Assembly (NCBI GenBank): GCA_964347045.1
Contig: CAYFXC010000001.1
Location: 187,256-251,255 of the forward strand
Length of the DNA stretch: 64,000 nucleotides
Direction of reading: 5' to 3'
From: an uncultured archaeon
GTDB taxonomy: Archaea > Asgardarchaeota > Hermodarchaeia > Hermodarchaeales > Hermodarchaeaceae
Made by a program: the position numbers and the translations under genes. Positions within the stretch are counted from its first letter, which is position 1, and the number at the start of each line of letters is the position of its first letter. The notes beneath the pieces were generated by a model. It was not told the DNA's origin and ran no database searches. It saw only the letters and a list, made by a program, of their open reading frames with translations. Below, piece after piece: positions 1 to 64,000 of the stretch.

Positions 1-1156
1 CAGCCTAGACCCCAATCTTACTGGGCTTCGTAAACAACTAGACAAGTATGAATCTCAACTACAGGAAACACAACTCAAACTAACTGAAAAAACAAGCGAA
101 GCTAGACACACAAAAGGTGAAATCAATCGTATTTCTCAAGATCTCACAAGTACGAAGACAGAGTTGGAACAAAAAGATAAGGAACTAATAGCTACAACTA
201 AACAGATTGAACAAAATCAAACAGCTCTGACCAAAATTGAAGAAGACGTCGTTAATCTAAGCGAACAGATTAGGGAGCTTGAAAATAAGATTATAACATG
301 TGAGGCTGAAAACCGGCAAATAAACAATACAATTGATGAACTTCTTGATAAGATAAACGACGAAAAAATGAATCGCTCCAAAATCGAAGGGCGGATTGAA
401 CACTGGCAAGAACGGTTTACCGCTCAAAAAGAGAAGACAGTGGGATTAGAACCACCATTACTTCCTATGGAACCTGCTCAAGTACAAAGCCTGCGTAGAC
501 AAATTTCAACTTTGCAAGAAGAAAGAGATCAAATGGGTCTTATTAACCAAAAAGCCGTTGAACGTTTCGAAGAAATTCGTCACGCTTACGATGAAATCTT
601 AGAAAAAGAAAGCAGAATTCGGGAAGAACGCGAAGCCATTCTAGATGCGATGCGAAAGGCAGAGGAAGAAAAATTCCGCGTTTTTATGGCTGCATTTACA
701 AATATCTCTAACAACTTTGCCGACGTCTATCAACAACTTACTCAAGGAGAGGGTCAACTCGAATTGGAAAATCCTGAAAATCCATTTTTAGGTGGCATTC
801 GAATGAAAGTACGACCAGCTGGAAAACGCGTCCAATACCTCGATGCTCTTTCTGGCGGTGAAAAAGCCCTCACTGCCTTAACCTTTATGTTTGCACTGCA
901 ACTACATCAACCGGCGCCTTTCTATTTCCTCGATGAAATCGATGAGGCACTCGATCCCAACAATACAGATAGAGTCGCTCGATTAATTGTAAACCTTTCT
1001 GAAAACTCACAATTTATTGTTATCTCACACAACGAAATTTCAATTCGATTAGCAAAAACGCTTCTTGGTGTAGCATTAGCAGATGGTATATCACAGGTCT
1101 TTTCAGTACAATTTGAGGAAGGCCTACTCATGATTGAAGGAACAAGCAAAACCTAA
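1..1156 (+). CDS. smc: Chromosome segregation protein SMC, C-terminal part (5' truncated by window)
   Basis: Coiled coil followed by LSGGEK signature, FYFLDEIDEALD Walker B/D-loop, QFIVISH. Confidence 0.96.
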   Translation, partial: SLDPNLTGLRKQLDKYESQLQETQLKLTEKTSEARHTKGEINRISQDLTSTKTELEQKDKELIATTKQIEQNQTALTKIEEDVVNLSEQIRELENKIITCEAENRQINNTIDELLDKINDEKMNRSKIEGRIEHWQERFTAQKEKTVGLEPPLLPMEPAQVQSLRRQISTLQEERDQMGLINQKAVERFEEIRHAYDEILEKESRIREEREAILDAMRKAEEEKFRVFMAAFTNISNNFADVYQQLTQGEGQLELENPENPFLGGIRMKVRPAGKRVQYLDALSGGEKALTALTFMFALQLHQPAPFYFLDEIDEALDPNNTDRVARLIVNLSENSQFIVISHNEISIRLAKTLLGVALADGISQVFSVQFEEGLLMIEGTSKT

Positions 1157-1931
1157 TGAAAATCAGATAATACATCAGGTTATATATGATGCATTTACCA
1201 GATACTACGAAAATGTGAAACAAAGGGAGAACAAAAAGCCGTTGACAGAAAGTAGCCCTGAGCCATTCTGGTTTCATCAACCGTGGCGAGTCCTTACTGA
1301 CATTCTTGAATTACAAAAAATTAGTCCATGGGAACTTGACTTAGCTGAGCTCGTTAATGGGTTTATTGGTCGATTACTTACTGCTGAATATATAGACTTT
1401 CGTATTTGTGGTCGTGCGCTCCTATCCGCTGCCATACTTCTTCGACTGAAAACGGAATATCTGCTTGAATTTGGTCGAGAGGAAGAAGAAATTATTCGTG
1501 TAATCGAAGAAGACATCTTCCTTCCGCCAATCCGGCCTCCCTTTCGGCAAAATATCCGTCCAACATCATCAGCAGAATTTTTTGAAGCATTACGTGAACT
1601 TGTTTTCCCTCCACAAAAACGAAGAAGAAAACTTACCGTGACAAGTGATTCTTTACTTTCAATACCTCAATTTGGCGGCTCACAAATTGAGCTAAACAAA
1701 TCAATGAAACAGATATACGCGCAATTAACCAAAGCAAGTCTTGAGCACAATCCAATCTCTTTTATTAAATTTGTACATGGAATGTCACACATCGAAATCA
1801 TCCGGGTTTTTCTCACCCTCCTCTACTTGTTAGGTGATGGTAAAGTTCGTGTTAATCAGGATCAACAATTTGGAAATATTATGATCTGGGTTCAAGAACC
1901 TCACAGTGAGGAGGCCAGTACTGGTGGATGA
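1134..1931 (+). CDS. scpA: Segregation/condensation protein A (kleisin)
   Basis: ISPWELDL, GRALLSAAILLRLK, C-terminal FLTLLYL..QDQQFGNI; follows smc. Confidence 0.88.
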   Translation: MKEQAKPNENQIIHQVIYDAFTRYYENVKQRENKKPLTESSPEPFWFHQPWRVLTDILELQKISPWELDLAELVNGFIGRLLTAEYIDFRICGRALLSAAILLRLKTEYLLEFGREEEEIIRVIEEDIFLPPIRPPFRQNIRPTSSAEFFEALRELVFPPQKRRRKLTVTSDSLLSIPQFGGSQIELNKSMKQIYAQLTKASLEHNPISFIKFVHGMSHIEIIRVFLTLLYLLGDGKVRVNQDQQFGNIMIWVQEPHSEEASTGG

Positions 1932-2475
1932 CGCTACACGATTAGTTGAAGCCGCGCTCTATATAGCTGGACGACCTCTCACCATTCATGAAATTCAACA
2001 AGCCACGTTAATATCTACTATAAAGAAAGTTCGGGAAAGTATTCAATTCCTAATTGATGAATACGAAATTCGTTCTGGAGCTTTAGAAATTGTACGACTT
2101 CCCCACCAACGATTTGTTCTCCAATTAAAACCAAATCTAAGTGAACACGTTGGCAATCTAGCCCCTCAAGGTTTACTTTCTTTAGGGGAGTTAAAAACCC
2201 TCATCTATGTTGCTCTTTCTCAACCAATTCTCCAATCAGACGTTGTTGTGTACCGCGGTTCCCATAGCTACAAGCATATTAAAAACTTAGAACGTCATGG
2301 CTTCATTGAATCCACTCCATTTGGACGAACCAAAGAACTCACAACAACAGAATTGTTTGCGGATTACTTTGGCTTCGATTATGAAGTTGACAAGCTAAAA
2401 GGTCAGCTCCGAAGAATGATTAGGCAAATTCGGATAGAACAATCTGAATTAGCCGCCGCAGCAGAGGAAAAATAA
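1924..2475 (+). CDS. scpB: Segregation/condensation protein B
   Basis: VEAALYIAGRPL, LKTLIYVALSQPI, TTELFADYFG; GTG start after GAGGAGG. Confidence 0.92.
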   Translation: MDDATRLVEAALYIAGRPLTIHEIQQATLISTIKKVRESIQFLIDEYEIRSGALEIVRLPHQRFVLQLKPNLSEHVGNLAPQGLLSLGELKTLIYVALSQPILQSDVVVYRGSHSYKHIKNLERHGFIESTPFGRTKELTTTELFADYFGFDYEVDKLKGQLRRMIRQIRIEQSELAAAAEEK

Positions 2476-2576
2476 TCAGCAAATAATCGAATCAATTCGA
2501 TGTTTACCGCACACTTTGTAAGTTTATATCTTCTTCTATAAATCCAACAGAAGCCAAATAACTCGAGGTCCGTAGT

Positions 2577-3053
2577 GTGGTTCGTCCTCCTCAATCTTCT
2601 TTATCTCAATCTACCCATAGAAATGAAACTTCTAGCATTGCTCCGCCTGAAGGAATCTACTCATTATTTATTCTCAAGGAATCAGGATGCCCATTTTATT
2701 ATCGCATATTTACACCAAAGGAAGATCATCCTGACCCCGCCATTCTTGGAGGGTTTTTCATTGCGCTCTCACTTTTTGCTAAAGAGGTTACTGATGGACA
2801 AATTGAAACTGTTACAACTGAGCCCTGCAGATATACCTTTCATCCACTTCAAAATGGGCTATTAGTAATTAGTAGTGCAAAAACGTTCAACCCAATATTT
2901 ATTGAAGCAATTGCTAAGCGCATCGCAAAGTTATTTCTCACCAAATATCGTGATCGACTTATCAAACCTCAACCGGCTTCTATTTGCGCACCTGATCTCA
3001 ATCAGCAAATCGAACAAATATTCGGTGAAACATCAGTGAAAACCTCGCAATAA
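2577..3053 (+). CDS. Longin-like domain protein (Asgard eukaryotic-signature type)
   Basis: IYSLFILKESGCPFY..DPAILGGFFIALSLFAKEV pattern typical of longin folds; family assignment by motif resemblance only. Confidence 0.65.
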   Translation: MVRPPQSSLSQSTHRNETSSIAPPEGIYSLFILKESGCPFYYRIFTPKEDHPDPAILGGFFIALSLFAKEVTDGQIETVTTEPCRYTFHPLQNGLLVISSAKTFNPIFIEAIAKRIAKLFLTKYRDRLIKPQPASICAPDLNQQIEQIFGETSVKTSQ

Positions 3054-3072
3054 TGCTAGGGTGTAACTTGAG

Positions 3073-4104
3073 CTAACAGACACGAGGAATAGCTTCTGCC
3101 CACGGGTGTTGAATAATTCTAGAACCGCCAACTTCTGTTCGCATCACTACAAGACCTGGGCGGTCATCTTTTGCCTCTCCAATGATTTGCGCATCTTTTC
3201 CATATTTGTTGTTACGAATAACTTTTAGAACGCTCTCAGCTTTCTCGGCCTCCACTGCTATTAGGGCTTTTCCTTCACAAGTTACTTGCAAAGGGTCAAG
3301 ACCAAGCATTTGACTTGCTGCTAGCACTTCTCGTTGATATGGCAGTCTAGTCTCATCTATTACCAAACTAACATTCGACTTTTTTGCGAATTCATTTAGT
3401 GTTGCTGATAGTCCTCCACGTGTAGGATCCTTCATGGCATGAATGCCACCTACTTGTAATGCTGAATTAACTAATGACCACAGTGGCGCAATATCAGATT
3501 TTAGATCAGTTTCAAAGGAAAGTCCTTCACGGCTTGCTAACAACGCAATTCCATGATCCCCTATGGTTCCGGTCATTATCAGTTTGTCACCGACTTTTAC
3601 ACCGCTATCTGTGATTGCCTTTCCTTTGTCAATTACTCCAAATCCAGTGGTACATATTATCATTTCATCAAGCCCGCCAGTTGGTATTATCTTCGTGTCT
3701 CCTGCAACAACTGCTACTTGGTCTTCTGCTGCAGTTGAAGCCATTGATGTTAAAATCGTGTGAAGTGCTTCGATGCTAAATCCCTCTTCAATTACCAAAG
3801 CACTAGTCATGGCCAATGGTCGGGCACCCATCATCGCCACATCATTAATTGTACCTGCAGCGGCAAGGCTCCCAATATTTCCACCTGGAAAAAACAACGG
3901 TGATACCGTATGACTGTCGGTAGAAACCACAACCTCACATTTTTCTAAAGGAATTGAAGCTCCGTCATCTGCTTCGGGTAATCCAATTCCCGTTTCAAAA
4001 CGATTGAGCGTGAAATGGGGAAAAATAATATCCGCTAGAAATTGAGCCATTGCACGACCGCCAGCTCCATGGGCTAATTCAACAAGGGGCGTTCCTTTTG
4101 ACAT
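3073..4104 (-). CDS. hypE: Hydrogenase maturation carbamoyl dehydratase HypE
   Basis: HGAGG, STDSHTVSPLFFPGGNIG, DPTRGG, C-terminal PRVC. Confidence 0.96.
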   Translation of the reverse strand: MSKGTPLVELAHGAGGRAMAQFLADIIFPHFTLNRFETGIGLPEADDGASIPLEKCEVVVSTDSHTVSPLFFPGGNIGSLAAAGTINDVAMMGARPLAMTSALVIEEGFSIEALHTILTSMASTAAEDQVAVVAGDTKIIPTGGLDEMIICTTGFGVIDKGKAITDSGVKVGDKLIMTGTIGDHGIALLASREGLSFETDLKSDIAPLWSLVNSALQVGGIHAMKDPTRGGLSATLNEFAKKSNVSLVIDETRLPYQREVLAASQMLGLDPLQVTCEGKALIAVEAEKAESVLKVIRNNKYGKDAQIIGEAKDDRPGLVVMRTEVGGSRIIQHPWAEAIPRVC

Positions 4105-4230
4105 TGTAATCACTACTGATTGACTATATGAAAGTCAAAGCGCTAGAACCTAAAGTCTTTACCATTATCGGGTTGGCGAAACGTTTATAGCTCCTTGTCA
4201 GTGTCTCGTCTCAAATCCGAGGTCACAGAA

Positions 4231-4611
4231 ATGCCCCTATGGCAAGGTAAATCAAAACGGTACCACAGTGGTGCTAGACGGCGGTCGTCGCGCAAGCACC
4301 GTAAATTCGAAAGAGGTAGTCAAGCCACAGAAACCATAATGGGAGAAAAGAAGCTCCGATTTAAGAGAGCGCTAAGTGGGGATAATAAACTTCGTTTATT
4401 AGCTGCCTCTTATGCTAATGTTACTGATAAAGCCACAGGGGAATCAGAAAAAACAAAAATTATCCAAGTCCTCCAAAATCCGGCAAATGTTGATTTTGAT
4501 CGTCGTGGAATCATAACAAAGGGAGCTATCATTGAAACCGAAAAAGGGAAAGCCGTCGTAACCAGTCGTCCAGGTCAAAATGGAGTAGTGGACGCGATTA
4601 AAATTGAATAA
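4231..4611 (+). CDS. rps8e: 30S ribosomal protein eS8
   Basis: WQGKSKR, NPANVDFDRRGIITKGAII, TSRPGQNG. Confidence 0.96.
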   Translation: MPLWQGKSKRYHSGARRRSSRKHRKFERGSQATETIMGEKKLRFKRALSGDNKLRLLAASYANVTDKATGESEKTKIIQVLQNPANVDFDRRGIITKGAIIETEKGKAVVTSRPGQNGVVDAIKIE

Positions 4612-4620
4612 ATAAATCAG

Positions 4621-4998
4621 CTAGCTATTTTTTACTTCAGCTTGAATATCCTTGATGATGCATTCTCTTCCCTGAATTACATCTACATCCTTAGTTTTAC
4701 ATTTTGAACAAGCCAAAGATGATAAGATTTCATAAAGGGCCCCTTTTTGGGTAACCGCGGATTCAACACCGCATTTTCTACAACGTATCTTTGTTGCTAG
4801 TGGCTCAATAGTTACTACGGCTTCTTCTGCAATTGAATCCTTCGACGCCATTTCAATGCCAAAGATTAATTGGTCATGATTTAGCATTGATAATTTTCCT
4901 ATTTGAAGTGTGATTCCTACTACCTTCGTTGCACCATAGCTTTTTGCAGCACGTTTCACTGCTTCCAGGATACTAACTGCAGTCGAAAATTCATGCAT
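4621..4998 (-). CDS. hypA: Hydrogenase nickel metallochaperone HypA
   Basis: MHE N-terminus, two CxxC, QGRE. Confidence 0.94.
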   Translation of the reverse strand: MHEFSTAVSILEAVKRAAKSYGATKVVGITLQIGKLSMLNHDQLIFGIEMASKDSIAEEAVVTIEPLATKIRCRKCGVESAVTQKGALYEILSSLACSKCKTKDVDVIQGRECIIKDIQAEVKNS

Positions 4999-5097
4999 GA
5001 TATCTCAATCCCTCTATTCAAAACTTTTCAACCTTGCTCCCTTACAAAAAAAGCAAAACTTTTGTGCTACGAATGGTGGCTATGAAGGCGGTTTAGA

Positions 5098-5400
5098 ATG
5101 CGTAAGTCAGGAAATTACTATATTTATCCCGCGTACTTCGAGGCAAATCGAAGTCGCCATTCTGGACGGCGGGTTCCAAAAAAACTCGCCTTGACAGTAG
5201 TAACTACATCGATGATAGCGAAAGCCGCAGAGCGACTTGGTCTAAAATATGCCGTAGAATCAAAAGCGCGATACCCTGCAAGTTGGTGGAGTGCATCTGG
5301 GGTTGTGCTCATTCAGAAACTTGATAATCAGACCAAAACTCAGCTTCTAAAAGAACTAGCAAAAATCATGAGAACTTTGAAAGTAGTAAGCAAAAAATAA
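5098..5400 (+). CDS. srp19: Signal recognition particle protein SRP19
   Basis: IYPAYF..SRHSGRRVPKKLA, YPASWW. Confidence 0.95.
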   Translation: MRKSGNYYIYPAYFEANRSRHSGRRVPKKLALTVVTTSMIAKAAERLGLKYAVESKARYPASWWSASGVVLIQKLDNQTKTQLLKELAKIMRTLKVVSKK

Positions 5401-5578
5401 TTTTTGCAAGAAAAAGGGTCTTTACAAACGGAAAAAATAATCAAATGAATTACGTTTTTTATGGGGTTACAAACGTCAACTGTTTTACACAGAAAAGCAG
5501 GCAAACGTTTTTAAGTGACGGTCTGTTTCTCCAACGCTAATCTCCCACGACCTAATTCTAGCCTTCCCAGGAGTCGAT

Positions 5579-5848
5579 CTGCTGCAAGGAATTGGTCATG
5601 TTATACACATTTCCGCGCAAGGAAATGTCATTGCGCGTCTAAAGCAAGCTATACGAATAGGAACGCTCGTTTTCTCAACCCACTCTCAACTGATTGGAAG
5701 AGTAATTGATATCTTTGGACCAACTATTCAACCGTTTGCTACTTTAAAGCCTGAAACAAAATTAACAAACGCCGTAGTGCCTCCTGGGACAACTCTATAT
5801 CTAAAGAAGGCTCCAAAAGGAGGCGTAGGGAAACGACGAAAGAAGTAA
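5579..5848 (+). CDS. gar1: H/ACA RNP protein Gar1/Naf1 (missed by ORF track; probable CTG start)
   Basis: Own translation [41 protein letters not shown]..; conserved gar1-tfb linkage; GGAG upstream. Confidence 0.85.
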
Positions 5849-6762
5849 GTGCTTCTACGCTCGCTAACTGTCCTGACTGTGGTACTACCCGTCTAGTGAA
5901 AGATTATTCAAGAGCTGAAATTATTTGCATGAACTGTGGACTCGTGCTCACAGATCGGATCATCGATGAAGGCCCTGAATGGAGGGCTTTTGACCAAGAA
6001 CAACGTGATAAACGTGCGCGTGTCGGCGCTCCCCTTACATTTACTATTCACGATAAAGGGCTGTCAACAATGATTGATTGGCGAAATCGTGATAGCTATG
6101 GCAAAGATTTGGCTCCAAAACGTAGGGCACAAATCTATCGACTACGCAAATGGCAACGAAGAATTCGTGTGTCCGATGCCACAGAACGCAATCTAGCTTA
6201 TGCTCTTTCTGAACTGGATCGAATGGCATCAAGCCTTGGTCTTCCACGTAATGTTCGCGAAATTGCTGCAATGCTTTACCGCAGAGCTGTTGAACAGCGC
6301 TTGATACGAGGTAGGTCAATTGAAGGAGTTGCTGCTGCAGCCCTTTATGCTGCTTGCCGGCAATCTCGTATCCCTCGAACACTCGACGAAGTAGCTGAGG
6401 TCTCAAGAGTCGGTAAAAAGGAGATTGGACGGAGTTACCGTTTTATCGCACGTGAACTTCGTCTTTCAATTCCTCCAACCTCTCCAATAGACTACGTTCC
6501 CCGATTTATCAGTGAACTAAAACTACTTGGTGAAGTTCAAGCTCAAGCCATTCAAATTCTTAAAATGGCTTCAAATAAGGGACTTACAAGTGGACGAGGA
6601 CCGACCGGTGTAGCTGCTGCAGCTATCTACGTTGCTAGCGTTCTGGCAAATTCAAGACGAACACAACGTGAAGTAGCTGCTGTTGCCCGAGTCACTGAAG
6701 TAACAGTACGCAATCGTTACAAAGAGCTCGTTGAAAAATTAGATCTCGAAGTCCCTCTCTAA
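5833..6762 (+). CDS. tfb: Transcription initiation factor TFB (start probably ACG 5833; ATA 5797 alternative)
   Basis: In-frame CPDCG upstream of the ORF-track start completes the Zn ribbon with CMNCG; GPEWRAF, two cyclin repeats, [10 protein letters not shown]. Confidence 0.95.
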
Positions 6763-6773
6763 CGGGTATTCAT

Positions 6774-6809
6774 AGGGCGAAACGCTTCGCCCTTTTTTCT
6801 TTTCTTTTT
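6774..6809 (+). terminator. Hairpin plus U-tract terminator after tfb
   Basis: AGGGCGAA/TTCGCCCT stem followed by a long T run. Confidence 0.6.
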
Positions 6810-6863
6810 CATTGGCTTTTGAAAGGCTTTTTATTCAGTGGACAAGCATCCTAGAATGATGTC

Positions 6864-7199
6864 ATGGAATCTGGTACTATTGAAGTCCTTAAGGACGCAG
6901 GAAAGCAGGGCATCCTTCTTGCAGAACTAGTTAAAAAAATAAATCAACCAGAATCCGTAATTCTTCAGATTATTGATTCATTGAGTAAAAATGGTCAAGT
7001 CAAAAAAGTTGAAGAAAATCATGATGGTAAATCTATGTTTCGGATAATCTGGCAAGGTATAGATAAATCAGAATGGGACACGCTTGAAGGATGTCCCTGC
7101 TTTGTTTGTCCTGATATTGATCAATGTGGAGCTGGTCAACCCACTAGTCCGTGGATATGTGAAAAATTAAATTCTTGGATTAAGGACCGCTTGGACTAA
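6864..7199 (+). CDS. TFE beta / RPC34-like protein (winged helix + Fe-S cysteine cluster)
   Basis: wHTH then CPCFVCPDIDQC..SPWICEKLNSW; typical position after tfb. Confidence 0.82.
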   Translation: MESGTIEVLKDAGKQGILLAELVKKINQPESVILQIIDSLSKNGQVKKVEENHDGKSMFRIIWQGIDKSEWDTLEGCPCFVCPDIDQCGAGQPTSPWICEKLNSWIKDRLD

Positions 7200-7800
7200 C
7201 AGACTCTGATACTCCACAAAATCCCTTTGCAATGAGATACATCTCTGGGCTCCGTTTAAAGGAAGATTGTGGTTTATAGGTTTTCACAGAATGGAACTGT
7301 TCTTTAGCCTGTGAAATGAATTTTTGAAATTCGTCTGATTGAAAAACCTTCGTAACAAAATGTCCATTTTTATCAAGTAACTTCGTAGCAAGTTGAAAGC
7401 TTAATTTTGCCAACCACAGTTGTCGCTCTCTATCAAGGGACTTATTTCCTGATAGTTTTGGTGAACAATCACTAAGTACAACATGTGCAGGCTTTTCTAG
7501 AAGCTCTAGTAAATGAGTGACCAATTCAGGTGATTCAATGGAACTTTGCAGAATATGCACACCCGGAATTGGTTTTACAAATGCAACATCAATACCAATG
7601 ATAACTGCATCGGAATCAACACGTTCTTTCACAACTTGCAGCCAAGAACCAGGAGAACAACACAAATCAACAATCCGGGTTGCTTTTTTTAATATCTCAA
7701 AACGCTGATCGATATCAAGTATCTTAAATGCCGCTCGCGAACGATAGCCTACCTTACGTGCTTTCTTTCGATAGGCTTCGTCTTTTTTCCAGCGCTTCAT
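7180..7800 (-). CDS. rlmE: 23S rRNA 2'-O-methyltransferase RlmE/FtsJ
   Basis: YRSRAAFKI, DLCCSPGSWLQ, VLSD, KVFQ, KP.SS..SPEMY. Confidence 0.93.
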   Translation of the reverse strand: MKRWKKDEAYRKKARKVGYRSRAAFKILDIDQRFEILKKATRIVDLCCSPGSWLQVVKERVDSDAVIIGIDVAFVKPIPGVHILQSSIESPELVTHLLELLEKPAHVVLSDCSPKLSGNKSLDRERQLWLAKLSFQLATKLLDKNGHFVTKVFQSDEFQKFISQAKEQFHSVKTYKPQSSFKRSPEMYLIAKGFCGVSESVSPSGP

Positions 7801-7804
7801 GATA

Positions 7805-8977
7805 TTAATTCTCCTTATTTAGCATCAAAAGAAGCTGCTTTATTTTTTGTTCATTAGCGGAGGTACGAATGGCATGGGAAGAATAATGGGTTCGAACACA
7901 AAACTCGCCGGTGTCACGTAATTTATCGATTATGACACGAAAAGGAGGAACTGGGATATTTAACGTATCCGCTAATTGATGGAGGTCATAATAGGTTGGA
8001 GGACCATCTACTTCTTCCTTTATTGTGGTTAAAAGCGATAAAACTCGGCGTTTTTCACCAAGATGGAAGCTATCCAGATTTTGAGCCATTTTTCCGATGA
8101 ATGTTTTATCACCAAGTTTACCAGTCCAGAGAGGACCTATTAGCTGGGTGTTGTCAGTTTCACATTGCTCGCAAAATATAACATCAGGATTCAATCCCTT
8201 AGTAATTGACCGATGACCACATTGATTGCAGTGAATAATGAATCCCATTTGTGATACTGCCTTCCAAGTATTATTGTCTCCCTCTTTCGCCAAACAATAC
8301 AATCGAACATAATGATCAACTGAAAAGGCTAGCAAAGGAGTGAGTCCAATATTTTGAGATGAAGCCTCTCGTATTATACATCCTAGCAAGATGCGTACGG
8401 CTAGCTCATGTGCATACGTTGTTTTCATAGGCACAGCCGCATATCGTTTGATGCATGTTCGTCGACGGATTCCAACCAATACAGGCATATCCGTTGCTGT
8501 AAGGCAGAGTAGTGCAGGAGGCTTCAACGCTCGAATCGCCGAATTGAAAAACGCACGAGGGGAACCAAACGGATCGATGTCGATGATATCAAATTTGCTA
8601 TGAAATGACACAAACTGACTCAATAGCTGATTCGCTTCGCTATGGTGAACCTCTAGCAAGTCTTCGACTTCATTCAGATCTCGGTTTTTTTCAATAAGCT
8701 TAATTGCCTGGGGGTTTGCATCTCCTACAATCACTTTTTCGATTTCCGATACCTCTTTGGCAATCCGAATTGGTCGTACGCCCGTTCCGGCTAATGGTGT
8801 ACAAACTCGAACTCTAGTTTTATCATATCGCGTAATAAAGGTCTGGAGAGCAACAATAGTCATGTCACGATTGAGCTCAGATTGAGGATTGAAGAAAACT
8901 GTCATTCCCGTGGTTGGAACCTTTTGTAATGGTGGTCGTAGAAAGGTTATAGTTCCTTCTTGGTGTTTTTCATACAA
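7805..8977 (-). CDS. trm1: tRNA (guanine26-N2)-dimethyltransferase Trm1
   Basis: VFFNP..LNRD, IDIDPFGSP, TATD, GPLWTG. Confidence 0.95.
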   Translation of the reverse strand: MYEKHQEGTITFLRPPLQKVPTTGMTVFFNPQSELNRDMTIVALQTFITRYDKTRVRVCTPLAGTGVRPIRIAKEVSEIEKVIVGDANPQAIKLIEKNRDLNEVEDLLEVHHSEANQLLSQFVSFHSKFDIIDIDPFGSPRAFFNSAIRALKPPALLCLTATDMPVLVGIRRRTCIKRYAAVPMKTTYAHELAVRILLGCIIREASSQNIGLTPLLAFSVDHYVRLYCLAKEGDNNTWKAVSQMGFIIHCNQCGHRSITKGLNPDVIFCEQCETDNTQLIGPLWTGKLGDKTFIGKMAQNLDSFHLGEKRRVLSLLTTIKEEVDGPPTYYDLHQLADTLNIPVPPFRVIIDKLRDTGEFCVRTHYSSHAIRTSANEQKIKQLLLMLNKEN

Positions 8978-8978
8978 A

Positions 8979-9938
8979 TCAAGCGCCTCGACGGCTTTGG
9001 ATTAGCGCGATGAATTCGCTTGGGTTCTCAAGTGATAGGAGTTCTTTAAGACAAAAACACGGTATGCCACTAATTGCTTCAACGGTGAGGGAATCTGACG
9101 CGATTATTGCTGGTTCTTCATTGAGTATGTCAGCTAGTTTTGCCAGGAATTCAAGTCGGTTTTCATCAAGCCGTTCAAGACGCTGTTTCAAATAACTCAA
9201 AACAACATGGTGTTGAAGGGAGGTAAGCAAATTAAATGGGGCGTCATTAGCAATTGTAGAATTGAATCCTAAACGAGAAAAGATTTCTAGCGTTGTTTTT
9301 GTAAGTTGCGTTTGGTTTCCAAGAGATTCATGTGTAATCTCAGATTTACTTGGTGTTGAGATAGTTTTCAAAAGATTTAGTGGATCGATTAGGATTGTAT
9401 CAAGTAGTTCTTCTAAACTTAAAACCACATCAATTGTAGGGCTCATAGTTCCTCTTTCGTATTCGTATATTGCTCGCCGTGAAAGTCCAATTTCATCAGC
9501 GATGTCTCCACGGGAATAGCTCTTTGCTTCTCGAGCTTTCTTTAGCTTATTACCATTCATAATAACATATATTCCGCCTTTTTTGGCAAGAAGAAATGGG
9601 AACACTTTATCTTCCAATATTCCGCGTAGCGTTTCAAGCGTAATTGCAGGAATTGAGCCTCTGATATGAATTACTCCATCTATGAGAGGGCGTTTCCGAG
9701 TACGTTCACCAATAATTATTGGTGTGCATCGAAGGATAGAACATATCTTACTCAGTTCTTCTCGGACATGAGATTCAACGTTATCAATCGTTACACTGGT
9801 CTTAATTGCGATACGTGTATCGCCCTCGTCAATAATACTATCAAAACAATATTCTGGATTAAAAGAAGTGGCGTGTTCTCTTGCAGCTGTATCTAATACA
9901 TCCCGAACGTCATCCAGATACTTTTGTTTTGTCAGCAT
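8979..9938 (-). CDS. Archaeal Cro/C1 HTH transcriptional regulator (COG1395-like)
   Basis: KGGIYV..GNKLKKARE..SRGDIADEIGLSRRAIYEYERG. Confidence 0.85.
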   Translation of the reverse strand: MLTKQKYLDDVRDVLDTAAREHATSFNPEYCFDSIIDEGDTRIAIKTSVTIDNVESHVREELSKICSILRCTPIIIGERTRKRPLIDGVIHIRGSIPAITLETLRGILEDKVFPFLLAKKGGIYVIMNGNKLKKAREAKSYSRGDIADEIGLSRRAIYEYERGTMSPTIDVVLSLEELLDTILIDPLNLLKTISTPSKSEITHESLGNQTQLTKTTLEIFSRLGFNSTIANDAPFNLLTSLQHHVVLSYLKQRLERLDENRLEFLAKLADILNEEPAIIASDSLTVEAISGIPCFCLKELLSLENPSEFIALIQSRRGA

Positions 9939-9939
9939 A

Positions 9940-10374
9940 TTATTTGCCAAATCCTATTGTTACGGTAGTTGGTAATTTCTTTCTTAAGAGAGCCACTTCA
10001 GGCGAATAAATAATTCGGGGTAGACGCGCTGAACGCCATGTCTCAAAAGGAGCACTAATTTTTCCTAAGATGTGTAAAACTGTAAATTGATCGATTTTTG
10101 AACCGCCAATAGTATGTGCGCCTGGTCCTAATGAGGTTCTTCTTAAAATTGTAAATGGTATCATTATTTTGTTATGATACTTGGGGGGAACTATTTCTGC
10201 AAGCTCTTTTAATTCTTCAAAACTAACTGCACTTTTTTTTCCATCTCGAGTCGTAAATCCTGGTGCGGGTTCACTAAGCAATTCAGATAATGATTTCTTT
10301 GTTTTGGGCATATGATCGTTAATCTGAGCGATTTCTCGTTCAAGGCCTGATAAAAACCCATTATATTTCTTCAC
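9940..10374 (-). CDS. DUF61/UPF0216 family protein
   Basis: INDHMP..KSLSELL.E..P, RKKLPTTVTIGF. Confidence 0.8.
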   Translation of the reverse strand: MKKYNGFLSGLEREIAQINDHMPKTKKSLSELLSEPAPGFTTRDGKKSAVSFEELKELAEIVPPKYHNKIMIPFTILRRTSLGPGAHTIGGSKIDQFTVLHILGKISAPFETWRSARLPRIIYSPEVALLRKKLPTTVTIGFGK

Positions 10375-10376
10375 TG

Positions 10377-11072
10377 CTAAACTTCACCATAAATTGCACT
10401 TAGAAAAACATGGTCTGCTGAAAAGGGGTCTAAAGATATCCTGTCTACCACAGTAAATCCTGATTGTGCTAAGGTCTTTTCTTCACGATTAAATATTCGG
10501 GTTGGCTTTGCGGTAACATCTATGCTTCGCGCTTTGATTGCCACATATGCCGTTCCTCCCGGTTGAAGAAACCTTTTCGCATTTTGAACCAAGATTCTGG
10601 CCTGATTAGGCTGTGCGACGTCCTGGTATAGAACATCCACCAACTGTGGTACTTGAATATAGGATTCTGGATATCTTGCATCTGCCATTATTGGTATCAT
10701 GTTCTTTCGGCTGGCACAGACTTGAATCAGGTCACGCATCACTCGAGGAGCAAACTCAATGCAGTATACACGGCCATCAGAACCTATAAGATCCGATACA
10801 TGACTAGCTGTTGTTCCTGAAGATGCACCCAGATAAAGGACTGAACTGTTGGGCGCAAAGGCAAACGCTTCTACACCTCGAATAAGTGCTGCAGAGAGTT
10901 TACTTCGGTACGGGTCCCAAATCCGGTACTCGTGAGATTTTTGGGTGACAATTTGCTCGTTGTAAACGCTAGTTCCTGGGGCTAAGTTTTTAGTAGCTGG
11001 TCGTTTTGCACCTGCATCTAGTTGTGCCCAATAAACACCAGGTTTTTTTGGATCTTCTGTAATGTGAATCAA
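10377..11072 (-). CDS. flpA: Fibrillarin-like rRNA/tRNA 2'-O-methyltransferase
   Basis: WDPYRSKL, VLYLGASSGTTASHVSD, YQDVAQPNQ, IKARSID. Confidence 0.97.
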   Translation of the reverse strand: MIHITEDPKKPGVYWAQLDAGAKRPATKNLAPGTSVYNEQIVTQKSHEYRIWDPYRSKLSAALIRGVEAFAFAPNSSVLYLGASSGTTASHVSDLIGSDGRVYCIEFAPRVMRDLIQVCASRKNMIPIMADARYPESYIQVPQLVDVLYQDVAQPNQARILVQNAKRFLQPGGTAYVAIKARSIDVTAKPTRIFNREEKTLAQSGFTVVDRISLDPFSADHVFLSAIYGEV

Positions 11073-12313
11073 GATTTCTTCCTCCTTGCATTGGTTCGAC
11101 GTTTTTTCGGTGCGTGAGGTTTGGTTCTTTTTCTATGCTGCTTCCGCCTTGGAGGGCGTTTTTGGGGTTTAGATGGCACTGTTTTTGGAGCTATAGGATA
11201 TTTTCGTTTAACTTCTGCAACACGTGAAAGAACATTTTGTTTAAGATCATCAGCCACATACTGGCCTGAATACAAATCAATTCGTGCTGCAATAGCGATT
11301 TTCCCCGCAAGGATTCGCGCGATTTTTCCTCGTTGCCACCAAGGAGCCGAATGTATTAGGGTGTGCTGGAAAATAACACCATGTTTTGGAGGTTTTGCTC
11401 CAGTTTTTAAAGCACGAAAGAGGGCTTGTTCTGCGCCAAGCACCTGAATAGTACTTGCTGGAAATCGGGCAAGTTTCTCTATTCCTCCAGCTAATCCAAT
11501 TAACCGGGCACCAATTACAGGACCTATCAATCCTCTCATGTTTGGTGCCAGAGCTTGCATCGATTTATCCAGATATTTTTCCAATTGTTCCCTGAATTTG
11601 TGAAGGTTTAGAATCTGTTGAGCCAAAGATTGAATCATTTTCATATCCTTAACAGAAATTTCTGCGCCCATTGACTGTTTGAGCGATTCTATTTTCACAG
11701 ATGATTCTTCAATCAACCTAACGAGATCTAAATCGTTTTCAATTTGATCTCTAGAACCACCATCAGCAACAACCCGTGCTAGGGTTTGACCATTCTCGAT
11801 AGCATGGGCAGCCTCTGGAAAATGTAAACCATACCACTCTCGAAGTCGAGACACCATCAGATTTTGCACTTTCTCAACATCATCCAAGGAATTCATCGCC
11901 TGGATGACAACTTGGTCACTTTGTTCGGATGCCTCTCGGATTGCGAGACGAGAAATCCCAATTGCTACTTCATGAAGTAATTTCTCCTCTTTTGAAGACA
12001 TTATGCGACTTATGAAATTTTGACGCAATTGTCGCCATATCCTTACATCTTCATATTCTTGTACGGTAACTTCATATATTCTCGAAAATTCATCCGCAAC
12101 AATTGGTGATTCAACAAAGAACCGATTTACTTCCTTTGCTCCTAAAACACGAAAGAACTCCGTAAGTTGAAGATCTTTTTCTCCACGGCGAATTCGATCA
12201 TGAAATTGAATAATTTCATCCACGGTCTTACCTAGGGATATCTCAGAGATAATTGAAAACTGCTCGTCAACACAATATAATTTTCCAATACTAAAGACGA
12301 GAAACCCATCCAT
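11069..12313 (-). CDS. nop5: C/D box RNP subunit Nop5 (Nop56/58)
   Basis: RLREWYGLHFPE, PASTIQVLGAEQALF, PPKHGVIFQH, RGKIAR. Confidence 0.96.
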   Translation of the reverse strand: MDGFLVFSIGKLYCVDEQFSIISEISLGKTVDEIIQFHDRIRRGEKDLQLTEFFRVLGAKEVNRFFVESPIVADEFSRIYEVTVQEYEDVRIWRQLRQNFISRIMSSKEEKLLHEVAIGISRLAIREASEQSDQVVIQAMNSLDDVEKVQNLMVSRLREWYGLHFPEAAHAIENGQTLARVVADGGSRDQIENDLDLVRLIEESSVKIESLKQSMGAEISVKDMKMIQSLAQQILNLHKFREQLEKYLDKSMQALAPNMRGLIGPVIGARLIGLAGGIEKLARFPASTIQVLGAEQALFRALKTGAKPPKHGVIFQHTLIHSAPWWQRGKIARILAGKIAIAARIDLYSGQYVADDLKQNVLSRVAEVKRKYPIAPKTVPSKPQKRPPRRKQHRKRTKPHAPKKRRTNARRKKS

Positions 12314-12461
12314 TTTCTTTCACCTATTCGCGTGTGCCTACCAGTTCAACCCCCTGTAAAAAGATTCCTGAAACCAAAGAGCATGCAAAACCGTCATTTT
12401 TCCTTACGGCAAACGGAAATCCTTAAAGCCTAAGATGCAAACACCGACTCAGTGATACGAA

Positions 12462-12635
12462 ATGCCAGGATCACACGGAAGCTTAACTAAAGCCGGTAAG
12501 GTTCGGAGCCAAACCCCCAAGGTTAAAGGTAAAGTACGTGTTACTCCGATTCCCCGACTACGCAATCGTAGAATTTACACAAAACGCATCTTAAACCAGA
12601 CTCCTGCTGGACAGCCCAAAGCTGTTCGACGCTAG
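12462..12635 (+). CDS. rps30e: 30S ribosomal protein eS30 (below ORF-track size cut-off)
   Basis: MPGSHGSLTKAGKVRSQTPKV. Confidence 0.95.
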   Translation: MPGSHGSLTKAGKVRSQTPKVKGKVRVTPIPRLRNRRIYTKRILNQTPAGQPKAVRR

Positions 12636-12700
12636 TACTTGTGTACTGTAGTCTAGCCCTTCTCTTCACGCTTTTCATTTAATATGCGAATTCTTGTCAG

Positions 12701-14296
12701 GTGGCAATTAGGTTGCAACGCGTTGCAGACGAAATACTTCAAGCAGCATTGTCAGGTAAGATTCAAAGTAAGGTTGACCTTCAGAAACTAAAACGCAAAT
12801 TGAGCCGAAAATATAATCTCTCACGGTTTCCTTCTGATGTCGAAATATTAGGGTACGCAACAGAAGAGGAGAAAGAACAGGTAGGTCATATTTTGCGTAA
12901 GAAACCAACCAGAACTCTATCCGGCGTTGTTGTCGTTGCCGTGATGGCTGAACCAATGGAATGCCCTGGTCAGTGTATCTACTGTCCAACGAATATCCCT
13001 ACTGCTCCGAAGGCATATGTTGGAGAAGAACCTGCCACACTAAGAGCGAGACAAAACGAATATGATCCATATCTTCAAGTAGCAAGTCGCCTAGAACAAC
13101 TCCAGGCCATGGGTCATAGCATCGATAAAGTCGAATTAATCATAATGGGTGGGACATTTCTTTTCGCTTCAGATGAATATCAGCAAGAGTTTGTAAAGCG
13201 CTGCCTTGATGCCATGACTGGCCGTGAAGCCCATGATATCGAAGAAGCAACGAAATTGGCTGAAAAAGCCCCTATTCGCCCGGTTGGAATAACTATTGAA
13301 ACGCGTCCTGATTACTGCAGAACAACACACGTTGATAGAATGTTAAATTTAGGAGCAACAAGAGTTGAATTAGGCGTTCAAACCATCTTTGATGACATAT
13401 ATACAGCAATATATCGTGGACATACCGTATCTGATGTTATTAGCGCGACGCAATTAGCTAAAGACGCGGGGTTGAAAGTGTGTTATCATATCATGCCAGG
13501 ACTACCTGGATCTTCAAAGAAACGGGATCAACAAGTTTTCAAAGATTTATTTTTACGCGAAGAATTTCAACCTGACCTACTCAAAATCTATCCATGTTTA
13601 GTATTACGTGGTAGTGACTTGTTCGACCTGTGGCACCAAGGTAAATACGTTCCATACTCAACGAATGAAGTGATTGATCTTATCGCGGATGTGATGCCTT
13701 CTATTCCCCGTTGGGTACGCATTCAACGTATGCAACGTGATATTCCTAAACGTCTAATCGTGGCAGGCCCTAATGCAGGAAATTTAACCCAACTCGTTTT
13801 CCAACGTGCTGAAAAAAAGGGATACCAGCTACAAACTATCCGATATCGCGAGATTGGGTATAAGCAGAGAGCTCAGATATTTCGAAGCCAAAAAGTGCCT
13901 GATATCGAATCCTTAGAACTTAGAGTTGATGAATATCCAGCATCCCAGGGCAGGGAGATATTCCTTGCCTACGAAAACCCCGATCTTGATTCATTAATCG
14001 GTTACTTGCGACTTCGGATTCCAAGCGAATTCGCTCATAGACCTGAAATTAAATTCCACAATGCGGCGCTGCTTCGTGAACTCCATATATATGGTCAGTC
14101 AGTTAATCTTGGAACAACTAAAGAGGGTGCATGGCAGCATCGCGGGGTTGGCGCCCAACTCTTAGGTGCAGCTGAAGAATACGCTCAAAAATATGATCGC
14201 CAACGGATTGTCTGTACAAGCGGTATTGGTGCAAGAGAATATTATCATCGGCATGGTTATCGGCACGATGGACCATATATGACAAAACGCTTATAG
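12701..14296 (+). CDS. elp3: Elp3 tRNA uridine(34) acetyltransferase (radical SAM + GNAT)
   Basis: RTLSGV, CPGQCIYCP, ETRPDY, RELHIYG, WQHRGVG. Confidence 0.96.
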   Translation: MAIRLQRVADEILQAALSGKIQSKVDLQKLKRKLSRKYNLSRFPSDVEILGYATEEEKEQVGHILRKKPTRTLSGVVVVAVMAEPMECPGQCIYCPTNIPTAPKAYVGEEPATLRARQNEYDPYLQVASRLEQLQAMGHSIDKVELIIMGGTFLFASDEYQQEFVKRCLDAMTGREAHDIEEATKLAEKAPIRPVGITIETRPDYCRTTHVDRMLNLGATRVELGVQTIFDDIYTAIYRGHTVSDVISATQLAKDAGLKVCYHIMPGLPGSSKKRDQQVFKDLFLREEFQPDLLKIYPCLVLRGSDLFDLWHQGKYVPYSTNEVIDLIADVMPSIPRWVRIQRMQRDIPKRLIVAGPNAGNLTQLVFQRAEKKGYQLQTIRYREIGYKQRAQIFRSQKVPDIESLELRVDEYPASQGREIFLAYENPDLDSLIGYLRLRIPSEFAHRPEIKFHNAALLRELHIYGQSVNLGTTKEGAWQHRGVGAQLLGAAEEYAQKYDRQRIVCTSGIGAREYYHRHGYRHDGPYMTKRL

Positions 14297-14356
14297 AATT
14301 CCCAAACGGGAAAACTTATGCTACCAATTAGCTGTCTTTCATAGGGGCTACCAACA

Positions 14357-16189
14357 GTGTGTGGAATTATTGGCGCAATTCATACGAAAGGCAATATTGC
14401 CTCCTTATTGCGTCAATCTTTGAAGAGATTAGAGTATCGTGGCTATGACTCCAGTGGGATCGCTACAGCTTTTGAAGGCGTTTTGTTCATAAAGAAAGAT
14501 AAGGGCAAAATAGACGACATTCATCACCGCTTGAATTTTGATACACTGCCCGGTAGCATAGGAATTGGTCACACTCGATGGGCTACTCATGGAGCGCCTT
14601 CTAAATTAAACGCGCATCCTCATACCGATTGTCATAATCGCATTGCCGTTGTTCATAATGGAATCATTGAAAACTATCAAGAATTACGTGCAAAACTTCT
14701 TGCAAATGGACACCAGTTCCTATCTCAGACTGATACAGAAGTAATTCCGCACTTGATAGAAGAAGCACTTGAACAAACAAATCATCTTAACGAGGCAGTG
14801 GCACAGGTTATTCCACTATTGGAAGGAAGCTATGCCATTGTCGTCTTGGGGGCTAATGGCACGGAACTAGTGTGCGCCCGAAAAGAAAGTCCATTAGTAA
14901 TTGGATTGGGTTCCCGCGGGGTCTATTGTGCCTCAGATGTACCTGCATTCCTACCGATGACACGAAAAACAATCGTAGTTGATGATAACGAGCTTGCTCA
15001 TCTAACAACCAATGGTGCACTTTTTAGCCGAATGAGCAAATCGGGTTCGCTTTCCCCGCTTCCTCTTCGTGAACCGACTGTCGTGAAATGGACTATTGAC
15101 ATGGCACAAAAAGGCGGATATCCACATTTTATGTTGAAAGAAATTCACGAACAACCTCGCGCACTCAGTGATACACTTCGAATTCGAAAAGATGCCCTTG
15201 AAGCTTTTGCTGAAATCCTTTACAACCACAGAAATATCATAACCTTCGCGGCGGGAACCTCTTATCATGCAACTCTTGCAGCCAGATATATGTTCTCACA
15301 TATCGCAAATCAACTCATACATGGTGTAATCGCCTCAGAAGGATCAGATACAGTTGCGAAAAGTTTGGGAGAAGACACAGCCGTTTTAGCTGTAACTCAA
15401 TCCGGAGAAACCATTGATACTTTACATGCTGTTAAACACCTTAAGAACCAAGGAGCCACGATTTTAACCATAACTAATACTGTAGGCAGCTCAATTACCC
15501 GACTTGCTGATACAGTACTCTATACACAGGCTGGTCCTGAAATTGGTGTAGCGGCTACGAAGACCTTTGCAACACAACTAGCAACACTCGCCTTACTGTC
15601 AATTTCATTAGGCACAATGACAGGGGCGCAAACGAAAAAAGAAAGCCAAGAACTGTACGGAGCACTTGACCAATTTCCAAATCTTATCCAATCCATTATT
15701 CGTAATCAAGAGAACATGATTAAACAAACCGCCCAAGAATACATCACAGAACCCAGTTTCTTCTTTCTCGGTCGGGGTATTAGCACATCAACCGCAATGG
15801 AGGGCGCACTAAAAATAAAAGAAATTGCTTATGTCCATGCGGAAGGATATCCTGCGGGGGAATCCAAACATGGACCAATTGCCCTTGTTGAACCTGGTTT
15901 CCCTGTTGTATTTGTTGCTCCCAATGACCTTACGCGTCGCCATCTAGAAGGCAATGTTATGGAAATGAAGGCAAGAGGGGCTCAAATCATATCCCTCTGC
16001 TCAAATAAAGATCAACAACTAATCGATCTCAGTGATCAGGCAATAACCCTCCCAGTACTTCCTTCAATTCACTTTTCGCCAATTAGCTATGTCGTGCCGC
16101 TCCAACTTTTAGCATATTATGCAGCCATTTTACGTGGACACAATCCAGACCAACCGAGAAATCTAGCCAAAGCTGTCACAGTCCTTTGA
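14357..16189 (+). CDS. glmS: Glutamine--fructose-6-phosphate transaminase
   Basis: CGII N-terminus, LEYRGYDS, GHTRWATHG, KHGPIAL, PRNLAKAVTV. Confidence 0.97.
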   Translation: MCGIIGAIHTKGNIASLLRQSLKRLEYRGYDSSGIATAFEGVLFIKKDKGKIDDIHHRLNFDTLPGSIGIGHTRWATHGAPSKLNAHPHTDCHNRIAVVHNGIIENYQELRAKLLANGHQFLSQTDTEVIPHLIEEALEQTNHLNEAVAQVIPLLEGSYAIVVLGANGTELVCARKESPLVIGLGSRGVYCASDVPAFLPMTRKTIVVDDNELAHLTTNGALFSRMSKSGSLSPLPLREPTVVKWTIDMAQKGGYPHFMLKEIHEQPRALSDTLRIRKDALEAFAEILYNHRNIITFAAGTSYHATLAARYMFSHIANQLIHGVIASEGSDTVAKSLGEDTAVLAVTQSGETIDTLHAVKHLKNQGATILTITNTVGSSITRLADTVLYTQAGPEIGVAATKTFATQLATLALLSISLGTMTGAQTKKESQELYGALDQFPNLIQSIIRNQENMIKQTAQEYITEPSFFFLGRGISTSTAMEGALKIKEIAYVHAEGYPAGESKHGPIALVEPGFPVVFVAPNDLTRRHLEGNVMEMKARGAQIISLCSNKDQQLIDLSDQAITLPVLPSIHFSPISYVVPLQLLAYYAAILRGHNPDQPRNLAKAVTVL

Positions 16190-16251
16190 TACAAAGAGTT
16201 AAAGGACTACATTGGTTAGTTCACAACACCTCAAAAAATAGGTGAAAAGAT

Positions 16252-16482
16252 TTGGCTCGCTGCCCTGAATGTGCTGGGACGATGAAATTCGATCCTAAGA
16301 GCAGCCGTCAAGTATGTCAGCGATGTGGCCTTGCCGTATCCCGTGCCGAGTTGGATCGGTTATGGGATGAACAACGTTCCTCTTTTCGCGAAGAGGATAA
16401 AGAACGAGAAAAGTCTCAACGTCGCCGCGACTATCTTGATTGGTGGCTTGGAAAGAAAGAAAAAGGCAAACGAAAGAAGTAA
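16252..16482 (+). CDS. Small Zn-ribbon hypothetical protein
   Basis: CPEC..CQRC, SD AGGTGA, charged helical tail with DYLDWWL. Confidence 0.75.
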   Translation: MARCPECAGTMKFDPKSSRQVCQRCGLAVSRAELDRLWDEQRSSFREEDKEREKSQRRRDYLDWWLGKKEKGKRKK

Positions 16483-16611
16483 ATACACTTCTCTGGGGTT
16501 CTAACCTACTCAGTTTTACGTGAGTGTGGAAAATCCTTTTATGGGCAGCAACTTCATTTCGTGCAGTGAAGCGGCTAGTCTTCACTGATTGACTGTTTCG
16601 AGGGTGCGTAC

Positions 16612-17817
16612 GTGGGCGAGAATATCATCGAAAAGGCATTATTAGGTGCTTCGGTTTTTAAAAACGAAGAGACTCTTCATCCCGCATTCATTCCCCCTGA
16701 ACTTCCCAAACGCGAGAATCAACTCGTACGGCTTAGCCATACTTTTAAGTCTTTACTCAACAAGGATGGAGCCTATGCAGTGAACGTTGCTGTTGTTGGC
16801 AAACCGGGAACTGGAAAAACGGTTTCTATCCGATATTTTGGGCGTGGACTAGAAAAAGCTGCTGCGAAGCGTAGCATCAAAGTCCGGTTCGAATATTATG
16901 ACTGCTTTATGTTTAGAACAAAAAGTGCGATTCTCCGAGATTTACTCACTGAACGTTTCAAAGTCACAAGTCGTGGTTTTTCTGATGAGGAAATTACAAC
17001 AATGATTAATCGACGTCTAACTCGGGAAAATATTCGATTAGTGTTGTGTCTTGACGAAGCCTATTTACTTGGACAAGATCTTCTCAGCCTTATTCATGCT
17101 AGTGAAGTAGCCAAACATGGACAAGCATTTATCTCAACCCTAATAGCTTGCCGCGTAGTTGATTGGCAAAACACCTTGAGTTTTCCACTTTCAGGTCGAC
17201 TTCATGACCGAATTGATATGCCATCCTATGATCAAGATGAACTCTATAACATCTTTAAATATCGATCAGAGCTGGCGTTTCACAAAGACGTCGTGACCGA
17301 TGACATTCTCCACATGGTTGCGAACATAGCTGCATCCACGCAGAATGCACGTCATGGTATTGAAATGCTGTATTTAGCTGGGAAGGCAGCTGACCGGTAC
17401 AACGTTCGCCCAATAACTCCTGAACTAATTCGAAGGGCCAAACAAGAAGTCTATTCAGAATTACGTTCTGATGTTCTCTATGGTCTCCGTGACCAAGAAA
17501 TACTCGTACTCGCGGCACTTACCCGGGAATTGAAAGCCGAAACGGCTAGTTCAACTATTATTGCAAAGATCTATGAACGCTATCAGCTAATTTGTGAAGA
17601 ATTTGGGGTAAAGAAGCAAGCCCTACCAACGTTTCGAAAAACCGTTGATGCATTAGTGGCTCTAGGTATCATTGGAAAAGTAGTAGAAGGCATCGGAACT
17701 GGTCAACGTGGACGACGTGCACGCTTAACTCTCATGGATATCCCAGTCGAAGTTTTTGATGAGCGCGTTAGTGAAATCTTACAACGCCGTCAATCTATGG
17801 AAAGTAATATCGACTGA
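16612..17817 (+). CDS. cdc6: Orc1/Cdc6 family replication initiator
   Basis: VFKNEETLHPAFIP.ELPKRE, GKPGTGKT, LDEA, C-terminal winged helix with GRR. Confidence 0.9.
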   Translation: MGENIIEKALLGASVFKNEETLHPAFIPPELPKRENQLVRLSHTFKSLLNKDGAYAVNVAVVGKPGTGKTVSIRYFGRGLEKAAAKRSIKVRFEYYDCFMFRTKSAILRDLLTERFKVTSRGFSDEEITTMINRRLTRENIRLVLCLDEAYLLGQDLLSLIHASEVAKHGQAFISTLIACRVVDWQNTLSFPLSGRLHDRIDMPSYDQDELYNIFKYRSELAFHKDVVTDDILHMVANIAASTQNARHGIEMLYLAGKAADRYNVRPITPELIRRAKQEVYSELRSDVLYGLRDQEILVLAALTRELKAETASSTIIAKIYERYQLICEEFGVKKQALPTFRKTVDALVALGIIGKVVEGIGTGQRGRRARLTLMDIPVEVFDERVSEILQRRQSMESNID

Positions 17818-17843
17818 ACACAAACGGATATGAGGGAACAAGG

Positions 17844-18401
17844 ATGGAAACTCAAAATATGAAAGAAACACTTTGGTTTCAATACGAAAATGCTACAGTG
17901 ACACTAATTGCATCAAAGACCCTCGAGGAGTTCACAATCAATGACTCGACGTATGGTCCTGTGGAAAAAGGTCGGGAATTCGATGTGCCACTGTGGGTAG
18001 CCGAAGTATTGGCCTCTAATAACATGGCTCGTTTGAAAGCCCCTGCATTAGGTGTACCAGACCTCCAAAAGGCCCTTTGGCGGGAAACTGGAGAACCAGT
18101 GCTTCAACCATTAACTCCCAATTATTATTTTCAAGTTCGAACCGCAATAAAACATCTCGCTCATCAAAACAAGAAGTCGCCTAATGATGTTCGATTAGCG
18201 GCCCAAACAAAAATGGAAACTTTACTCCGTGACCTTATTGACAATAGGTTACTGAAGCTCATGAAATTATCTCTTCGGGAAGAAAGAATACGAGAAACGA
18301 AAAAGAAAATGACGGAAGAAGAACGCTGGCTTTTTGACAGACTCGTCATTCTTTTACGTAATTGGCAAATAGAAGTAATGGAGATTGACATTGGTGACTG
18401 A
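17844..18401 (+). CDS. GINS subunit (Gins23/Psf2-like)
   Basis: VPLWVAEVL, LQPLTPNYYF, RLLKLMKL, MTEEERWLF; immediately upstream of mcm. Confidence 0.88.
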   Translation: METQNMKETLWFQYENATVTLIASKTLEEFTINDSTYGPVEKGREFDVPLWVAEVLASNNMARLKAPALGVPDLQKALWRETGEPVLQPLTPNYYFQVRTAIKHLAHQNKKSPNDVRLAAQTKMETLLRDLIDNRLLKLMKLSLREERIRETKKKMTEEERWLFDRLVILLRNWQIEVMEIDIGD

Positions 18402-20460
18402 AGAAATCGACTACATAACCCGATATGAAGAGTTTCTAAAATCTTACAAAACAGAAGACGGCGAAACTCCTTACAACGATGCAATCGCGCGGCTTAGTTT
18501 GGAAAAACTCATCTCAATATCCATTGATTTCAATCAACTGCTTACATTTGATCCAGAACTAGCCGCTGCAACAAAAGAGAACCCACAAAGATCAATTGAA
18601 GCTGCTTCTGCCGCCATCCGTCGCATTCTTCGGGTCGTTGATTCCGATTATTCTGAAACCATCGAAAACTTACACGCACGCTTCAAAGAAGTCCCTGATC
18701 GTGTATCAGTTCGCTTCATCCGAGCTGAACACATTGGTCAATTAATCATGGTCGACGCACTTGTCACCCGCGTCAGTGATGTAAAACCGCTTCTCGTGGA
18801 AGGTATTTTCCAGTGCCGACAATGTCAAGAAATCCTCTACGTCCAGCAAGCCAATCAATTCATTCTCCCAACTCTTTGTACTAACGATGCTTGTCGAAGT
18901 AAAGGACCATTCGACCTTATCCCTGAACGCTCAAAATTCGTTGATTGGCAAAAAATCCGACTTCAAGAGAAACCTGAAGAACTTCCACCAGGCGCCCTCC
19001 CGCGAGCGCTTGATTGTGTACTTCAAGATGATTTGGTCGATATCGCCCGTCCTGGCGACCCCTGTCGTGTCGTTGGCATCTTACGATCAACACAAGACAC
19101 CACCGCTCGTACACGACGTAAAGCCCCCACCTTCAGCGTCTTCTTAGCCACCAACTACGTCGAAGTCTCAGAAAGAGAAGCTGATCGTGTCGAAATCGAC
19201 CCTAAAGAAGAAAAACAAATCCAAAAACTCGCCCAAGACCCACTCATCCACCGAAAACTCGTCAACTCCATCGCCCCCTCCATCTACGGGCTCACAGACA
19301 TCAAAGAAGCCGTGTGCCTCCTCCTTTTCGGTGGAGTTAGCAAAGTCCTCGCCGATGGCATCAAAATACGTGGCGACTCCAACATCCTTCTCGTAGGAGA
19401 TCCTGGAACAGCTAAATCGCAACTTTTGAAGTATGTAGCTCAGATTGCGCCACGTGGGCTCTATACTTCTGGAAAGGGATCAACCGCTGCGGGTTTAACT
19501 GCTGCTGTTCTTCGTGATCCTGATACTGAAGGGTTTGCCTTGGAAGCAGGTGCTCTTGTTCTCGCTGATCGTGGAACTGCTTGTATCGATGAATTCGATA
19601 AGATGCGGCCTCAGGATCGTACGGCAATACATGAATCGATGGAACAGCATACTGTGAGTATAGCCAAGGCAGGGATTGTTGCGACGCTGAATGCGCGTAC
19701 GGCGATTTTAGCTGCCGCGAACCCGAATCTCGGGCGTTATGTGCCAGAACGGTCGTTTGCGGAGAATGTGAATTTGCCGGTGACCCTTTTGTCACGGTTT
19801 GATCTAATTTTTACGCTGACCGATTTGCCTGAAGCAGAACGAGACGAACGGACTGCTGAACATATAATCTCTTTACATCAACAGAAGGGTCAATCTAAAG
19901 ATCCTCCAATTCCAGCGGATTTGCTTAGGAAGTATATCGCGTTTGCTCGGCGTAGTTTATCACCTAGCCTCTCTGATGAGGCATTGAGTGTGTTGAAAGA
20001 TTTCTATTTGGGGATGCGGAAATCTGGGGAACGTGAGAATGCACCAGTACCAATTACAGCACGGCAGTTGGAGTCGCTAATTAGGCTAACGGAGGCACAT
20101 GCGAAGATGGCGCTTCGTGAAAAGGTTTTGGCTGAAGATGCACAGGCAGCGGTTCGTCTTGTCCAAGTCTCATTGCAACAGGTTGGGTTTGATGCGGAAA
20201 CGGGTCAATATGATATTGATAATATTATGATTGGACGTGCCAAATCGCAACGGGATAAATTGCAGGCGATTTTGACGATGATTCGAGAACTCGAAAAAGA
20301 ATCTCCCGGGGGTGTTCCTATCGAGAAGTTGGAAGAACGGGCTGAGCTAGACGGGGTTTCTGCAGACTTTGTTCGGCAAGCGGTGGTTCAACTTCGTGAC
20401 AAAGATGGGTTGGTCTTTGAACCTCGTCCCGGGCGTCTGAAGTATATCAAAGGTGCCTAA
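18385..20460 (+). CDS. mcm: Replicative helicase MCM (no intein)
   Basis: Zn finger, GDPGTAKSQ, IDEFDKM, LLSRFDL, ITARQLE. Confidence 0.98.
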   Translation: MTLVTEEIDYITRYEEFLKSYKTEDGETPYNDAIARLSLEKLISISIDFNQLLTFDPELAAATKENPQRSIEAASAAIRRILRVVDSDYSETIENLHARFKEVPDRVSVRFIRAEHIGQLIMVDALVTRVSDVKPLLVEGIFQCRQCQEILYVQQANQFILPTLCTNDACRSKGPFDLIPERSKFVDWQKIRLQEKPEELPPGALPRALDCVLQDDLVDIARPGDPCRVVGILRSTQDTTARTRRKAPTFSVFLATNYVEVSEREADRVEIDPKEEKQIQKLAQDPLIHRKLVNSIAPSIYGLTDIKEAVCLLLFGGVSKVLADGIKIRGDSNILLVGDPGTAKSQLLKYVAQIAPRGLYTSGKGSTAAGLTAAVLRDPDTEGFALEAGALVLADRGTACIDEFDKMRPQDRTAIHESMEQHTVSIAKAGIVATLNARTAILAAANPNLGRYVPERSFAENVNLPVTLLSRFDLIFTLTDLPEAERDERTAEHIISLHQQKGQSKDPPIPADLLRKYIAFARRSLSPSLSDEALSVLKDFYLGMRKSGERENAPVPITARQLESLIRLTEAHAKMALREKVLAEDAQAAVRLVQVSLQQVGFDAETGQYDIDNIMIGRAKSQRDKLQAILTMIRELEKESPGGVPIEKLEERAELDGVSADFVRQAVVQLRDKDGLVFEPRPGRLKYIKGA

Positions 20461-22708
20461 CATTAGGTGGGAACAAGCTATAAGACAGATCGCTCGGTTA
20501 CCGCTTGAAAAATCAATTAAGACCTATTTCAAAGAGAAAGGCATTACAACATTATATCCTCCTCAAGAAGCGGCTCTTAAAACCGGTGTCCTTGATGGAA
20601 AAAATGTGGTGTTAGCGATTCCGACCGCTTCTGGGAAAACGCTCATTGCTGAGTTATGTATGTTGAAAGCAATCGTTGAACGAGGAGGAAAGGCCTTGTA
20701 CCTTTGTCCACTCCGTGCACTAGCTTCGGAGAAGTTTGATGAGTTTCGTCCTTACTCTGGGCTTGGGGTGAATGTGGGTATTACTACCGGGGATTATGAT
20801 ACAATTGAAGAAAAATTCGGTGCTTATGATCTTCTCATCTGTACAAATGAACGCGCCGACTCGCTACTGCGGCATCGCGCAAAATGGATGTCAGACATCG
20901 CCATTGTTATTGCTGATGAGGTTCATCTAATTAACGATCCAAGTCGAGGTCCTACACTTGAAGTGGTACTCGCTAGATTACGGCAAATTGCCCCCAACGC
21001 CCAAATTCTTGCGCTTAGTGCGACTGTAGATAACGCTGATGAACTTGCTGAATGGCTTAAAGGTCAAGCCGTGGTTAGCGACTGGCGTCCCGTTTCTCTA
21101 CGTGAAGGTGTTTACTATGAGGGCAGTGTTTTTTTTGCTGAAGGTGACGAAGAAAGCTATACACCAGCAACCTCGTTTCCCATCGGTGATATCACTCGGC
21201 GAGTTCTCAAAAAGAAAGGCCAACTCCTCGCGTTTCTAAATACACGGCGGTCCGCAGTTCGAACCGCCCAAAAACTCATTTCAGTAACCGCACCACGCTT
21301 GAAACAACGTGAACAAAAACAGTTAGGAGACTTGGCTGAACGATTGCTCCAACTGGGAGAAGTCACCCAGGTTACAGATACACTTGCCCGACTTCTCCGA
21401 GCCGGAGTGGCGTTTCATCATGCAGGGCTACGTTATTCCGAACGCAAACTTATCGAAGAAGCATTTCGCAACAATCTAATCAAAGTAGTATGCGCCACTC
21501 CAACCTTAGCCAGTGGTGTCAATCTTCCAGCCCGTGTTGTGATTATCAGGGAATATCGGCGATATGATAGACTTGAGGGCTATCAACCAATTCCTGTGTT
21601 GGAATACAAACAAATGGCTGGGCGTGCTGGCAGACCAAAATACGATACAACGGGGACAGCCATTCTAATTTCTCGAAATGAGGGCGAACGCGATTTTCTC
21701 CTAGATTACTATACTCTCGGAACTCCTGAAAGTATCATTTCAAAACTGGCTACTGAATCTGCACTCCGAAGTCATGTGCTTTCAACGATTGCCATGAATT
21801 ATGCCTCAGATAAAGCTGGTATCATGGAGTTCATCAGGCAAACCTTCTTTGGGCATCAACGCGACCCCGATGAAGTCGAATATATGATTGATTTAATTGT
21901 GGATTTCCTCAAAGACGAAACTCTCCTTGAGCAACAAGGAAGGCGATTATTTGCCACTTCCTTTGGAAGGCGAGTATCCCAGCTTTACATTGATCCAAAA
22001 TCTGCGGTTGTAATTCGCGATGGCCTTGCAAGAGCAATCAAACAATTTGAGCACACCACAGACGTTTCTTTCCTACACCTAATCTGTCATACGCCTGATA
22101 TGGCAAACCTCTATCTTCGGCGTGGAGACGATGAGCGGTATCATGATTACGTCATCGAGCACATCGATGAATTTCTCACACCCATTCCTGATCCACGGTA
22201 TCATCGAGAGCGATATGAGTTCTTTTTAGCGGAAGTGAAAACCGCGCTTATGGTAAAAGCTTGGATCGAAGAACTCCCAGAAGATCAAATTGTGAATCAG
22301 TTTAAAATTGGGTCTGGTGACCTTCTTCGATTAGTAGATACGCAAAAGTGGTTGATATATGCATGTCATGAACTCGCACCCATTTTTGGGTATCGGAAAA
22401 TTGTTCCGGATCTTGAAGAATTGGAACTCCGTGTAAGGTATGGTGTAAGGCGGGAACTCACCGAGTTGGTTGAACTTCAGGGCATTGGCCGTGTCCGTGC
22501 CCGGTATCTCTTTCGTACTGGTTTTGTTTCAAAGAACCGAATACGCGATGCACCTTTAGACCAACTAGCGGCGGTTCCTACGATTGGGGCCCAAATTGCC
22601 ATGTCTATTAAACAACAATGTGGTGGGGCTATCAATCCAGAAGAAGAACAAGCGTTAAAGGACACACGGCGGCAAACTACAAGACAAACCCAATTAACAC
22701 TAGATTAG
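20453..22708 (+). CDS. hel308: Ski2-like DNA helicase Hel308/Hjm
   Basis: PTASGKT, DEVH, LSAT, FHHAGL, QMAGRAGRP, HhH GIGRVRAR. Confidence 0.94.
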   Translation: MPNIRWEQAIRQIARLPLEKSIKTYFKEKGITTLYPPQEAALKTGVLDGKNVVLAIPTASGKTLIAELCMLKAIVERGGKALYLCPLRALASEKFDEFRPYSGLGVNVGITTGDYDTIEEKFGAYDLLICTNERADSLLRHRAKWMSDIAIVIADEVHLINDPSRGPTLEVVLARLRQIAPNAQILALSATVDNADELAEWLKGQAVVSDWRPVSLREGVYYEGSVFFAEGDEESYTPATSFPIGDITRRVLKKKGQLLAFLNTRRSAVRTAQKLISVTAPRLKQREQKQLGDLAERLLQLGEVTQVTDTLARLLRAGVAFHHAGLRYSERKLIEEAFRNNLIKVVCATPTLASGVNLPARVVIIREYRRYDRLEGYQPIPVLEYKQMAGRAGRPKYDTTGTAILISRNEGERDFLLDYYTLGTPESIISKLATESALRSHVLSTIAMNYASDKAGIMEFIRQTFFGHQRDPDEVEYMIDLIVDFLKDETLLEQQGRRLFATSFGRRVSQLYIDPKSAVVIRDGLARAIKQFEHTTDVSFLHLICHTPDMANLYLRRGDDERYHDYVIEHIDEFLTPIPDPRYHRERYEFFLAEVKTALMVKAWIEELPEDQIVNQFKIGSGDLLRLVDTQKWLIYACHELAPIFGYRKIVPDLEELELRVRYGVRRELTELVELQGIGRVRARYLFRTGFVSKNRIRDAPLDQLAAVPTIGAQIAMSIKQQCGGAINPEEEQALKDTRRQTTRQTQLTLD

Positions 22709-22737
22709 CACGCCAAAGTAATTGTGAGGTTGCCATT

Positions 22738-23802
22738 TTGCCAACTGGTCTATTTTATCATACTGCCTTCCTTAAGCATGAAATGGGATTTAGCCATCCT
22801 GAACGCCCAGAACGCCTGACGGCCGTTATGAAATTCTTAGAAGAAAACCAAGCGTTCAAGAATGGACATATTGTATTACAAAAACCCTCTGCGGTCAACC
22901 TCGCTGATTTAGAACGAGTTCATCCGAAAGATTACATTGATTTTATTCATAACGCGTCAGATCGGGAGGCTCGAATAGACGCGGACACTCGGACATCCAA
23001 AGGCTCCTACAATGCTGCGATTTTAGCCGCAGGAACGGGCATTAAAGCTTGGGAAGAGATACAAACAGGTACTATCAATAATGCATTCGCCCTCGTGCGT
23101 CCTCCTGGGCATCATGCAAATGAACAATCTGCTCGTGGATTTTGTTTATTCAACAACGTTTCCGTACTTGCCCGCTATATCACAGCAACTGTTTCCGACA
23201 GTCGTGTACTAATTCTTGACATAGATGCCCACCACGGAAATGGTACCCAAGAGATTCACTATGCAGACTCTGACATCCTGTATCTTGGGCTTCATCAAGA
23301 TGGACGTACTTTGTATCCTGGATATTCTGGGTACATAGATGAACTTGGAGAAGGGAGGGGAAAAGGCTTTAATGTAAATCTTCCATTGCCGCCAGGAACA
23401 GCCGATCATTCATTTTTACAAGGCTTATCTATGCTTTTTCCTCCGATAGTTGAACAATTCCAACCCACTGCAATTCTTGTCTCTGCAGGATACGATGCAC
23501 ACTTCCGTGACTATCTCACTAACCTTCAATTCAGTGCCGATGCTTATCTCAAATCTGCGCAATTAGTCATGGAAACTGCTGAGAAACACTGCCAGGGCCG
23601 GGTGATTATGTTCTTAGAAGGCGGTTATGATTTACAAGCCCTAGCCGAATCAATATACAACACATTGATCGCAATGAGTGGTCAGGGAGCCCCGATTCAA
23701 GAAAAAGCTCCCTCCGAGGATTCTCGTATCTCCAAATATATGCACACCCTCCTCAAAGAAATCAAGACGCTTCTTAAACCGTGGTGGAAAATTCCTGAAT
23801 AA
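22738..23802 (+). CDS. Histone deacetylase family protein
   Basis: HPERPERL, RPPGHHA, GFCLFNN, DIDAHHGNGTQ, LEGGY. Confidence 0.94.
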   Translation: MPTGLFYHTAFLKHEMGFSHPERPERLTAVMKFLEENQAFKNGHIVLQKPSAVNLADLERVHPKDYIDFIHNASDREARIDADTRTSKGSYNAAILAAGTGIKAWEEIQTGTINNAFALVRPPGHHANEQSARGFCLFNNVSVLARYITATVSDSRVLILDIDAHHGNGTQEIHYADSDILYLGLHQDGRTLYPGYSGYIDELGEGRGKGFNVNLPLPPGTADHSFLQGLSMLFPPIVEQFQPTAILVSAGYDAHFRDYLTNLQFSADAYLKSAQLVMETAEKHCQGRVIMFLEGGYDLQALAESIYNTLIAMSGQGAPIQEKAPSEDSRISKYMHTLLKEIKTLLKPWWKIPE

Positions 23803-23820
23803 AATACTATTCGGAGTTAG

Positions 23821-23955
23821 TGGTGGGCCGGCCGCGATTTGAACGCGGGATCACCTGAAAGGGGATTACTACAAAAAATAGTAACCGCGCCCCAGGCAGG
23901 CATCATACCAATCTAGCCATAGGCAGTTGCCGGTCGGGATCTAGACCACCGGCCC
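23821..23955 (-). tRNA. tRNA-Pro(GGG) with two non-canonical introns (23911-23938 D-loop; 23858-23887 at 39/40)
   Basis: Cloverleaf restored after removing BHB-bounded inserts; CCTGC-CT-GGG-GC-GCAGG arm; CCA encoded. Confidence 0.88.
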
Positions 23956-24063
23956 ACAGGCTTGTCTTAAGAATCTACAAGTCCTTTTAATGTCTTTTCT
24001 TGGAAGGTGATTTCATTACAAGCTAGAAATTAACTTTAACTCAAAAATTTACAATCCGAATTA

Positions 24064-25071
24064 CTATTGGCTTTTGACGTGTTTATTCTCAAGATATCCA
24101 TTTTCATAATACCAGTGAATCGATTGGCTCAAACCGTCCTGCATGGTAGTTTTGGGAATCCAACCCAGTAGTTTTTTGGCTTTTGCATTTGAATATGAAC
24201 GTTCTTCATCCATACTTTGAACAGTTTGCATATGCCACAAGAACGTCGTTTTTCCACGATTTTTGAAAGGACTTAATATTCCTATTCCAAATTTTGCTAG
24301 AGCAGTGGGAACTTTTCTGTGAGGGGGTTCCACGCCAAGTTTGGCTCCTAGGAAGTTGAATAACTCATTATAGGTCATGCCTTCATCGGGACAAAGAATT
24401 ATTATTTGGTTTTTTGCAGCTTTAGATTCAATAGCCGCTAGTATTCCACTAATCACATCTTCGACATACGTGTACATGATGGTTTTTTGGCCATCACCAG
24501 GAAGCATTGGAATTTTTTGTTCATTAACCGCTTCAATGGTTTCAAAAACGGTGTAAAGTTCACCTTCTCCTATTACACCAGTTGGACGAAGAATAACATA
24601 TTCAAGTGTAGTTCCAACTGAAGCGGCCCTTACAATTTCTTCTGCTTTCACCTTACTTTTCGAATATTCAAATTGTGGGCGAAGGGGTGAATCCTCGGTT
24701 CCAGGAGGATTTTCAACGGGTCCAATCACTTCTGTTGTAGATATGTAGATGAATCGATTAACAGCTGCTCTTACACACGCATTAACCAAATTTTGTGTTC
24801 CTTCAACATTCACTCTGTAAAGGAGCTTCTTGTCTTTAGGGTAGAAATTAAAATACGCGGCCAGATGAATAACAACATCAATGTCTTGGACCGCGGTTTC
24901 TAATGAAAAATTATCAGTCATATCTCCATCGATAAGCCGGAGTTTTTTGGGCAGGCTTTTTACGTCACTAGTTTTTCTGACTAGAGCTGTTACATCATGT
25001 TTCTCTTTGATTAATCTTGTCACGAGTTTCCGTCCGATAAATCCTGTTGCACCTGTGACAAGAATCTTCAT
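24064..25071 (-). CDS. NAD-dependent epimerase/dehydratase (extended SDR)
   Basis: GATGFIG, HLAA, YSKSK. Confidence 0.9.
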   Translation of the reverse strand: MKILVTGATGFIGRKLVTRLIKEKHDVTALVRKTSDVKSLPKKLRLIDGDMTDNFSLETAVQDIDVVIHLAAYFNFYPKDKKLLYRVNVEGTQNLVNACVRAAVNRFIYISTTEVIGPVENPPGTEDSPLRPQFEYSKSKVKAEEIVRAASVGTTLEYVILRPTGVIGEGELYTVFETIEAVNEQKIPMLPGDGQKTIMYTYVEDVISGILAAIESKAAKNQIIILCPDEGMTYNELFNFLGAKLGVEPPHRKVPTALAKFGIGILSPFKNRGKTTFLWHMQTVQSMDEERSYSNAKAKKLLGWIPKTTMQDGLSQSIHWYYENGYLENKHVKSQ

Positions 25072-25101
25072 TGACCTTACCGTTACATATTCGTAACTAA
25101 C

Positions 25102-25668
25102 TTATTTTTCATCAAAAGTCTTCACAGTTAAATCCTCATAGATCGGTCCCTTGGGGGTTAGCGTACTTTTCTTTAGCTTTATGTCTTTGACTTGGAATTT
25201 TCCAAATTCCATATTAGCATTCTGTTGAACCAATTTTATAAGATGATCTCGATTCAAACCGCTTCGCACTCTCACTACAGTTAAATGTGGCGAATACTTG
25301 CGCTTCTCTGCTGGAAATCCTTGTAATCGAAGTTCTCGACCAAGAAATTTCTGATGTTGAATAAGTTGTTCTGCACCAGTTTTACACCCAATCCAAATTA
25401 CCCGCGGTCTTTGTGGACGAAAGCAACCCAAACCTACGAGTTCAACATCAAACTCAGTTCCCTTAACCTTTTGAAGAATGCCAGCTAATTCTGGTATTCG
25501 TTTTTCCTCAATATTTCCGAGAAAATGAAGTGTAAAATGCAGATTCTGTGGTTCGACAAGTTTCAGTTTTGCTCCACTTGATAGGAGGTCTTGCTGAATT
25601 TTTTGAATCTGTCGTATTACTTCTGAATCATTAACTTCTACTGCAATAAAACTCCGAATCTCAGTCAT
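25102..25668 (-). CDS. thpR: RNA 2',3'-cyclic phosphodiesterase (2H, ThpR/LigT)
   Basis: RSFIAV, two HxT motifs (HFTL, HLTV), STLTPKGPIY. Confidence 0.93.
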   Translation of the reverse strand: MTEIRSFIAVEVNDSEVIRQIQKIQQDLLSSGAKLKLVEPQNLHFTLHFLGNIEEKRIPELAGILQKVKGTEFDVELVGLGCFRPQRPRVIWIGCKTGAEQLIQHQKFLGRELRLQGFPAEKRKYSPHLTVVRVRSGLNRDHLIKLVQQNANMEFGKFQVKDIKLKKSTLTPKGPIYEDLTVKTFDEK

Positions 25669-25768
25669 CTTACATCAACACTTTGTTTTATCGATAAATC
25701 AGCAGGAAACTTTATATCATTCTCCATTACCAAAGGCGAACAGCTCGCTTCTGGGAGGCATTGATTGG

Positions 25769-26887
25769 TTGAAGACAAAAAAATCATCTCGTTCACGAAA
25801 ACCGCATACTGAAATTTCACGAACACCTGATGACAGGCTGACCCAACAAATCATTCCCGCCAAAGAAGTTGTTTTACGCCCTGCAGGTTATCCCCTTGAA
25901 GTTAATAGTGCTCCGGTAAATCCTTTACTTCGTATTCGGGATGAAAAGCTCTTTACCGCATATGCTGTTGACCAATGGCAAGGAATCCGAGTAAAACCAA
26001 CTGATTATTTATTTGATCAACTGCTCCTCCCTGATTTTGCCTTTGAAGTCGTTTCAGTTATTCCAACAGAAGCCCATATCGTTTCTGATACTAAGATTCG
26101 GCTTATTGAACCCCCTGAAGTATTCCCGACAAAGGGTCGTAAAATTAGTTTTAATGACGTTATTGGTCATGAAGAGGCAAAGGCAAAATGCCTTATTATT
26201 CAAAAATATATTGCTGACCCTTCTCGGTTCGCAGAATGGGCACCTCGACGAGTACTTTTCTATGGGCCTCCTGGTACAGGTAAAACAATGTTGGCCCGCG
26301 CGCTTGCTTGGGAGACGGAAACTGAATTTGCATATGTGAAGGCAACTTCACTAATTGGACAACATGTTGGCGCAGGAGCTGACAAGGTCAATAAGTTCTT
26401 TGAAGACATTGTTCGGAAGAAACCATGTATTGTGTTCATTGATGAGATTGACTCAATCGGGCTCGATCGTGGTTTCCAATCGGTCCGTGGTGATGTCACA
26501 GAAGTTGTGAATTCTCTCATCTCCCAGTTTGATTTAATTGAAGATCAAGAGGCCGTTGTTGTAATTGCAGCAACGAATAGTAGGGATTTCTTAGACCCTG
26601 CCCTACGAAGCCGATTCGAGGAAGAAATTATTTTTCCTCTACCCAATTTTAGTGACAGACTGAAAATTCTAAAGAAATATTCATCAAGTTTACCAATGCG
26701 TGTTGATGCAGATTTGGACTCTATTGCTCGACGTACAGAAGGCTATTCAGGGCGAGATTTGAAAGATCGTGTCTTGAAAGGAGCACTTCATCATGCCCTT
26801 TCAAAGGGGCTTTCGACTATCGATGAATCTACATTCCAACATGTAGAAATCCTTCACGACTCCAAGGATAAGCGCTTGTATAAGTAA
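25769..26887 (+). CDS. Archaeal AAA+ ATPase (COG1223-like)
   Basis: LRPAGYP N-domain, [28 protein letters not shown]. Confidence 0.88.
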   Translation: MKTKKSSRSRKPHTEISRTPDDRLTQQIIPAKEVVLRPAGYPLEVNSAPVNPLLRIRDEKLFTAYAVDQWQGIRVKPTDYLFDQLLLPDFAFEVVSVIPTEAHIVSDTKIRLIEPPEVFPTKGRKISFNDVIGHEEAKAKCLIIQKYIADPSRFAEWAPRRVLFYGPPGTGKTMLARALAWETETEFAYVKATSLIGQHVGAGADKVNKFFEDIVRKKPCIVFIDEIDSIGLDRGFQSVRGDVTEVVNSLISQFDLIEDQEAVVVIAATNSRDFLDPALRSRFEEEIIFPLPNFSDRLKILKKYSSSLPMRVDADLDSIARRTEGYSGRDLKDRVLKGALHHALSKGLSTIDESTFQHVEILHDSKDKRLYK

Positions 26888-26903
26888 TCCTACATTTTGA
26901 ATC

Positions 26904-27470
26904 GTGGTTATGTTGCCCGTGAAAAAAGCCGTAATTTTTTGTGGGATGCCGGGTTCAGGGAAATCCGTCGGCGTTACCATAGCGAAAGATCTTGGAATTC
27001 CTGTCTTTGTGATGGGTGATGTGGTTCGTGAAGAAGTGACTTGTCGGCACCTTCCTCACAATCCTCAGACGCTCGGACAAGTCATGATTGAACTCCGCGA
27101 GCAGTTTGGACCAGCGGTTATTGCAGAACGAATTATTGAAAAATTCCTAGACATATCTGAATCAGATGTGATAATTGACGGAGCAAGAAGTGAAGCGGAA
27201 ATCAAGGTGTTTCGAGAGACAATAAATCAAGTACTTGTCGTTGCGGTGCATGCTGCGCCACGCATTCGATTTGAACGCCTTCGTCAGCGTTGTCGTGAGG
27301 ATGATGCAATAACTCAAACTACATTTCATGAAAGAGATATTCGCGAACTCGATGTCGGATTAGGTCGGATAATTGCTCAGGCAGATATAATGATTGTTAA
27401 TGAAGGCGAATATGACGAACTCAAAGAAAATATACGCCAGGTTCTCACACAAATATTTGGTTTGGACTAA
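26904..27470 (+). CDS. UPF0200 P-loop kinase (dephospho-CoA kinase-like)
   Basis: GMPGSGKS, MGDVVREE, IDGARS, RDIREL. Confidence 0.85.
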   Translation: MVMLPVKKAVIFCGMPGSGKSVGVTIAKDLGIPVFVMGDVVREEVTCRHLPHNPQTLGQVMIELREQFGPAVIAERIIEKFLDISESDVIIDGARSEAEIKVFRETINQVLVVAVHAAPRIRFERLRQRCREDDAITQTTFHERDIRELDVGLGRIIAQADIMIVNEGEYDELKENIRQVLTQIFGLD

Positions 27471-27490
27471 ATAACGGGGGGGCACTACTA

Positions 27491-27928
27491 ATTATCTCAG
27501 TTAGATTATGGGCGGACATTAAACCAACTGAGAATATCCAAAAAGTCAAGATGGCTTTTAAAAACCTGTGTCCACCAGTAGTTTTTGAGACCAAACAAGA
27601 TCCTGAATTAGGGCTGGTTCTCATTGGAAAAGCCACTGGACCCGAATCGATTGCAATGTTTGCAAAGAAGTTTCGTGAACAACGCATTCTTGAAGCTGTC
27701 AGACAACAACTACTCAAATCAATTCAAGACAATACAGTAAAATTTGGGATACAACGGCAAGCAGCCGTCGTGAATCGGTTTCATCTTTGTGACATCAGTG
27801 ATTTTTCTGCGATGGGTCCAATACTGGTTGAAATTCAAGCAATCAACATTCAAGATGTAATTGATTATGTAACCCCTCCAACTGTTAAAGGTAAACCTCA
27901 GGTGCGTAATAATCTCCAACTCAAATGA
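27491..27928 (+). CDS. UPF0201/DUF54 RNA-binding protein (start upstream of ORF-track call, non-canonical)
   Basis: In-frame IISVRLWADIKPTENIQKV precedes MAFKNL; QRILEAVR, RQAA. Confidence 0.78.
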   Translation: MISVRLWADIKPTENIQKVKMAFKNLCPPVVFETKQDPELGLVLIGKATGPESIAMFAKKFREQRILEAVRQQLLKSIQDNTVKFGIQRQAAVVNRFHLCDISDFSAMGPILVEIQAINIQDVIDYVTPPTVKGKPQVRNNLQLK

Positions 27929-27941
27929 TGTTTTGGCTCCA

Positions 27942-28868
27942 TCAATTTGAAGGCGTGAGTTCTATGCAATCTAAATCCTTGGGTGCGAAACTTTCAGGAA
28001 AGATTGACTTTGCCTCTTTTTCATGTTCTTCGCTGGACGAATATCGAGGGCTAATGTGAACTAATGCAAGATGAGTAGCTTTCGCTTCAGCAGCTATTTG
28101 AGCTGCCTGTGCTGCCGTAGAGTGTAGGTATTTGATCGCATTCTCCAGATGAGATGTAATAAATGTCGCATCATGAATCAATAAGCTGGCATTCTTAGCT
28201 GCCTTAGCTAAACTCTCGTTTGGCGCGGTATCTCCTGAAAACACAATGATATGTCCTTTTCGCGTTGGTCCTAACACATCTTTAGGCGTGACAATCCTAC
28301 CTTCACAAGTTTCGATTGATTGTCCTTGATACAGACGTTTGCGAAGGGGGCCTGAGGGAACTCCAAGTTGTTGGGCTTTTTTAACATTGAATTTACCCGG
28401 AATGTCTGCCATTTGCAAAACGTATGAAAGGGACGGAATATTGTGAAGAGCAGGCAGACATTTTACACGGTACTGCTCTTGATCTGAAATAATTCCTTTC
28501 TTCACGTCCTTAATTGATAATTCGAAATCAACATGTGTGTGAGTTAATTCCAAGGTGGTTTCGATAAATTTCTTCATACCTGCTGGTCCATTGATTGTTA
28601 GGGCGTTGGTTCGTTTGAGCAAAACCATCGTCGAAATAAGTCCTGGTAGTCCCCAAACGTGATCCCCATGGAGATGTGAGATGAATATTTCTCTAATCCG
28701 CTGTGGGCTGAGACCTACTCGTTGTAATTGTAGTTGAGTTCCCTCACCACAATCGAAGAGCAAGAGTTTCCCCTGGAAATAAGTGGCGATTGCAGGTGGA
28801 GCTTGTGTTACTGAAGGAATACCTCCACCCACACCTAAGAAATGCACTCTTACAGTTTTTTTAGTCAT
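27942..28868 (-). CDS. rnz: Ribonuclease Z
   Basis: FDCGEGTQ, HLHGDH, SGDT, HDATF, HST, HISPRY. Confidence 0.95.
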   Translation of the reverse strand: MTKKTVRVHFLGVGGGIPSVTQAPPAIATYFQGKLLLFDCGEGTQLQLQRVGLSPQRIREIFISHLHGDHVWGLPGLISTMVLLKRTNALTINGPAGMKKFIETTLELTHTHVDFELSIKDVKKGIISDQEQYRVKCLPALHNIPSLSYVLQMADIPGKFNVKKAQQLGVPSGPLRKRLYQGQSIETCEGRIVTPKDVLGPTRKGHIIVFSGDTAPNESLAKAAKNASLLIHDATFITSHLENAIKYLHSTAAQAAQIAAEAKATHLALVHISPRYSSSEEHEKEAKSIFPESFAPKDLDCIELTPSN

Positions 28869-28869
28869 G

Positions 28870-29928
28870 TTATTTCCGCTCCAAAACAACAATGTGACGA
28901 TAGAGACTTCGATGAATGCGCATGGTATGGGTCTCTTTGATAATGAACCTATCAGAAGGTATTAGGTTCTCCTTGTAATATTCTAACGGCAAGGCAAGAC
29001 ATAGATATCCTCCTGGTTTCAGAACTTTGGCAAACGATGTCAAGCTTGCTACAATCAGATTGACAATTGCAGTTCCTTTTGTCGAACTCGATCGCCCGTA
29101 TGGTGGGTCGGTAGCGAGGGCGTCAAAACTTTCTTCTCGTATCGGTGGTTCCCGAGCGTCCGCCAAGCCTCCATAAAACGGTACTTCAAAATGAGCAAGA
29201 TTTTGTTGACTTCCTGCAACCATGGAAACATCAATATCTAGCCCAATTGGAATACACCCAATCTCGGCTGCCTCGAGAAGAAGACCTCCTGTTCCGCAAA
29301 AGGGATCGAGGAAATTGTTCCCAGGAGAAGCACGGCTTAGATTTACCAGAACTCGCGCTATTTTAGGGTGGATAGCACTGGGAACAAAAAAGGGTCGGAA
29401 GGGGCTTCGTCGCTGTGAAAAACCTTTTCGACCACGTGAAGCTAGGTGTGGTCCAAAAAAGAACTGATTTCCGTTTATCACTCCAAAAAATAATACGTCA
29501 GGGGAAGTTAAGGAAATCTCGATTTCCCCATTCATTGCCTTCCATATTTCAGAACCAATTTTCCCTTGTAGTTCGTCCACATTGAATTCAGACGCTTCTC
29601 GTCTAATTCGTGTGACCTTTACACCGAATCGACTTTTAGGGCGAATCAACTTGGTAAAATCCATCTTTTTGAGTGCTTGGAGAATCATAGTCTCTTCAGA
29701 AGTCGATTCGAACACCACAACACTTGCATGATTCACTAATCCTGCTCTTTGAACGGCAATTCGGGCCCCCTCCGAATCTACCTCCATCAATAGGATTCGT
29801 CTATCACGACTCTTAATTGAATACGAAAATCCCTCAGATTCTAATATTGCACAAAGTTCCGCCTGTGGTAGCGTTTCATGCTCACCTGACAAGATGAATA
29901 GACATAATTTTACCTCAGGCGGGGTCAC
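28870..29928 (-). CDS. tRNA (guanine10-N2) methyltransferase, THUMP + MTase (Trm11/TrmG10)
   Basis: LSGEH.TLP, DPFCGTGG, TDPPYGRSS, RIHRSLYR. Confidence 0.88.
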   Translation of the reverse strand: MTPPEVKLCLFILSGEHETLPQAELCAILESEGFSYSIKSRDRRILLMEVDSEGARIAVQRAGLVNHASVVVFESTSEETMILQALKKMDFTKLIRPKSRFGVKVTRIRREASEFNVDELQGKIGSEIWKAMNGEIEISLTSPDVLFFGVINGNQFFFGPHLASRGRKGFSQRRSPFRPFFVPSAIHPKIARVLVNLSRASPGNNFLDPFCGTGGLLLEAAEIGCIPIGLDIDVSMVAGSQQNLAHFEVPFYGGLADAREPPIREESFDALATDPPYGRSSSTKGTAIVNLIVASLTSFAKVLKPGGYLCLALPLEYYKENLIPSDRFIIKETHTMRIHRSLYRHIVVLERK

Positions 29929-30383
29929 AATAGGTCCTCCAAATTTAGTACCATAATTATTGCATCTTCTCCATTCTCGTAGTATTTACGGCTTCGCTTT
30001 GTTTCTCGGAAATTGTGCTTTTGATAGAAGGCTTTCGCACTATGGTTCGAAACTCTTACCTCTAAAACTAATTCTCTACAATTATGCGCTCTAAGAACAT
30101 CAATTAGCGCATGAAGTAGTTGCCGGCCAATTCCTCTACGGCGTTTTTTTCTTCTGACTGCGAGGGAAAGTAATTGGCCCCTATTGAATCCAGCTCTATG
30201 ATTAATTTCTCCAACGATATATCCAAGAAGGACAGTGTTTTCAACTGCAACTAAGAACAAAGCTGGCGCATAATCCGCTAGGTATTGAAAAAGATGGAGT
30301 GGGTAAGGGTCAGAAAAGGATTCGAACTCAATTTGCGCAATTTGCAATAAATCGGTTTTTTTAATTGGGCGAATTGATATCAT
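29925..30383 (-). CDS. rimI: N-terminal acetyltransferase Ard1/RimI
   Basis: RRRGIG, LEVRVSN..A..FY, YYENGEDA. Confidence 0.9.
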   Translation of the reverse strand: MISIRPIKKTDLLQIAQIEFESFSDPYPLHLFQYLADYAPALFLVAVENTVLLGYIVGEINHRAGFNRGQLLSLAVRRKKRRRGIGRQLLHALIDVLRAHNCRELVLEVRVSNHSAKAFYQKHNFRETKRSRKYYENGEDAIIMVLNLEDLL

Positions 30384-30456
30384 TACAAGAATTCCTTGCA
30401 GTGGATTGAAATATGTGTGAGGTTCTGGGTCTTATGAAGTGCTGAGGCGACTGTTC

Positions 30457-31551
30457 GTGAAAATTGTTGCGAAAAGGTTGAAAATTGGTAAAATCGTTGT
30501 TGTCCCCGAAGATATGGATGACTTGTGGCACCTATATAATGTAATTCTTTCGGGTGATCAGGTAGCTGCACGAACAGTTAGACGTGTCCGGCGAGATTCT
30601 GGGGACTCCTCGCGTCCAGATAAAGGCGAGCGTCGGCGAATGTTCATTCGATTAACTGTCGAGGAAGTATCTTTGCACAAGTATTCCAATCGTCTTCGAG
30701 TAAAAGGAAAAATCTTAGAAGGTCCTGAGGATTTTGTGTCAATTGGAACCTATCACACCATTAATGTCGAACCGGGTCTTAAGGTTGAAATTGTTAAAGA
30801 ACGGTGGTCCAATCTGCTCCTTCGCCGTTTACAAGATGCGGCTTCGCGGAAAGGACAACGACTAATAGTCATTGCTGTAGAAGAAGACCAAGCTTCTATT
30901 GGCATTATTGATGATTCCGGAATTGATGTTCGCGTTGAAGTTCATGGAACCGCGCGCGGTAAATATGGCAAATACATTCAAACCGATGAGACGATGGATC
31001 AAATGTTCGCAGGCGTTGCTACACAACTGAAAGAACTACTTGAACGGCTACCTGAAAATACCCGTGTAGTTATTGTTGGACCGGGATCAACAAAAGAAAA
31101 GCTTGCTGAATATCTGAAAAATAAGGTCCCAGCGTGTAAAGGAAGATTGCTTTTAGAACATGTGAGTACAGGAACTGTGGCAGGGATATATGAAGCACTA
31201 AATCGGGGGATTGTTGAACGAATTGCTAGTGAAATTCGACTAAATCGTGAAATTCGTCTTATGGAAGAGGTAATGAAGAATTTGGGCAAAGATACCGGAA
31301 AAACCGCATATGGCTGGGATGATATCGTCAGGGCTGTACAATTTGGTGCAGTCGAGACCTTACTAGTTCTTGATAAATTGTTCCGGGAGGCGCAGCCTGA
31401 TTATCGGCGGGAATTAGAAAATATCATGCGCCAGGTGGAAAAGCAAGCGGGATCATTGGAGATTTTCAGTGCGGATCATGAAGCTGGGAAGCAACTTGAA
31501 GGATTAGGTGGGTTGGTCGCCCTTCTTCGGTTTCGTTTACCTGGCACTTAG
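30457..31551 (+). CDS. pelA: mRNA surveillance protein Pelota/Dom34
   Basis: DDLWHLYNVI..GD, RLRVKG, GTYHTINV, LEGLGGLVALLRF. Confidence 0.95.
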   Translation: MKIVAKRLKIGKIVVVPEDMDDLWHLYNVILSGDQVAARTVRRVRRDSGDSSRPDKGERRRMFIRLTVEEVSLHKYSNRLRVKGKILEGPEDFVSIGTYHTINVEPGLKVEIVKERWSNLLLRRLQDAASRKGQRLIVIAVEEDQASIGIIDDSGIDVRVEVHGTARGKYGKYIQTDETMDQMFAGVATQLKELLERLPENTRVVIVGPGSTKEKLAEYLKNKVPACKGRLLLEHVSTGTVAGIYEALNRGIVERIASEIRLNREIRLMEEVMKNLGKDTGKTAYGWDDIVRAVQFGAVETLLVLDKLFREAQPDYRRELENIMRQVEKQAGSLEIFSADHEAGKQLEGLGGLVALLRFRLPGT

Positions 31552-32633
31552 AGCGGGGAATATGACACTTGGAACCGAGTGTCGATGGGATATTCTTCTA
31601 CTATTCCTACACTAAATCCTCGCGCTTTCAATCGGTTTGCTAATCGGCGTACAATACGAGTTGATGTTTCAATTTGTCTTTTAGATTCATTTACGTAAAT
31701 TTGTTCTGTTGGAATGTCGTACTCATTTTCCAATAATTCTTGAATGTCTGTTAAACTACCCGTAGTTGAAGGGGTTATGACGCCTTTCACAAGCAGTCCT
31801 TCCTTTGAAATCCTTTCAAAGGATTTTGCAATATTTTTTGCTCGACGTTTGAAGCGATTTCGCAACTGTGTTCCATCTTTTAGTGAAAGTGGGCAATAAT
31901 GGATATTCAATGAAGTCTTTAATGTAGCCCACTCAAGAAGTGTTAACGCCGCTTCTTCACTGTTCTGGACTGCTGCAATAGTATCAGAATCTAATACGAA
32001 TCCTCTTTTTCGTAATTGTTGGGCATTAAAGGAAGTGAATTCCATTTCGTTTAAATTTATAAAATCAATACCAATCTCATCTAGTCGCCGAAACATGTCC
32101 TTAAGCTGTTCTAGCATGCTAGGAATAATCGGGATTTCAATGCCAAGCTGTCCACGACCTTTCATTAATTTCTGTAATTCTTGGTAATCTTTTCCGACCT
32201 CAAAGCGATGGAGTCGTAATTCATCTAACCCTGCATCTAAAAGTTCCTTTACTACGTCAAGAGGAACGGGTTCAAGACCAGTATACAAATGGATATGAAA
32301 TGCTTCTCCAAATTCATTTTTGAATGCGCGAATGAATTTCAATGTTCTTTTTAATTTTAACAGCGGTTCACCACCAGTGATTCCCATTCCTGTGGCATTA
32401 ATCATATGCGCTTCAGCTATTGCTTGTTCAACGGCACCTATCTCAACTTCATTGGCGAAAACAACATCTCGATTATGTCGTTCCTCAGATATTGGACAAT
32501 AATAACAATCCTTTGAGCAGTTACCAGTGACAAAGAGTACGAGTTTAGCACCCTTCATACACTGACGACAACCCTTTGTAAGGCGTCCAATATACGGAGA
32601 ATTTCCATGTGAAAGGTGGATATCGCGGACCAC
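31548..32633 (-). CDS. Radical SAM protein (archaeal COG2108-like)
   Basis: GCRQC..GAKLVLFVTG, CSKDCYYCP, TGGEP. Confidence 0.88.
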   Translation of the reverse strand: MVRDIHLSHGNSPYIGRLTKGCRQCMKGAKLVLFVTGNCSKDCYYCPISEERHNRDVVFANEVEIGAVEQAIAEAHMINATGMGITGGEPLLKLKRTLKFIRAFKNEFGEAFHIHLYTGLEPVPLDVVKELLDAGLDELRLHRFEVGKDYQELQKLMKGRGQLGIEIPIIPSMLEQLKDMFRRLDEIGIDFINLNEMEFTSFNAQQLRKRGFVLDSDTIAAVQNSEEAALTLLEWATLKTSLNIHYCPLSLKDGTQLRNRFKRRAKNIAKSFERISKEGLLVKGVITPSTTGSLTDIQELLENEYDIPTEQIYVNESKRQIETSTRIVRRLANRLKARGFSVGIVEEYPIDTRFQVSYSPL

Positions 32634-32639
32634 ATCAGT

Positions 32640-33353
32640 TCAACCCTTTTGCACTCGACGGCGGACGACAGGATCGCGATCGCTAACGTGTTTAAGAACA
32701 GCTTCAAAGGTGTCCTCAGGAGCCAGTTGGCGCTTCAGGTACACTCCAGTGCGACCGACTTCGTCCCGACGCATTAGAATTTTGACTCTTTCTTTGACGA
32801 TTTTAAGACTAACGCCAACTTTCTTTGCAACAATCAGTTCATTTCCAATAACTGGTGTTTCAACGTGTCCTTTTTCGGTTGGTTCAATTAGAATTAGACG
32901 TTTGTCTACACCTGGGACACGTATTTCCTTTTGGAGATCTGATTGATTAAGACATCCACCGAACTGATAAAATTCAAGTTCAATCGGGGCAGGGCTTGTT
33001 AGAGGAAACGTCACCACAGAATTGTTGGGCAAATATATGTGGGCTTTAATAGCGTGAAATGGGGTTGCGTGTACTAGCTCTCGGTGGGTTATCTGGTAAC
33101 CGGCCTCTGTTAATGCAAACTCAACAGAAAACGAGGGTATGACCCTTGGAAGGTAAACGTCGATATCACTTTGTTCAGTAACATCGCCTCTACAAATACT
33201 GCCATGGATTAAGGGGTCAACTCCAATGAGTTTCAATGTGTCCATGATTTCAATGGCTTGTTGTCGTAATTTGGCGAGATGAGACCACCTTTCTTTGGAA
33301 TATATGACATCATGGCTTCCAGTATCCCGGCGGGTTGTTTTCTCTCGGGGCAT
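32640..33353 (-). CDS. Archaeal pol-beta-type nucleotidyltransferase (COG2413-like)
   Basis: HGSICRGDV...SDIDV, RVPGVDKRL, GRTGVYL. Confidence 0.85.
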   Translation of the reverse strand: MPREKTTRRDTGSHDVIYSKERWSHLAKLRQQAIEIMDTLKLIGVDPLIHGSICRGDVTEQSDIDVYLPRVIPSFSVEFALTEAGYQITHRELVHATPFHAIKAHIYLPNNSVVTFPLTSPAPIELEFYQFGGCLNQSDLQKEIRVPGVDKRLILIEPTEKGHVETPVIGNELIVAKKVGVSLKIVKERVKILMRRDEVGRTGVYLKRQLAPEDTFEAVLKHVSDRDPVVRRRVQKG

Positions 33354-33365
33354 TCTATATCGATC

Positions 33366-33692
33366 CTATTCAGGGGTTCTAACAGTCTCTTCAATCCATT
33401 GAAGGTAGGGCTTATGACCTTCTTGGATTTCGATTCTGACTATTTCAGGGACCTCATAGCTATGCATGTTTAGCACGGTTTCTCTTAGTTGGTTAAACAT
33501 GTCTTTTCTTGTTTTTATTAAGAGCAAAATCTCGGCATCTTCTACGATTTCTCCTTTCCAAGAATAAATCGATTTTTGGGGAATCATTCCAACACATGAT
33601 GCAAGCGAGTCTTTAACCAGTTTACGTCCAATCCTTTTGGCTTCATTCATTTTACCTACAGTAACGAATACAATACTGTACTGAGATGACAT
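33366..33692 (-). CDS. cutA: Divalent-cation tolerance protein CutA
   Basis: SIYSWKG, LLIKT, HSYEVPEI, YLQW. Confidence 0.95.
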   Translation of the reverse strand: MSSQYSIVFVTVGKMNEAKRIGRKLVKDSLASCVGMIPQKSIYSWKGEIVEDAEILLLIKTRKDMFNQLRETVLNMHSYEVPEIVRIEIQEGHKPYLQWIEETVRTPE

Positions 33693-33810
33693 GGTTTCAC
33701 GCTCACCAATCGAGCCCCTGCCGTATCTCTTAAAAGCTTCTCTCTCATCGGTGCATCAAACATTTATACTCAATCCTTAAACTGTGGGCATTATCGAGGC
33801 GACATGTCGG

Positions 33811-34998
33811 ATGCTACAATTCGAATTCCTCCTTCCTTTACTTCCATGGCTTCTCATTCTAATGGCATGGATGATAATCATTGGACTCGCCTCAGTCTTC
33901 AAGTTAGAAAAATATGGGGTTGAAGTCGGTCCCTTCATGCTTTTTGCACGAACAGAACGGTTCAACAACTTATTAGATTGGATCGGAAGATGGCATCCTC
34001 GCGCGTGGCGCTACATTTGGTCATTTTTCATCGGTGTCGCTTTCTTTTTCTCATTATTTGGGTTCTACTTCTTGGGATCAAATGCTTGGGAATTTATTAA
34101 AGCGCTCTTGGGGCAACCCGCTTCTCCAGGACCGGTAGCTCCTCTCATTCCGGGTCTCACCATGTCTTACAATTTCTTTTTGATGATCCTTTTTCCTTTA
34201 ATTGTTGCAGTCATTGTTCATGAGCTCGCTCATGGAATTGCTGCCCGTGCTGACAACATTCCTGTTCAAAGTTCAGGGCTCTTCGTATTTTTGGTCTTTT
34301 TCGGGGCATTCGTGGAACCCGATGAAGAATATGTTAAAATTAAAACTACACGGCGACAACGGGCTCGGCTTTTTGCTTCTGGTTCAGGTGCCAATCTTGC
34401 TGTTGCTGCAATCGCATTGATTCTCCTCATTTTTGTAATTATTCCTATCCCTAGTGGAGCGCTCATTAATAGTGTCGTTCCAGGCAGTCCAGCGGACGGT
34501 GTGCTTGCTCCTGGCATGGTTATCATCGAAATGAATGATACAACTATTCAAACTAACCAAGATCTTAGTGCTTTCATGCTAAATGCAAGTCCTGGTGATT
34601 TGGTGATATTCACAGTGCTAGAAGGCACAATTCCGCTTGTAGTTGGTGTGAATCCCACTAACGCATCGCTTCCCTTTATCGGGATTTTCATACGGACATA
34701 TGTTCCACTGGCTTATCCATTTAGCCTTCTCGGGCCGACATTAGGTACTCAGTTCTACGAAAGTCTAACTTGGTTCTTCATGATTACGCTCAGTCTTGCA
34801 ATTATTAACCTCTTGCCTGTTCCTCCGTTAGATGGTGACAGACTTTGGAAAGATCTCATTGATGTCACAATCTCTCTTGAGCGAAGAGGTGGGAAAGCCC
34901 TCTTGTGGGGTCTCCGAATCACTGCACTTACCATTCTTGCTCTTAACATTATATTCACAATTCTCACTCCCGGCCTTCTTGCTTGGTTCTTTCGGTAA
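33811..34998 (+). CDS. Site-2 protease (M50) with PDZ domain
   Basis: HELAH, GAFVEPD, NLLPVPPLDG. Confidence 0.93.
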   Translation: MLQFEFLLPLLPWLLILMAWMIIIGLASVFKLEKYGVEVGPFMLFARTERFNNLLDWIGRWHPRAWRYIWSFFIGVAFFFSLFGFYFLGSNAWEFIKALLGQPASPGPVAPLIPGLTMSYNFFLMILFPLIVAVIVHELAHGIAARADNIPVQSSGLFVFLVFFGAFVEPDEEYVKIKTTRRQRARLFASGSGANLAVAAIALILLIFVIIPIPSGALINSVVPGSPADGVLAPGMVIIEMNDTTIQTNQDLSAFMLNASPGDLVIFTVLEGTIPLVVGVNPTNASLPFIGIFIRTYVPLAYPFSLLGPTLGTQFYESLTWFFMITLSLAIINLLPVPPLDGDRLWKDLIDVTISLERRGGKALLWGLRITALTILALNIIFTILTPGLLAWFFR

Positions 34999-35035
34999 AT
35001 GAATGGAAATTTATTACTAAATGCGCACAATCAAT

Positions 35036-35989
35036 ATGACGTTTATGACGAATGAATGTACCATGTGTGGGGCCACTTCGATTATTTCTCGACCATATTC
35101 AGGTGAGGTACTCTGTGAGAGGTGTTTTCGCGAATCTGTTATCAACGCTATTCGGATGGCTATTTCGAAATTCAATATGCTGCAACGAACAGATCGAATC
35201 GCCGTTGCTTATTCGGGTGGCAAAGATAGTACTGTGCTCTTGGCGGTTCTTGTGGAAATCCAACAGCGGTTTCCTGAATCGGAAGTAATAGCAATTACTC
35301 TTGAAGAAGGGAGTAAACATGACCGTGATCGTCAAAAGGTGTTACGAACCGTGACGAACACGCTCAACGTCGAACATGTGACTTCCTCATATCACGACCT
35401 GTTTTCACTTACCCTGGATGAGGTTGCCACACAAACCCAAGCCATGCAATCACCCCTTTCCCCTTGTGCATATTGTGGAACTCTTCGGAGACAGGGATTA
35501 AATTTACTGGCTCGAAAAATCCAGGCTGACAAACTTGCTTTAGGACATAATCTTGATGATGAAATTCAATCGATGCTTATGAACCTCATCCGTGGAGATT
35601 TGCTACGCCTATCACGAATTACGCCCTATCTTAAAGGAGTTCCCGACTGGCTAATCCCTCGTATTAAACCCATGTATCACCTCCTTGAAAGTGATATTGC
35701 CTTATTTTCACAATTACTTGGATATCCCATATACCATCCTCCATGTTCCTACAAAGAAACATCTTTACGCTCAGAAATACGGAAGTGGCTCAACACCTTC
35801 GAAATCGAACATCCAGGATCCAAATACAACCTACATGCAACCATCATGAAAATCATCGAATCCCTTCAAAATGATGAAGAGGCTCCATATCAGAAGTGTC
35901 AGGTTTGTGGTGAAATCACCTCTCAGCGAGTCTGCGCAGTATGTCTTCATAGAGAAACCCTTGGATACTCATCTACAAAAAAGGGGTAA
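35036..35989 (+). CDS. tRNA 2-thiolation protein TtuA/Ncs6 family
   Basis: Zn fingers at both ends, SGGKDS, CAYC, GHNLDD. Confidence 0.9.
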   Translation: MTFMTNECTMCGATSIISRPYSGEVLCERCFRESVINAIRMAISKFNMLQRTDRIAVAYSGGKDSTVLLAVLVEIQQRFPESEVIAITLEEGSKHDRDRQKVLRTVTNTLNVEHVTSSYHDLFSLTLDEVATQTQAMQSPLSPCAYCGTLRRQGLNLLARKIQADKLALGHNLDDEIQSMLMNLIRGDLLRLSRITPYLKGVPDWLIPRIKPMYHLLESDIALFSQLLGYPIYHPPCSYKETSLRSEIRKWLNTFEIEHPGSKYNLHATIMKIIESLQNDEEAPYQKCQVCGEITSQRVCAVCLHRETLGYSSTKKG

Positions 35990-35994
35990 AGGGT

Positions 35995-36340
35995 GGACGG
36001 AAGCCCCGACGGTCGTCAACCCTCACTGATGCCGTACTCACCGCTAGGTCTCAGACCCGGATCTCGGAAGCATCAACAGTACAGGTTTACGCTGCTCCCT
36101 CCCGGGTCTCGCTGGGTTCACCTGATAAAGACGATTCAGCCCTTCCTACGAAAAGCCTACCGCCACCAGCGATCCTCCGAGGCGGATCGTCACTGCCTTG
36201 AACAGTGAGTCGTACAACAGGTCAGAAAGCCTAACGTCGGCATTCAGCCCGCCGTAGAGAGCATCTGCGGTACAGGGGAGCCTTAGCCAGCCCGTAGCGG
36301 TGCTGCGGGACTTCTAGCCCCCCGCCTAGGCTCACCGTCC
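35995..36340 (-). ncRNA. ffs: Archaeal SRP (7S) RNA with a 31-nt insertion in Alu helix 3
   Basis: Terminal helix GGACGG/CCGTCC; Alu GGGGG..TCCCC-TGTA-CCGC; helix 6 with GGAG; helix 8 GAGACCC-GGGA-GGG-AGCAG. Confidence 0.9.
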
Positions 36341-36373
36341 AATCAGCTCACACACTCTCGCGATATTTAACCT

Positions 36374-36868
36374 TTACTTAGTCCGCCCTTTTGAGCGCCA
36401 AATTTGGATAATGTATAGTGGAATTGCAACTATGAAACATACGATGCTGAAGAATGTGATTGTCGAATAGGATGCGAACCCTAGGAATGGATTTCCCAAT
36501 ATTGGCCAAAATGGCTGCATTTCGGGGTATAAGAGCGCATCTAATACAATATGTGAATACGCGCCAATGAGCGTGGCTACGGTGATATTTAGCGGAGAGG
36601 CGATTTGAGGAAGGAGAAAGGCTGTCATTATTTTTTCCAAAACGCCTCTGAGAAGGAAAATTCCCACTGCCATAAGTAGAGCTGCTATTGTCGCTCCCAA
36701 GAATGTATGAAAGAATAAATGCAGCACCGGTGAATCGAGAAGAAGAAAGGTTAGTGGTTCAAGGTCAACGATGATACTCCCAAACAAGATGTTGGGGAGG
36801 AACAAAAATGGAAAGAAGATCAGTCCAATCAAGAGGCTCGGACCCAGGTGGAAGGGAGTAAACGGCAT
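36374..36868 (-). CDS. Membrane-bound metal-dependent hydrolase-like protein
   Basis: MPFTPFH, DLEP, H.FFHT, SHIVLD, P.WP. Confidence 0.8.
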   Translation of the reverse strand: MPFTPFHLGPSLLIGLIFFPFLFLPNILFGSIIVDLEPLTFLLLDSPVLHLFFHTFLGATIAALLMAVGIFLLRGVLEKIMTAFLLPQIASPLNITVATLIGAYSHIVLDALLYPEMQPFWPILGNPFLGFASYSTITFFSIVCFIVAIPLYIIQIWRSKGRTK

Positions 36869-36911
36869 GAAGTACAACTCTGGAATACTATTACTGAAAT
36901 TAGGTGAAGAA

Positions 36912-36997
36912 TGGCGCCGAGGACGAGATTTGAACTCGTGAGTCCTATGGACACAGACTTAGCAGGCCTGCTCCCTACCAGGCTAGGATACCTCGGC
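36912..36997 (-). tRNA. tRNA-Ser(GCT)
   Basis: Cloverleaf with long variable arm, CAGGC-CT-GCT-AA-GTCTG, G73-CCA. Confidence 0.96.
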
Positions 36998-37036
36998 ACT
37001 GACTGTTTGCTTGTAGAAGTTGCCTTATTAAAAACA

Positions 37037-37459
37037 TTATGATGATCTGTTCTTGAAGACAGAGCGGAAACTGTAGTCAGGAATAGCGATAATGAAGATG
37101 GTGAAGACAATTCCAATTATACCATCGATGATTCCAAGAATAAGAAGGGCTGGAGGTAATCCAAATAGAATGTAGTATACTAAAATTGTGAAGGCAATTA
37201 AGCGGCCAGGTGTGTTTGCAACAGGTATTATGATGTACTGATCGAGATTTCTTGATGCAACTAATAATGCGATTCCAAAAGCGAGTAGAAATGCTCCAAT
37301 AATTTGTAAAAGTGCTCCTGAAAGTATTGTAATGGGATAGTCTAGAAGAATTGATACTATCGATGAACCAAAGAGAAAGATCACGGCTAAAACGATATCA
37401 TATAGTCCTGAGAAAAGGACAAACCGGGCAAACCACTTTTTCATGTTCATGGGCTCCAC
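37037..37459 (-). CDS. Hypothetical four-TM membrane protein
   Basis: Hydrophobic ORF filling the space between two tRNAs. Confidence 0.7.
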   Translation of the reverse strand: MEPMNMKKWFARFVLFSGLYDIVLAVIFLFGSSIVSILLDYPITILSGALLQIIGAFLLAFGIALLVASRNLDQYIIIPVANTPGRLIAFTILVYYILFGLPPALLILGIIDGIIGIVFTIFIIAIPDYSFRSVFKNRSS

Positions 37460-37512
37460 GAAAAAAGCCTGTAGACAAAGTCTTAGTTAGGTTATTGTAA
37501 AAAAAGGTTCTT

Positions 37513-37621
37513 TGGTGGGCCGAGAGGGATTTGAACCCTCGACCATCGCGGTGTAAGCGCGATATCATAGCCTTCTAGTCTAAAAGGGAAAAACCCATGA
37601 AGATAGCTAGACCATCGGCCC
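37513..37621 (-). tRNA. tRNA-Val(TAC) with D-loop intron (37573-37604)
   Basis: TCGCG-CT-TAC-AC-CGCGA; CTAG/CTAG BHB helix flanking a 32-nt insert. Confidence 0.92.
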
Positions 37622-37688
37622 AACCTGTGGTGAGATGTTTAATAGCTCCATAAAAAGCTTCTCGAAGCCAAATTAGTAGTAAAAAAAA

Positions 37689-38210
37689 CTAATTGTGATC
37701 GATTTCTTGTTCAAGGACTTGAATCTGCTTTCTAAGCAAATCGATGGTTTGAATATTTTCAACATGAACGAGTTGTCCGTTGCAAATTGGACATTTGAAG
37801 GCATTTGTCATGGCTTCTTCAAAGGTGTGTCGAGGACATCCATTTTTGTGGCAGTGATAAAATGTATTTTCCGTTTCGAATTGGAGTCGTTGCTTTAGCT
37901 TTTCAAGTACCCTGGTTTTTTTCGCGTGGAGAAGACCATGAATGCGCTCGGGTTCTAATATCCAATAGTAGACAAACCATCCAGTTTGTTTATCGCGGGT
38001 ACGGCGATATGACGCTAAATGAAGATCATAGAGCTTGTAGAGGATTTTCCGAACGGTGTTTAGGCGCATGCCTGTATCGTTAGCAATTTCCTCATCAGTC
38101 GTTTCTTCATCCTCTTTCAAACGCGTAACTACTTCAAATGCGTCTTCACCGGCGAATTCAATGACAACCTGCCTAATTAGCGTCTCACGTCCGGGCATAG
38201 ATTTACACAT
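37689..38210 (-). CDS. tfe: Transcription factor E alpha
   Basis: TDEEIA..LNTVRKILYKL, GWFVYYW, Zn ribbon FKCPIC. Confidence 0.96.
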   Translation of the reverse strand: MCKSMPGRETLIRQVVIEFAGEDAFEVVTRLKEDEETTDEEIANDTGMRLNTVRKILYKLYDLHLASYRRTRDKQTGWFVYYWILEPERIHGLLHAKKTRVLEKLKQRLQFETENTFYHCHKNGCPRHTFEEAMTNAFKCPICNGQLVHVENIQTIDLLRKQIQVLEQEIDHN

Positions 38211-38283
38211 AATCTAATCTTGCATCGAATATAGACCTTTTTGTTTAACAAAGCAAATTCCAGAATTGAATCGCTTGAAATTG

Positions 38284-38832
38284 TTAATCGGATTCAGTTA
38301 CGCGTTTTCCATGGGGGGTAGGTTCAATTTCGAGTGTAGCGTCAGGAAATTTTCTATGAAGTATTTGTCCTTCAAAGAGTCGGTCCAAAAAAACGGACAG
38401 TGCTGCAACTTCGCTATGGGGTTGATGACCAATTGCAACATTATAATCAGCCAATCGAAACACATCAATGGGTACTTTGGGACCTCCTACAACAATGAGT
38501 TTTGGGTGGGGTGAAGTGCGTATTTGGGATATCACATCATCCACATGAAGTCCGTACATGGTGAGGTGAATGATGTCACCTCCATCTTTCTTCCATGAGC
38601 GAATCCGTGTTTGCCATTTTACTCCTGTAATTACTTGGAAACTTCGGTTTCCCCATTGTGAAGATACTCTATGTATTGTTTCTGGGATGTTGGGGTCTTG
38701 TAATCCTGATATCCAAAATTCTGTTGCACCAAATGCCCGAGCGACTAACCCTACATGGGTTGTAAGGCGTTTATCACGTTCAGGGCGATGATCCAGCTTT
38801 AACACAACAATTTGTAATTCTGCTGGGTTCAT
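38284..38832 (-). CDS. trm56: tRNA (cytidine56-2'-O)-methyltransferase
   Basis: HRPERDKRLTTHVGLVARAFGA, HLTMYG, QPHSEVAAL. Confidence 0.96.
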   Translation of the reverse strand: MNPAELQIVVLKLDHRPERDKRLTTHVGLVARAFGATEFWISGLQDPNIPETIHRVSSQWGNRSFQVITGVKWQTRIRSWKKDGGDIIHLTMYGLHVDDVISQIRTSPHPKLIVVGGPKVPIDVFRLADYNVAIGHQPHSEVAALSVFLDRLFEGQILHRKFPDATLEIEPTPHGKRVTESD

Positions 38833-38878
38833 GTGAGTTTCATGTCCGTCAAATTCTTTGAATAATATTTAGGAAATA

Positions 38879-39385
38879 TTAGGAGGAGGTTTTTTTCCGC
38901 TTTATCTGAACAACATCCCCTAGAGTAGCTGAACTCTGGGAAGGTACAGGTGAAAGATCAACTGACTCCGCTTCTTCAAGCAGTGTTAACTTGAATAAGC
39001 GCTCTAATTTTCTGGCTAAAGCTATTGTGGGGGTCATCTTGCCATTCTCGACTTTCGTTATCACTGAAGTTCTTTCATGAAGTTCCCGAGCTACTTCTTT
39101 TTGAGACATCCCTCTCTGCTCACGTGCTTTCCTAATCAATTTTGTAAAATCTTCTACTGGAACCAATTCACGACGCTGAGCTCGAGGTGGTCCACGCCTA
39201 ATTTCACGATCGATATAAACGGGGTGACGTATTGGAGGAGTTAAGGAATCAAATCTAGGCTTTTTCTTGCGATGGACTGGTTCTCCTAATTGGGCGCATC
39301 GACTACACGCATGGAGATGTGCACCCTCAAGGGCGATTTCTCTGGTTGAATGACATTCACGACCACATATTTCGCAGGTTGGCAT
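38879..39385 (-). CDS. mbf1: Multiprotein bridging factor aMBF1
   Basis: CEICG Zn ribbon + HTH, TLGDVV; upstream and divergent from pan. Confidence 0.93.
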   Translation of the reverse strand: MPTCEICGRECHSTREIALEGAHLHACSRCAQLGEPVHRKKKPRFDSLTPPIRHPVYIDREIRRGPPRAQRRELVPVEDFTKLIRKAREQRGMSQKEVARELHERTSVITKVENGKMTPTIALARKLERLFKLTLLEEAESVDLSPVPSQSSATLGDVVQIKRKKTSS

Positions 39386-39526
39386 ATTGCTTCTTCGCCA
39401 CCATGCTATCATTTACCCGCCAATATCTAAAAAATTGTTTATATTCTAATTATCTCTCAGAAGGTTTAAAACCAGCAATGGAGGAATAAAAAAAGCTTTT
39501 AGCGCGTTTGACTCAGAGAGTTTGCA

Positions 39527-40732
39527 ATGACCGATTCAACAGATCTCCGAAAGAAAGCGGTCTCTTCCGAGGATTATTTGAGCCTAGCTGAGCGAACAAT
39601 TCTGTTGGAACAACGCGTTCGAGAACTTGAGCTAGAAAGAGAACAAATAACAGCGGAACGTACTCGCCTAGAAAACGAAGTTAGGATTCTTCAGGCGGAA
39701 CTCAATAAATTACGACAACCTCCATTAGTCTCGGCTACTGTAGTAGATGTTCTTGACGACGGAAGAGTTATTGTGAAAAGCAGCACCGGACCACAGTTTG
39801 TTGTGAATTATCCCGAATCGATAATCGGAAGCCAGCTTGAATCGGGAGCCAAAGTGGCACTGAACCAACGCACTCTTGCCGTTGTTGATGTTTTACCTAT
39901 CTCCATCGACCCCTTTGTTCAGGCCATGAATGTTGAAGAAAGTCCTGATGTTACTTATGATGATATTGGGGGGTTGGAAGAACAGATTGAAGAAATCCGT
40001 GAAACCGTTGAACTCCCTCTTCTTCATCCCGAACTCTTTGAAAAGGTTGGTATCGAACCACCAAAGGGTGTTCTTCTCTGTGGTCCACCAGGAACAGGGA
40101 AAACATTACTAGCGAGAGCCGTTGCACATGAAACGATGGCGACATTCATTCGGGTAATTGGATCTGAACTTGTCCAAAAGTTCATAGGTGAGGGTGCAAG
40201 AATCGTAAGAGAAATCTTCTATATGGCTCGTAAACGAGCACCCAGTATAGTATTTATTGATGAATTGGATGCCGTTGCGAGTCGACGTCTCGATATTGCC
40301 ACAAGCGGGGATCGAGAAGTACAAAGGACACTCATGCAACTTCTGAGTATGCTTGATGGTTTCGATCCGCGAGGTGATGTACGCATTCTTGCTGCTACAA
40401 ACCGTCCTGACATCCTTGATACCGCCCTTACCCGACCTGGGCGATTTGATCGCATTATTGAGTTCCCATTTCCTGACAAAGAAGCTCGTGTACAAATTTT
40501 TAAAATTCATATGCGAAATATGAATGTTGAAGCGGATGTGGATATGGGTAAGCTTGCTTCAAAGACCTCTGGAGCCTCAGGAGCCGATTTGAAGGCAATC
40601 TGCACTGAAGCAGGAATGTTTGCAATTCGTGAACTGCGTGATGTTGTCTGCAGAGAAGATTTCAATAAAGCGATAAGTAAAGTTTTAGGCGCGATTGGTG
40701 ACCGGGGCGACACGACAGACATTTATGGATAA
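39527..40732 (+). CDS. pan: Proteasome-activating nucleotidase
   Basis: Coiled coil/[24 protein letters not shown]-terminal HbYX (IYG). Confidence 0.97.
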
Positions 40733-40759
40733 GTTGTTTTACAAAAGACGAGGCGAGTC

Positions 40760-41242
40760 ACGTCGCAAATCAATGAAAAACTTTACCGAATTAGGGGAAT
40801 TGCTAACTATCAATTCAGTGCACCAATTGGACATATACTGTTTCCGGACGAATGTAAGGTTGAGATTTCTAAGAGTTCGGGGCGTATTCGTCGAATTACG
40901 TTTAACTCAAAGATTCTAGCTACTGTTAGAGCTCATGATGGATTTATTGTTCTTACAATTGAAGGTGGACAAAGGCTACATCAAACGGTCCCTTTTCCTA
41001 AATTAAGAGTCGTAGTGCATCAAGAAGTTGCTCAATTTATTGCTGAAGGACGCAGCGTCTTTGCTAAACATATTAAATCGGTGGATTCTCAACTTCGTGC
41101 GGGTGATGAGATATTAATTGTTGATGAACAAGATCAGCTTCTTGCAGTGGGAAAAGCCAATCTTAGTCCCCAGGAGATGCTTGAACTTACTCATGGAGTA
41201 GCTGTTAAAACGCGTCATTCAATTAAAAAACAAAAAACCTAA
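40760..41242 (+). CDS. TGT-C2 + PUA domain RNA-binding protein (start uncertain, ACG candidate)
   Basis: In-frame RIRGIANYQF..SGRIRRI..LATVRAHDG..LTIEGG upstream of the ORF-track PUA part (GRSVFAKH, GVAVKTR). Confidence 0.85.
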   Translation, partial: TSQINEKLYRIRGIANYQFSAPIGHILFPDECKVEISKSSGRIRRITFNSKILATVRAHDGFIVLTIEGGQRLHQTVPFPKLRVVVHQEVAQFIAEGRSVFAKHIKSVDSQLRAGDEILIVDEQDQLLAVGKANLSPQEMLELTHGVAVKTRHSIKKQKT

Positions 41243-41291
41243 ATTAGTACAGTCAATTATGCGATTCGGCAAAAAGTATGAGGGATAACCA

Positions 41292-41684
41292 TTGGTAAAG
41301 GTAAAGAAAGTAAAATCGAAGAAGCGATCAATGGAACGCCAAATGCGCCGAATGGGCGTTGATTTTCAACAACTGGAAGACGTAACTGAAGTTCTCATTC
41401 GGTTTCCTGACAAAGAACTAGTTATCCCTCAAGCCCAAGTGCTAGTGATGCAAGCTCAAGGTGAGGATATCTACCAAATAGTGGGCAAATCAGAGGAAAG
41501 GAGCCTAACAATCTCTGCCGAATCAGAAGAAGGTGCTCCGGTGACTACCTTCCAAGCATTTACTGACGAAGATGTCCAGCTTGTGGCTAGTCAGGCAAAT
41601 GTTTCAGAAGACGAAGCCCGTGAGGCTTTACGCACGGCAGAAGGTAATCTTGCTAAGGCCATTATAATTCTGACTGAGAAATAG
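41292..41684 (+). CDS. nac: Nascent polypeptide-associated complex protein
   Basis: RQMRRMG, YQIVG, UBA-like EDVQLVASQA..GNLAKAII. Confidence 0.94.
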   Translation: MVKVKKVKSKKRSMERQMRRMGVDFQQLEDVTEVLIRFPDKELVIPQAQVLVMQAQGEDIYQIVGKSEERSLTISAESEEGAPVTTFQAFTDEDVQLVASQANVSEDEAREALRTAEGNLAKAIIILTEK

Positions 41685-41690
41685 CCCTAT

Positions 41691-42344
41691 TCAAGTGTCT
41701 TCTTTTCGTTCTAGCATAGCCTTTACTCGTTTCATCCGGAAGAGATCCTCTCTTTCTTGTTCTTCCAGCATAAGTTCAATATATCGAATTGTGTTGTTAA
41801 TTCGCGGAAGTACTAAATAGTTGAGTGCATTTACTCGGCGTTTTGTCTTTTCAATTTCTGCAGCAAGCCGCTTGACAGTAGCTTCGATTTCAGCTAGTCT
41901 AACAACTTTATCGAGAGCTATTCGCACTTTTTGAGCGGCTTTATCAACAGTGGATGATGTTCCCGCTAAACTGTAGTGTAATTGTACTGTTTCTTCTTGT
42001 TCAGTGATTCTAAAGATTGGAACTGAAACACCCATGGTATTTCGTGTTTCTACCTCAAAATCTAGGGGGCTTTTAGCCCCTAAAGCTAGTTCTTCGAGTT
42101 TAGCTCCGCCCTCAACTAATTTTGCATTCATTAATGAAGTAAATGCCTCCGCAAGGGTCGTTTCCATTTCTTCTCGATGTTTTTTCGCTTCCGACAATAT
42201 TGCAAAGAATTCACGAACAAGTGCATCTTGTTTTTCACGGAGGAGTTCATAGCCTCGAGCCGCTAGCTCGCGACGTTCTTTGAGGGTGAGTAATTCCATC
42301 CGTGTCGGGCGAACACCCGCGATGATTCCTGCTGCTTCAGACAA
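41691..42344 (-). CDS. atpD: A/V-type ATP synthase subunit D
   Basis: PTRMEL, GYELLREKQDAL, EIEKTKRRVNAL, EREDLFRMK. Confidence 0.96.
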   Translation of the reverse strand: MSEAAGIIAGVRPTRMELLTLKERRELAARGYELLREKQDALVREFFAILSEAKKHREEMETTLAEAFTSLMNAKLVEGGAKLEELALGAKSPLDFEVETRNTMGVSVPIFRITEQEETVQLHYSLAGTSSTVDKAAQKVRIALDKVVRLAEIEATVKRLAAEIEKTKRRVNALNYLVLPRINNTIRYIELMLEEQEREDLFRMKRVKAMLERKEDT

Positions 42345-42353
42345 GGTGATCCC

Positions 42354-42641
42354 TCAAGGAAGTAATGCGAAGACTCCTACGACCCAAATGAGAATTGCCG
42401 CAACAACAATAAGCCATTCAACTAACAACCTGCGGGTCCTTTCAGGATTTTCACTCATTAGTCCGGTCATCCCAAAACAAAGCCCACAAATCAGTAAATA
42501 CGCGAGAAGAATTATTGCTGCTGATTGGTCCCATGGAATATCCAAAGCTAGGTTTGTTATGGCGACGAATCCTGCTCCAATTAGGAATAGAATTCCAACG
42601 ACTTGCAAAATACGAATAAGCTTTACGTTCGTTTCAGCCAC
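42354..42641 (-). CDS. Hypothetical three-TM membrane protein
   Basis: Hydrophobic ORF directly upstream of atpD on the same strand. Confidence 0.6.
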   Translation of the reverse strand: MAETNVKLIRILQVVGILFLIGAGFVAITNLALDIPWDQSAAIILLAYLLICGLCFGMTGLMSENPERTRRLLVEWLIVVAAILIWVVGVFALLP

Positions 42642-42731
42642 AACTACACGCTCTCTGTAATGATAAGGATGAAGCGAAAATGCGGGGGCTCGCTATTTAA
42701 GCATTGCTGACTTGACAGGGTCTCTTCACAA

Positions 42732-44037
42732 TTATAATTCGTCAAAAGTGTGAATGCGCATTTTCGCTGGTTTCTTAACAATATTACCCACTCGTACTCC
42801 GATTATTAATTCGATGCCGCGATTTTCTGCGATGTCAATAAGTCGTTGGGTCACAACGCCATCTAATATGAGGACTTTTGCTTTTTTGAGTTCTTGTAGT
42901 TCGTTTGCTAGCTCCCCAACATGAGTTTCTTTGAGTTGTTTGAAGTCATCATCCAAAATAACAGACATCATCGTCTGCTGAATTTTTTCAGCTGAGCTAA
43001 GGATGGGTTTTGGTAAACCCAAATCTTTTACCATAGGTTCGGGTTTTTTAGCCGGCTTTGTTCGCGTAGGAGGACGCGTCTTCTTAGGACGCGATTCCTT
43101 AGGTTTTTTGGCTGGAGCCCTACGAGTGCGCTTCTTTTCTTTTACTTTATCCGGCGTGGAGGGTGTTTTGCTTTTAGGTCTTCCAATAACTTGTACAGAT
43201 GGAACCTTATTTCGGAGGGCTTTTGTTACTTCTTTATGTGTTAATTCTTCGACTTCTCTTCCTGTTGGTGCACGTGCCACATAATCGACTTTAATAACTT
43301 GTGAGAGCTCTTTGAAAATCAGGTCTCCTCCACGATCTCCGTCTAAGAATGCAATAACGGTTTTATCCTTTGCAATGTCTGCAATTGATTTTGGAATCGA
43401 TGTTCCCTCGACGGCGACAGCATTTTTAACACCTGAGCGTAGAAGGGCGAGTACGTCAGCACGTCCTTCCACAATAATGATGGTGCTTGAGGTTTTTGCT
43501 TCTGGCCCAGCGGGAAGTTTTTCTTTCCCAAGTTTAATAATCTCTGCAGTACGTGCCTCTCGTAATACTGTATCTGTCATTTCTTGGGAATCAGGAGAAA
43601 TTTCTCCTTCCCAATCACGAAGGAGATCAACTGCACGATCAATGATTTGTTTACGCTTCTCTTCTCTGACATCCTCTACTTTTTCGAGACTGATTTTAGC
43701 AGCACACGGACCAACTCTATCAACTGTTTCAATTGCCGCTGCAAGAATTGCAGTTTCTGTTCTATCAAGACTACAAGGTATTGTGATGGTACCTTGTGAT
43801 TTTCCACTTTCAGTATGAAGTTCAACTTTTATTCGACCAATTCGCCCCGACTGTTGTAATTCCCTTAGGTCCAAATCTTCACCGATTACCCCTTCACATC
43901 TATGATATGAAGTGTAGGCCCTCTGTTTGACCAAATAGAGCACCTACCACATCGGGGGTTTCAACTACTCCATCTATTTCGATTTTTCCACGAATACAAT
44001 ATTTTGTGGTTCCAGTACTTTCCGCATTTGCTCCCAT
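42732..44037 (-). CDS. dnaG: Archaeal DnaG (exosome-associated primase-like), interrupted by a 28-nt BHB intron at 43886-43913
   Basis: Exon 1 [19 protein letters not shown]; exon 2 [32 protein letters not shown]; 1306-28=1278 nt, in frame. Confidence 0.93.
43886..43913 (-). other. Putative mRNA intron with bulge-helix-bulge splice motif
   Basis: GCCT/GGGT 4-bp helix, 3-nt bulges ACA and AAT, inner 9-bp hairpin CTTCATATC/GATGTGAAG. Confidence 0.85.
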
Positions 44038-44175
44038 AATCGCCACCTTGTGAAAGTTATTTGTGATATTTTTGGTGTTGGCGTTTGAAACGACGAACGC
44101 CATTTTAGTATGATTTGCGATATTGATTAGATAATATGGTAAGCGTGATGTAATTAGCCACACGAGGAAACTACA

Positions 44176-44595
44176 TTAAAACTTTGTGCCTTTCGAAGGT
44201 TTGTCTGTTTGTTTTAGGCCTTCTATCACACGAACTCGCCAAGTAAAGGCTCGCTTAAGCTGATATCTTTCTCGATGAAGTATAGTCACACCACGACCTT
44301 CTAGCTGTTTAATTAAATGCCGTGTTAGTTGTCCTCCCCGTCTATCAAAATCAAATAAAATGAGCACGCGACGAGAATTTGATAGTTGATCTGCTAAACT
44401 AACTATATTATGTCCGGCCATAGCATATATTGGTCCTGTTAATCCTAGTCCACGTAGCGCTGTAATATCCTTAATACCTTCCACAACAATTGATATACCA
44501 TCATCAGAGAGTTCAGTTAATAATCGCAGCCCTCTTTCAAAACGCTCTTCTAATTTTTCCTGTTTCGATCGAGTCGCTTTTCGTTGTGGACACAT
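44176..44595 (-). CDS. Small TOPRIM domain protein (UPF0292-like)
   Basis: IVVEGIKD..ALR.LG, ILFDFDRRG. Confidence 0.88.
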   Translation of the reverse strand: MCPQRKATRSKQEKLEERFERGLRLLTELSDDGISIVVEGIKDITALRGLGLTGPIYAMAGHNIVSLADQLSNSRRVLILFDFDRRGGQLTRHLIKQLEGRGVTILHRERYQLKRAFTWRVRVIEGLKQTDKPSKGTKF

Positions 44596-44716
44596 AAAAG
44601 TCGCCTAATTTACTGCTTAGGGTACCATTCATCCTTATTCATATTTGTTAAGACACCTAATGCGGTGTACTTTTATATCACACAGAATAAGCCCGAGTCA
44701 CAAAGAAGTGTTATCT

Positions 44717-45814
44717 GTGAAAAATCTTCCATCCAGCGTTGAAAAAATTGCACGGCACACCCAAGAAGTGCTAACTATCGAGGATTTAACAGATATCTTC
44801 AATCGCCAAGAGAAGCCTCGTGGCTACATAGGTGTTGAACCCAGCGGGCTATTTCACATTGGCTGGATAGGTTGGGTACAGAAGCTAAATCAACTTGTAA
44901 ACTTAGGAGTTCGAATGGAAATTCTCCTTGCTACTTGGCACGCTCAAGTTAACGATAAACTTGGCGGGAACATCGAGAGAATTCGGCGATGCGCTGATTA
45001 CCTCCGTCATTCTTTTGTTGCCCTTAAAGTAGATACTACTAAAGTTCACATTATAACGGCTGAAGATTTAATGCGTCGAATTGAGTATTGGGAGAAGGTT
45101 CTTCGGGTTGCAAAAAATCTAACTCTCGCTAGGGTTCGACGCTCAACCGACATAATGGGTCGTACCGAAGAAGAAGCCGCGATTGATTTTTCCAAGCTAA
45201 TCTACCCCCTTTTACAGGTAACAGATATAATCGATCAAAAATATGAAATCTGTCTATCAGGAATGGATCAAAGGCGGGCACACGTCCTAGCGCGCGAAGT
45301 GGCTGATAAAATGAAGCTAGAGTGGAAACCAATTGGGATTCACATGCCGCTTCTTCCGGGACTCACTGGAACAGCCCGTATGGATGTCACCTCTGAGTTT
45401 TTAGCACAAGATGTAGCTATTGATATTAAGATGTCAAAGTCAAAGCCCGGTGATGCTATTTTCATACATGACTCAACTCGAGAGATCAAACGGAAAATTA
45501 AGAATGCCTTTTGTCCAGCTGGAGAGGTAGAAAATAATCCCATTCTAAATTATATCCGCAACATCCTTTTCACACAAGATGATTATACCTTACATATTGA
45601 ACGAGCAGAAAAATACGGGGGACCCTTGAGCATCACAAGTGCTGATGAACTCGAATCATTGTATGCTGTTGGAGCTATCCATCCCTTGGATCTAAAGGAA
45701 GCTGCAACAAAAGCCTTTTCTGATTTTCTTGAACCGGTAAGAAAATACTTTGAGCAGAATCCCGAGGCAAAGAAATTATATCAGGAAATTGCGGAATATC
45801 AGATAACGCGATAG
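44717..45814 (+). CDS. tyrS: Tyrosine--tRNA ligase
   Basis: YIGVEPSG..HIG, YPLLQVTD, GMDQRRAH, KMSKS, HPLDLK. Confidence 0.96.
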   Translation: MKNLPSSVEKIARHTQEVLTIEDLTDIFNRQEKPRGYIGVEPSGLFHIGWIGWVQKLNQLVNLGVRMEILLATWHAQVNDKLGGNIERIRRCADYLRHSFVALKVDTTKVHIITAEDLMRRIEYWEKVLRVAKNLTLARVRRSTDIMGRTEEEAAIDFSKLIYPLLQVTDIIDQKYEICLSGMDQRRAHVLAREVADKMKLEWKPIGIHMPLLPGLTGTARMDVTSEFLAQDVAIDIKMSKSKPGDAIFIHDSTREIKRKIKNAFCPAGEVENNPILNYIRNILFTQDDYTLHIERAEKYGGPLSITSADELESLYAVGAIHPLDLKEAATKAFSDFLEPVRKYFEQNPEAKKLYQEIAEYQITR

Positions 45815-45823
45815 CTTATGGGT

Positions 45824-46687
45824 TTAGCAGTCGAAAATTTGGACATCAAGGACAAAATGATCGTATCTTGGATTATAAGTCTTAATCTTTCGGGAATTTA
45901 CTACTTCAACCCGCCGCTTCATCAATGAGGCGATATCTTCAATTTTTAAAAAAATTTCAGTGGCAAAATCATTCTTAGAACCAATTTCATGAATATGCAT
46001 CATTCCCTCAGAGTGAACGCACTGTATTCCAGCTTCCAGATACTTATCTGTTCCTTGAATTAAACCCATGATGACCCGATCTGCTTTGCCTTGACTGATA
46101 GTTGGCGCTATTAGGCGGGTATCTCCAAAATATGTTCGGTAAATCTCAGTGACATTGTTGGTCTGAATATTCTGTTTAAGATAGTGAAAAGCTTCAGGGT
46201 TCCATTCAATCGCATGAATAGTCTTGGGTCTTGCATGCACAGCCATGGGTAATGACAACTGTCCAATACCTGCAAACATATCAACGACCAATTCACCAGA
46301 CCCAATTTTGCTCATGCGAAGGCGTTCTCCTTTATTTCCAACAGAAAACATTACTTTCATTGGGTCTATATGAAAAACCACTTTATTTTCTCTGAAGACT
46401 GTTTCTGTTTGAGGTGAACCCGCAATCAGTTCGACTGCAGGTTGTCGATAAGGTCCTGCGATGGCTGCTGTTCGTCTCAACACTGATCGGATTTTTTTAC
46501 TATACTGCAACGTGATTTGCCCAATTACTTCCTTGTACTTTTCAATTCGTGGATCTAACCATAAGATGGCCACATGCCCCAAAATGCGAATACGGCGAGG
46601 TAACAGCTCGGACGGAATTAGCTCATCAAGCTCGGTTTCAAGGAACTGATAAAACGTCTGACGGCGACGACGGGGTATTTTCTTCAC
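45824..46687 (-). CDS. Trm5/Taw2 (Met-10+) family SAM-dependent tRNA modification enzyme
   Basis: KVMFSVGN..ER, DMFAGIG, IEWNPEAF, ADRVIMG. Confidence 0.85.
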   Translation of the reverse strand: MKKIPRRRRQTFYQFLETELDELIPSELLPRRIRILGHVAILWLDPRIEKYKEVIGQITLQYSKKIRSVLRRTAAIAGPYRQPAVELIAGSPQTETVFRENKVVFHIDPMKVMFSVGNKGERLRMSKIGSGELVVDMFAGIGQLSLPMAVHARPKTIHAIEWNPEAFHYLKQNIQTNNVTEIYRTYFGDTRLIAPTISQGKADRVIMGLIQGTDKYLEAGIQCVHSEGMMHIHEIGSKNDFATEIFLKIEDIASLMKRRVEVVNSRKIKTYNPRYDHFVLDVQIFDC

Positions 46688-46702
46688 CTGAACGTTGATG
46701 AT

Positions 46703-47004
46703 TCGAAGAAGTGGTGGGTCGCACCTGCTCTGCTGACCGATACACTAACGCCCCGTCATCATTGGTGGGCGGAACGCCTTTTTCCTCTGACAGGTCCTCT
46801 CTTAATATGTCGGGCATGATGAGTGGTTTGCGACCCGGCGTTGAAGTGTGGACATCGTGGGTTGCCCCCACAGTCACCTCTTGACGACCCGTCATAGATC
46901 ATGCAGGAGCCTGTCACATGCCGCATAACCTTCAACGCTGCTCCAGTGTTGCCACAAATTTGCACGAATCCTCATCAGAACGAATTCTTCGGGTTCGTCC
47001 TCGA
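46703..47004 (-). ncRNA. Unassigned ~300-nt structured RNA
   Basis: Nested long-range stems TCGAGGA/TCTTCGA, GCGTTGAAG/CTTCAACGC, GGGTCGCA/TGCGACCC, TCATCAT/ATGATGA; GCAA loops; no credible ORF. Confidence 0.6.
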
Positions 47005-47067
47005 TGGTGGCTAATATCCTTTCATTGCAACTATCAGAACGGAAACGGCGCCTCAAAAACGCTTTCA

Positions 47068-47562
47068 CTATTGCCTTGAAACCCCATGGTAAATGATTCG
47101 ACCATCTCGGTCGATTTGTCCGGCTCGTATTCGAGTTGACGAAATGGAAATCTGATCTTCTGCTTTCACCATTGTTAATACAGCGATGTGTAAAAGCGGC
47201 AAATCATGCTCGCGACGGATTTCATTGATTTCTTTAGCGACGGGACAGGTTTCTTCACTGACCACAATCAGTTCGAGTTCGGGCATTGTAATGGAAGGTC
47301 CATATTTGTTGTGTAACGGTCGGATGATATATCGTCCGGTGTAACTCTCTGCATTTAACCATTTTTCAAGTTCATTTTTCCGTTCATCATAACTTGCTAT
47401 GATTTTCCAATCAGGTTTGTGCTTTACCATGTCTTGGGTCGTTAATCCAATAAGAACCTGTTTACCTAGCTCGAAGGCACGACGGAGAAGCGTCCTATGA
47501 CCTTTATGTAATTGGTCAAAAGTTCCACCAATGGCCACCCATTCATATGGTTCCTCAGACAA
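47068..47562 (-). CDS. coaD: Phosphopantetheine adenylyltransferase (archaeal/eukaryotic type)
   Basis: GGTFDQLHKGH, IVVSEET, ISSTRIR; TTG start after GAGGAG. Confidence 0.92.
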   Translation of the reverse strand: MSEEPYEWVAIGGTFDQLHKGHRTLLRRAFELGKQVLIGLTTQDMVKHKPDWKIIASYDERKNELEKWLNAESYTGRYIIRPLHNKYGPSITMPELELIVVSEETCPVAKEINEIRREHDLPLLHIAVLTMVKAEDQISISSTRIRAGQIDRDGRIIYHGVSRQ

Positions 47563-47642
47563 GACGCACTCCTCATGTCTTGCATAAGTGTTCAGCTGAA
47601 AAAGGTTTAGCACATGCCACGATTCGAATACCACATACGATT

Positions 47643-48749
47643 CTATGCTATTCCGATGGTATTTCCAATACCTGCAATGATGACTGTGTCGCCTTTCTTG
47701 GTGCGTAACAGAACTGCGTTTTTCATTCTTTCAACCACTTTGGGTACTGCATCGACGAGAGATTTTTTCATTGGGGCAAGGGCGTCTTCTAAGGCTTCTT
47801 TAATAACAATTGCATCAATGGGAATTTCGTGTTTGACACCTGAATCTTCCATCTTGAATTTCTCTGGTCCAGGATCACCAATAGCTGCACCAACACCTTC
47901 AATCACTTGTCCCGTCTCTTCTCCTTCAAGTTTCAAGCCGGCATCAACTGTGATGATCCGTGCAACTTTACCCTTTTTTCGTTCAACAACCCTCCGGATA
48001 CCTTCACCTGGTTTACCAACCTGGCTTCCATATCCTTTGGCCCGAATAAACCACAAAGTGCGTCCTTCAAATTGACCTGATAGGGCAACTGTATGTTGTG
48101 CTATTTCTTCTGGTTCACCCGCATTAATTTCTCGCGCAAAGTGAGCAACTGCTAATGGTCCCATCCCATCTCCGATAGGTTTCCCATCTGCGAAAGCACG
48201 GGTTGCTTCAAAGTATGCTTTTGCCATTTGAATAATCATCGGGAGTTGCATCTGCAACTGCATAGTATAGTAAATACTCTTCGTTTTTTTACCTAACAAA
48301 TAGAAATGGCGGACAATCCGATATACCTGATTTAGTGCCATAGCACCTGAGAGTACAGCTTCAGCATTAGCCTGTTGTTCTGGTGACGCCTTCGGGGCAA
48401 TCCTTGCGACTTGATCTTCATATCGCGTGGTTCTTACATCAAGCACATGTTCTAATCTTTGCAAAACACCTGCGGGATCAACATTTACTGGCTCGATGAC
48501 GAAAAATTCCATGAAATCATCAACCGTTGATTTGACATCTTTTTCGTCGACTTTTAAATCTTTGAACGCTTTAGTTGCAATGTTCTTTCCCTGTTTAGCC
48601 AAGACTTCAAGCTGTCTAAGCCCGGCTTCTGCTTGACGTTGCCAAATGTAGGACTGCAGCCGGGTTCCATACAGATAAATGAAAATGAAAAAGATTAGAA
48701 AAATAACTTGGAAAATCCAATTGAAATCGCCAAGGGGAACTTGTAACAT
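47643..48749 (-). CDS. DUF1512 family protein
   Basis: DPAGV, PIGDGMGP, ITVDAGLKLEGE.TG, GIGNTIGI. Confidence 0.88.
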   Translation of the reverse strand: MLQVPLGDFNWIFQVIFLIFFIFIYLYGTRLQSYIWQRQAEAGLRQLEVLAKQGKNIATKAFKDLKVDEKDVKSTVDDFMEFFVIEPVNVDPAGVLQRLEHVLDVRTTRYEDQVARIAPKASPEQQANAEAVLSGAMALNQVYRIVRHFYLLGKKTKSIYYTMQLQMQLPMIIQMAKAYFEATRAFADGKPIGDGMGPLAVAHFAREINAGEPEEIAQHTVALSGQFEGRTLWFIRAKGYGSQVGKPGEGIRRVVERKKGKVARIITVDAGLKLEGEETGQVIEGVGAAIGDPGPEKFKMEDSGVKHEIPIDAIVIKEALEDALAPMKKSLVDAVPKVVERMKNAVLLRTKKGDTVIIAGIGNTIGIA

Positions 48750-48852
48750 TGTTCATCACGTGTTTATGCTAGTGTCGGAACGGTTTCAACGCGAAATAAA
48801 AACCTTTGCTTACTGTCAACCTGAAACGATTAAGTTGGTGAAAGGAAAAGAA

Positions 48853-48972
48853 GTGGCGCAGTTCACACTTTTCCCGACACCTCTCGGATATCAGTACTCA
48901 GCGCGACGAAACCGGCTTAACTTCCGGGATCTGACGAGACCGGGTGTGGCCCAGCTTCTATGACCGCGCCAC
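48853..48972 (-). rRNA. rrf: 5S rRNA, stand-alone with own TATA (TTTTTATA about 20 nt upstream)
   Basis: Helix I GTGGCGCGG/CTGCGCCAC, ACCCGGTCTCGTCAGATCCCGGAAGTTAAGC, loop E AGTA..GGGAA. Confidence 0.93.
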
Positions 48973-49026
48973 CCAGCACACTTCTCCCCCGCTATAAAAA
49001 TGTTGTGAACTCTTAGATGAGAAAAG

Positions 49027-49103
49027 TGGTGGGCTGGCCGGGATTTGAACCCGGGACCACGAGGTCCCAAACCTCGCATCATACCGAACTAGACTACCGG
49101 CCC
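49027..49103 (-). tRNA. tRNA-Pro(TGG)
   Basis: CGAGG-TT-TGG-GA-CCTCG; C5:A68 mismatch; CCA. Confidence 0.94.
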
Positions 49104-49168
49104 AGCATTGAACATGGGATACTAAAGAGAGTTGAAAAACCTTTGCACAATTTAGCTCTTCCGATACC

Positions 49169-49831
49169 CTAACCTCCCGCCAATCGTTCAAACCGAAACC
49201 GAATGTAATAGTACGGCTTCCCCTCCGTGAAATTGACCTTCGGAGGCCTTGCAATAATCCCGAAATGCTTCTTCAAAAGACCCACAAGCTCATTCAGAAA
49301 CCCCCTGTCCTTCTGCTTCAACTGCACTCTCTTCTTATCAATAAAACCATCCGCATCAATTAACCCAAACATATAATGCTTAAAGAGCGAAGCATCATCT
49401 GCAATCAACGCAGGAACCCTAATATTTCGTTTCTTTCCTGATTGAAAACCCAAAGCAATGAAAAAGAAAAAAACCGCCGCACAGTTGATATTGATAGCGT
49501 AACAATTCTTCTTTCTTTTATCTCTATGAATGCGTGGCTGATAATGAAAGAGCTCTCGGATTAGAACTGATAACTGTTCCATGTAATTTTTCCGACCCAC
49601 AACATTTACTCGATAATAGTACCCCCCTATCTTGCGTTTACACTTGTTCAGGTTACCATCACCCGCAACAACACCAGCAAAATATGCAACTTTTTCGCAA
49701 AGTTTCGGGATTTTTATTCGTGTTTTTTTTGTGCAAATAAAGTCATTCTGAATTCTATGCCATACACGAGCTTCACTCAGAGCCTGCGAAATTACATTTA
49801 CATCTAAACTCTTCATTCCAACAGTTTGCAT
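49169..49831 (-). mobile_element. Free-standing double-motif LAGLIDADG homing endonuclease-like ORF
   Basis: YFAGVVAGDG and YMFGLIDADG motifs; Lys-rich; lies between two tRNAs. Confidence 0.85.
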
Positions 49832-49862
49832 CTAAAAATATCTAAAAACCCATTAACTGAAA

Positions 49863-49937
49863 TGGAGCCTCCGCCGGGATTCGAACCCGGGACCACTGGC
49901 TTACAAGGCCAGAGCACCACCACTATGCTACGGAGGC
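49863..49937 (-). tRNA. tRNA-Thr(TGT)
   Basis: CTGGC-CT-TGT-AA-GCCAG; U73-CCA. Confidence 0.96.
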
Positions 49938-50057
49938 TTAATTTCAGTTATACATACACGGTTGATTAATGATTCGGAGGGAATCAGGGTATTGTGGGTT
50001 GCTTACGGAAATGGCTAAAAAATGTTTTTATGGTTAGGAATGATGCTGGTCGTGTGT

Positions 50058-50606
50058 TCAAGGGGTTGAATGTGTAAGTGTTCCTTCGCGAACGCACACG
50101 TGGGTGGTGTTTGCTGGGGGTGTTTGGAGAGCTTTTCGTAAGAAGGCTGGGTAGAGGGGGCAGGTTTCGAGTGCGGTTAATGGATACCACTTGAAGATAA
50201 TGGTATGTCCGTTTTCTTCTCCGAGAAATGTCTCCTGTTCGTAAAGCGGCGAGGGTTCGGGAAACCGACACAGGTAGTAGAACCCAATCTCATGAGATGG
50301 CGTTAGGAATATCGGGTGGGTTGGGCCTGATCCTTCTTCATGCTGAAAGAAGTTTTCTACAACCCATAGGAGTCGTTCAATTTGGACGGGGCTCTTGGTC
50401 TCCTCGAGCATCTCGCGTTTCAGTGCCTGCTCCGTAGTTTCCAGATGTCGTACTCGCCCTCCAGGGAGCGCCCAGAAATCCCATCCCTCTACTTGGTGTA
50501 GCAACACACGATTGTCTTGGAAGACCACACCAGCGGTACGTAACATGAACCGCCCTGTTCCAACTGGAAAGAAAATCATGGCGTCCAAGAACTGTAGGCA
50601 TCTCAT
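50058..50606 (-). CDS. NUDIX hydrolase
   Basis: LPGGRV..ETTEQALKREMLEE Nudix box; true start may be 50579. Confidence 0.9.
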   Translation of the reverse strand: MRCLQFLDAMIFFPVGTGRFMLRTAGVVFQDNRVLLHQVEGWDFWALPGGRVRHLETTEQALKREMLEETKSPVQIERLLWVVENFFQHEEGSGPTHPIFLTPSHEIGFYYLCRFPEPSPLYEQETFLGEENGHTIIFKWYPLTALETCPLYPAFLRKALQTPPANTTHVCVREGTLTHSTP

Positions 50607-50709
50607 ATTTCTTTTGTCTTTGACTGCTATCTCCTGAGTTGGGGAATTATTTCGTGCGCGATGTGTTCAACTTTGGGAAATTGGAAGTCGGTTAAGAACA
50701 TGAGAAAAA

Positions 50710-50820
50710 TGGTGCGGGGGCCGGGCTTCGAACCCGGGAACTCCTACGAGACAGGATCTTAAGTCCTGCGCCTTTGACCAAGCTTGGCTGTGGGGTCACT
50801 GTGGTGGGTGATACCCCCGC
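50710..50820 (-). tRNA. tRNA-Leu(TAA) with intron at position 8/9 (50790-50812)
   Basis: CAGGA-CT-TAA-GA-TCCTG, long variable arm; strict BHB GC-GGGG-GTA-TCAC / GTGA-CCCC-ACA-GC. Confidence 0.9.
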
Positions 50821-50990
50821 GGCTTAGTCATGTGGGGCGCTGACCCTTGGACACGCCCCCGCATTTGTGTTGGGGTGACAAGGTTGTTTTGGTGCTTAAA
50901 ATTGCTTCGTGTGGCTGCTTGGAGCGCGGTTTGTGATTTGGAGGCGTTCTGAGAATAATGCTTAAAAGGTACGGGCGGTGGTTTAGTGCT

Positions 50991-51172
50991 GCCGAGGTAG
51001 CTTAGCCTGGTTGAGCGCCAGACTTGCAGCTACTTAAGTAACAAGGGTGTAACTCATAGGGCTTTGCCCCAGGGTCAAGATTTGATGATTGCTGGCGCAC
51101 CGGAGAAATCTGGAGGTCGCGGGTTCGAACCGAAGTCGGGTGGATTTCGCGGAACGCCCGCCCTCGGCACCA
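50991..51172 (+). tRNA. Elongator tRNA-Met(CAT) with three introns (51022-51051, 51059-51107, 51130-51155)
   Basis: GCCGAGG/CCTCGGC A73; spliced arm CCAGA-CT-CAT-AA-TCTGG; strict BHBs at 30/31 and 59/60, relaxed at 37/38. Confidence 0.87.
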
Positions 51173-51185
51173 TTGACGTTGCTGG

Positions 51186-51262
51186 GCCTCGGTGGCATAG
51201 CATGGTAGCGCATCGCCTTGGTAAGGCGAGGGTCGCGGGTTCGAATCCCGCCCGAGGCTCCA
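51186..51262 (+). tRNA. tRNA-Thr(GGT)
   Basis: TCGCC-TT-GGT-AA-GGCGA; U73-CCA. Confidence 0.95.
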
Positions 51263-51370
51263 CTCTCTTACGGCCTAATAGAATTCTTTATTTCCAAGAC
51301 TGTGATGAATTTTTAAGGGTCGGGATGGTTGAAGTGCTATGCTCGCTTTAGTGTTGTCAGGTGACTTAGG

Positions 51371-52057
51371 TTGATGGTTGATGAGGAAAAGCGGTTTGCT
51401 GCTGAAGCTGCGATAAACCATGTTTCTGACGGTATTTGTCTAGGAGTAGGCACAGGATCTACGGTTGAGATATTCATCGATTTATTAGTTGAAAAAATCG
51501 CCACGGAAAACATTACTTTAACGGCGGTTCCTAGTTCGTATGCTACTCAGTTGCGCCTGCACGATGCTGGAATAACTACCGTACCACTTGGTGCTGTCAC
51601 TAGCTTAGCCTGTGCAGTGGATGGTGCTGATGAAGTGGATGCAAAACTTGCCCTGATTAAAGGCGGTGGAGCAGCACTCCTACGCGAAAAAATCTTAGCT
51701 GAAGCCGCAAACCAAGTTGTCATCATCGTTGATAGTGCTAAACTCGTGGATAAACTTGGAACTAGGATGCCAGTTCCAGTTGAAGTGCTTCCTGATGCCT
51801 TGGCGCTGTCAATGGATCGGATTCAACGCCTTGGTGGTTCACCAATGCTTCGACAAGGTGAAAGAAAGGCGGGACCAGTTATCACTGATAATGGTAATTT
51901 CATTTTGGATGTTACGTTTCAAAAAATTTCTGATTCAAGGAAGTTAGAGTCTCAACTAAATGCAATACCTGGCGTGATTGAAAATGGTCTTTTTCCAACA
52001 CAAGCTGATGTTGTCTACGTGGGCCAAGCGAAAGGTGTACAATTACTTGAAAGATAA
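51371..52057 (+). CDS. rpiA: Ribose-5-phosphate isomerase A
   Basis: GVGTGST, DGADEV, IKGGGAALLREK, TDNGN. Confidence 0.97.
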   Translation: MMVDEEKRFAAEAAINHVSDGICLGVGTGSTVEIFIDLLVEKIATENITLTAVPSSYATQLRLHDAGITTVPLGAVTSLACAVDGADEVDAKLALIKGGGAALLREKILAEAANQVVIIVDSAKLVDKLGTRMPVPVEVLPDALALSMDRIQRLGGSPMLRQGERKAGPVITDNGNFILDVTFQKISDSRKLESQLNAIPGVIENGLFPTQADVVYVGQAKGVQLLER

Positions 52058-52105
52058 ATCGAAACATGCATATAGCATCAGGTTCTCTCCAAACTAGGAA
52101 GGTTT

Positions 52106-52226
52106 GGGCCCGTGGCCAAGTCGGATAGGATCTTCCCCCGGAGAAGGCGCCAGCCTCCTAAGCTGGAAATCCCGGGTTCGAAAGTGTTCATTGAATTTGA
52201 CGCCGAAATTCCCGGCGGGCCCGCCA
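52106..52226 (+). tRNA. tRNA-Arg(CCT) with two non-canonical introns (52127-52143 D-loop; 52183-52209 at 59/60)
   Basis: CCAGC-CT-CCT-AA-GCTGG; BHB helices TCGG/CCGG and TTCG/CGAA. Confidence 0.92.
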
Positions 52227-52242
52227 TTCTATTACCCACGCG

Positions 52243-52842
52243 TCATTTATTTGCAACAATATCGGCAGGTGATACAAGATAATAGGTTGTTTCTCCTTGC
52301 CGATCTAATACAGCCAGCATCAGTTTCTTGCGGTTTCGTTTCGCCTGTTTGCTAAATGCCTCTAGCTGTCCTACCTTCAGAGGTGATCCTTCTGAGATTG
52401 CGCAGACAAAGTATTTTGCTGTAGCTTCGTTGAGTTTTGCTCCCCGTGGGTAAACTCGAAACAATAATCCTTTCCCATATCCTGTTCGAACCACATATCC
52501 ACGGCTTCGTAAATCACTATAGACAAGAAAACGAGTCCAAAGCCCAGGACGGTTCTTCGCTAAGCGTTCAAGTAATGCCGAAAAATCAAGGATTTCGCCT
52601 TGTGCTTCGCTCACCTCAATCCGCTGGCGTCTCACTAACAATAAGGCTTCTTCCGGTTCAAGCGTTAACTTTTGTTCATCTTTCAATGTTCCATAATAGC
52701 CCGCTTCATATAATACGGGGGCATATTCACCTTTTATACTGACTTTTCCCCGTGTTAATATTGCCTGAATAGGTTCGTCGGGAAGCTGAGAGTGCTCTTC
52801 TTCTGACGAAGGTGGTTCCTGTTTCTTTTTTATCATTAACAT
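52243..52842 (-). CDS. endA: tRNA-splicing endonuclease subunit, probably structural beta
   Basis: EEALLL, VYSDLRSRGYVVRTG, FRVY, RKKLMLA, TTYY; catalytic KY/FG and His motifs not seen. Confidence 0.85.
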   Translation of the reverse strand: MLMIKKKQEPPSSEEEHSQLPDEPIQAILTRGKVSIKGEYAPVLYEAGYYGTLKDEQKLTLEPEEALLLVRRQRIEVSEAQGEILDFSALLERLAKNRPGLWTRFLVYSDLRSRGYVVRTGYGKGLLFRVYPRGAKLNEATAKYFVCAISEGSPLKVGQLEAFSKQAKRNRKKLMLAVLDRQGETTYYLVSPADIVANK

Positions 52843-52902
52843 TCACCATTATCTGAAGCGACAAGAAGCGAAGCTATATAACATTCTTCCCGTTTCACTG
52901 AC

Positions 52903-53394
52903 TTGATGACATCTTGGAAAAAACGTCTTACCCAAGCCTTCCGCCAAGCATCCAATATTGCAATCCTTGGAATTGGAAATGATCTCAAAGGCGATGATGG
53001 CATCGGACCCTACGTAATCGAACAACTCCAAAACCGTAATCCCCCCCATATCGAGCTTATTAATGCAAGCACTGTTCCCGAAAATTTCATCAGTCATCTC
53101 ATCGAATCAAATCCCCAACTCATCCTACTCCTCGATGCCGCCCTAATGCAGACTGAACCAGGAACCATCAAACTCATTGATAAAGATACCATCGGAGGCA
53201 TTGTCTTTTCATCACACCAACTACCCCTTTCCTTCTTTATCGAATACTTAGAAAACAATATTACCACAACCATCCTCATCCTCGGTATCCAACCCTTCAC
53301 AGACGAATTCGCTCAACCCTTCTCTGAACCCGTCCAAAAAGCCGCTTCAGAAATCATCACCATGCTTTCCCGGCTTTTCACCAAAACCCTTTGA
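52903..53394 (+). CDS. hycI: Hydrogenase maturation endopeptidase HycI-like
   Basis: GIGNDLKGDDGIG, TVPENF, LDAA, SSHQLPL. Confidence 0.9.
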   Translation: MMTSWKKRLTQAFRQASNIAILGIGNDLKGDDGIGPYVIEQLQNRNPPHIELINASTVPENFISHLIESNPQLILLLDAALMQTEPGTIKLIDKDTIGGIVFSSHQLPLSFFIEYLENNITTTILILGIQPFTDEFAQPFSEPVQKAASEIITMLSRLFTKTL

Positions 53395-53435
53395 AAACTC
53401 TTATAAGCTATACCTTCAAACCTATTTTTCGCAAT

Positions 53436-53567
53436 CCCGGCGTAGCTCAACCTGGTAGAGCGTCTGGCTGTAGGTATACACCGCACCCTGAGCCACACGG
53501 CGATGACTCGGTGTCAACCAACGCAGATACCAGATGGTTCCTGGTTCAAATCCGGGCGCCGGGACCA
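53436..53567 (+). tRNA. tRNA-Tyr(GTA) with canonical 55-nt intron (53474-53528)
   Basis: C1-G72, TCTGG-CT-GTA-G^A-CCAGA; CTGT/GCAG BHB helix. Confidence 0.93.
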
Positions 53568-53618
53568 ATCCTTCCAGAAAAACCTTTAAATTCGCCCAAA
53601 TAACCCTCAAACCACTGC

Positions 53619-53726
53619 GCCCGTTTAGTGTAGCCAGGTCTATCATCTGGGACTGTCAAGGGTCTATGAAACTCATAGAGCTGCGGATCTCCTAGGACTC
53701 GGGTTCGAATCCCGGAACGGGCGCCA
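53619..53726 (+). tRNA. tRNA-Asp(GTC) with canonical 30-nt intron (53659-53688)
   Basis: TGGGA-CT-GTC-A^C-TCCTA; CTGT/GCGG BHB helix; G73-CCA. Confidence 0.93.
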
Positions 53727-53837
53727 CTTTTCCTTTTGTTCAGCTTCAACGGAGGGTTTTGTGGTTTTTTTATGAGTTTCTGTGGCGTTTAATCGAAAGC
53801 TTAAAAAGGCGTTTGTACATTGTCGCCTTAACTCCGC

Positions 53838-54045
53838 AGACGGTCTGCTTCGCTGGAGCGACGGCTGGTTTGGCGCCGCATGTTTCTGCCTGGGCAAAAA
53901 TTGCTGATGAGACGATGTACTCGCTCTGGTTCATGGGACACAGGGTTCCAAGTTTCTCATGCGGACTATAGCTATATGGGCTCATGGAAGTATGATGCCG
54001 TCTGGTGAGGGTAGGGTTACCGTCGCAAATTGAGCAGATTCGTCT
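53838..54045 (+). ncRNA. Unassigned ~210-nt structured leader/ncRNA upstream of rpoB
   Basis: Ends pair: AGACG/CGTCT, GTCTGCTT/GAGCAGAT, GCGACGG/CCGTCGC; inner CCGCATG/CATGCGG; TATA-like CTTAAAAA near 53800. Confidence 0.6.
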
Positions 54046-54058
54046 CTGAGGGTAGAAT

Positions 54059-57000
54059 ATGGCACTTACGTCTGAAGATCGTTGGGCAGTTATGAAATCC
54101 TTTTTTCTGTCGAAGGGGTTAGTCCGTCAGCATCTGGACTCGTACAATCATTTTGTTGAACGGCGTGTTCAACAGATTGTTAGTGATGTAGGAAAAATCG
54201 AGCCAGATATTCCGAATTATTATGTGCGCTTAGGACGTGTTGAAATTCAGAATCCCTCCGTTCGGGAAGCTGATGGGTCAGTTCGGAATATTGCTCCAGC
54301 AGAAGCACGGATTCGAAACCTAACCTATTCTTCTCCAATTTACTTAGAAATGACTCCTGTTTATCGAGATGAGAAAACAGGGATGGAATATGATGAGGAA
54401 ACTACAAGCGTTTATGTAGGTAGGCTTCCTATTATGCTCAAATCCGCCTTTTGCCGCCTTTCAGCCATGACACCTGAAGAACTCGTTGAAGCTGGTGAAG
54501 ACCCCAATGATCCCGGTGGGTATTTCATTATCAATGGATCTGAAAGAGTACTTGTGACTCAGGAGGATCTTGCACCTAATCGGATTCTCATTGAAGAAGC
54601 TACGAGCAGCAGTGCGTGTACGCACATGGCAAAGGTGTTCTCGACTGCAAGGGGATTTCGGGCACCTGTTACAATGGAGCGGCGAGCGGACCATACGTTC
54701 CGTGTATCATTTCCTTCTGTGCCTGGAAAGATTCCTTTAGTGGTGTTAATGCGGGCATTGGGCTTAGTGACAGATCGTGAAATTGTCGATGCTATTACTG
54801 ATGATTCTACTCTTGCTCAAGAATTAATTCCAAGCTTTCATACGGCTGAATCGTTAGTAGCTCCGAAGGATCCCAAAGCTACTCGTGAAAATGCGCTAGA
54901 CTATATCGGTAAGCGAGTTGCGGTGGGTCAAACTAAGGATTACCGTCTTCGCCGTGCGGAACAAGTACTGAATCGTTATCTTTTGCCGCATATTGGTACC
55001 GATTCAGGGGCAGCGGTCAATAAGGCTCATTATGTTGGTCAAATGACTCAACGGCTCTTAGAACTTAGCGTTGATCGACGTCATGAGGATGATAAGGACC
55101 ATTATGCTAACAAACGGTTGAAACTAGCCGGAGATCTACTTACAAGCCTTTTCCGTGTGGCTTTTCTCAACCTCTGTCGTGACATCAAGTATCAACTTGA
55201 AAGAACTGCCACACGAGGACGCAAACCAAATATCAAAACGGCTGTTCGTGCTGACGTTATCACTGAAAGGCTTCGTCACGCCCTGGCTACAGGTAATTGG
55301 GTTGGCGGTAAAGCAGGGGTCAGCCAGCTCCTTGATCGCGTTAACTATATGTCTTCTATTAGCCATCTTCGCCGCGTCGTGTCTCCTCTCAGCCGAAGTC
55401 AACCACACTTTGAAGCTCGAGACCTTCATCCCACCCATTGGGGCAAAATCTGTCCTAACGAGACTCCCGAAGGCCCCAACTGTGGTCTTGTGAAAAACCT
55501 TGCTTTGATGTCTTACATTTCAGTTGGTTCTGATGAAGCCGAGGTGGAAGAAGCGCTTTTATCACTAAAAGTTCAACCAATTGATGCTAAATCCAGTTCA
55601 ACAAAAAAGGGCACTTATGTCTATCTGAACGGCCGCTTTGTAGGTAACCATGTACAACCTGAATTGTTAGTCACCCGGCTTCGTGATCGACGCCAACGAA
55701 ATGAACTTAGCGATCAAGTAAATTTAGCCTTCTACCCTGATACAAATGAGGTCCAAATCAACTCTGATGCAGGTCGAGTTCGACGACCTCTAATCATTGT
55801 CAAGGATGGTGTTCCACTACTTGAGAAACAACATGTGGAGCGCGTCAGGAATCGAGAAATCTCTTGGGATGACCTCGTGAAAGCAGGAATCATGGAATAT
55901 CTTGATGCGGAAGAGGAAGAGAACACCCTTATTGGCATGGATCTTGCTGATATTACTCCAGAACATACTCATCTTGAAATTGTACCTGAAACAATTCTAG
56001 GAATTTGCGCTAGTCTTGTACCCTTTGCTGAACACAACCAGTCACCACGCAACACGTACGAAGCCGGAATGGCTAAGCAAGCCCTCGGACTTTACTCAGC
56101 CAACTTCAGTCTTCGCGTTGACACACGTAGCCATATTCTGCACTATGTTCAAAGCCCGATAGTTACAACTCGACCCATGGAAGTAATCGGTTATCTTCGG
56201 CGTCCAGCGGGACAAAACTTCATTGTCGCAATTCACTCATTCCAAGGATACAACATTGAAGACGCACTTGTTATTAACAAGGCATCCATTGAAAGAGGAA
56301 TTGCTCGGTCATCGTTTTTCCGAAGCTATGACGCCGAAGAAAGAAAGTACCCCGGTGGACAAGAAGATAAATTCGAAATTCCTAGTCGGGAAGTCCGAGG
56401 ATATCGTGCATCAGAAGCCTATCGGTTATTAAGCGAAGACGGCGTCATTGAACCTGAATTCCAAGTGGGTGGTGATGAAATTCTCATCGGACGCACCAGC
56501 CCCCCACGGTTCTTAGAAGAATATACTGAACTTGAAGTTCCAGGACCCAAACGACGCGAAACATCAGTTAGTCTTCGCCATGGAGAACAAGGAACAATCG
56601 ACAAGGTTCTCATTACAGAAACAATTGATGGCAACCGGCTCGTCAAAGTCAAAGTTCGAGATGAACGCATACCCGAGTTAGGAGATAAGTTTGCTAGTCG
56701 TCATGGCCAAAAAGGCGTCATTGGCCTCCTTGCACCACAAGAAGATATGCCTTTTACGGAAACCGGGATTGTTCCTGATCTTGTAGTTAATGCCCATGCC
56801 TTTCCCAGTCGAATGACTCTCGGTCAAATCCTTGAATCAATGGGCGGAAAAATTGGTTGTTTACAGGGACAATCGGTTGATGCCACACCATTCTCAGTTT
56901 TTTAATGATACGGCGACCACCGAGATCTACACGAACTTGGCTTCAAATATAGTGGACGAGAGACCATGTACAACGGCGTAACTGGTCACAAATATGATGT

Positions 57001-57421
57001 CGACCTCTTCGTAGGTGTCGTCTATTATCAGAAACTCCACCATCTTGTTGCAGATAAAATGCATGCTCGCGCACGCGGTCCAGTGCAAATATTGACCCGG
57101 CAACCAACAGAAGGACGTGCACGAGAAGGTGGGTTACGTTTCGGTGAGATGGAACGAGACTGTCTTATCGGTCATGGAGCTGCATTACTTCTTCGCGAAC
57201 GACTCTTGGAAGAATCTGATAAATACATAGCAATGGTTTGTGAAGAATGTGGCATGCTTGCTGAATACGATCGAAATCGCGATCGATACCGCTGCCGGGT
57301 TTGCGCACCCAAAACAACAACAATTAGCAAGGTTGAGATGTCATATGCCTTCAAACTCGTCTTGCAAGAACTCATTTCTCTTGGTATATGGCCTCGGCTG
57401 AAACTTACAGATCGAACATAA
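54059..57421 (+). CDS. rpoB: RNA polymerase subunit B (Rpo2), single gene; in-frame stops at 56903-56908 are adapter-derived
   Basis: Both ORF-track pieces lie in the same frame; [32 protein letters not shown]. Confidence 0.96.
56898..56932 (+). other. Illumina P5 adapter/flow-cell oligo contamination
   Basis: T6 + exact AATGATACGGCGACCACCGAGATCTACAC (56904-56932). Confidence 0.98.
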
Positions 57422-60093
57422 TGATGGAAAAGGAGGAAGTAATAATTTCACACCCGCTCAAACAGGTTGGAAGTGTCTGGTTCGGACTACTATCTCCTGA
57501 GATAATTCGAAAAATGAGTGTAACGCAGGTAATTACTGCTGACACATATGACGAGGATGGACTCCCCATTTCATCTGGGCTAATGGATCCCAAACTAGGA
57601 ACCATCGAACCCGGTCAACGGTGTAAATCCTGCGGGAACCGCGTCGGTGAATGTCCAGGTCACTTTGGGCACATTGAGCTGGCTCGTCCAGTTGTGCATG
57701 TTAGCTTTGCCAAACAGATTAAAAAATTCCTCAAGGCACTCTGTCGACGCTGTGCTCGATTAAAATTAAAGGAGGATTCTTGGCAAAAATTCAAAGAAAA
57801 GATGGATGCTAACTTCGAAAAGTTTACCCATCTTAACCAAGAAATTGCTGACGAAGTCCTCAAAGAAGCTGGAAAAGCTACGACTTGTCCCCATTGTGAA
57901 GCTGAACAATATAAGATTAAGTTTGAAAAACCCACCACTTTCTACGAAGAGAAAATGGAAGGTAGCGTACGTTTAACACCTACCGATATACGTGATCGTC
58001 TGGAACGAATTTCGCCTGATGACAGCTTCCTTATGGGAATCGATACGCGGGTTTCTCGTTCTGAATGGATGATATTAACAGTTCAACCCGTACCTCCTGT
58101 AGCCGTGCGACCATCCATTACATTAGAGTCGGGAGTAAAGTCCGAAGACGACCTCACCCACAAACTTGTCGATGTAATCCGGATTAATCAACGACTCCGA
58201 GAAAACATCGAAGCGGGTGCACCCCAGTTGATTGTTGAAGACCTTTGGGAACTACTTCAGTATCACATCACCACCTATTTCAACAATGAAGTCTCCGGTA
58301 TTCCTCCTGCTCGTCATCGATCTGGACGCGCCTTACGCACCTTAGCCCAGCGATTAAAAGGCAAAGAAGGTCGATTCCGAAGTAATCTCTCTGGAAAACG
58401 AGTTGATTTCTCAGCCAGAACGGTAATTTCACCTGATCCCAATCTATCTATAAACGAAGTTGGGGTTCCCTCTGAAATTGCTAAAACCCTAACGGTTCCT
58501 GAACGCGTCACTGAATGGAACATTGAAGACATGCGCGAACTCGTCCTTGAAGGCCCTCAAGGCTATCCCGGATGTAACTATGTCGTTCGTCCTGATGGTA
58601 AACGAATTGACCTACGGTATGTAAAAGACCGTAAGACAAATGCGGATGGCTTAGCACCCGGTTATATTATCGAAAGACATCTCAGGTCAGGTGACATCGT
58701 CCTTTTCAACCGTCAACCATCACTTCATCGCATGTCGATTATGGCCCATGAAGTTAAGGTAATGAAATACCGCACATTCCGGCTTCACCTAGTAGTCTGC
58801 CCCCCCTATAATGCAGACTTTGATGGAGATGAAATGAACCTTCATGTACCTCAAAGTGAAGAAGCACGAGCTGAAGCCCGAATCCTTATGCTTGTCCAAG
58901 AACAAATTCTAAGCCCGCGTTATGGCGGCCCAATCATAGGCGGTATTCAAGATTACATCTCATCTGCGTTTCTTCTTACCCGAAAGAATTCTGTATTTAA
59001 CAAGCGTCAAACTTGTCAGCTGTTAGCTTCAGCTGGTTACAGGGAAGATCTCCCTCCACCAACTATTATCGATCCAGAGCCAATGTGGACCGGAAAACAA
59101 ATTTTCAGTATGACTCTACCAAAGGGATTAAACCTATCACTAAAAGCCCGGATCTGTCAAAAATGTGATACTTGTCAAAAAGAACAATGCCAACATGATG
59201 CCTATGTACTTATCCGCGATGGACAACTCCTCTCAGGAGTAATTGATAAGAAAGCAATTGGCGCAGCACAACCTGAAAGCGTTCTACACCGAATCGCCAA
59301 AGATTATGGAAACTCTGCTGCTCGTAGATTCTTGGACGCCATTTGTCCATTACTTGTTGTTCTCATAACTAATATGGGCTTCAGCATGGGCATCGATGAC
59401 GTCATTCTAACCCCAACGGCAATTCGACAGATTGAACAGATTCTCACCGACGCAGAAACTGAAGGTAGTCAACTAGTTCAAATCTATGAAGCGGATGAAC
59501 TTCAGCGACTCCCAGGACGGTCTATTGAGGAAACCTTCGAAATGAAAATGATCGAAATTCTTGCACGTGCTCGTGACGAAGCTGGAGAAGTAGCCGAGCA
59601 GCAATTAGGACTTGATAAACACGCGGTAATAATGACCGGTACAGGTGCGAAAGGCAATCCTCTCAATCTTGCCCAAATGGCTGCTAGCGTCGGACAGCAA
59701 GCCGTACGTGGTCAGAGGATTTCTCGGGGATATCGAAGGCGAACTCTACCCCACTTTATTCAAGGCGATTTATCTCCGCAAGCACGAGGATTTGTAGTTG
59801 CCAGCTATCGAAAGGGATTGAATCCAATAGAGTTTTTCTTCCATGCCATGGGTGGTCGAGAAGGCCTAGTGGATACAGCAGTCCGTACTAGCACCAGTGG
59901 ATACATGCAACGCCGACTCATCAACGCTCTTCAAGATATTAAAGTCGAATATGATGGAACTGTAAGAAATTCATCAGGTGAGATTATTCAATTCAAATAC
60001 GGTGAAGATGGCGTCGATCCAGCTCGAAGTGACCACGGCAAAGCGATAAACCTAGATGTCATTATCGAACGCGTCTTAAGTGAGGAGAAGTGA
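57421..60093 (+). CDS. rpoA1: RNA polymerase subunit A' (Rpo1N)
   Basis: CPGHFGHIEL, NADFDGDEMN, TSTSGYMQRRL. Confidence 0.98.
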   Translation: MMEKEEVIISHPLKQVGSVWFGLLSPEIIRKMSVTQVITADTYDEDGLPISSGLMDPKLGTIEPGQRCKSCGNRVGECPGHFGHIELARPVVHVSFAKQIKKFLKALCRRCARLKLKEDSWQKFKEKMDANFEKFTHLNQEIADEVLKEAGKATTCPHCEAEQYKIKFEKPTTFYEEKMEGSVRLTPTDIRDRLERISPDDSFLMGIDTRVSRSEWMILTVQPVPPVAVRPSITLESGVKSEDDLTHKLVDVIRINQRLRENIEAGAPQLIVEDLWELLQYHITTYFNNEVSGIPPARHRSGRALRTLAQRLKGKEGRFRSNLSGKRVDFSARTVISPDPNLSINEVGVPSEIAKTLTVPERVTEWNIEDMRELVLEGPQGYPGCNYVVRPDGKRIDLRYVKDRKTNADGLAPGYIIERHLRSGDIVLFNRQPSLHRMSIMAHEVKVMKYRTFRLHLVVCPPYNADFDGDEMNLHVPQSEEARAEARILMLVQEQILSPRYGGPIIGGIQDYISSAFLLTRKNSVFNKRQTCQLLASAGYREDLPPPTIIDPEPMWTGKQIFSMTLPKGLNLSLKARICQKCDTCQKEQCQHDAYVLIRDGQLLSGVIDKKAIGAAQPESVLHRIAKDYGNSAARRFLDAICPLLVVLITNMGFSMGIDDVILTPTAIRQIEQILTDAETEGSQLVQIYEADELQRLPGRSIEETFEMKMIEILARARDEAGEVAEQQLGLDKHAVIMTGTGAKGNPLNLAQMAASVGQQAVRGQRISRGYRRRTLPHFIQGDLSPQARGFVVASYRKGLNPIEFFFHAMGGREGLVDTAVRTSTSGYMQRRLINALQDIKVEYDGTVRNSSGEIIQFKYGEDGVDPARSDHGKAINLDVIIERVLSEEK

Positions 60094-61308
<1,215 letters not shown>

Positions 61309-61512
61309 TCGAACGGCTTCAGGGGGATTTCCTTTAAATAAAATATATCATGCACATCACTAGAACTGCTACAGACTGTGCATAGAACTTAAAAGGGAGC
61401 GTTAAAATCTGCCAGCGATGCACCTCTATTCCGGAGCCCTTATATGTGACGATAGATAGCAACTTCGTTATAAGATGAATTGCGAATAAAAACATAAAAA
61501 AAGTGATACTTT

Positions 61513-61821
61513 ATGGATGCAGAAACTGCAATACGATTGGCTGTGAAATCCGGTAAAACGGTGTTCGGTGCTGACCGAACGCTACACTTACTTCGAACCG
61601 GATCTCCTCGTGTGGTTATTCTAGCGGCAAATGCGCCTACTAATGTGATTGATGAAATCGATTCGCTAGCAAAAACAAACCAAATACCGATTCACCAATT
61701 TCGAAGTAATAGTTGGGATTTGGGTCAAATATGTGGGCGTCCACATATGGTAGCAGCTATGGCTGTTTTAGAACCTGGTGACGCTGATATTACTGTTTTA
61801 ACTGGGGCTGGCAAGAAGTGA
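61513..61821 (+). CDS. rpl30e: 50S ribosomal protein eL30
   Basis: AVKSGK..FG, LGQICGRP, EPGDADI; conserved synteny. Confidence 0.95.
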   Translation: MDAETAIRLAVKSGKTVFGADRTLHLLRTGSPRVVILAANAPTNVIDEIDSLAKTNQIPIHQFRSNSWDLGQICGRPHMVAAMAVLEPGDADITVLTGAGKK

Positions 61822-62285
61822 CCACATCTGACATCAAACTAAACATCGAAGAAATCAAGCTGATGGCGCTATTTGGTGACATCACGGGTGCTGAAGTCAG
61901 AGACTGCATCGTTGATCAAGACGGAGAACGTATAATATTCGTGGTCAGTCCTGGGCATCTTGGGCTGGCCATTGGTCGGCGTGGTATGACAATCAAACGA
62001 GCCCGTACTATGCTCAAACGTGACATTGATGTTGTCGAAGACGCAGACACACCTGAAACATTTGTACGAAATGCATTAGCTCCAGCAAAGGTTACCACAG
62101 TCATTGTCCAAGAACAATCAAAGAGCCGCCGAGTTGCCGTTGTGACAGTGAACACCGAAAATCGTGGTCGAGTTATTGGAAGAAATGGTCGCAACATCGA
62201 ACGTGCACGGCTTCTCGCAAAACGCCATCACGGCATTGATGCTATTATCATCGCTGAACCTACACCAGAAACTCAGGGCGAATGA
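61818..62285 (+). CDS. nusA: Archaeal NusA (two KH domains)
   Basis: GLAIGRRG, VIGRNGRNI. Confidence 0.94.
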   Translation: MTTSDIKLNIEEIKLMALFGDITGAEVRDCIVDQDGERIIFVVSPGHLGLAIGRRGMTIKRARTMLKRDIDVVEDADTPETFVRNALAPAKVTTVIVQEQSKSRRVAVVTVNTENRGRVIGRNGRNIERARLLAKRHHGIDAIIIAEPTPETQGE

Positions 62286-62367
62286 TAACATCAACCGATA
62301 GATGGCAAAAGTTTTAAGCTTCTTCACGGAATCGCAGCACCCTGAATATTTACGAGGTAAAGTGAGA

Positions 62368-62811
62368 TTGCCCGGATCAAAATCGCCATCAGGAGAATTT
62401 GCTGGCCGAACGCTGAAGAAGAAACGGAAAAAGCTCCGATGGAAAGACCGATACTATAAGCGGCGAATGCTTCGCCTTGATGTGAAAGCAGATCCACTTG
62501 AAGGAAGTCCACAAGCACGTGCTATCGTTTTAGAAAAAGTGGGAATTGAATCAAAACAGCCCAATTCGGCAATTCGTAAATGTGTTCGAGTACAACTAAT
62601 TCGTAATGGTAGACAAATTACTGCCTTTCTTCCTGGTGATGGCGCGCTCACATATGTCGATGAACACGACGAAGTTATCGTTGAAGGAATTGGTGGCTCT
62701 CGAGGAAGAGCATTTGGCGACCTTCCGGGTGTTCGTTGGAAAGTCGTAAAATGCAATGGTGCTTCCTTGGAAGCGATGATAATTGGTAAAGTCGAAAAAC
62801 CGCAACGCTAA
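62368..62811 (+). CDS. rps12: 30S ribosomal protein uS12
   Basis: [28 protein letters not shown]. Confidence 0.98.
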
Positions 62812-62830
62812 CCAAAGGAGAAGATAAACT

Positions 62831-63469
62831 ATGTCTGCCGAATCACCCCCTGAGACAACAAAGCTCCCCGAAATCAAGATATTTGGCCGCTGGGAAACAA
62901 AGGATGTTGAAATAAACGACCAGGGCCTTGCTAAATACATTAGCCTTAAACCTGTTATCATTCCCCATACCTTCGGTCGTCATGAGCATCGTCGATTCGG
63001 TAAACGACAAGTTCCCATTGTGGAACGCTTTATCAACCGACTTATGACTCCTGGATGGGCTAGTCGACGTAGTCAAAGTGCCCGACAATCTGGACTCATT
63101 ACAGGCAAGAAATCAACTGCGATTCGAATTGTTAAATCTGCATTTGAAATCATACACTTACGCACGAATCAAAATCCTGTTCAAATTCTAATCCACGCAA
63201 TTGAAAATGCTGCACCTCGTGAAGAAACTACTCGAATATCATATGGGGGAATTAGCTACCACACTGCTTGTGATGTTGCACCTCTTCGACGCATCGATCT
63301 CGCGCTCCGCTTTATCTCAGAAAGCATCTGGCGTCGCAGCTTCAGTACTATCGAAGCAATTGAAGAGATTATTGCCGATGAGCTCATCGCCGCAGCTAAC
63401 CGCGATTCTCGTAGTAATGCTGTTCGGCGAAGAGAGGAAAAAGAACGGATGGCACTCTCAGCACGATAA
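62831..63469 (+). CDS. rps7: 30S ribosomal protein uS7
   Basis: VPIVERFINRL, NPVQ, APREE, EKERMA.SAR. Confidence 0.97.
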   Translation: MSAESPPETTKLPEIKIFGRWETKDVEINDQGLAKYISLKPVIIPHTFGRHEHRRFGKRQVPIVERFINRLMTPGWASRRSQSARQSGLITGKKSTAIRIVKSAFEIIHLRTNQNPVQILIHAIENAAPREETTRISYGGISYHTACDVAPLRRIDLALRFISESIWRRSFSTIEAIEEIIADELIAAANRDSRSNAVRRREEKERMALSAR

Positions 63470-63590
63470 ACTGTTTCTTGTCTTCTTCGGGGAACCCACA
63501 ACGCCAAAACAGTTTTATACGTCCCTCTTGAAGTGCCTTCACCTGCATATTTTATGCCAGCTTAAATTATTAAAAACGAGTTGAACAACA

Positions 63591-64000
63591 ATGTCCGAAA
63601 AGAAACCCCACATTAACCTCATCATCATTGGACATGTCGATCACGGCAAATCCACATTGATGGGGCACATGCTCTATAAAACTGGGGCTTTATCAAAACA
63701 AGAGATGGCAAAGCTCGAGAAGCTGGCCGAAGAGATGGATCGAGGATCCTTCAAGTTCGCTTACGTGATGGACCGTCTTAAAGAAGAACGGGAACGTGGT
63801 CTAACTATTGATCTTGCGTTCCGCCGATTTGAGACTCAGAAACACTACTTCACGATTATTGACGCTCCGGGTCACGCTGACTTCATTAAGAATATGATTA
63901 CCGGAGCCAGTCAAGCTGATGCTGCAATTCTAGTGGTTTCAGCGCGTAAGGGTGAGTTTGAAGCTGGCGTGGGTGCTGGTGGTCAGACGCGCGAGCACGC
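63591..64000 (+). CDS. tuf: Elongation factor 1-alpha (3' truncated by window)
   Basis: [42 protein letters not shown]. Confidence 0.97.

Follow-up and report, generated by a model that had tools for sequence, protein, structure and literature searches.

The sequence data from this Asgard archaeon of the Hermodarchaeia type point, with a probability that we put at about 80%, to a protein-only splicing machinery that would remove short introns of the BHB or relaxed HBh' kind from tRNAs, SRP RNA, 16S rRNA, and at least two mRNAs, those of dnaG and of an EF-2 paralogue (EF-2p). Each intron would pair 4 nt of the upstream exon with 4 nt close to its own 3' end, a two-subunit EndA carrying a Crenarchaea-type specificity loop would cut 2 nt after each strand of this central helix, and the RtcB ligase would join the exons, by which a cloverleaf, the SRP helix-3 loop, or a reading frame would be restored. 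The anatomy of the introns, their conservation, precise intron-less alleles, and the enzyme genes were all observed, and from them we infer cutting and joining on these RNAs. A preliminary description of the window, the 64-kb stretch of DNA analysed here, had claimed BHB-type introns in tRNA, SRP RNA, and mRNA, to which the anatomy and conservation lend support, and had guessed at an Asgard source, rightly so, as the closest dnaG loci are those of Hermodarchaeota/Promethearchaeota MAGs. New in the present study are BHB inserts in the dnaG of three more Asgard families, an SRP RNA intron in Atabeyarchaeia, the absence of one tRNA-Met intron, and the genes for EndA alpha, EndA beta, and RtcB.

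Interrupted tRNA genes and the splicing enzymes

The window holds eleven tRNA genes, every one of which encodes CCA, and no additional site with an intact T-arm, acceptor, and CCA was detected in it. Seven of these genes are interrupted, by 11 introns in total, eight of which lie at non-canonical sites (8/9, three in the D-loop, 30/31, 39/40, and two at 59/60), exactly the count and sites given in the preliminary description. On the minus strand, tRNA-Pro(GGG) (23821-23955) carries introns in the D-loop (23911-23938, 28 nt, central helix CTAG/CTAG) and at 39/40 (23858-23887, 30 nt, a strict BHB with H4, X5, and Y9), tRNA-Val(UAC) (37513-37621) carries one in the D-loop (37573-37604, 32 nt, CTAG/CTAG, X5, Y3), and tRNA-Leu(UAA) (50710-50820) carries one at 8/9 (50790-50812, 23 nt, GGGG/CCCC, X2, Y4). 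On the plus strand, tRNA-Met(CAU) (50991-51172) contains three introns, at 30/31 (51022-51051, 30 nt), 37/38 (51059-51107, 49 nt), and 59/60 (51130-51155, 26 nt), the first two of which enclose an exon of 7 nt; tRNA-Arg(CCU) (52106-52226) contains two, in the D-loop (52127-52143, 17 nt, UCGG/CCGG, X0, Y2) and at 59/60 (52183-52209, 27 nt, TTCG/CGAA); and tRNA-Tyr(GUA) (53436-53567) and tRNA-Asp(GUC) (53619-53726) each have a canonical 37/38 intron (53474-53528, 55 nt, and 53659-53688, 30 nt, respectively). The intron-free genes are tRNA-Ser(GCU) (36912-36997), tRNA-Pro(UGG) (49027-49103), and tRNA-Thr(UGU) (49863-49937) on the minus strand and tRNA-Thr(GGU) (51186-51262) on the plus strand. 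After in silico removal of the introns, ARAGORN called the expected tRNA for each interrupted gene; run without its intron search, it detected four of the eleven.

A 4-bp central helix in canonical register, with cuts falling 2 nt past each strand, is found in 10 of the 11 tRNA introns; in the 37/38 intron of tRNA-Met three of the four central pairs form, and the outer helix forms only once intron 1 is out. Both flanking helices, i.e., the strict hBHBh' form, are present at Pro(GGG) 39/40, Met 30/31, Met 59/60, Arg 59/60, and Leu 8/9, and the D-loop intron of tRNA-Arg has only the h' flanking helix (X = 0-1). Intron 1 of tRNA-Met is precisely missing at the predicted junction in two genomes of the same genus and in all four genomes of a second genus, with introns 2 and 3 kept, and is present in three of nine aligned genomes of the class. 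The introns turn over, their presence and absence varying within a genus.

An EndA paralogue is encoded in the window (52243-52842, minus strand; 199 aa, PF01974), in which Thr occupies the position of the catalytic His and which is likely a structural beta subunit. The EndA alpha gene on C7 (186 aa) has the Tyr/His/Lys residues in FAVY, IDHS, and VRKR and matches the alpha subunit of A. pernix (3P1Z_B) at 6e-45; its loop insert, which contains KPK, aligns free of gaps to the loop of A. pernix and S. tokodaii (EKPR and SKPK). The genome also encodes RtcB (match at 1e-171). Judged from these sequences, the enzyme would be a two-paralogue EndA of the broad-specificity type found in Crenarchaea, with a predicted heterotetrameric assembly.

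Inserts in the SRP RNA, dnaG, and other non-tRNA genes

The SRP RNA gene (35998-36337, minus strand; Rfam RF01857, 119 bits) is interrupted within its helix-3 loop by 31 nt (36283-36313), the very insert that had been put forward as a candidate intron, and cutting at its BHB would restore the consensus helix-3 loop. Its junctions read GGCU AG|A and GGCU AA|G, and the BHB is a relaxed one, the outer helix requiring a 4-nt 3' bulge. The insert is present in all 16 class genomes having an SRP RNA match (17 loci). In most other sampled families the SRP RNA is 307-319 nt long, and the shortest one read, that of f5, is without the insert. Spliced as predicted, helix 3 would have the loop CUAGGGC, as does helix 3 in family f10, where no insert is present. 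In two complete Atabeyarchaeia genomes a different intron, with a strict BHB, occupies the same SRP loop 2 nt away, and its removal yields an 18-mer identical to the predicted Hermod-type product.

The dnaG gene (minus strand) consists of exon 1 (43914-44037, start ATG at 44037-44035, ending within the GQTEGL-L codons), a 28-nt phase 1 intron (43886-43913), and exon 2 (42732-43885), which encodes the Toprim domain. The intron, likewise a candidate of the preliminary description, runs from GCCU AC|A through a 9-bp hairpin to GGGU AA|U, places a stop in the exon-1 frame, and interrupts a conserved 17-residue DnaG motif that would be restored by the BHB cut. Each of the 20 class loci examined, which represent 12 distinct sequences, carries it. 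The stem hardly changes among them, the loop is free to vary, and 98% of cells are paired; double compensatory changes are absent within the class and the score is not above that of shuffles, so the pattern is one of conservation and not of statistical covariation. The gene is uninterrupted in a Woesearchaeota outgroup and in 16 other sampled Asgard families. Families f3, f7, and f9 have unrelated BHB inserts of 31-40 nt directly after the GQ codons, 13 nt upstream of the Hermod-type site. Compensatory changes are seen in their central helix, and the dnaG inserts in all occupy two sites in four Asgard families.

Elsewhere on the contig, outside the window, the EF-2 paralogue is interrupted by a phase 1 intron of 30 nt. 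Among 12 genomes both of its helices show double compensatory changes, and in every one of them the predicted spliced reading of switch-I, EEQRRGITIK, is restored. A search of the genome with an SSU rRNA model gave no match, and a 16S fragment with an insert was located by a motif search. The dnaG, SRP, EF-2p, and 16S inserts all have four of four pairs in the central helix and are alike in size (28-33 nt) and in their A-rich bulges (A-N|A and A-A|N). Their outer exon-exon helix is reduced to 0-1 bp (dnaG, EF-2p, and 16S have h' only), and they would therefore depend on the broad-specificity cleavage predicted for this EndA. The inserts are not of the group I or group II kind, which have a ribozyme core and run to hundreds of nt: they are 17-55 nt long, and no Rfam intron family was detected in the window.

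If the dnaG and EF-2p inserts were left unspliced, the genes would be pseudogenes, assembly errors, sources of split proteins, or subjects of translational frameshifting or ribosomal hopping. Followed backwards, the exon-2 frame of dnaG indeed runs without a stop across the insert as far as a GTG at 43943, which makes a frameshift or a separate start formally possible. We nevertheless regard these explanations as very improbable, given that the dnaG insert recurs in each of the 20 independently assembled class loci examined and, in this genome, sits in the only dnaG match. In dnaG the nucleotides of the stem are kept and those of the loop vary at all three positions, a pattern that indicates a constraint on the RNA and not on coding. 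Inserts unrelated to this one have the same geometry in three other families, and EF-2p has its compensatory pair changes. Both mRNA introns split a codon, which a hop would be unable to rejoin, and take-off and landing codons matching a bypass of the T4 gene 60 type were not found at either insert. For its part, the SRP insert may be a lineage-specific expansion hairpin retained in the mature RNA. Its relaxed BHB and the variation within the class, which is one-sided only, are in keeping with this, as are the extra Alu-domain hairpins, placed elsewhere and not fitting a BHB, in other Asgard families. Against it, the insert lies within five nucleotides (AG|GGC) whose pairing with the helix-4 loop covaries between families and spans the predicted junction; both cut sites are in canonical register, with a product loop as in insert-free relatives; and the Atabeyarchaeia insert leads to the same 18-mer. 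We consider a retained hairpin unlikely and favor excision of the SRP insert as an intron.

Extent of the proposed mRNA splicing and origin of the introns

The preliminary description had suggested that other frameshifted genes of this genome may be spliced and had set a genome-wide BHB scan as the test; we scanned the 2.58-Mb genome for BHB folds restoring a frame under four designs, each against three decoy pairing rules, and observed no excess over decoys. By this test the prediction fails for frameshifted genes at large. Any strict BHB gave 7087 real against 6304-8923 decoy hits, filters for coding potential and for the lack of a start codon left 68 against 56-114, hairpin-only introns numbered 50 against 32-72, and the A-rich bulge signature (Y >= 5) numbered 177 against 200-384, the noise arising mainly from junctions between neighbouring genes. 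The convincing mRNA introns in the 2.58 Mb are two, those of dnaG and the EF-2 paralogue. Among the candidates set aside, C8:115216-115244 is a gene junction followed by the N-terminus of a methyltransferase, and C5:18000-18022, in a LarE-like gene, is better described by a 1-nt frameshift, the supposed intron coding for the family-like IGILRVRDHG. A search with Pfam Robl_LC7 for interrupted roadblock genes found no stops inside matches in this genome.

It had also been proposed that reverse splicing carried short introns out of tRNAs and into further classes of RNA, which would make them members of one pool. The coming and going of tRNA-Met intron 1, the common size and bulges of the non-tRNA introns, and the proximity of the two dnaG sites (within 13 nt) and the two SRP sites (within 2 nt) would suit such a history. 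The sequences themselves do not bear it out: no pair among 14 compared introns rose above the shuffle range, and second genomic copies were not found. The helices cited as shared, CTAG/CTAG in Pro and Val and TTCG/CGRA in Met and Arg, are present but are no sign of common origin, since one strand is conserved exon sequence (D-arm CTAG, T-loop TTCG) that the intron strand must complement. A 2026 preprint covering 90 Asgard genomes put copying, mobile elements, and reverse transcription to the test and reported no general arrival route (10.64898/2026.10.13.758758). Spread from one pool seems to us improbable.

A bolder reading, which we hold as possible but doubtful, is that mRNA splicing via the tRNA endonuclease and RtcB has long belonged to the normal course of Asgard gene expression, in which the GQ|T intron of dnaG would predate the split of f3, f7, and f9 and the Hermod-type intron, 13 nt off, would be a slid or re-gained copy. 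If this were so, replication and translation genes that are essential in the archaea most closely related to eukaryotes would long have depended on mRNA splicing, possibly in a regulatory capacity.

Comparison with known splicing systems

Under the splicing reading, the single-copy dnaG, the EF-2 paralogue, the SRP RNA, and the 16S rRNA of one Asgard would all need the tRNA splicing enzymes, and the lineage that stands closest to eukaryotes would have protein-only mRNA splicing; eukaryotes, too, splice an mRNA (XBP1/HAC1) with their TSEN/RtcB system. In practical terms, annotation pipelines will label such genes frameshifted pseudogenes and overlook many tRNAs, and primers targeting position 1392 of 16S will not work.

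Heavy interruption of tRNA genes in Asgard archaea has already been published, and densely interrupted tRNAs are also on record for Thermoproteales (Sugahara 2008, through PMC11291895). The tRNA genes described here resemble the published ones in that a single gene may hold several short introns at BHB motifs, with the D-arm and T-arm as frequent sites, that two EndA paralogues are encoded, and that closely related genomes differ by gains and losses of introns; the available portions of that work do not name the Hermod-type class, and a term search of the two papers gave no mention of introns in mRNA or SRP RNA. In the literature searched, cbf5 of Crenarchaeota is the sole gene documented to undergo endonuclease-type splicing within an archaeal coding sequence. 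Its pre-mRNA intron (PMC2738675) is likewise short, of BHB type, a presumed substrate of the tRNA endonuclease, and patchy, with gains and losses, whereas the introns considered here lie in dnaG and an EF-2 paralogue of another phylum, have an outer helix of 0-1 bp, occupy in dnaG two sites in four families, and are predicted to be spliced. The circularly permuted SRP RNA of Thermoproteus, which involves BHB cleavage and ligation (PMC4731332), provides a parallel for SRP RNA as a substrate of tRNA splicing with its fold restored, though the present gene is collinear and not permuted, its helix-3 loop being interrupted simply by the predicted 31-nt intron. The enzyme most closely resembles the (alpha-beta)2 EndA of Crenarchaeota (A. 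pernix, PDB 3P1Z/3AJV; PMC3241643, PMC5829648) in its Tyr/His/Lys residues, lysine loop, and His-less paralogue, and differs in its Asgard host and in having an assembly and specificity that are predicted from sequence.

Lineage and interrupted tRNA genes

The window contains an archaeal SRP RNA, 5S rRNA, tRNAs, rpoB, and ATP synthase subunit D and is of archaeal origin, and its provisional placement among the Asgard archaea was right, as the closest dnaG loci among titled genomes belong to Hermodarchaeota/Promethearchaeota MAGs (73–86% amino-acid identity). The class Hermodarchaeia comprises 19 genomes in GTDB, in one family and two genera.

ARAGORN called four tRNAs in the window without intron search and seven with it, and Rfam gave nine plus one weak match; locus-by-locus reading combined with scoring of the bulge-helix-bulge (BHB) register (central helix H, exon-exon helix X, intron helix Y; predicted cuts 2 nt after each H strand) gave 11 genes, seven of which carry 11 introns at exactly the sites named in the preliminary description. 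Scanning the window for an intact T-arm, acceptor, and NCCA returned known genes only. Introns were removed, or all single removals tried, and a gene passed if ARAGORN then called a full-length tRNA with the expected identity; each of the seven interrupted genes did so, with the reported removal being the best-BHB removal. Strict BHBs are formed by the introns of tRNA-Pro at 39/40 (H4 X5 Y9), tRNA-Met at 30/31 (H4 X4 Y4) and 59/60 (H4 X5 Y7), tRNA-Arg at 59/60 (H4 X5 Y5), and tRNA-Leu at 8/9 (H4 X2 Y4), and the mini-intron in the tRNA-Arg D-loop (17 nt) has H4 but lacks an outer helix. The Met 37/38 intron has H3, and since the CUCA that forms its H strand doubles as an outer-helix strand of Met intron 1, the two motifs are mutually exclusive and an order of removal is implied.

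When the Leu-Met-Thr tRNA cluster was aligned across nine class genomes, the second and third introns of Met, like the Leu 8/9 intron, were present in all nine. Met intron 1 was found in this genome and two relatives and was precisely missing from two other genomes of the same genus and all four of the second genus, which read CCAG|ACTCATA, the exact predicted junction; introns have thus been gained or lost within a genus, and the intron-less alleles provide, at the level of aligned sequence, comparative proof for one set of boundaries. We regard splicing of the tRNAs as practically certain.

Met intron 2 (51059–51107, +) bears a UGAUGA box and a CUGGCG segment conserved in the class, with CUGGCGC complementary to exon positions 24–30 in this genome; a clear D box was not seen in it, and hence a C/D guide role is not claimed. 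Just upstream of tRNA-Leu(UAA), at 50821–50866 (−), the acceptor 5′ strand (GCGGGGG) occurs once more within a hairpin ending in CCCCAC that is kept in all nine aligned class genomes; this element may leave the genuine 5′ strand available for the 8/9 BHB. A free-standing LAGLIDADG endonuclease ORF (220 aa; 49169–49831, −; Pfam LAGLIDADG_3, 7e-10) is placed between tRNA-Thr(UGU) and tRNA-Pro(UGG)/5S rRNA, outside any recognizable intron or intein.

Inserts in dnaG and an EF-2 paralogue

The first exon of dnaG (minus strand, ATG at 44037) breaks inside a conserved block, after GL plus one base, and is followed by a 28-nt insert (43886–43913, −) and a second exon with the Toprim domain; taking out the insert restores both frame and motif, and the genome has no other dnaG match. 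An insert of 28 nt occupies the same position in 20 of 20 class loci examined. Across their 12 distinct sequences, 98% of alignment cells are paired, the 9-bp stem is near-invariant, and the 3-nt loop varies freely; double compensatory changes are absent and covariation does not exceed shuffles, the within-class signal in this alignment being conservation rather than covariation. The motif is uninterrupted in a Woesearchaeota outgroup and 16 other sampled Asgard families. Three further Asgard families have unrelated inserts directly after GQ codons (f7, 31–34 nt; f3, 32 nt; f9, 32 and 40 nt), the Hermodarchaeia site lying 13 nt downstream; each is in BHB register, each restores FGQ(T/L)EGL, and their central helices show compensatory changes (GGCC/GGCU vs GGGC/GCCU; GGCC/GGCA vs GGUC/GACC). 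As far as sequence comparison goes, these families are stronger evidence on the dnaG intron than the class alignment.

In a paralogue of EF-2 elsewhere on the same contig, an insert of 30 nt that contains a TGA in frame splits EEQRRG|ITIK. The insert measures 30–31 nt in 12 class genomes, in all of which the spliced reading is restored, and double compensatory changes occur in both helices (e.g., A-U to G-C in H; U-A, G-C, and C-G in Y). We put the probability that splicing occurs at roughly 0.85 for dnaG and likewise for the EF-2 paralogue.

A stand-alone Toprim-domain ORF (139 aa; 44176–44595, −) lies directly upstream of dnaG. Halves of a GTP_EFTU domain, covering profile positions 1–113 and 102–186, occur at two contig ends (63603–63998, +, in the window; 133086–133385, −, on contig C7) and probably represent one elongation-factor gene cut by assembly.

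Inserts in SRP RNA and 16S rRNA

Rfam aligned the whole SRP RNA model, with 33 nt in the helix-3 loop vs 2 in the consensus (insert at 36283–36313, −). An SRP RNA match was obtained in 16 class genomes (17 loci), and every one of these RNAs is 338–342 nt long and has the same insert; the RNAs of most other sampled Asgard families measure 307–319 nt. Predicted cuts in the canonical register would leave helix 3 capped by the loop CUAGGGC, which family f10 shares, insert-free at that site. In the two complete Atabeyarchaeia genomes, an unrelated insert of 31 nt lies 2 nt from this site in a strict CUAG/CUAG BHB, and its removal gives an 18-mer identical to the Hermodarchaeia product. The loop's AG|GGC pairs across the junction with GCUCU of the helix-4 loop, and other families show covariation of the partners, AGGGG facing CCCCU or CCUCU and UGCCC facing GGGCA. 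Because the Hermodarchaeia motif is relaxed, its outer helix requiring a 4-nt bulge, SRP RNA splicing is rated less probable than that of dnaG, though still likely.

Several Asgard families have, between SRP helices 3 and 4, an extra hairpin at least ~20 nt long, within the first 110 nt of the RNA (L048, L049, and L051 in f7; L055 and L058 in f17; L054 in f18; L047 in f10); the one f7 case closely read does not fit the BHB register, and the hairpin may represent not an intron but an expansion segment.

A contig-terminal 16S rRNA fragment also has a 33-nt BHB-type insert (C26, 27281–27313, −), which reads GCAC AC|A, 8-bp hairpin, GUGU AA|A and splits the universal 1390s decoding-site segment GCACAC|ACCGCCCGUC; an SSU covariance-model search of the genome gave no match. 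All non-tRNA introns read (dnaG, EF-2 paralogue, SRP, and 16S here; dnaG introns of loci L070–L099) have A-rich bulges (5′ A-N then cut; 3′ A-A then cut), lengths of 28–40 nt, and an exon-exon helix that is almost missing, a combination that may mark a substrate sub-class.

Splicing enzymes, intron origin, and known systems

The genome holds an RtcB ligase gene and two paralogues of the tRNA splicing endonuclease EndA. The one on C7, of 186 aa, hits the catalytic subunit of A. pernix at 6e-45, has the Tyr, His, and Lys, and aligns gap-free through the Crenarchaea-specific loop, lysine included; the one in the window (52243–52842) lies 17 nt from tRNA-Arg with its two introns and, aligned to M. 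jannaschii EndA, has Thr at the catalytic His position.

The features given in the preliminary description were borne out. The proposal of a splicing system across RNA classes found support for substrates, lineage, and enzyme type, and none for spread by reverse splicing or wide invasion of coding genes. A common origin or mobility is not supported by the 14 intron bodies, whose mutual similarity stays within that of shuffled sequences (best score 15; null 99th percentile 15, maximum 20) and of which no second genomic copy was found. Helices common to unrelated tRNAs, noted in the preliminary description, do not speak for kinship: the first H strand belongs to the exon (T-loop TTCG, D-arm CTAG) and is necessarily common to unrelated tRNAs interrupted at one and the same position. 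The expectation that many frameshifted genes are spliced was not upheld, as frame-restoring BHB folds genome-wide showed no excess over decoy pairing rules in any of four scan designs; the preliminary description had itself named this outcome as refuting. It tells against the generalization only; the individual introns, for which the evidence is comparative, are independent of it. The other top scan candidates were rejected as introns, one being a gene junction and one, a LarE-like PP-loop gene (L091; C5, about 17830–18560, −), looking 1-nt frameshifted, which could stem from assembly error, pseudogenization, or programmed slippage.

Heavy tRNA interruption in Asgard archaea has already been published (PMC11291895; preprint 10.64898/2026.10.13.758758), and term searches of these two texts gave no mention of mRNA or SRP introns. 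A literature search pairing BHB with Asgard, DnaG, SRP RNA, or protein-coding brought up no account of the introns described here. Among known systems, the cbf5 pre-mRNA intron (PMC2738675) comes closest for the coding genes, and the permuted SRP RNA of Thermoproteus (PMC4731332) for the SRP RNA.

Follow-up and report, generated by a model that had tools for sequence, protein, structure and literature searches.

The SRP RNA gene and its surroundings

The window analysed here, a stretch of 64,000 nucleotides from an uncultured archaeon of the Asgard class Hermodarchaeia, carries on its minus strand an SRP RNA gene, which is the sole SRP RNA match of an Rfam search in the 2.58-Mb genome. The match to the Rfam model RF01857 runs from 36337 to 35998 with a score of 119 bits, compared with a gathering score of 96.5, and model positions 1–317 are matched colinearly, so that the full model is represented and the order of the gene is not permuted. 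The terminal pairs GGACGG/CCGUCC add 3 nt on each side and give an RNA of 346 nt (36340..35995). Upstream lies a TATA-like box that is preceded by a purine-rich stretch and is kept in three metagenome contigs of relatives, and which we take, from the sequence, to be the putative promoter element of the gene; the T-run downstream is likely to be an archaeal terminator. The features of the gene and those of the neighboring loci discussed below are collected in Table 1.

Table 1. Features of the SRP RNA gene, of its helix 3 insert, and of other loci in the window
Feature	Position	Strand	Evidence or remark
SRP (7S) RNA gene	35995..36340	-	RF01857 match plus terminal pairs; ~346 nt transcribed, 315 nt if spliced
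TATA-like box TTAAATAT (putative promoter)	36363..36370	-	Read from sequence; ~26 nt upstream of SRP RNA 5′ end
T-run CUUUUUUG after SRP gene (likely terminator)	35975..35981	-	Read from sequence
Predicted exon 1, ends ...GGGGGGCUAG	36314..36340	-	BHB rule and homology to insert-free relatives
Proposed 31-nt BHB intron, AAGUCC...GGCUAA	36283..36313	-	cmscan insert; only high-quality BHB in the RNA
Predicted exon 2, starts GGCUCCCC...	35995..36282	-	BHB rule and homology to insert-free relatives
Outer helix h, 5′ strand GGGG, part of helix 3	36320..36323	-	Partner 36280-36277 (4-nt 3′ bulge) or 36278-36275 (6-nt 3′ bulge)
Central helix H, 5′ strand GGCU (exon), G19-U22	36316..36319	-	Partner 36288-36285 in 17/17
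Central helix H, 3′ strand GGCU (intron), G50-U53	36285..36288	-	GGCC in 5 relatives
5′ bulge AGA (A23 G24 A25), predicted cut AG/A between 36314 and 36313	36313..36315	-	Invariant, 17/17
3′ bulge AAGG (or 6-nt AAGGCU), predicted cut AA/G between 36283 and 36282	36281..36284	-	Longer than the canonical 3 nt
Inner helix h′, 5′ strand AGUCC (A26-C30)	36308..36312	-	Partner 36293-36289 in 17/17
Inner helix h′, 3′ strand GGGCU (G45-U49)	36289..36293	-	Partner 36312-36308
Helix 4 loop segment GCUCUC, partner of the rejoined strand (U)AG/GGC	36257..36262	-	Covariation across Asgard families
32-nt D-loop intron of tRNA-Val(UAC), gene 37621..37516	37573..37604	-	Strict BHB; H CUAG/CUAG, bulges CUA and AAG
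28-nt hairpin insert in dnaG	43886..43913	-	Spans ORFs 42732-43943 and 43900-44175; 7.6 kb from SRP gene
Second, divergent EndA paralogue, 199 aa	52243..52842	-	PF01974 at 70 bits

A 31-nt insert in the helix 3 loop

In the cmscan alignment the loop of helix 3 holds 33 nt at a place where the RF01857 model has 2, which locates a 31-nt insert in this loop. With C36337 as base 1 of the RNA, the region reads G15–G20, C21, U22, A23, and G24, followed by the insert (A25 to A55) and by G56, G57, C58, U59, and C60–C63. The insert and its flanks contain a central helix of exactly 4 bp with a 3-nt bulge on the strand and side expected for a 5′ splice site, set between an outer helix of 4 bp and an inner helix of 5 bp, and both of these flanking helices are 100% paired in the 17 sequences of the class that are described below. 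The motif falls under the relaxed definition of the archaeal bulge-helix-bulge (BHB), which asks for a 4-bp central helix with one or more 3-nt bulges beside it (PMC4731332). It is a relaxed BHB and not a strict one: after the AAG of the 3′ bulge the next base, a G, cannot pair with G18, so that the bulge has either 4 nt, with G15–G18 paired to C58–C61 (GGGG/CUCC), or 6 nt, with G15–G18 paired to C60–C63 (GGGG/CCCC), in place of the 3-nt bulge that a strict hBHBh′ motif has at the 3′ splice site.

Cuts placed by the BHB rule, two bases into each bulge, take out precisely 36313..36283, and removal of this segment in silico leaves the hairpin GGGGGG-CUAGGG-CUCCCC in an RNA of 315 nt. The same deletion is the only one that gives this sequence, which is the hairpin found in insert-free Asgard relatives (e.g. 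G027 and G021). The original prediction had put the SRP RNA at about 346 nt, with a 31-nt extra hairpin in the helix 3 loop that can fold as a relaxed BHB and with a spliced product of 315 nt. The model match with its terminal pairs gives that length, cmscan places the insert in that loop, the central helix, AGA bulge, inner helix, and AAG(G) bulge are all present, and the in silico product has the expected size.

A K-turn reading of the bulge was also considered and rejected, the opposite strand being without tandem G·A/A·G pairs as judged by eye. A search for copies of the insert elsewhere in the genome, made as a test of intron mobility, gave none beyond 12-nt chance matches.

Conservation of the insert in Hermodarchaeia

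The class comprises 19 genomes of two genera, 16 of them with an SRP RNA match, and yields 17 SRP RNA sequences, all of 338–342 nt. The insert is present in 17/17. The comparison across relatives that had been proposed as a check on the motif shows that the bulges are retained along with it, the 5′ bulge as AGA throughout and the 3′ bulge as AAG in 16 sequences and AAA in the remaining one. Every sequence has standard base pairs at all 13 places in h, H, and h′; a U53C change converts G19·U53 of helix H into a G–C pair in 5/17, and C28U and C29U keep wobble pairs in the inner helix. The class is shallow, with 94% mean column identity in the 99-column alignment of the Alu domain (alignment A1, 17 sequences), and because of this the support for the BHB pairs consists of one-sided, wobble-type changes, with no double compensatory changes. 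The variability of the insert equals that of the rest of the RNA (10/31 sites, 32%, compared with 107/309, 35%) and does not discriminate between readings.

Contigs from JGI were searched from an anchor downstream of the insert, in a way that fits both the spliced and the unspliced form, and this returned three contigs of 5–15 kb, all of them DNA and all with the insert; the spliced junction pattern TAGGCGGGGGGCTAGRGYTCCCCT had 0 matches in JGI metagenome and metatranscriptome contigs. In one genome of the class (G005) the SRP RNA gene occurs in two slightly differing versions on separate contigs (L021 and L029), both with the insert, which probably reflects strain heterogeneity in the MAG.

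The loop-loop interaction of the Alu domain

With helix 4 located by an anchored parse, the loops of helices 3 and 4 are complementary over 5–7 nt in 26 of 30 distinct, automatically parsed Asgard SRP RNAs. The loop pairs differ between families, namely UAGGGC/GCUCUA, UAGGGG/CCCCUA, UUGCCG/CGGCAA, UAGCGG/CCGCUG, UAGGCC/GGUCUA, and UAUCG/CGAUA, and the complementarity is the loop-loop pseudoknot of the Alu domain, clearly covarying across the phylum. A control with mismatched partners is weak, since loop sequences are shared among many families and 48% still reach at least 5; the argument for the pseudoknot therefore rests on the distinct covarying pairs and not on that statistic.

The insert splits the pseudoknot strand as UAG/GGC. 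After splicing in silico the full 6 bp are obtained in all class members, with 5 bp in this genome, and variation within the class follows the pairing: C58U in one genome (G018) is matched by G76A, which is one compensatory change, and G56A in another (G004) changes a G·U into an A–U pair with the pairing kept. The product of the in silico removal combines the consensus helix 3 hairpin with the 6-bp covarying loop-loop pairing. The suggestion that the helix 3 loop, once rid of the extra hairpin, can pair with the helix 4 loop is borne out in the sense that a covarying pairing is restored contiguously.

Chance expectation and folding energy

Taking the observed quality as an outer helix of at least 4 bp and an inner helix of at least 5 bp, there is a single BHB in the 340-nt RNA. 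When the insert was shuffled with the exons kept, a BHB at exactly these borders arose in 0.44% of cases under loose criteria; at the observed quality the figure was 0.01%. When the whole RNA was shuffled, a motif of the observed quality arose somewhere in 10.5%, and because of this the BHB shape alone proves little. Two independent definitions coincide at the insert, the single consensus-restoring 31-nt deletion and the BHB rule picking the same two bonds.

The BHB fold is not the fold of minimum energy (−16.0 compared with −26.8 kcal/mol in G000). It is 8–11 kcal/mol less stable than the competing folds in three of the four sequences tested and 5.3 kcal/mol less stable in the fourth (G017). 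In the competing folds helix 3 closes over the insert, and this closure competes in any such precursor.

Splicing enzymes and introns elsewhere in the genome

Two EndA paralogues, 186 and 199 aa long, are encoded in the genome, together with RtcB (571 bits). The shorter paralogue, whose gene lies on contig C7, has a 6e-45 match to the catalytic chain of the Aeropyrum heterotetramer (3p1z_B). The divergent 199-aa paralogue, which lies in the window, matches both the α and the β chains of heterotetrameric EndA (3p1z/3ajv) and is a candidate for the structural β subunit. With these presumptive subunit roles, which we infer from the matches, the pair would fit the two-subunit, broad-specificity (αβ) type. 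Endonucleases of the (αβ)2 or ε2 type are able to cut relaxed motifs, and a putative endonuclease of this kind is encoded along with RtcB.

Introns are evident elsewhere in the genome. Rfam finds 27 tRNA matches in this 89%-complete genome, seven of them 94–113 nt long and two partial, which suggests that introns, one or several to a gene, conceal many of the tRNA genes. The anticodon-loop introns of the genome have 25–30 nt, a 4-bp central helix, and 3-nt bulges. The tRNA-Val gene, 1.2 kb from the SRP RNA gene, has a D-loop intron with the same AA/G 3′ site as the SRP insert; Rfam matches this tRNA at model positions 8–63 only, and ARAGORN misses the gene.

A hairpin insert also interrupts dnaG. 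Its removal joins two frames into one open reading frame, with the Toprim domain in the downstream part. A BHB at this insert would have GCCU/GGGU as its central helix, ACA and AAU as its bulges, and an outer helix of just 1 bp. Since an open dnaG frame requires the removal of these 28 nt, at least one transcript other than a tRNA must be spliced in this cell, at a hairpin of the same size class.

Inserts in the SRP RNAs of other Asgard families

Family f12 (G029, G040, and G050, two of which are closed 2.8-Mb genomes) has a BHB insert in the same helix 3 loop and of the same size class (30–31 nt, compared with 31 nt in Hermodarchaeia). Unlike the relaxed motif of Hermodarchaeia, the f12 motif is a strict BHB, with H CUAG/CUAG, 3-nt bulges GGA and AAC, and 8 bp in the outer helix; its cut site lies 2 nt further 3′ (CUAGGG/C). 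The mature hairpin, GGGGGGCUAGGGCUCCCC, is identical to that of Hermodarchaeia, whereas the insert sequences are unrelated; even within the family the inner insert sequence of G029 is unrelated to that of G040, the exons being the same. The f12 insert seems to be an independent intron, or one that has slid, rather than the same insertion.

Further inserts, of ~20 to 39 nt, lie in or adjoining the GNRA tetraloop of helix 8 in five SRP RNAs of other Asgard families (L033 in G046, L037 in G058, L035 in G082, L042 in G073, and L046 in G042). By eye, four of them have a CGGG/CYYG central helix next to an AGA bulge and a second bulge of AAG or AUG, and removing these inserts leaves CCC-GGGA-GGG; the automatic BHB finder missed them on account of their 1-bp outer helix.

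An extra perfect hairpin of 16–25 nt is present between helices 3 and 4 in six RNAs (L006 in G027, L007 in G024, L036 in G035, L039 in G057, L040 in G049, and L042 in G073), where it replaces a UGUAA linker and has no obvious BHB. This hairpin could be a genuine expansion, or else an intron with a different shape.

Nearly all of the candidate introns (SRP, tRNA-Val, dnaG, f12, and helix 8) have AA before the predicted 3′ cut, as AA/G, AA/U, or AA/C, and several in this set show AG/A at the 5′ cut, a pattern that may reflect a lineage-specific preference of the endonuclease.

Alternative readings of the insert

Were the insert a permanent expansion, the alternative that the original prediction itself had named, the 31 nt would stay in the mature SRP RNA as a hairpin extending helix 3. 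The Alu domain would then either lack the complete loop-loop pseudoknot when it folds or accommodate the hairpin as the protruding arm of a three-way junction. Folding energies favor such an RNA, as the minimum-energy folds keep helix 3 closed with the insert stacked on it (−23 to −28 kcal/mol, compared with −16 to −19 for the BHB), and G56, G57, and C58 could still pair with the helix 4 loop from the 3′ bulge. The insert is conserved like the rest of the RNA, and the hairpins between helices 3 and 4 of other Asgard SRP RNAs, being without an obvious BHB, suggest that the domain may tolerate expansions. Such an expansion would nevertheless leave unexplained both the BHB geometry and the identity of the cut sites with the consensus-restoring deletion, and it would break the 6-bp covarying pseudoknot strand into 3 + 3. 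The stacked fold, moreover, loses one pair (23–53) in 5/17 sequences, and family f12 reaches the same mature hairpin by way of a different, strict BHB insert. On balance we regard it as unlikely that the 31 nt are retained.

The cuts could also lie in another register, removing 29 nt (GGGGGGCUAGA/AGGCU) or 27 nt (GGGGGGCUAGAA/AAGGCU) and leaving a larger helix 3 loop. These registers do offer 4-bp central helices (GCUA/UGGC and CUAG/CUGG, respectively) with a 3-nt 5′ bulge, and their outer helices are longer, at 5 and 6 bp. This comes at the cost of 3′ bulges of 5 and 6 nt and of inner helices shortened to 4 and 3 bp, and the products, CUAGAAGG and CUAGAAAAGG, mismatch the consensus loop and interrupt the pseudoknot strand; U53C is explained only by the 31-nt register. 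We therefore give the shifted cuts a very small chance. The BHB could, finally, be a processing site at which the RNA is cut and not rejoined, so that base pairing would have to hold two pieces of SRP RNA together. Fragmented stable RNAs exist in other systems, but nothing specific speaks for this reading here. A 5′ piece of 24–27 nt would be held by helices 2 and 3 only; RtcB is present, a split gene occurs in no relative, and all Rfam matches are colinear, which makes a two-piece RNA scarcely credible.

The proposed splicing pathway

The kept bulges, the restored consensus and pseudoknot, the EndA pair with RtcB, and the dnaG and tRNA-Val introns together argue for the internal intron of the original prediction, and we put the probability that the 31 nt at 36313..36283 are a spliced BHB intron within the SRP RNA at roughly 80%. 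In the precursor, exon GGCU would pair with the GGCU at the 3′ end of the intron, forming the 4-bp central helix flanked by AGA and AAG(G). The two-subunit EndA would then cut after the second base of each bulge, at AG/A and AA/G, and RtcB would join the exons and probably circularize the intron. The cleavage, the ligation, and the exact cut sites are in this scheme deductions from the sequence. Joining would create the 6-nt helix 3 loop CUAGGG, the strand UAGGGC of which could pair with GCUCU(A/C) of the helix 4 loop and so fold the Alu domain, the product being an SRP RNA of 315 nt.

We lean slightly toward the further view that splicing would be an obligatory step of SRP biogenesis in the whole of this Asgard class, with the intron blocking the folding of the pseudoknot until EndA and RtcB have acted and so tying protein targeting to tRNA splicing.

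Relation to known BHB introns

Archaeal tRNAs and rRNAs are textbook hosts of BHB introns, as is one mRNA (cbf5). The cbf5 pre-mRNA of Crenarchaeota reportedly carries a BHB intron which, like the one proposed here, lies outside tRNA and rRNA and would rely on the tRNA splicing enzymes. Its host, however, is an mRNA, and its analogue in the window is the dnaG insert and not the SRP RNA.

A link between the BHB and SRP RNA is known from Thermoproteus tenax and T. uzoniensis, in which the SRP RNA is circularly permuted, BHB-processed, and circularized (Plagens et al. 2015, eLife, PMC4731332), just as the original prediction had stated of Thermoproteus. If the insert is read as an intron, it shares with that system a maturation that depends on a BHB motif, on the heterotetrameric tRNA splicing endonuclease, and, by proposal, on RtcB. 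In contrast to the Thermoproteus genes, the gene described here is colinear, with neither permuted segments nor a BHB formed from leader and trailer; its BHB is internal and encloses 31 nt, and the product would be linear and not a circle. The site also differs, being the helix 3 loop of the Alu domain, as does the lineage, which is Asgard and not Thermoproteales. Plagens et al. postulated an ancestor of the permuted SRP RNA genes with "simple BHB introns" (PMC4731332), and the Hermodarchaeia SRP RNA gene has this simple form.

Among Asgard archaea, whose tRNA genes are heavily interrupted, EndA-type introns occur at many tRNA positions (Valentin-Alvarado 2024, PMC11291895; bioRxiv 10.64898/2026.10.13.758758). 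Non-canonical pre-tRNA BHB introns share the build of the insert, as the tRNAs of this genome show, tRNA-Val included, with a 4-bp central helix, a 3-nt bulge, and a size of 25–32 nt; unlike them, the insert has SRP RNA as its host and a 3′ bulge of 4–6 nt. The term SRP RNA has 0 occurrences in either of these two papers (PMC11291895 and bioRxiv 10.64898/2026.10.13.758758). Our literature search found no report of an internal intron in SRP RNA, and the only published link between the BHB and SRP RNA that it returned is the permuted, circularized gene of Thermoproteus.

If the intron is real, EndA and RtcB would gain a new class of RNA substrate, an essential protein-targeting particle would depend on the tRNA-splicing enzymes, and the intermediate from which permuted SRP RNA genes have been postulated to arise would be at hand. 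Independent BHB introns, in the same loop in f12 and in the helix 8 tetraloop of several families, would make SRP RNA a recurrent intron host, and this in the closest archaeal relatives of eukaryotes. The SRP insert would also add to the signs, of which the dnaG insert is one, that cut-and-rejoin splicing is routine beyond tRNAs in Asgard archaea. Inserts of this kind lower covariance-model scores (119 bits here, compared with 160–190 in insert-free relatives) and can hide RNA genes from annotation.

Follow-up and report, generated by a model that had tools for sequence, protein, structure and literature searches.

The window (the whole stretch of 64 000 nt that was analysed) carries on its minus strand a dnaG gene which is split into two pieces by an insert of 28 nt (43913..43886). 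Archaeal DnaG is an RNA-binding subunit of the exosome. The first piece, exon 1 (43914..44037, minus strand), is preceded by an AGGTGG Shine–Dalgarno-like motif 5 nt on the 5′ side of its ATG (44037) and provides 41 codons and the first base (C) of a leucine codon (MGANAES...GQTEGL + C). The second piece, exon 2 (42732..43885, minus strand), starts with the TC that completes this codon, proceeds through GGT GAA GAT in a frame different from that of exon 1 and contains 383 further codons (...HTFDEL) and a stop; the Toprim domain lies within it. When the frame of exon 1 is followed past the junction it reads HFIS and then encounters a TAG within the insert. The minus strand around the junction is GAG G-GCCT-AC^A-CTTCATATC-ATA-GATGTGAAG-GGGT-AA^T-C GGT GAA GAT, and removal of the 28 nt between the two carets gives an uninterrupted reading frame of 425 amino acids in which the motif GQTEGLLGED is restored, with ...GQTEGLLGEDLDLR... 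as the junction peptide.

Against the NCBIfam DnaG profile NF003108, exon 1 aligns over positions 1–30 (E = 1e-11) and exon 2 over positions 32–419 (E = 2e-135, 452 bits against a cut-off of 300). The two pieces are therefore contiguous in the family profile, and between them they match this archaeal DnaG equivalog over its full length. The genome, a MAG, is 89% complete; its 83 contigs total 2.58 Mb, and dnaG occurs in it once. Directly upstream of the gene, also on the minus strand, is an ORF of 139 amino acids (44176–44595 of the window) which looks Toprim-like by eye.

The insert and its flanks can be folded into a motif of the bulge–helix–bulge (BHB) type. The central helix has 4 bp and is formed by GCCU of exon 1 (43919–43916, minus strand) and GGGU of the insert (43891–43888), with the pairs G·U, C–G, C–G and U·G. 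Bulges of 3 nt each, AC^A (43915–43913) and AA^U (43887–43885), lie on opposite strands, and the inner hairpin comprises 9 bp (43912–43904 with 43900–43892) closed by a 3 nt loop (43903–43901). The 28 nt thus run from the third base of the first bulge through the hairpin, its loop and GGGU to the first two bases of the second bulge. These are the insert, helix, bulges and hairpin that the preliminary description of this DNA had reported, and we find each of them to be correct; RNAfold recovers the hairpin (z = −2.4). The same is true of its statement that cuts at the EndA position yield EGLLGED and an ORF of 425 residues, which proves to be contiguous in the DnaG profile. With regard to the outer helix, the single base pair described there (G–C) stands, but the additional pairing that it suggested between GGTCAAA and TTTGGACC is not conserved in relatives. 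As the outer helix has only 1 bp, the motif falls outside the strict hBHBh′ class, in which outer and inner helices have at least 2 bp each, and belongs to the relaxed HBh′ class. On the basis of the fold, the covariation described below and the spliced ORF, we annotate 43886..43913 (minus strand) as a putative HBh′-type BHB intron.

The 4 bp helix with two 3 nt bulges expected of an EndA substrate is present, and the sole motif-restoring solution at the dnaG locus is to cut each bulge after its second base. We note that a BHB shape is by itself common in a 64 kb AT-rich window: 16 motifs were counted, compared with 12.7 in shuffles, when a 4 bp helix, 3 nt bulges and an inner helix of at least 9 bp were specified and G–U pairs were allowed. 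The chance that a motif would cut at both of the repairing positions is roughly 1e-5 or less, calculated for one fixed position and length. The above-chance signal is the exact repair of frame and motif, its uniqueness at the locus and its conservation with covariation. No Rfam family overlaps the 28 nt insert.

Each of the 17 related genomes in which dnaG was matched (14 of the same genus and three of the same family) has an insert at the same site, as do nine independent metagenome contigs from unrelated samples. Members of the genus have a 28 nt insert, and in the sister genus its length is 29 or 31 nt. In an alignment of 18 sequences around the junction, 16 of them distinct, 96.9% of the pair cells are standard, compared with 39–55% when the partners are slid by 1–3 columns. 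Three hairpin pairs have changed on both sides (C–G to U–A, A–U to G–C and U–A to A–U). The central helix is paired in 100% of the cells across the 16 distinct sequences, with exchanges between G·U and G–C and between C–G and U·G that preserve pairing, and the loop of the insert is hypervariable, differing in almost every species. None of 500 shuffles reached the observed covariation score, although this test is inflated by the relatedness of the sequences. The structure has been maintained in evolution, as the covariation indicates.

The exonic substitutions in the same alignment all fall at synonymous positions, in two different frames, which places both exons under coding constraint; exon 1 is 71–92% identical across the relatives. 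The exonic strand of the central helix encodes Gly–Leu and is likewise under coding constraint. The codons GGC CUA C^UC, which hold this strand, the first bulge and the junction leucine, are nearly invariant, and their only change, GGC to GGU, preserves the pair. In intron-less Asgard dnaG genes the leucine at the junction position is encoded by many synonymous codons.

The genome contains two EndA-family genes. One lies in the window (52243..52842, minus strand) and encodes a structural, beta-like subunit of 199 amino acids; in the two-repeat EndA profile it corresponds to the N-terminal, structural half. The other, on a second contig (G000:C7; locus L045, 1222–1782), encodes a catalytic alpha subunit that matches the C-terminal, catalytic half and retains the Tyr/His/Lys triad. 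The latter aligns with the alpha subunit of Aeropyrum pernix (E = 6e-45) without a gap through the crenarchaeal L1/CSL loop; the loop-less EndA of Methanopyrus shows a 10-residue gap at this point of the alignment. Asgard EndA has been described as an (alpha-beta)2 enzyme with an L1 insert, which has been tied to broad specificity and cleavage of relaxed motifs (PMC5829648). An RtcB gene is also present, so the host has both RtcB and an EndA that is predicted, from its sequence and from PMC5829648, to accept relaxed motifs. Introns are abundant in its tRNA genes, 17 of 34 ARAGORN calls being interrupted. Two such genes, for Tyr (53436–53564, 129 nt) and Asp (53619–53723, 105 nt), are called by ARAGORN on the plus strand of the window and adjoin the gene for the beta-like EndA subunit. 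An archaeal SRP RNA match is found at 35998–36337 on the minus strand, with 340 nt against a model of 317 positions.

In our view, the 28 nt segment is with high probability an intron of the relaxed HBh′ BHB type that lies within the dnaG coding sequence and is spliced from the pre-mRNA, and the enzymes that excise it are very probably those with which the cell splices its tRNAs. From the fold, frame repair, covariation, copy number and enzyme genes observed here we infer that the dnaG pre-mRNA is cleaved and ligated as follows. The exonic GCCU would pair with the intronic GGGU, leaving two 3 nt bulges, and this helix would be stacked on the 9 bp hairpin of the intron. A two-subunit (alpha-beta)2 endonuclease would then cleave both bulges, each after its second base, and RtcB would join the exons (CUAC^UCGG) and probably circularize the 28-mer. 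The full DnaG of 425 amino acids would be produced from the spliced mRNA only, the unspliced message ending after 45 codons. With an outer helix of 1 bp, cleavage would depend on an enzyme of relaxed specificity, the specificity being that read from the EndA sequence. The preliminary description had interpreted the insert as a true mRNA intron, and each prediction of that reading which we tested at the sequence level held. The same-site inserts with compensatory changes that it proposed to look for in related MAGs occur in 17 of 17 genomes, with the three doubly changed pairs, and the intact dnaG paralogue that it named, together with exclusively unspliced transcripts, as grounds for refutation is absent, the genome having one dnaG. 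It also knew of no described dnaG intron. Our literature searches agree: they returned no publication of a dnaG intron, no paper combining dnaG with BHB introns and no paper on BHB introns in Asgard coding sequences. The mechanism proposed here is itself known from crenarchaeal cbf5 and from non-canonical tRNA introns.

Other explanations of the split gene can be envisaged, each of them very improbable. One is that dnaG is truly split, giving an N-terminal peptide of 41–45 amino acids and a separately initiated C-terminal protein, or that it is a pseudogene. Public annotations list Hermod-type DnaG as truncated proteins of 329–411 amino acids, and in this genome a GTG is present 20 codons upstream in the frame of exon 2. 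However, the open stretch that precedes GED lacks a start codon in 11 of 18 genomes, and the break falls inside the invariant motif GQTEGLLG. The purely synonymous exon changes near the junction and the 71–92% identity of exon 1 argue against both splitting and decay. A pseudogene is moreover unlikely because dnaG is strongly conserved and single-copy, with no second dnaG in the genome. A split gene would also leave the conserved and co-varying BHB fold without a reason.

It is equally doubtful that the intervening RNA is removed by something other than EndA and RtcB, or that it acts as a regulatory hairpin and is removed only under certain conditions. Such a reading would accommodate the missing outer helix, but the cuts that repair the frame exactly follow the second base in each of the 3 nt bulges, across a 4 bp helix. 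Cutting after the second bulge base is the EndA rule given for cbf5 (PMC2738675), and the same rule fits unrelated inserts at two other dnaG sites, in cbf5 and in EF-2, as described below.

Programmed ribosomal frameshifting or translational bypassing, by which ribosomes would be carried over the 28 nt, appears slightly less probable again. In this genome the frame of exon 2 is open through the insert, but in 11 of 18 genomes, the same 11 that lack the start codon, a stop inside the insert closes it and few bases have both frames open. The insert lengths of 28, 29 and 31 nt leave a remainder of 1 on division by three in 16 genomes and of 2 in two, which does not correspond to a single direction of shift. 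Given the mixed lengths and the exon 2-frame stops, no common frameshift bridges the insert. We found no shift site with a consistent direction in a conserved window, and most genomes have stops of both frames within the insert. The insert varies in accordance with its base pairing and loop rather than with codon periodicity, and its translation would add about nine residues to the most conserved DnaG motif. Hopping over the insert was rejected, as there are no matching take-off and landing codons. Finally, an assembly or sequencing artefact is scarcely credible even in a MAG of 83 contigs, since the insert recurs, with sequence differences, in 17 other genomes and nine metagenome contigs from different studies and samples, and this agreement of independent assemblies excludes assembly error.

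Our survey covered a sample of 372 Asgard genomes in which dnaG was matched, and 40 junctions were retrieved. The site described above, after GGCCUAC, is limited in this survey to the Hermodarchaeota family. At a second site (type B), 13 nt upstream and after GGN CAA, unrelated BHB inserts of 29–40 nt are found in other Asgard families (f3, f7, f9 and f26; loci L025, L028, L030, L048, L049, L061, L064–L066, L068 and L069). Several of these loci have near-duplicated 7-mers at both splice sites, for example GGCCAAT and GGCAAAT. At a third site (type C), about 50 nt upstream in GIVE^KPDVV, one genome (G139 of family f24; locus L060) has a 37 nt insert with a perfect GTAG/CTAC helix. In about twenty other sampled families dnaG is uninterrupted. 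Every Asgard dnaG insert that we found conforms to one rule, with a 4 bp helix, 3 nt bulges and predicted cuts that follow the second bulge base. Sixteen intron-bearing loci were tested, and at all of them the DnaG motif is restored by cuts consistent with a BHB; a strict search found a motif-restoring solution at 14 loci, and at 13 of these it was the only one. The type B and type C inserts resemble the Hermodarchaeota intron in gene, in geometry and in lying within the same 50 nt region, but differ from it in site and have unrelated sequences, and we regard them as separate introns.

Two other genes of this genome are interrupted in a similar way. The cbf5 gene is split by a BHB insert of 41 nt (G000:C16:22651–22691, minus strand; L093, 1475–1515) with the elements CTGG AT^A ... 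CCAG AA^A, removal of which restores ...GIINLD^KPPGPTSHEVV. In relatives of the same genus the cbf5 profile matches start at position 36–40 or carry in-frame stops, and in a sister-genus genome (G015) the gene is continuous. In two relatives (G006:C30:47437–50070 and G011:C9:50012–52648) the two halves of the cbf5 profile, 4–174 and 167–322, are about 1.6 kb apart and lie in long open frames of 836–902 amino acids; this separation may reflect an intein or a large insertion. The second gene, an EF-2 paralogue, is split by an in-frame insert of 30 nt containing a UGA (G000:C1:88510–88539, minus strand; some 98.7 kb ahead of the window). Its BHB is clean (GAGG AA^A cgtct...agacg CCTC AA^T) and removal restores RG^ITI of the RGITI switch motif.

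A genome-wide scan for BHB motifs that join ORFs gave 2835 matches, compared with 2943 in slid-pair controls, and its closure filter missed dnaG. When the scan was restricted to bulges of the form A.. and AA., 79 matches were obtained, compared with 44 and 58 in controls. Among these we regard only dnaG, cbf5 and the EF-2 paralogue as real. Ten further candidates were rejected on the basis of Pfam matches, as they corresponded to adjacent genes or gene starts.

The closest known system is the pre-mRNA intron of crenarchaeal cbf5, found in Desulfurococcales and Sulfolobales (Watanabe 2002, Yoshinari 2006 and Yokobori 2009, as described in PMC2738675). Like the dnaG intron, it is a short BHB intron in a coding sequence, with a mostly relaxed motif (PMC2738675), is cut between the second and third bulge bases, is conserved within its lineage with a variable interior and has been attributed to a hetero-oligomeric endonuclease of relaxed specificity. 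The present intron differs in its gene, dnaG, and in its phylum, being found in the Asgard group, in Hermodarchaeota. The crenarchaeal intron has been confirmed from cDNA in several species, whereas that of dnaG is predicted here from the DNA sequence. In Crenarchaeota the cbf5 intron interrupts the codon for the catalytic Asp (PMC2738675), whereas the cbf5 insert of the present genome is located elsewhere (INLD^KP). A second comparison is with the non-canonical HBh′ introns of archaeal tRNAs, which are cut by (alpha-beta)2 or epsilon2 EndA with specificity loops (PMC5829648, PMC3241643). The dnaG intron shares their 4 bp helix, 3 nt bulges, inner helix, weak outer helix and size range, but its host RNA is an mRNA without a tRNA body.

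Crenarchaeal cbf5 is, in the literature that we searched, the only archaeal protein-coding sequence with confirmed splicing of the endonuclease type. If an Asgard lineage has a conserved intron in its single-copy dnaG, the mechanism would extend to the archaea closest to eukaryotes. Viewed alongside cbf5, the EF-2 paralogue and the additional dnaG sites, this intron suggests that splicing of mRNA by the tRNA machinery is not a curiosity of one gene. We lean towards the view that the dnaG intron is part of a wider, obligatory repertoire of EndA/RtcB mRNA splicing in Asgard archaea, with the 5′ end of dnaG as an intron hotspot. Three information-processing genes of one genome (dnaG, cbf5 and the EF-2 paralogue) would then need splicing, and BHB introns would have been gained in different Asgard families at three sites within about 50 nt of dnaG. 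If this is correct, tRNA-type introns can repeatedly colonize coding sequences in those prokaryotes that are most closely related to eukaryotes, and the expression of genes for RNA and DNA metabolism may be coupled to splicing capacity. The dnaG gene offers a compact substrate on which the proposal can be tested: its intron has 28 nt, the cut sites are defined and the cognate enzyme, of two subunits, is encoded nearby.

Among about 55 public protein clusters of Hermod-type DnaG, all but one are truncated at the N-terminus (329–411 amino acids compared with about 425), which indicates that gene callers mis-annotate these genomes; the error is passed on to completeness and phylogenomic marker sets in which DnaG is included. 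The sole exception derives from a JGI contig of 1524 nt (Ga0395754_008471, data set 3300036486; here L104), which reads ...GAGGGCCTAC^TCGGTGAAGAT... and lacks exactly the 28 nt insert at the predicted junction (210–240). A homologue search restricted to the junction region yielded no further Hermod-type protein extending across the dnaG junction, and a literature search for the identifiers of the JGI sample and contig returned no paper. The contig has only about 70% DNA identity to the nearest genomes. A maximum-likelihood tree of DnaG exon 2 places it within the intron-bearing lineages, a position which would mean that it is cDNA or has lost the intron precisely. In an AU test, however, a sister position was not rejected (p = 0.23), and for this contig a cDNA origin or precise intron loss is therefore indistinguishable from primitive absence. 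It is suggestive of a spliced dnaG transcript and we regard it as a candidate for one, but it may instead be genomic DNA of an intron-free sister lineage. We also note that it contains one extra A in a homopolymer near its 3′ end (1140–1160), by which the frame is shifted.

Follow-up and report, generated by a model that had tools for sequence, protein, structure and literature searches.

A divergent Asgard member of the HgcG/Pab40 RNA family with three tandem H/ACA hairpins and predicted targets in 23S rRNA

What does an Asgard archaeon encode in a 380-bp gap between two protein genes of the same strand? The gap (46688–47067) lies in the stretch of 64,000 nucleotides analyzed here (the window), where a minus-strand coaD-like cytidylyltransferase-like gene is followed by a minus-strand TRM5/TYW2 (Taw2/Trm5) methyltransferase gene (Table 1), just as a preliminary description of this DNA had placed it. 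That description regarded the gap as an orphan structured RNA, be it a novel ncRNA, a strongly divergent RNase P or large C/D RNA, or a regulatory leader. As argued below, the gap very probably holds the gene for a minus-strand sRNA of ~325 nt that has its own BRE/TATA promoter and three tandem box H/ACA guide modules, is the Asgard ortholog of Pab40/Pf7/Afu4/HgcG, and guides pseudouridylation of 23S rRNA. The sRNA is a real and phylum-wide RNA gene, a divergent new member of a known RNA family with modest architectural novelties, and pseudouridine formation at conserved sites of the large rRNA is most likely directed by it. The window also carries the archaeal SRP RNA, 5S rRNA and intron-bearing tRNAs; two of the tRNAs give long matches (53436–53564 and 53619–53723), suggesting introns.

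Table 1. Features of the sRNA locus and genes for candidate protein partners (window positions unless a contig is named; RNA letters are read on the minus strand)
Feature	Position	Strand	Details
CTP_transf_like/coaD-like cytidylyltransferase-like gene	47068-47634	minus	stop codon 47070-47068
Putative archaeal promoter	47053..47066	minus	BRE GAAAGC 47066-47061; TATA box GTTTTTGA 47060-47053
Whole sRNA gene	46706..47031	minus	~325 nt; conserved core ~46706-47028
Kt0 5' strand (extra box-C-like K-turn)	47019..47030	minus	C-stem UUGC, bulge AAU, G-A, then AAG
Kt0 3' strand	46938..46946	minus	CUG-GA-GCAG, immediately after first ACA box
H/ACA hairpin 1	46951..47011	minus	P1 47011-47007/46955-46951; P2 46998-46991/46971-46964
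Hairpin 1 candidate guides	5' 47006-46999; 3' 46963-46956	minus	5' CAUCGAGG; 3' GCAAAUUU
Hairpin 1 K-turn	46990-46989; 46976-46972	minus	GA with GAUGA
Hairpin 1 ACA box	46947..46949	minus	14 nt from P2
Module 2	46839..46937	minus	closing helix 46937-46931/46845-46839 around H/ACA hairpin 2 (46924-46850)
Hairpin 2 stems		minus	P1 GGCAU/AUGUCC; P2 ~10 bp
Hairpin 2 candidate guides	5' 46917-46911; 3' 46863-46856	minus	5' GUGACAG; 3' AACCCACG
Hairpin 2 K-turn and box	46900-46899; 46878-46874; 46849-46847	minus	GA with GGUGA; ACA
Module 3	46716..46836	minus	closing helices 46836-46830/46722-46716 and 46824-46821/46730-46727 around hairpin 3 (46815-46735)
Hairpin 3 stems		minus	P1 GCCCGA/UCGGUC; P2 CCUGUCA/UGACGGG
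Hairpin 3 candidate guides	5' 46809-46795; 3' 46751-46741	minus	5' CAUAUUAAGAGAGGA; 3' GCGUUAGUGUA
Hairpin 3 K-turn and box	46787-46786; 46763-46759; 46733-46731	minus	GA with AAUGA; GCA at the ANA position
TRM5/TYW2 (Taw2/Trm5) methyltransferase gene	45824-46687	minus	
Gar1 gene	5588-5803	plus	30 bits
Second L7Ae-family gene	61519-61794	plus	60 bits
cbf5	G000:C16 ~21775-22860 (L034:584-1668)	minus	two adjoining frames

The gap sequence is present once each in 17 of 18 genomes of the same family, which represent two genera, at 74–91% identity. With a covariance model built from an explicit 75-pair structure (R1), 49 of the 151 Asgard genomes sampled, distributed over 11 families, each give a single full-length match. 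The pattern of change among the aligned homologs is not that of a protein gene: single nucleotides account for 40 of the 46 internal indels, variable columns are equally frequent in the three codon phases (fractions 0.46–0.49), and the longest open frame switches strand and frame between homologs, which have no ORF in common. Codon-type conservation of the short ORFs, which had been named at the outset as an observation that would speak against an RNA, is absent, and a coding reading of the gap is excluded.

The BRE/TATA-like box upstream, already noted in the preliminary description, lies directly 3' of the coaD-like stop codon and ~28 nt ahead of the first conserved RNA nucleotide. Its pattern, GRAAG-N2-3-TTTWWGA, is kept in all 18 family homologs of an 18-sequence alignment. 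Judged by its position and consensus, the box probably functions as a promoter from which the sRNA would be expressed. The ends of the gene in Table 1 are estimates: the distance to the TATA box sets the 5' end, and the 3' end is placed in the pyrimidine/U-rich tail that follows the last helix.

Single-sequence folding energies are unexceptional on both strands (z = -1.4 for the minus strand and -0.7 for the plus strand), and the case for structure is therefore made by comparative data and not by thermodynamics. RNAalifold returned three domains from a MAFFT alignment, with 20 pairs kept through two-sided changes. When the 75-pair model was counted on this same, independent MAFFT alignment of the family, 96.2% of the cells paired, compared with 35–49% when the partners were slid by 1–3 columns; two-sided change was seen in 19 of the 75 pairs within the family (4–7 in the slid controls), and the covariation score of 0.234 (0.05–0.08 slid) was reached by none of 500 shuffles. 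A deep alignment of 16 sequences from six Asgard families, which was fitted to the covariance model and hence leans towards it, has 90.6% of cells paired and 66 of the 75 pairs changed on both sides (15–31 slid), the kind of covariation that a structured RNA was expected to show once homologs were collected. This covariation, together with the lack of a coding signal, confirms a structured non-coding RNA, as opposed to a coding region or chance structure, and it is the minus strand, as first suggested, that is the RNA strand.

The individual helices drawn earlier had mixed fates. Three long-range helices had been proposed; two of them hold, with all seven pairs of each changed on both sides in the deep alignment (46931–46937/46839–46845 and 46830–46836/46716–46722). 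The outermost (46998–47004/46703–46709) is not conserved: one of its pairs survives in just 1 of 18 relatives, the 3' strand belongs to the variable tail, and the 5' strand coincides with the invariant hairpin 1 guide. The "GCAA-capped hairpin" GUGGG-GGCAA-CCCAC likewise dissolves, since in the supported fold these letters form the 3' strand of an upper stem and then the invariant 3' guide AACCCA. The two TGATGA motifs, conversely, have found their place as the 3' strands of the K-turns in hairpins 1 and 3.

The supported fold repeats one plan three times: a lower stem (P1), an invariant two-strand internal loop (the pocket), an upper stem (P2), a K-turn and then an ACA box. All three hairpins keep their stems by compensatory changes while the pocket strands are invariant. 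The bulged strand of the K-turn (UGA/GGA) lies on the 3' side and is conserved in all three, and its 5' GA partner, as read from the sequences, is present in 12–15 of the 16 deep homologs. For H/ACA guides of Pyrococcus, experiments have set the rules that H2 has 5–6 bp, that the ANA box lies 14–15 nt from the target uridine and that the 3'-guide duplex is most important (PMC2377435). Hairpin 1 keeps a P2-to-ACA distance of 14 nt in all 28 distinct sequences of two alignments, with ACA as the box except for one CCA; it shows two-sided changes in three of five P1 pairs and five of eight P2 pairs within the family (5/5 and 7/8 in the deep alignment), and its guide letters CGAGG and GCAA are invariant across six families. 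Hairpin 2 holds its box at 14–15 nt in every homolog despite free divergence of the stems; its closing helix (7/7) and P1 (6/6) have changed on both sides throughout in the deep alignment, and its 3' guide AACCCA is invariant in 16/16 deep homologs. Hairpin 3 is supported by two-sided changes as well (closing helix 7/7, P1 4/5, P2 7/7, deep alignment), and its guide letters GAGAG and GUUAGU are conserved in the same alignment. Its P2-to-box distance is 15–19 nt overall, with 18 nt in the family of the window and 15–16 nt plus ACA in other families; the box is ACA in most homologs, and in the window copy and six close relatives of this genome it reads GCA, which is not an ANA. The atypical helix 69 guide of H. 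volcanii tolerates longer ACA distances (PMC7075261).

At gathering thresholds, Rfam has no match in the gap. The best long match on the window copy is HgcG (RF00064), at 13.5 bits (E 0.23). The same model matches three distant Asgard copies (L068, L067 and L062) with 46.2, 40.7 and 33.6 bits (E 6.7e-10, 3.3e-8 and 5.1e-6), spanning model positions 1–276 at exactly the coordinates found by R1, and R1 links these loci to the window copy at E 1e-20 to 1e-30. Through these intermediate copies, the window copy has significant full-length similarity to HgcG, and the RNA loses the orphan status first given to it, a link to a known family having been named beforehand as grounds for doing so. In the HgcG alignment, motif 1 falls on hairpin 1 and motif 3 on hairpin 3, and the middle motif is left unaligned; the letters in common include CGAGGA, the 3'-guide GUUA, the K-turn AUGA and the ACA boxes. 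The curated HgcG gathering threshold of 77 bits is reached by no Asgard copy (the best has 46.2); the RNA is thus a divergent homolog and would escape annotation by Rfam.

Pab40, Pf7 and Afu4 (HgcG of Thermococcales and Archaeoglobus) also have three H/ACA motifs per RNA; every motif has an ANA box and either a K-turn or a K-loop, and the target regions in P. abyssi 23S numbering come in the order 2588, 2678 (predicted for Pf7/Afu4) and 2016 in stem-loop 69 (PMC2377435). Pab40 and the Asgard RNA have guide letters in common, namely CGAGGA and GC.A in motif 1 and GUUA in motif 3. The Asgard RNA differs from Pab40/HgcG in being longer, in enclosing hairpin 1 by a box-C/D-like K-turn and each of hairpins 2 and 3 by a 7-bp helix, and in a hairpin 3 5' guide that follows the lineage's own helix 69 sequence, GACUCUCUUAAGG, leaving UAUGA unpaired. 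A second close parallel is sR-h45 of H. volcanii, a single RNA that guides both the uridine after UGGGUU (2605) and two uridines of the helix 69 loop (1940 and 1942) (PMC7075261). Its helix 69 hairpin also leaves more than two target nucleotides unpaired (UNUN) and has a longer ACA distance, and its 2605 hairpin forms short duplexes of 3 + 5 bp (PMC7075261). Unlike the Asgard RNA, sR-h45 has two hairpins and no guide for the 2496-equivalent, and in place of closing helices it has a 56-nt linker able to form a pseudoknot, a comparison made by description. In eukaryotes, too, H/ACA RNPs with a core of Cbf5/dyskerin, Nop10 and Gar1 serve these conserved LSU pseudouridines, the helix 69 guides being snR191/U19 (PMC7075261). 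Compared by description, the eukaryotic guides differ from the Asgard RNA in their hairpin-hinge-hairpin-tail plan with an H box and without K-turns, and in using separate snoRNAs or hairpins for each site. A limited literature search combining Asgard with Cbf5, pseudouridine and sRNA found, among the papers listed, none mentioning Asgard.

The structural novelty of the Asgard RNA lies in how its hairpins are enclosed. Directly after the first ACA box, a GA-GC strand joins a box-C-like 5' end (GC-RAU-GA) to form an additional K-turn, Kt0, around hairpin 1. Both GA dinucleotides of Kt0 are invariant in 16/16 deep homologs; its C-stem pairs are CG14/UG2 and GC15/AU1, and its NC-stem pairs are AU11/GC2/GU2 and GC15. 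Kt0 and the closing helices around hairpins 2 and 3 are absent from the Rfam HgcG consensus. The ACA boxes thus lie inside closed modules and not in free linkers. This placement counts against the guide reading in so far as it may be incompatible with Cbf5 binding. A tentative and rather speculative extension is that this is an Asgard "closed-module" H/ACA architecture, in which every hairpin plus ACA is locked within a closing element that puts the ACA in an internal loop, hairpins 2 and 3 have extended unpaired target loops (UAGA and UAUGA), and one pre-organized triple RNP would modify the peptidyl-transferase ring and helix 69 together, possibly from the taw2 transcript. Kt0 and the closing helices are small structural novelties of biochemical interest; the function itself is unsurprising.

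Which uridines would be modified? No 16S or 23S rRNA was found in the window's own assembly (89% complete), and the targets were therefore read from rRNA pieces of relatives that carry the same sRNA; these pieces are fragmentary and intron-rich. A whole-genome target scan yielded dozens of equally good chance sites per hairpin, and in a flexible scan (loops of 2–6 nt, shifted registers) antisense rRNA controls scored as high as sense rRNA. Score-based claims were therefore dropped in favor of invariant-core patterns and published sites of the Pab40 family. Scores alone are weak evidence, and the coincidence with published Pab40-family sites carries the weight of the assignment: in P. abyssi 23S, position 2588 is the verified or assigned site of Pab40 motif 1, and 2016, within the stem-loop 69 loop, is that of motif 3, and motif 2 of Pf7/Afu4 is predicted for the 2678-equivalent, a pseudouridine in haloarchaea (PMC2377435). 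The Pab40 target list gives 1932 for motif 2 in P. abyssi itself. Taken motif by motif, the complementarity of the Asgard RNA fits the Pab40 target order for motifs 1 and 3 and partially for motif 2.

Hairpin 1 pairs canonically with the 23S rRNA of relatives: GCAA with UUGC (4 bp), then an unpaired UU, then CAUCGAGG with CCUCGAUG (8 bp). The pattern of its invariant core occurs in the relatives' rRNA only at the equivalent of position 2496, never on the antisense strand, and at a genome background of 0.01 per 10 kb. Guidance of U2496 (P. abyssi 2588) is a firm prediction, and the pseudouridine would form in the context CUUGC-U-UCCUCGAUG. Alignment to the E. coli sequence makes this target E. 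coli position 2496.

In hairpin 3, UUAAGAGAG is fully complementary to CUCUCUUAA, which lies on the 3' side of helix 69; GUUA pairs with UAAC on the 5' side. This pairing leaves five nucleotides unpaired, UAUGA, and not two, and these include the equivalents of U1915 and U1917. Both genomes whose rRNA pieces cover helix 69 (2/2) show the invariant-core pattern of hairpin 3 there. U1915 and/or U1917 (P. abyssi 2016) is a good but atypical predicted target, with one or both loop uridines in GUAAC-U-A-U-GACUCUC as the site of pseudouridine. High-scoring sites for hairpin 3 in the SSU rRNA of two relatives (G006 and G008) were rejected, as they lie in different rRNA introns and are unconserved; another SSU site, GAGC-UG-UCCUCUU, pairs poorly with the 3' guide. 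An SSU intron of G006 contains AUGCUAAC-UG-CUCUCUU, which pairs canonically with the hairpin 3 pocket (8 + 7 bp, unpaired UG); this match (L027), seen in one genome only and possibly due to chance, lies immediately before the point where the exon takes up again, at G016 SSU position 981.

Hairpin 2 is the least clear of the three. Its AACCCA pairs with UGGGUU (2580–2585), directly 5' of U2586, and no canonical complement of its 5' guide was found beside U2586 in the relatives' rRNA. The best option for that guide is the 5' strand of helix 93, which leaves UAGA unpaired; the 7-nt match alone is not significant. U2586 (P. abyssi 2678) is tentatively predicted as the target, and the pseudouridine might form in the context UGGGUU-U-AGACC. 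The apical hairpin GACGGGUC was considered as a 5' guide for GACCGUC and set aside, since its loop letters vary among relatives and its stem covaries; other GGGUU-U sites in rRNA were also considered, and none pairs with the 5' guide. The 5' guide GUGACAGG is similar to GUGAGACAGG, a strand of helix 93 in the rRNA itself. Sense LSU rRNA of three relatives (L020 in G017, L021 in G015 and L022 in G006) contains UGUGACA-CUAGA-AACCCAG, which is like the two pocket strands of hairpin 2 in the same order, so that its complement, on the antisense strand, has the look of a perfect target for hairpin 2.

These ambiguities bear on a rival reading in which the fold is indeed H/ACA and at least one hairpin, above all hairpin 2, serves as a chaperone or scaffold of rRNA folding or processing, like eukaryotic snR30/U17. 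The missing canonical complement of the hairpin 2 5' strand beside U2586, its resemblance to helix 93 and the extra helices that close the modules would all suit such a role, and motif 2 of Pab40 is also structurally ambiguous and weakly active (PMC2377435). Yet AACCCA is invariant across the phylum and complements UGGGUU just 5' of a uridine that haloarchaea carry as pseudouridine (PMC2377435; PMC7075261), H. volcanii has a known guide for the uridine after UGGGUU that itself makes do with 3 + 5 bp (PMC7075261), and hairpin 2 keeps the ACA spacing of 14–15 nt expected of a guide. A chaperone or scaffold is improbable, and hairpin 2 is more probably a guide as well. A cis-acting 5' leader or regulatory element of the taw2/trm5 mRNA, sensing for example tRNA or a metabolite, is less probable still. 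In its favor, only ~20 nt separate the end of the sRNA from the start of the co-oriented taw2, no obvious promoter lies between them, and three Asgard families retain the adjacency, even at a Taw2 identity of only 35%. Co-transcription with taw2, however, would also suit a guide that matures from a longer transcript. The sRNA lies away from taw2 in families f15, f5 and f9, that is, in three of the six families examined, and the Rfam search of the gap returned no riboswitch or leader family, in keeping with the earlier remark that no riboswitch could be recognized. The fixed ACA spacing, the four K-turns, the invariant loops that face covarying stems and the HgcG match are the anatomy of a guide RNA. 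It is because of the unlinked copies and this anatomy that a leader is considered unlikely.

The least probable reading, refuted by the results that follow, would make the gap a small-protein gene or, as an RNA, either a large box C/D RNA or RNase P RNA in highly divergent form. The length of ~300 nt, the UGAUGA motifs and the short ORFs of 57–85 codons on both strands might have suggested one or another of these. The genome's RNase P RNA, however, is found elsewhere (G000:C1:6379-6756, 177 bits), and RF00373 has no match in the gap. Rfam box C/D families reach only 11–16 bits (E >= 0.56), and the alignment contains a single C/D-like K-turn (Kt0) and neither C'/D' boxes nor methylation guides. 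The ORFs, for their part, are unconserved, with indels mostly of 1 nt and no codon periodicity.

A guide RNA of this kind would require protein partners, and all four H/ACA proteins, Cbf5, Nop10, Gar1 and L7Ae, are encoded in the genome (Nop10 80.7 bits, Gar1 30.1 bits, L7Ae family 96.4 bits). Cbf5 has its DKCLD, TruB_N, TruB_C_2 and PUA domains in an interrupted reading frame: one ORF of 79 aa carries DKCLD and another of 281 aa carries TruB_N, TruB_C_2 and PUA. The frame breaks near L034:1490-1500, just upstream of the EKPPGPTSHEVV...GHSGTLD motif; a frameshift, a misassembly or a small intron may account for the break. By analogy to reconstituted archaeal H/ACA RNPs, the K-turn of each hairpin would be the binding site of L7Ae, and the lower stem together with the ACA box that of Cbf5-Nop10-Gar1; the two pocket strands would pair with 23S rRNA on both sides of a uridine, which Cbf5 would isomerize to pseudouridine. 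The genes for Gar1, the second L7Ae-family protein, the H/ACA sRNA, SRP RNA, 5S rRNA and several tRNAs lie in one window.

The sRNA is directly upstream of and co-oriented with taw2 in three Asgard families (window 45824-47634, L056, L057, L060, L061 and L067–L069). Read-through from an rRNA-modification guide into the gene of a tRNA-modification enzyme, and hence their co-transcription, is possible from this arrangement.

The curated Rfam threshold misses this RNA, and R1, which finds it in about a third of the sampled Asgard genomes, closes that gap in annotation. For the Asgard ribosome, pseudouridines are predicted at the 2496-equivalent and in the loop of helix 69, with the 2586-equivalent as a further possible site. 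The helix 69 site is modified by H/ACA RNPs in Euryarchaeota and in eukaryotes (PMC2377435; PMC7075261). The Pab40-type triple guide is older than the split of Asgard archaea and Euryarchaeota. The LSU rRNA of the lineage has UU at the 2496/2497-equivalent (G006/G008; L024, L023) and GACUCUCUUAAGG in helix 69 (G006/G017; L022, L020), and the Asgard helix 69 guide has tracked this rRNA sequence. UU and GACUCUCUUAAGG are the eukaryotic (yeast 25S) versions and not the bacterial or euryarchaeal ones, and the tracked helix 69 sequence is identical to the eukaryotic one. Yeast 25S position 2865 is guided by snR46, and the yeast sites 2826/2865/2880 have the same spacing as P. abyssi 2549/2588/2603. 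The rRNA genes of the relatives are themselves heavily interrupted (L027 at G006:C71:619-4212, L022, L024 and L028): the SSU match (L027) spans 3.6 kb for a model of 1478 positions and the LSU falls into several pieces, consistent with multiple rRNA introns.
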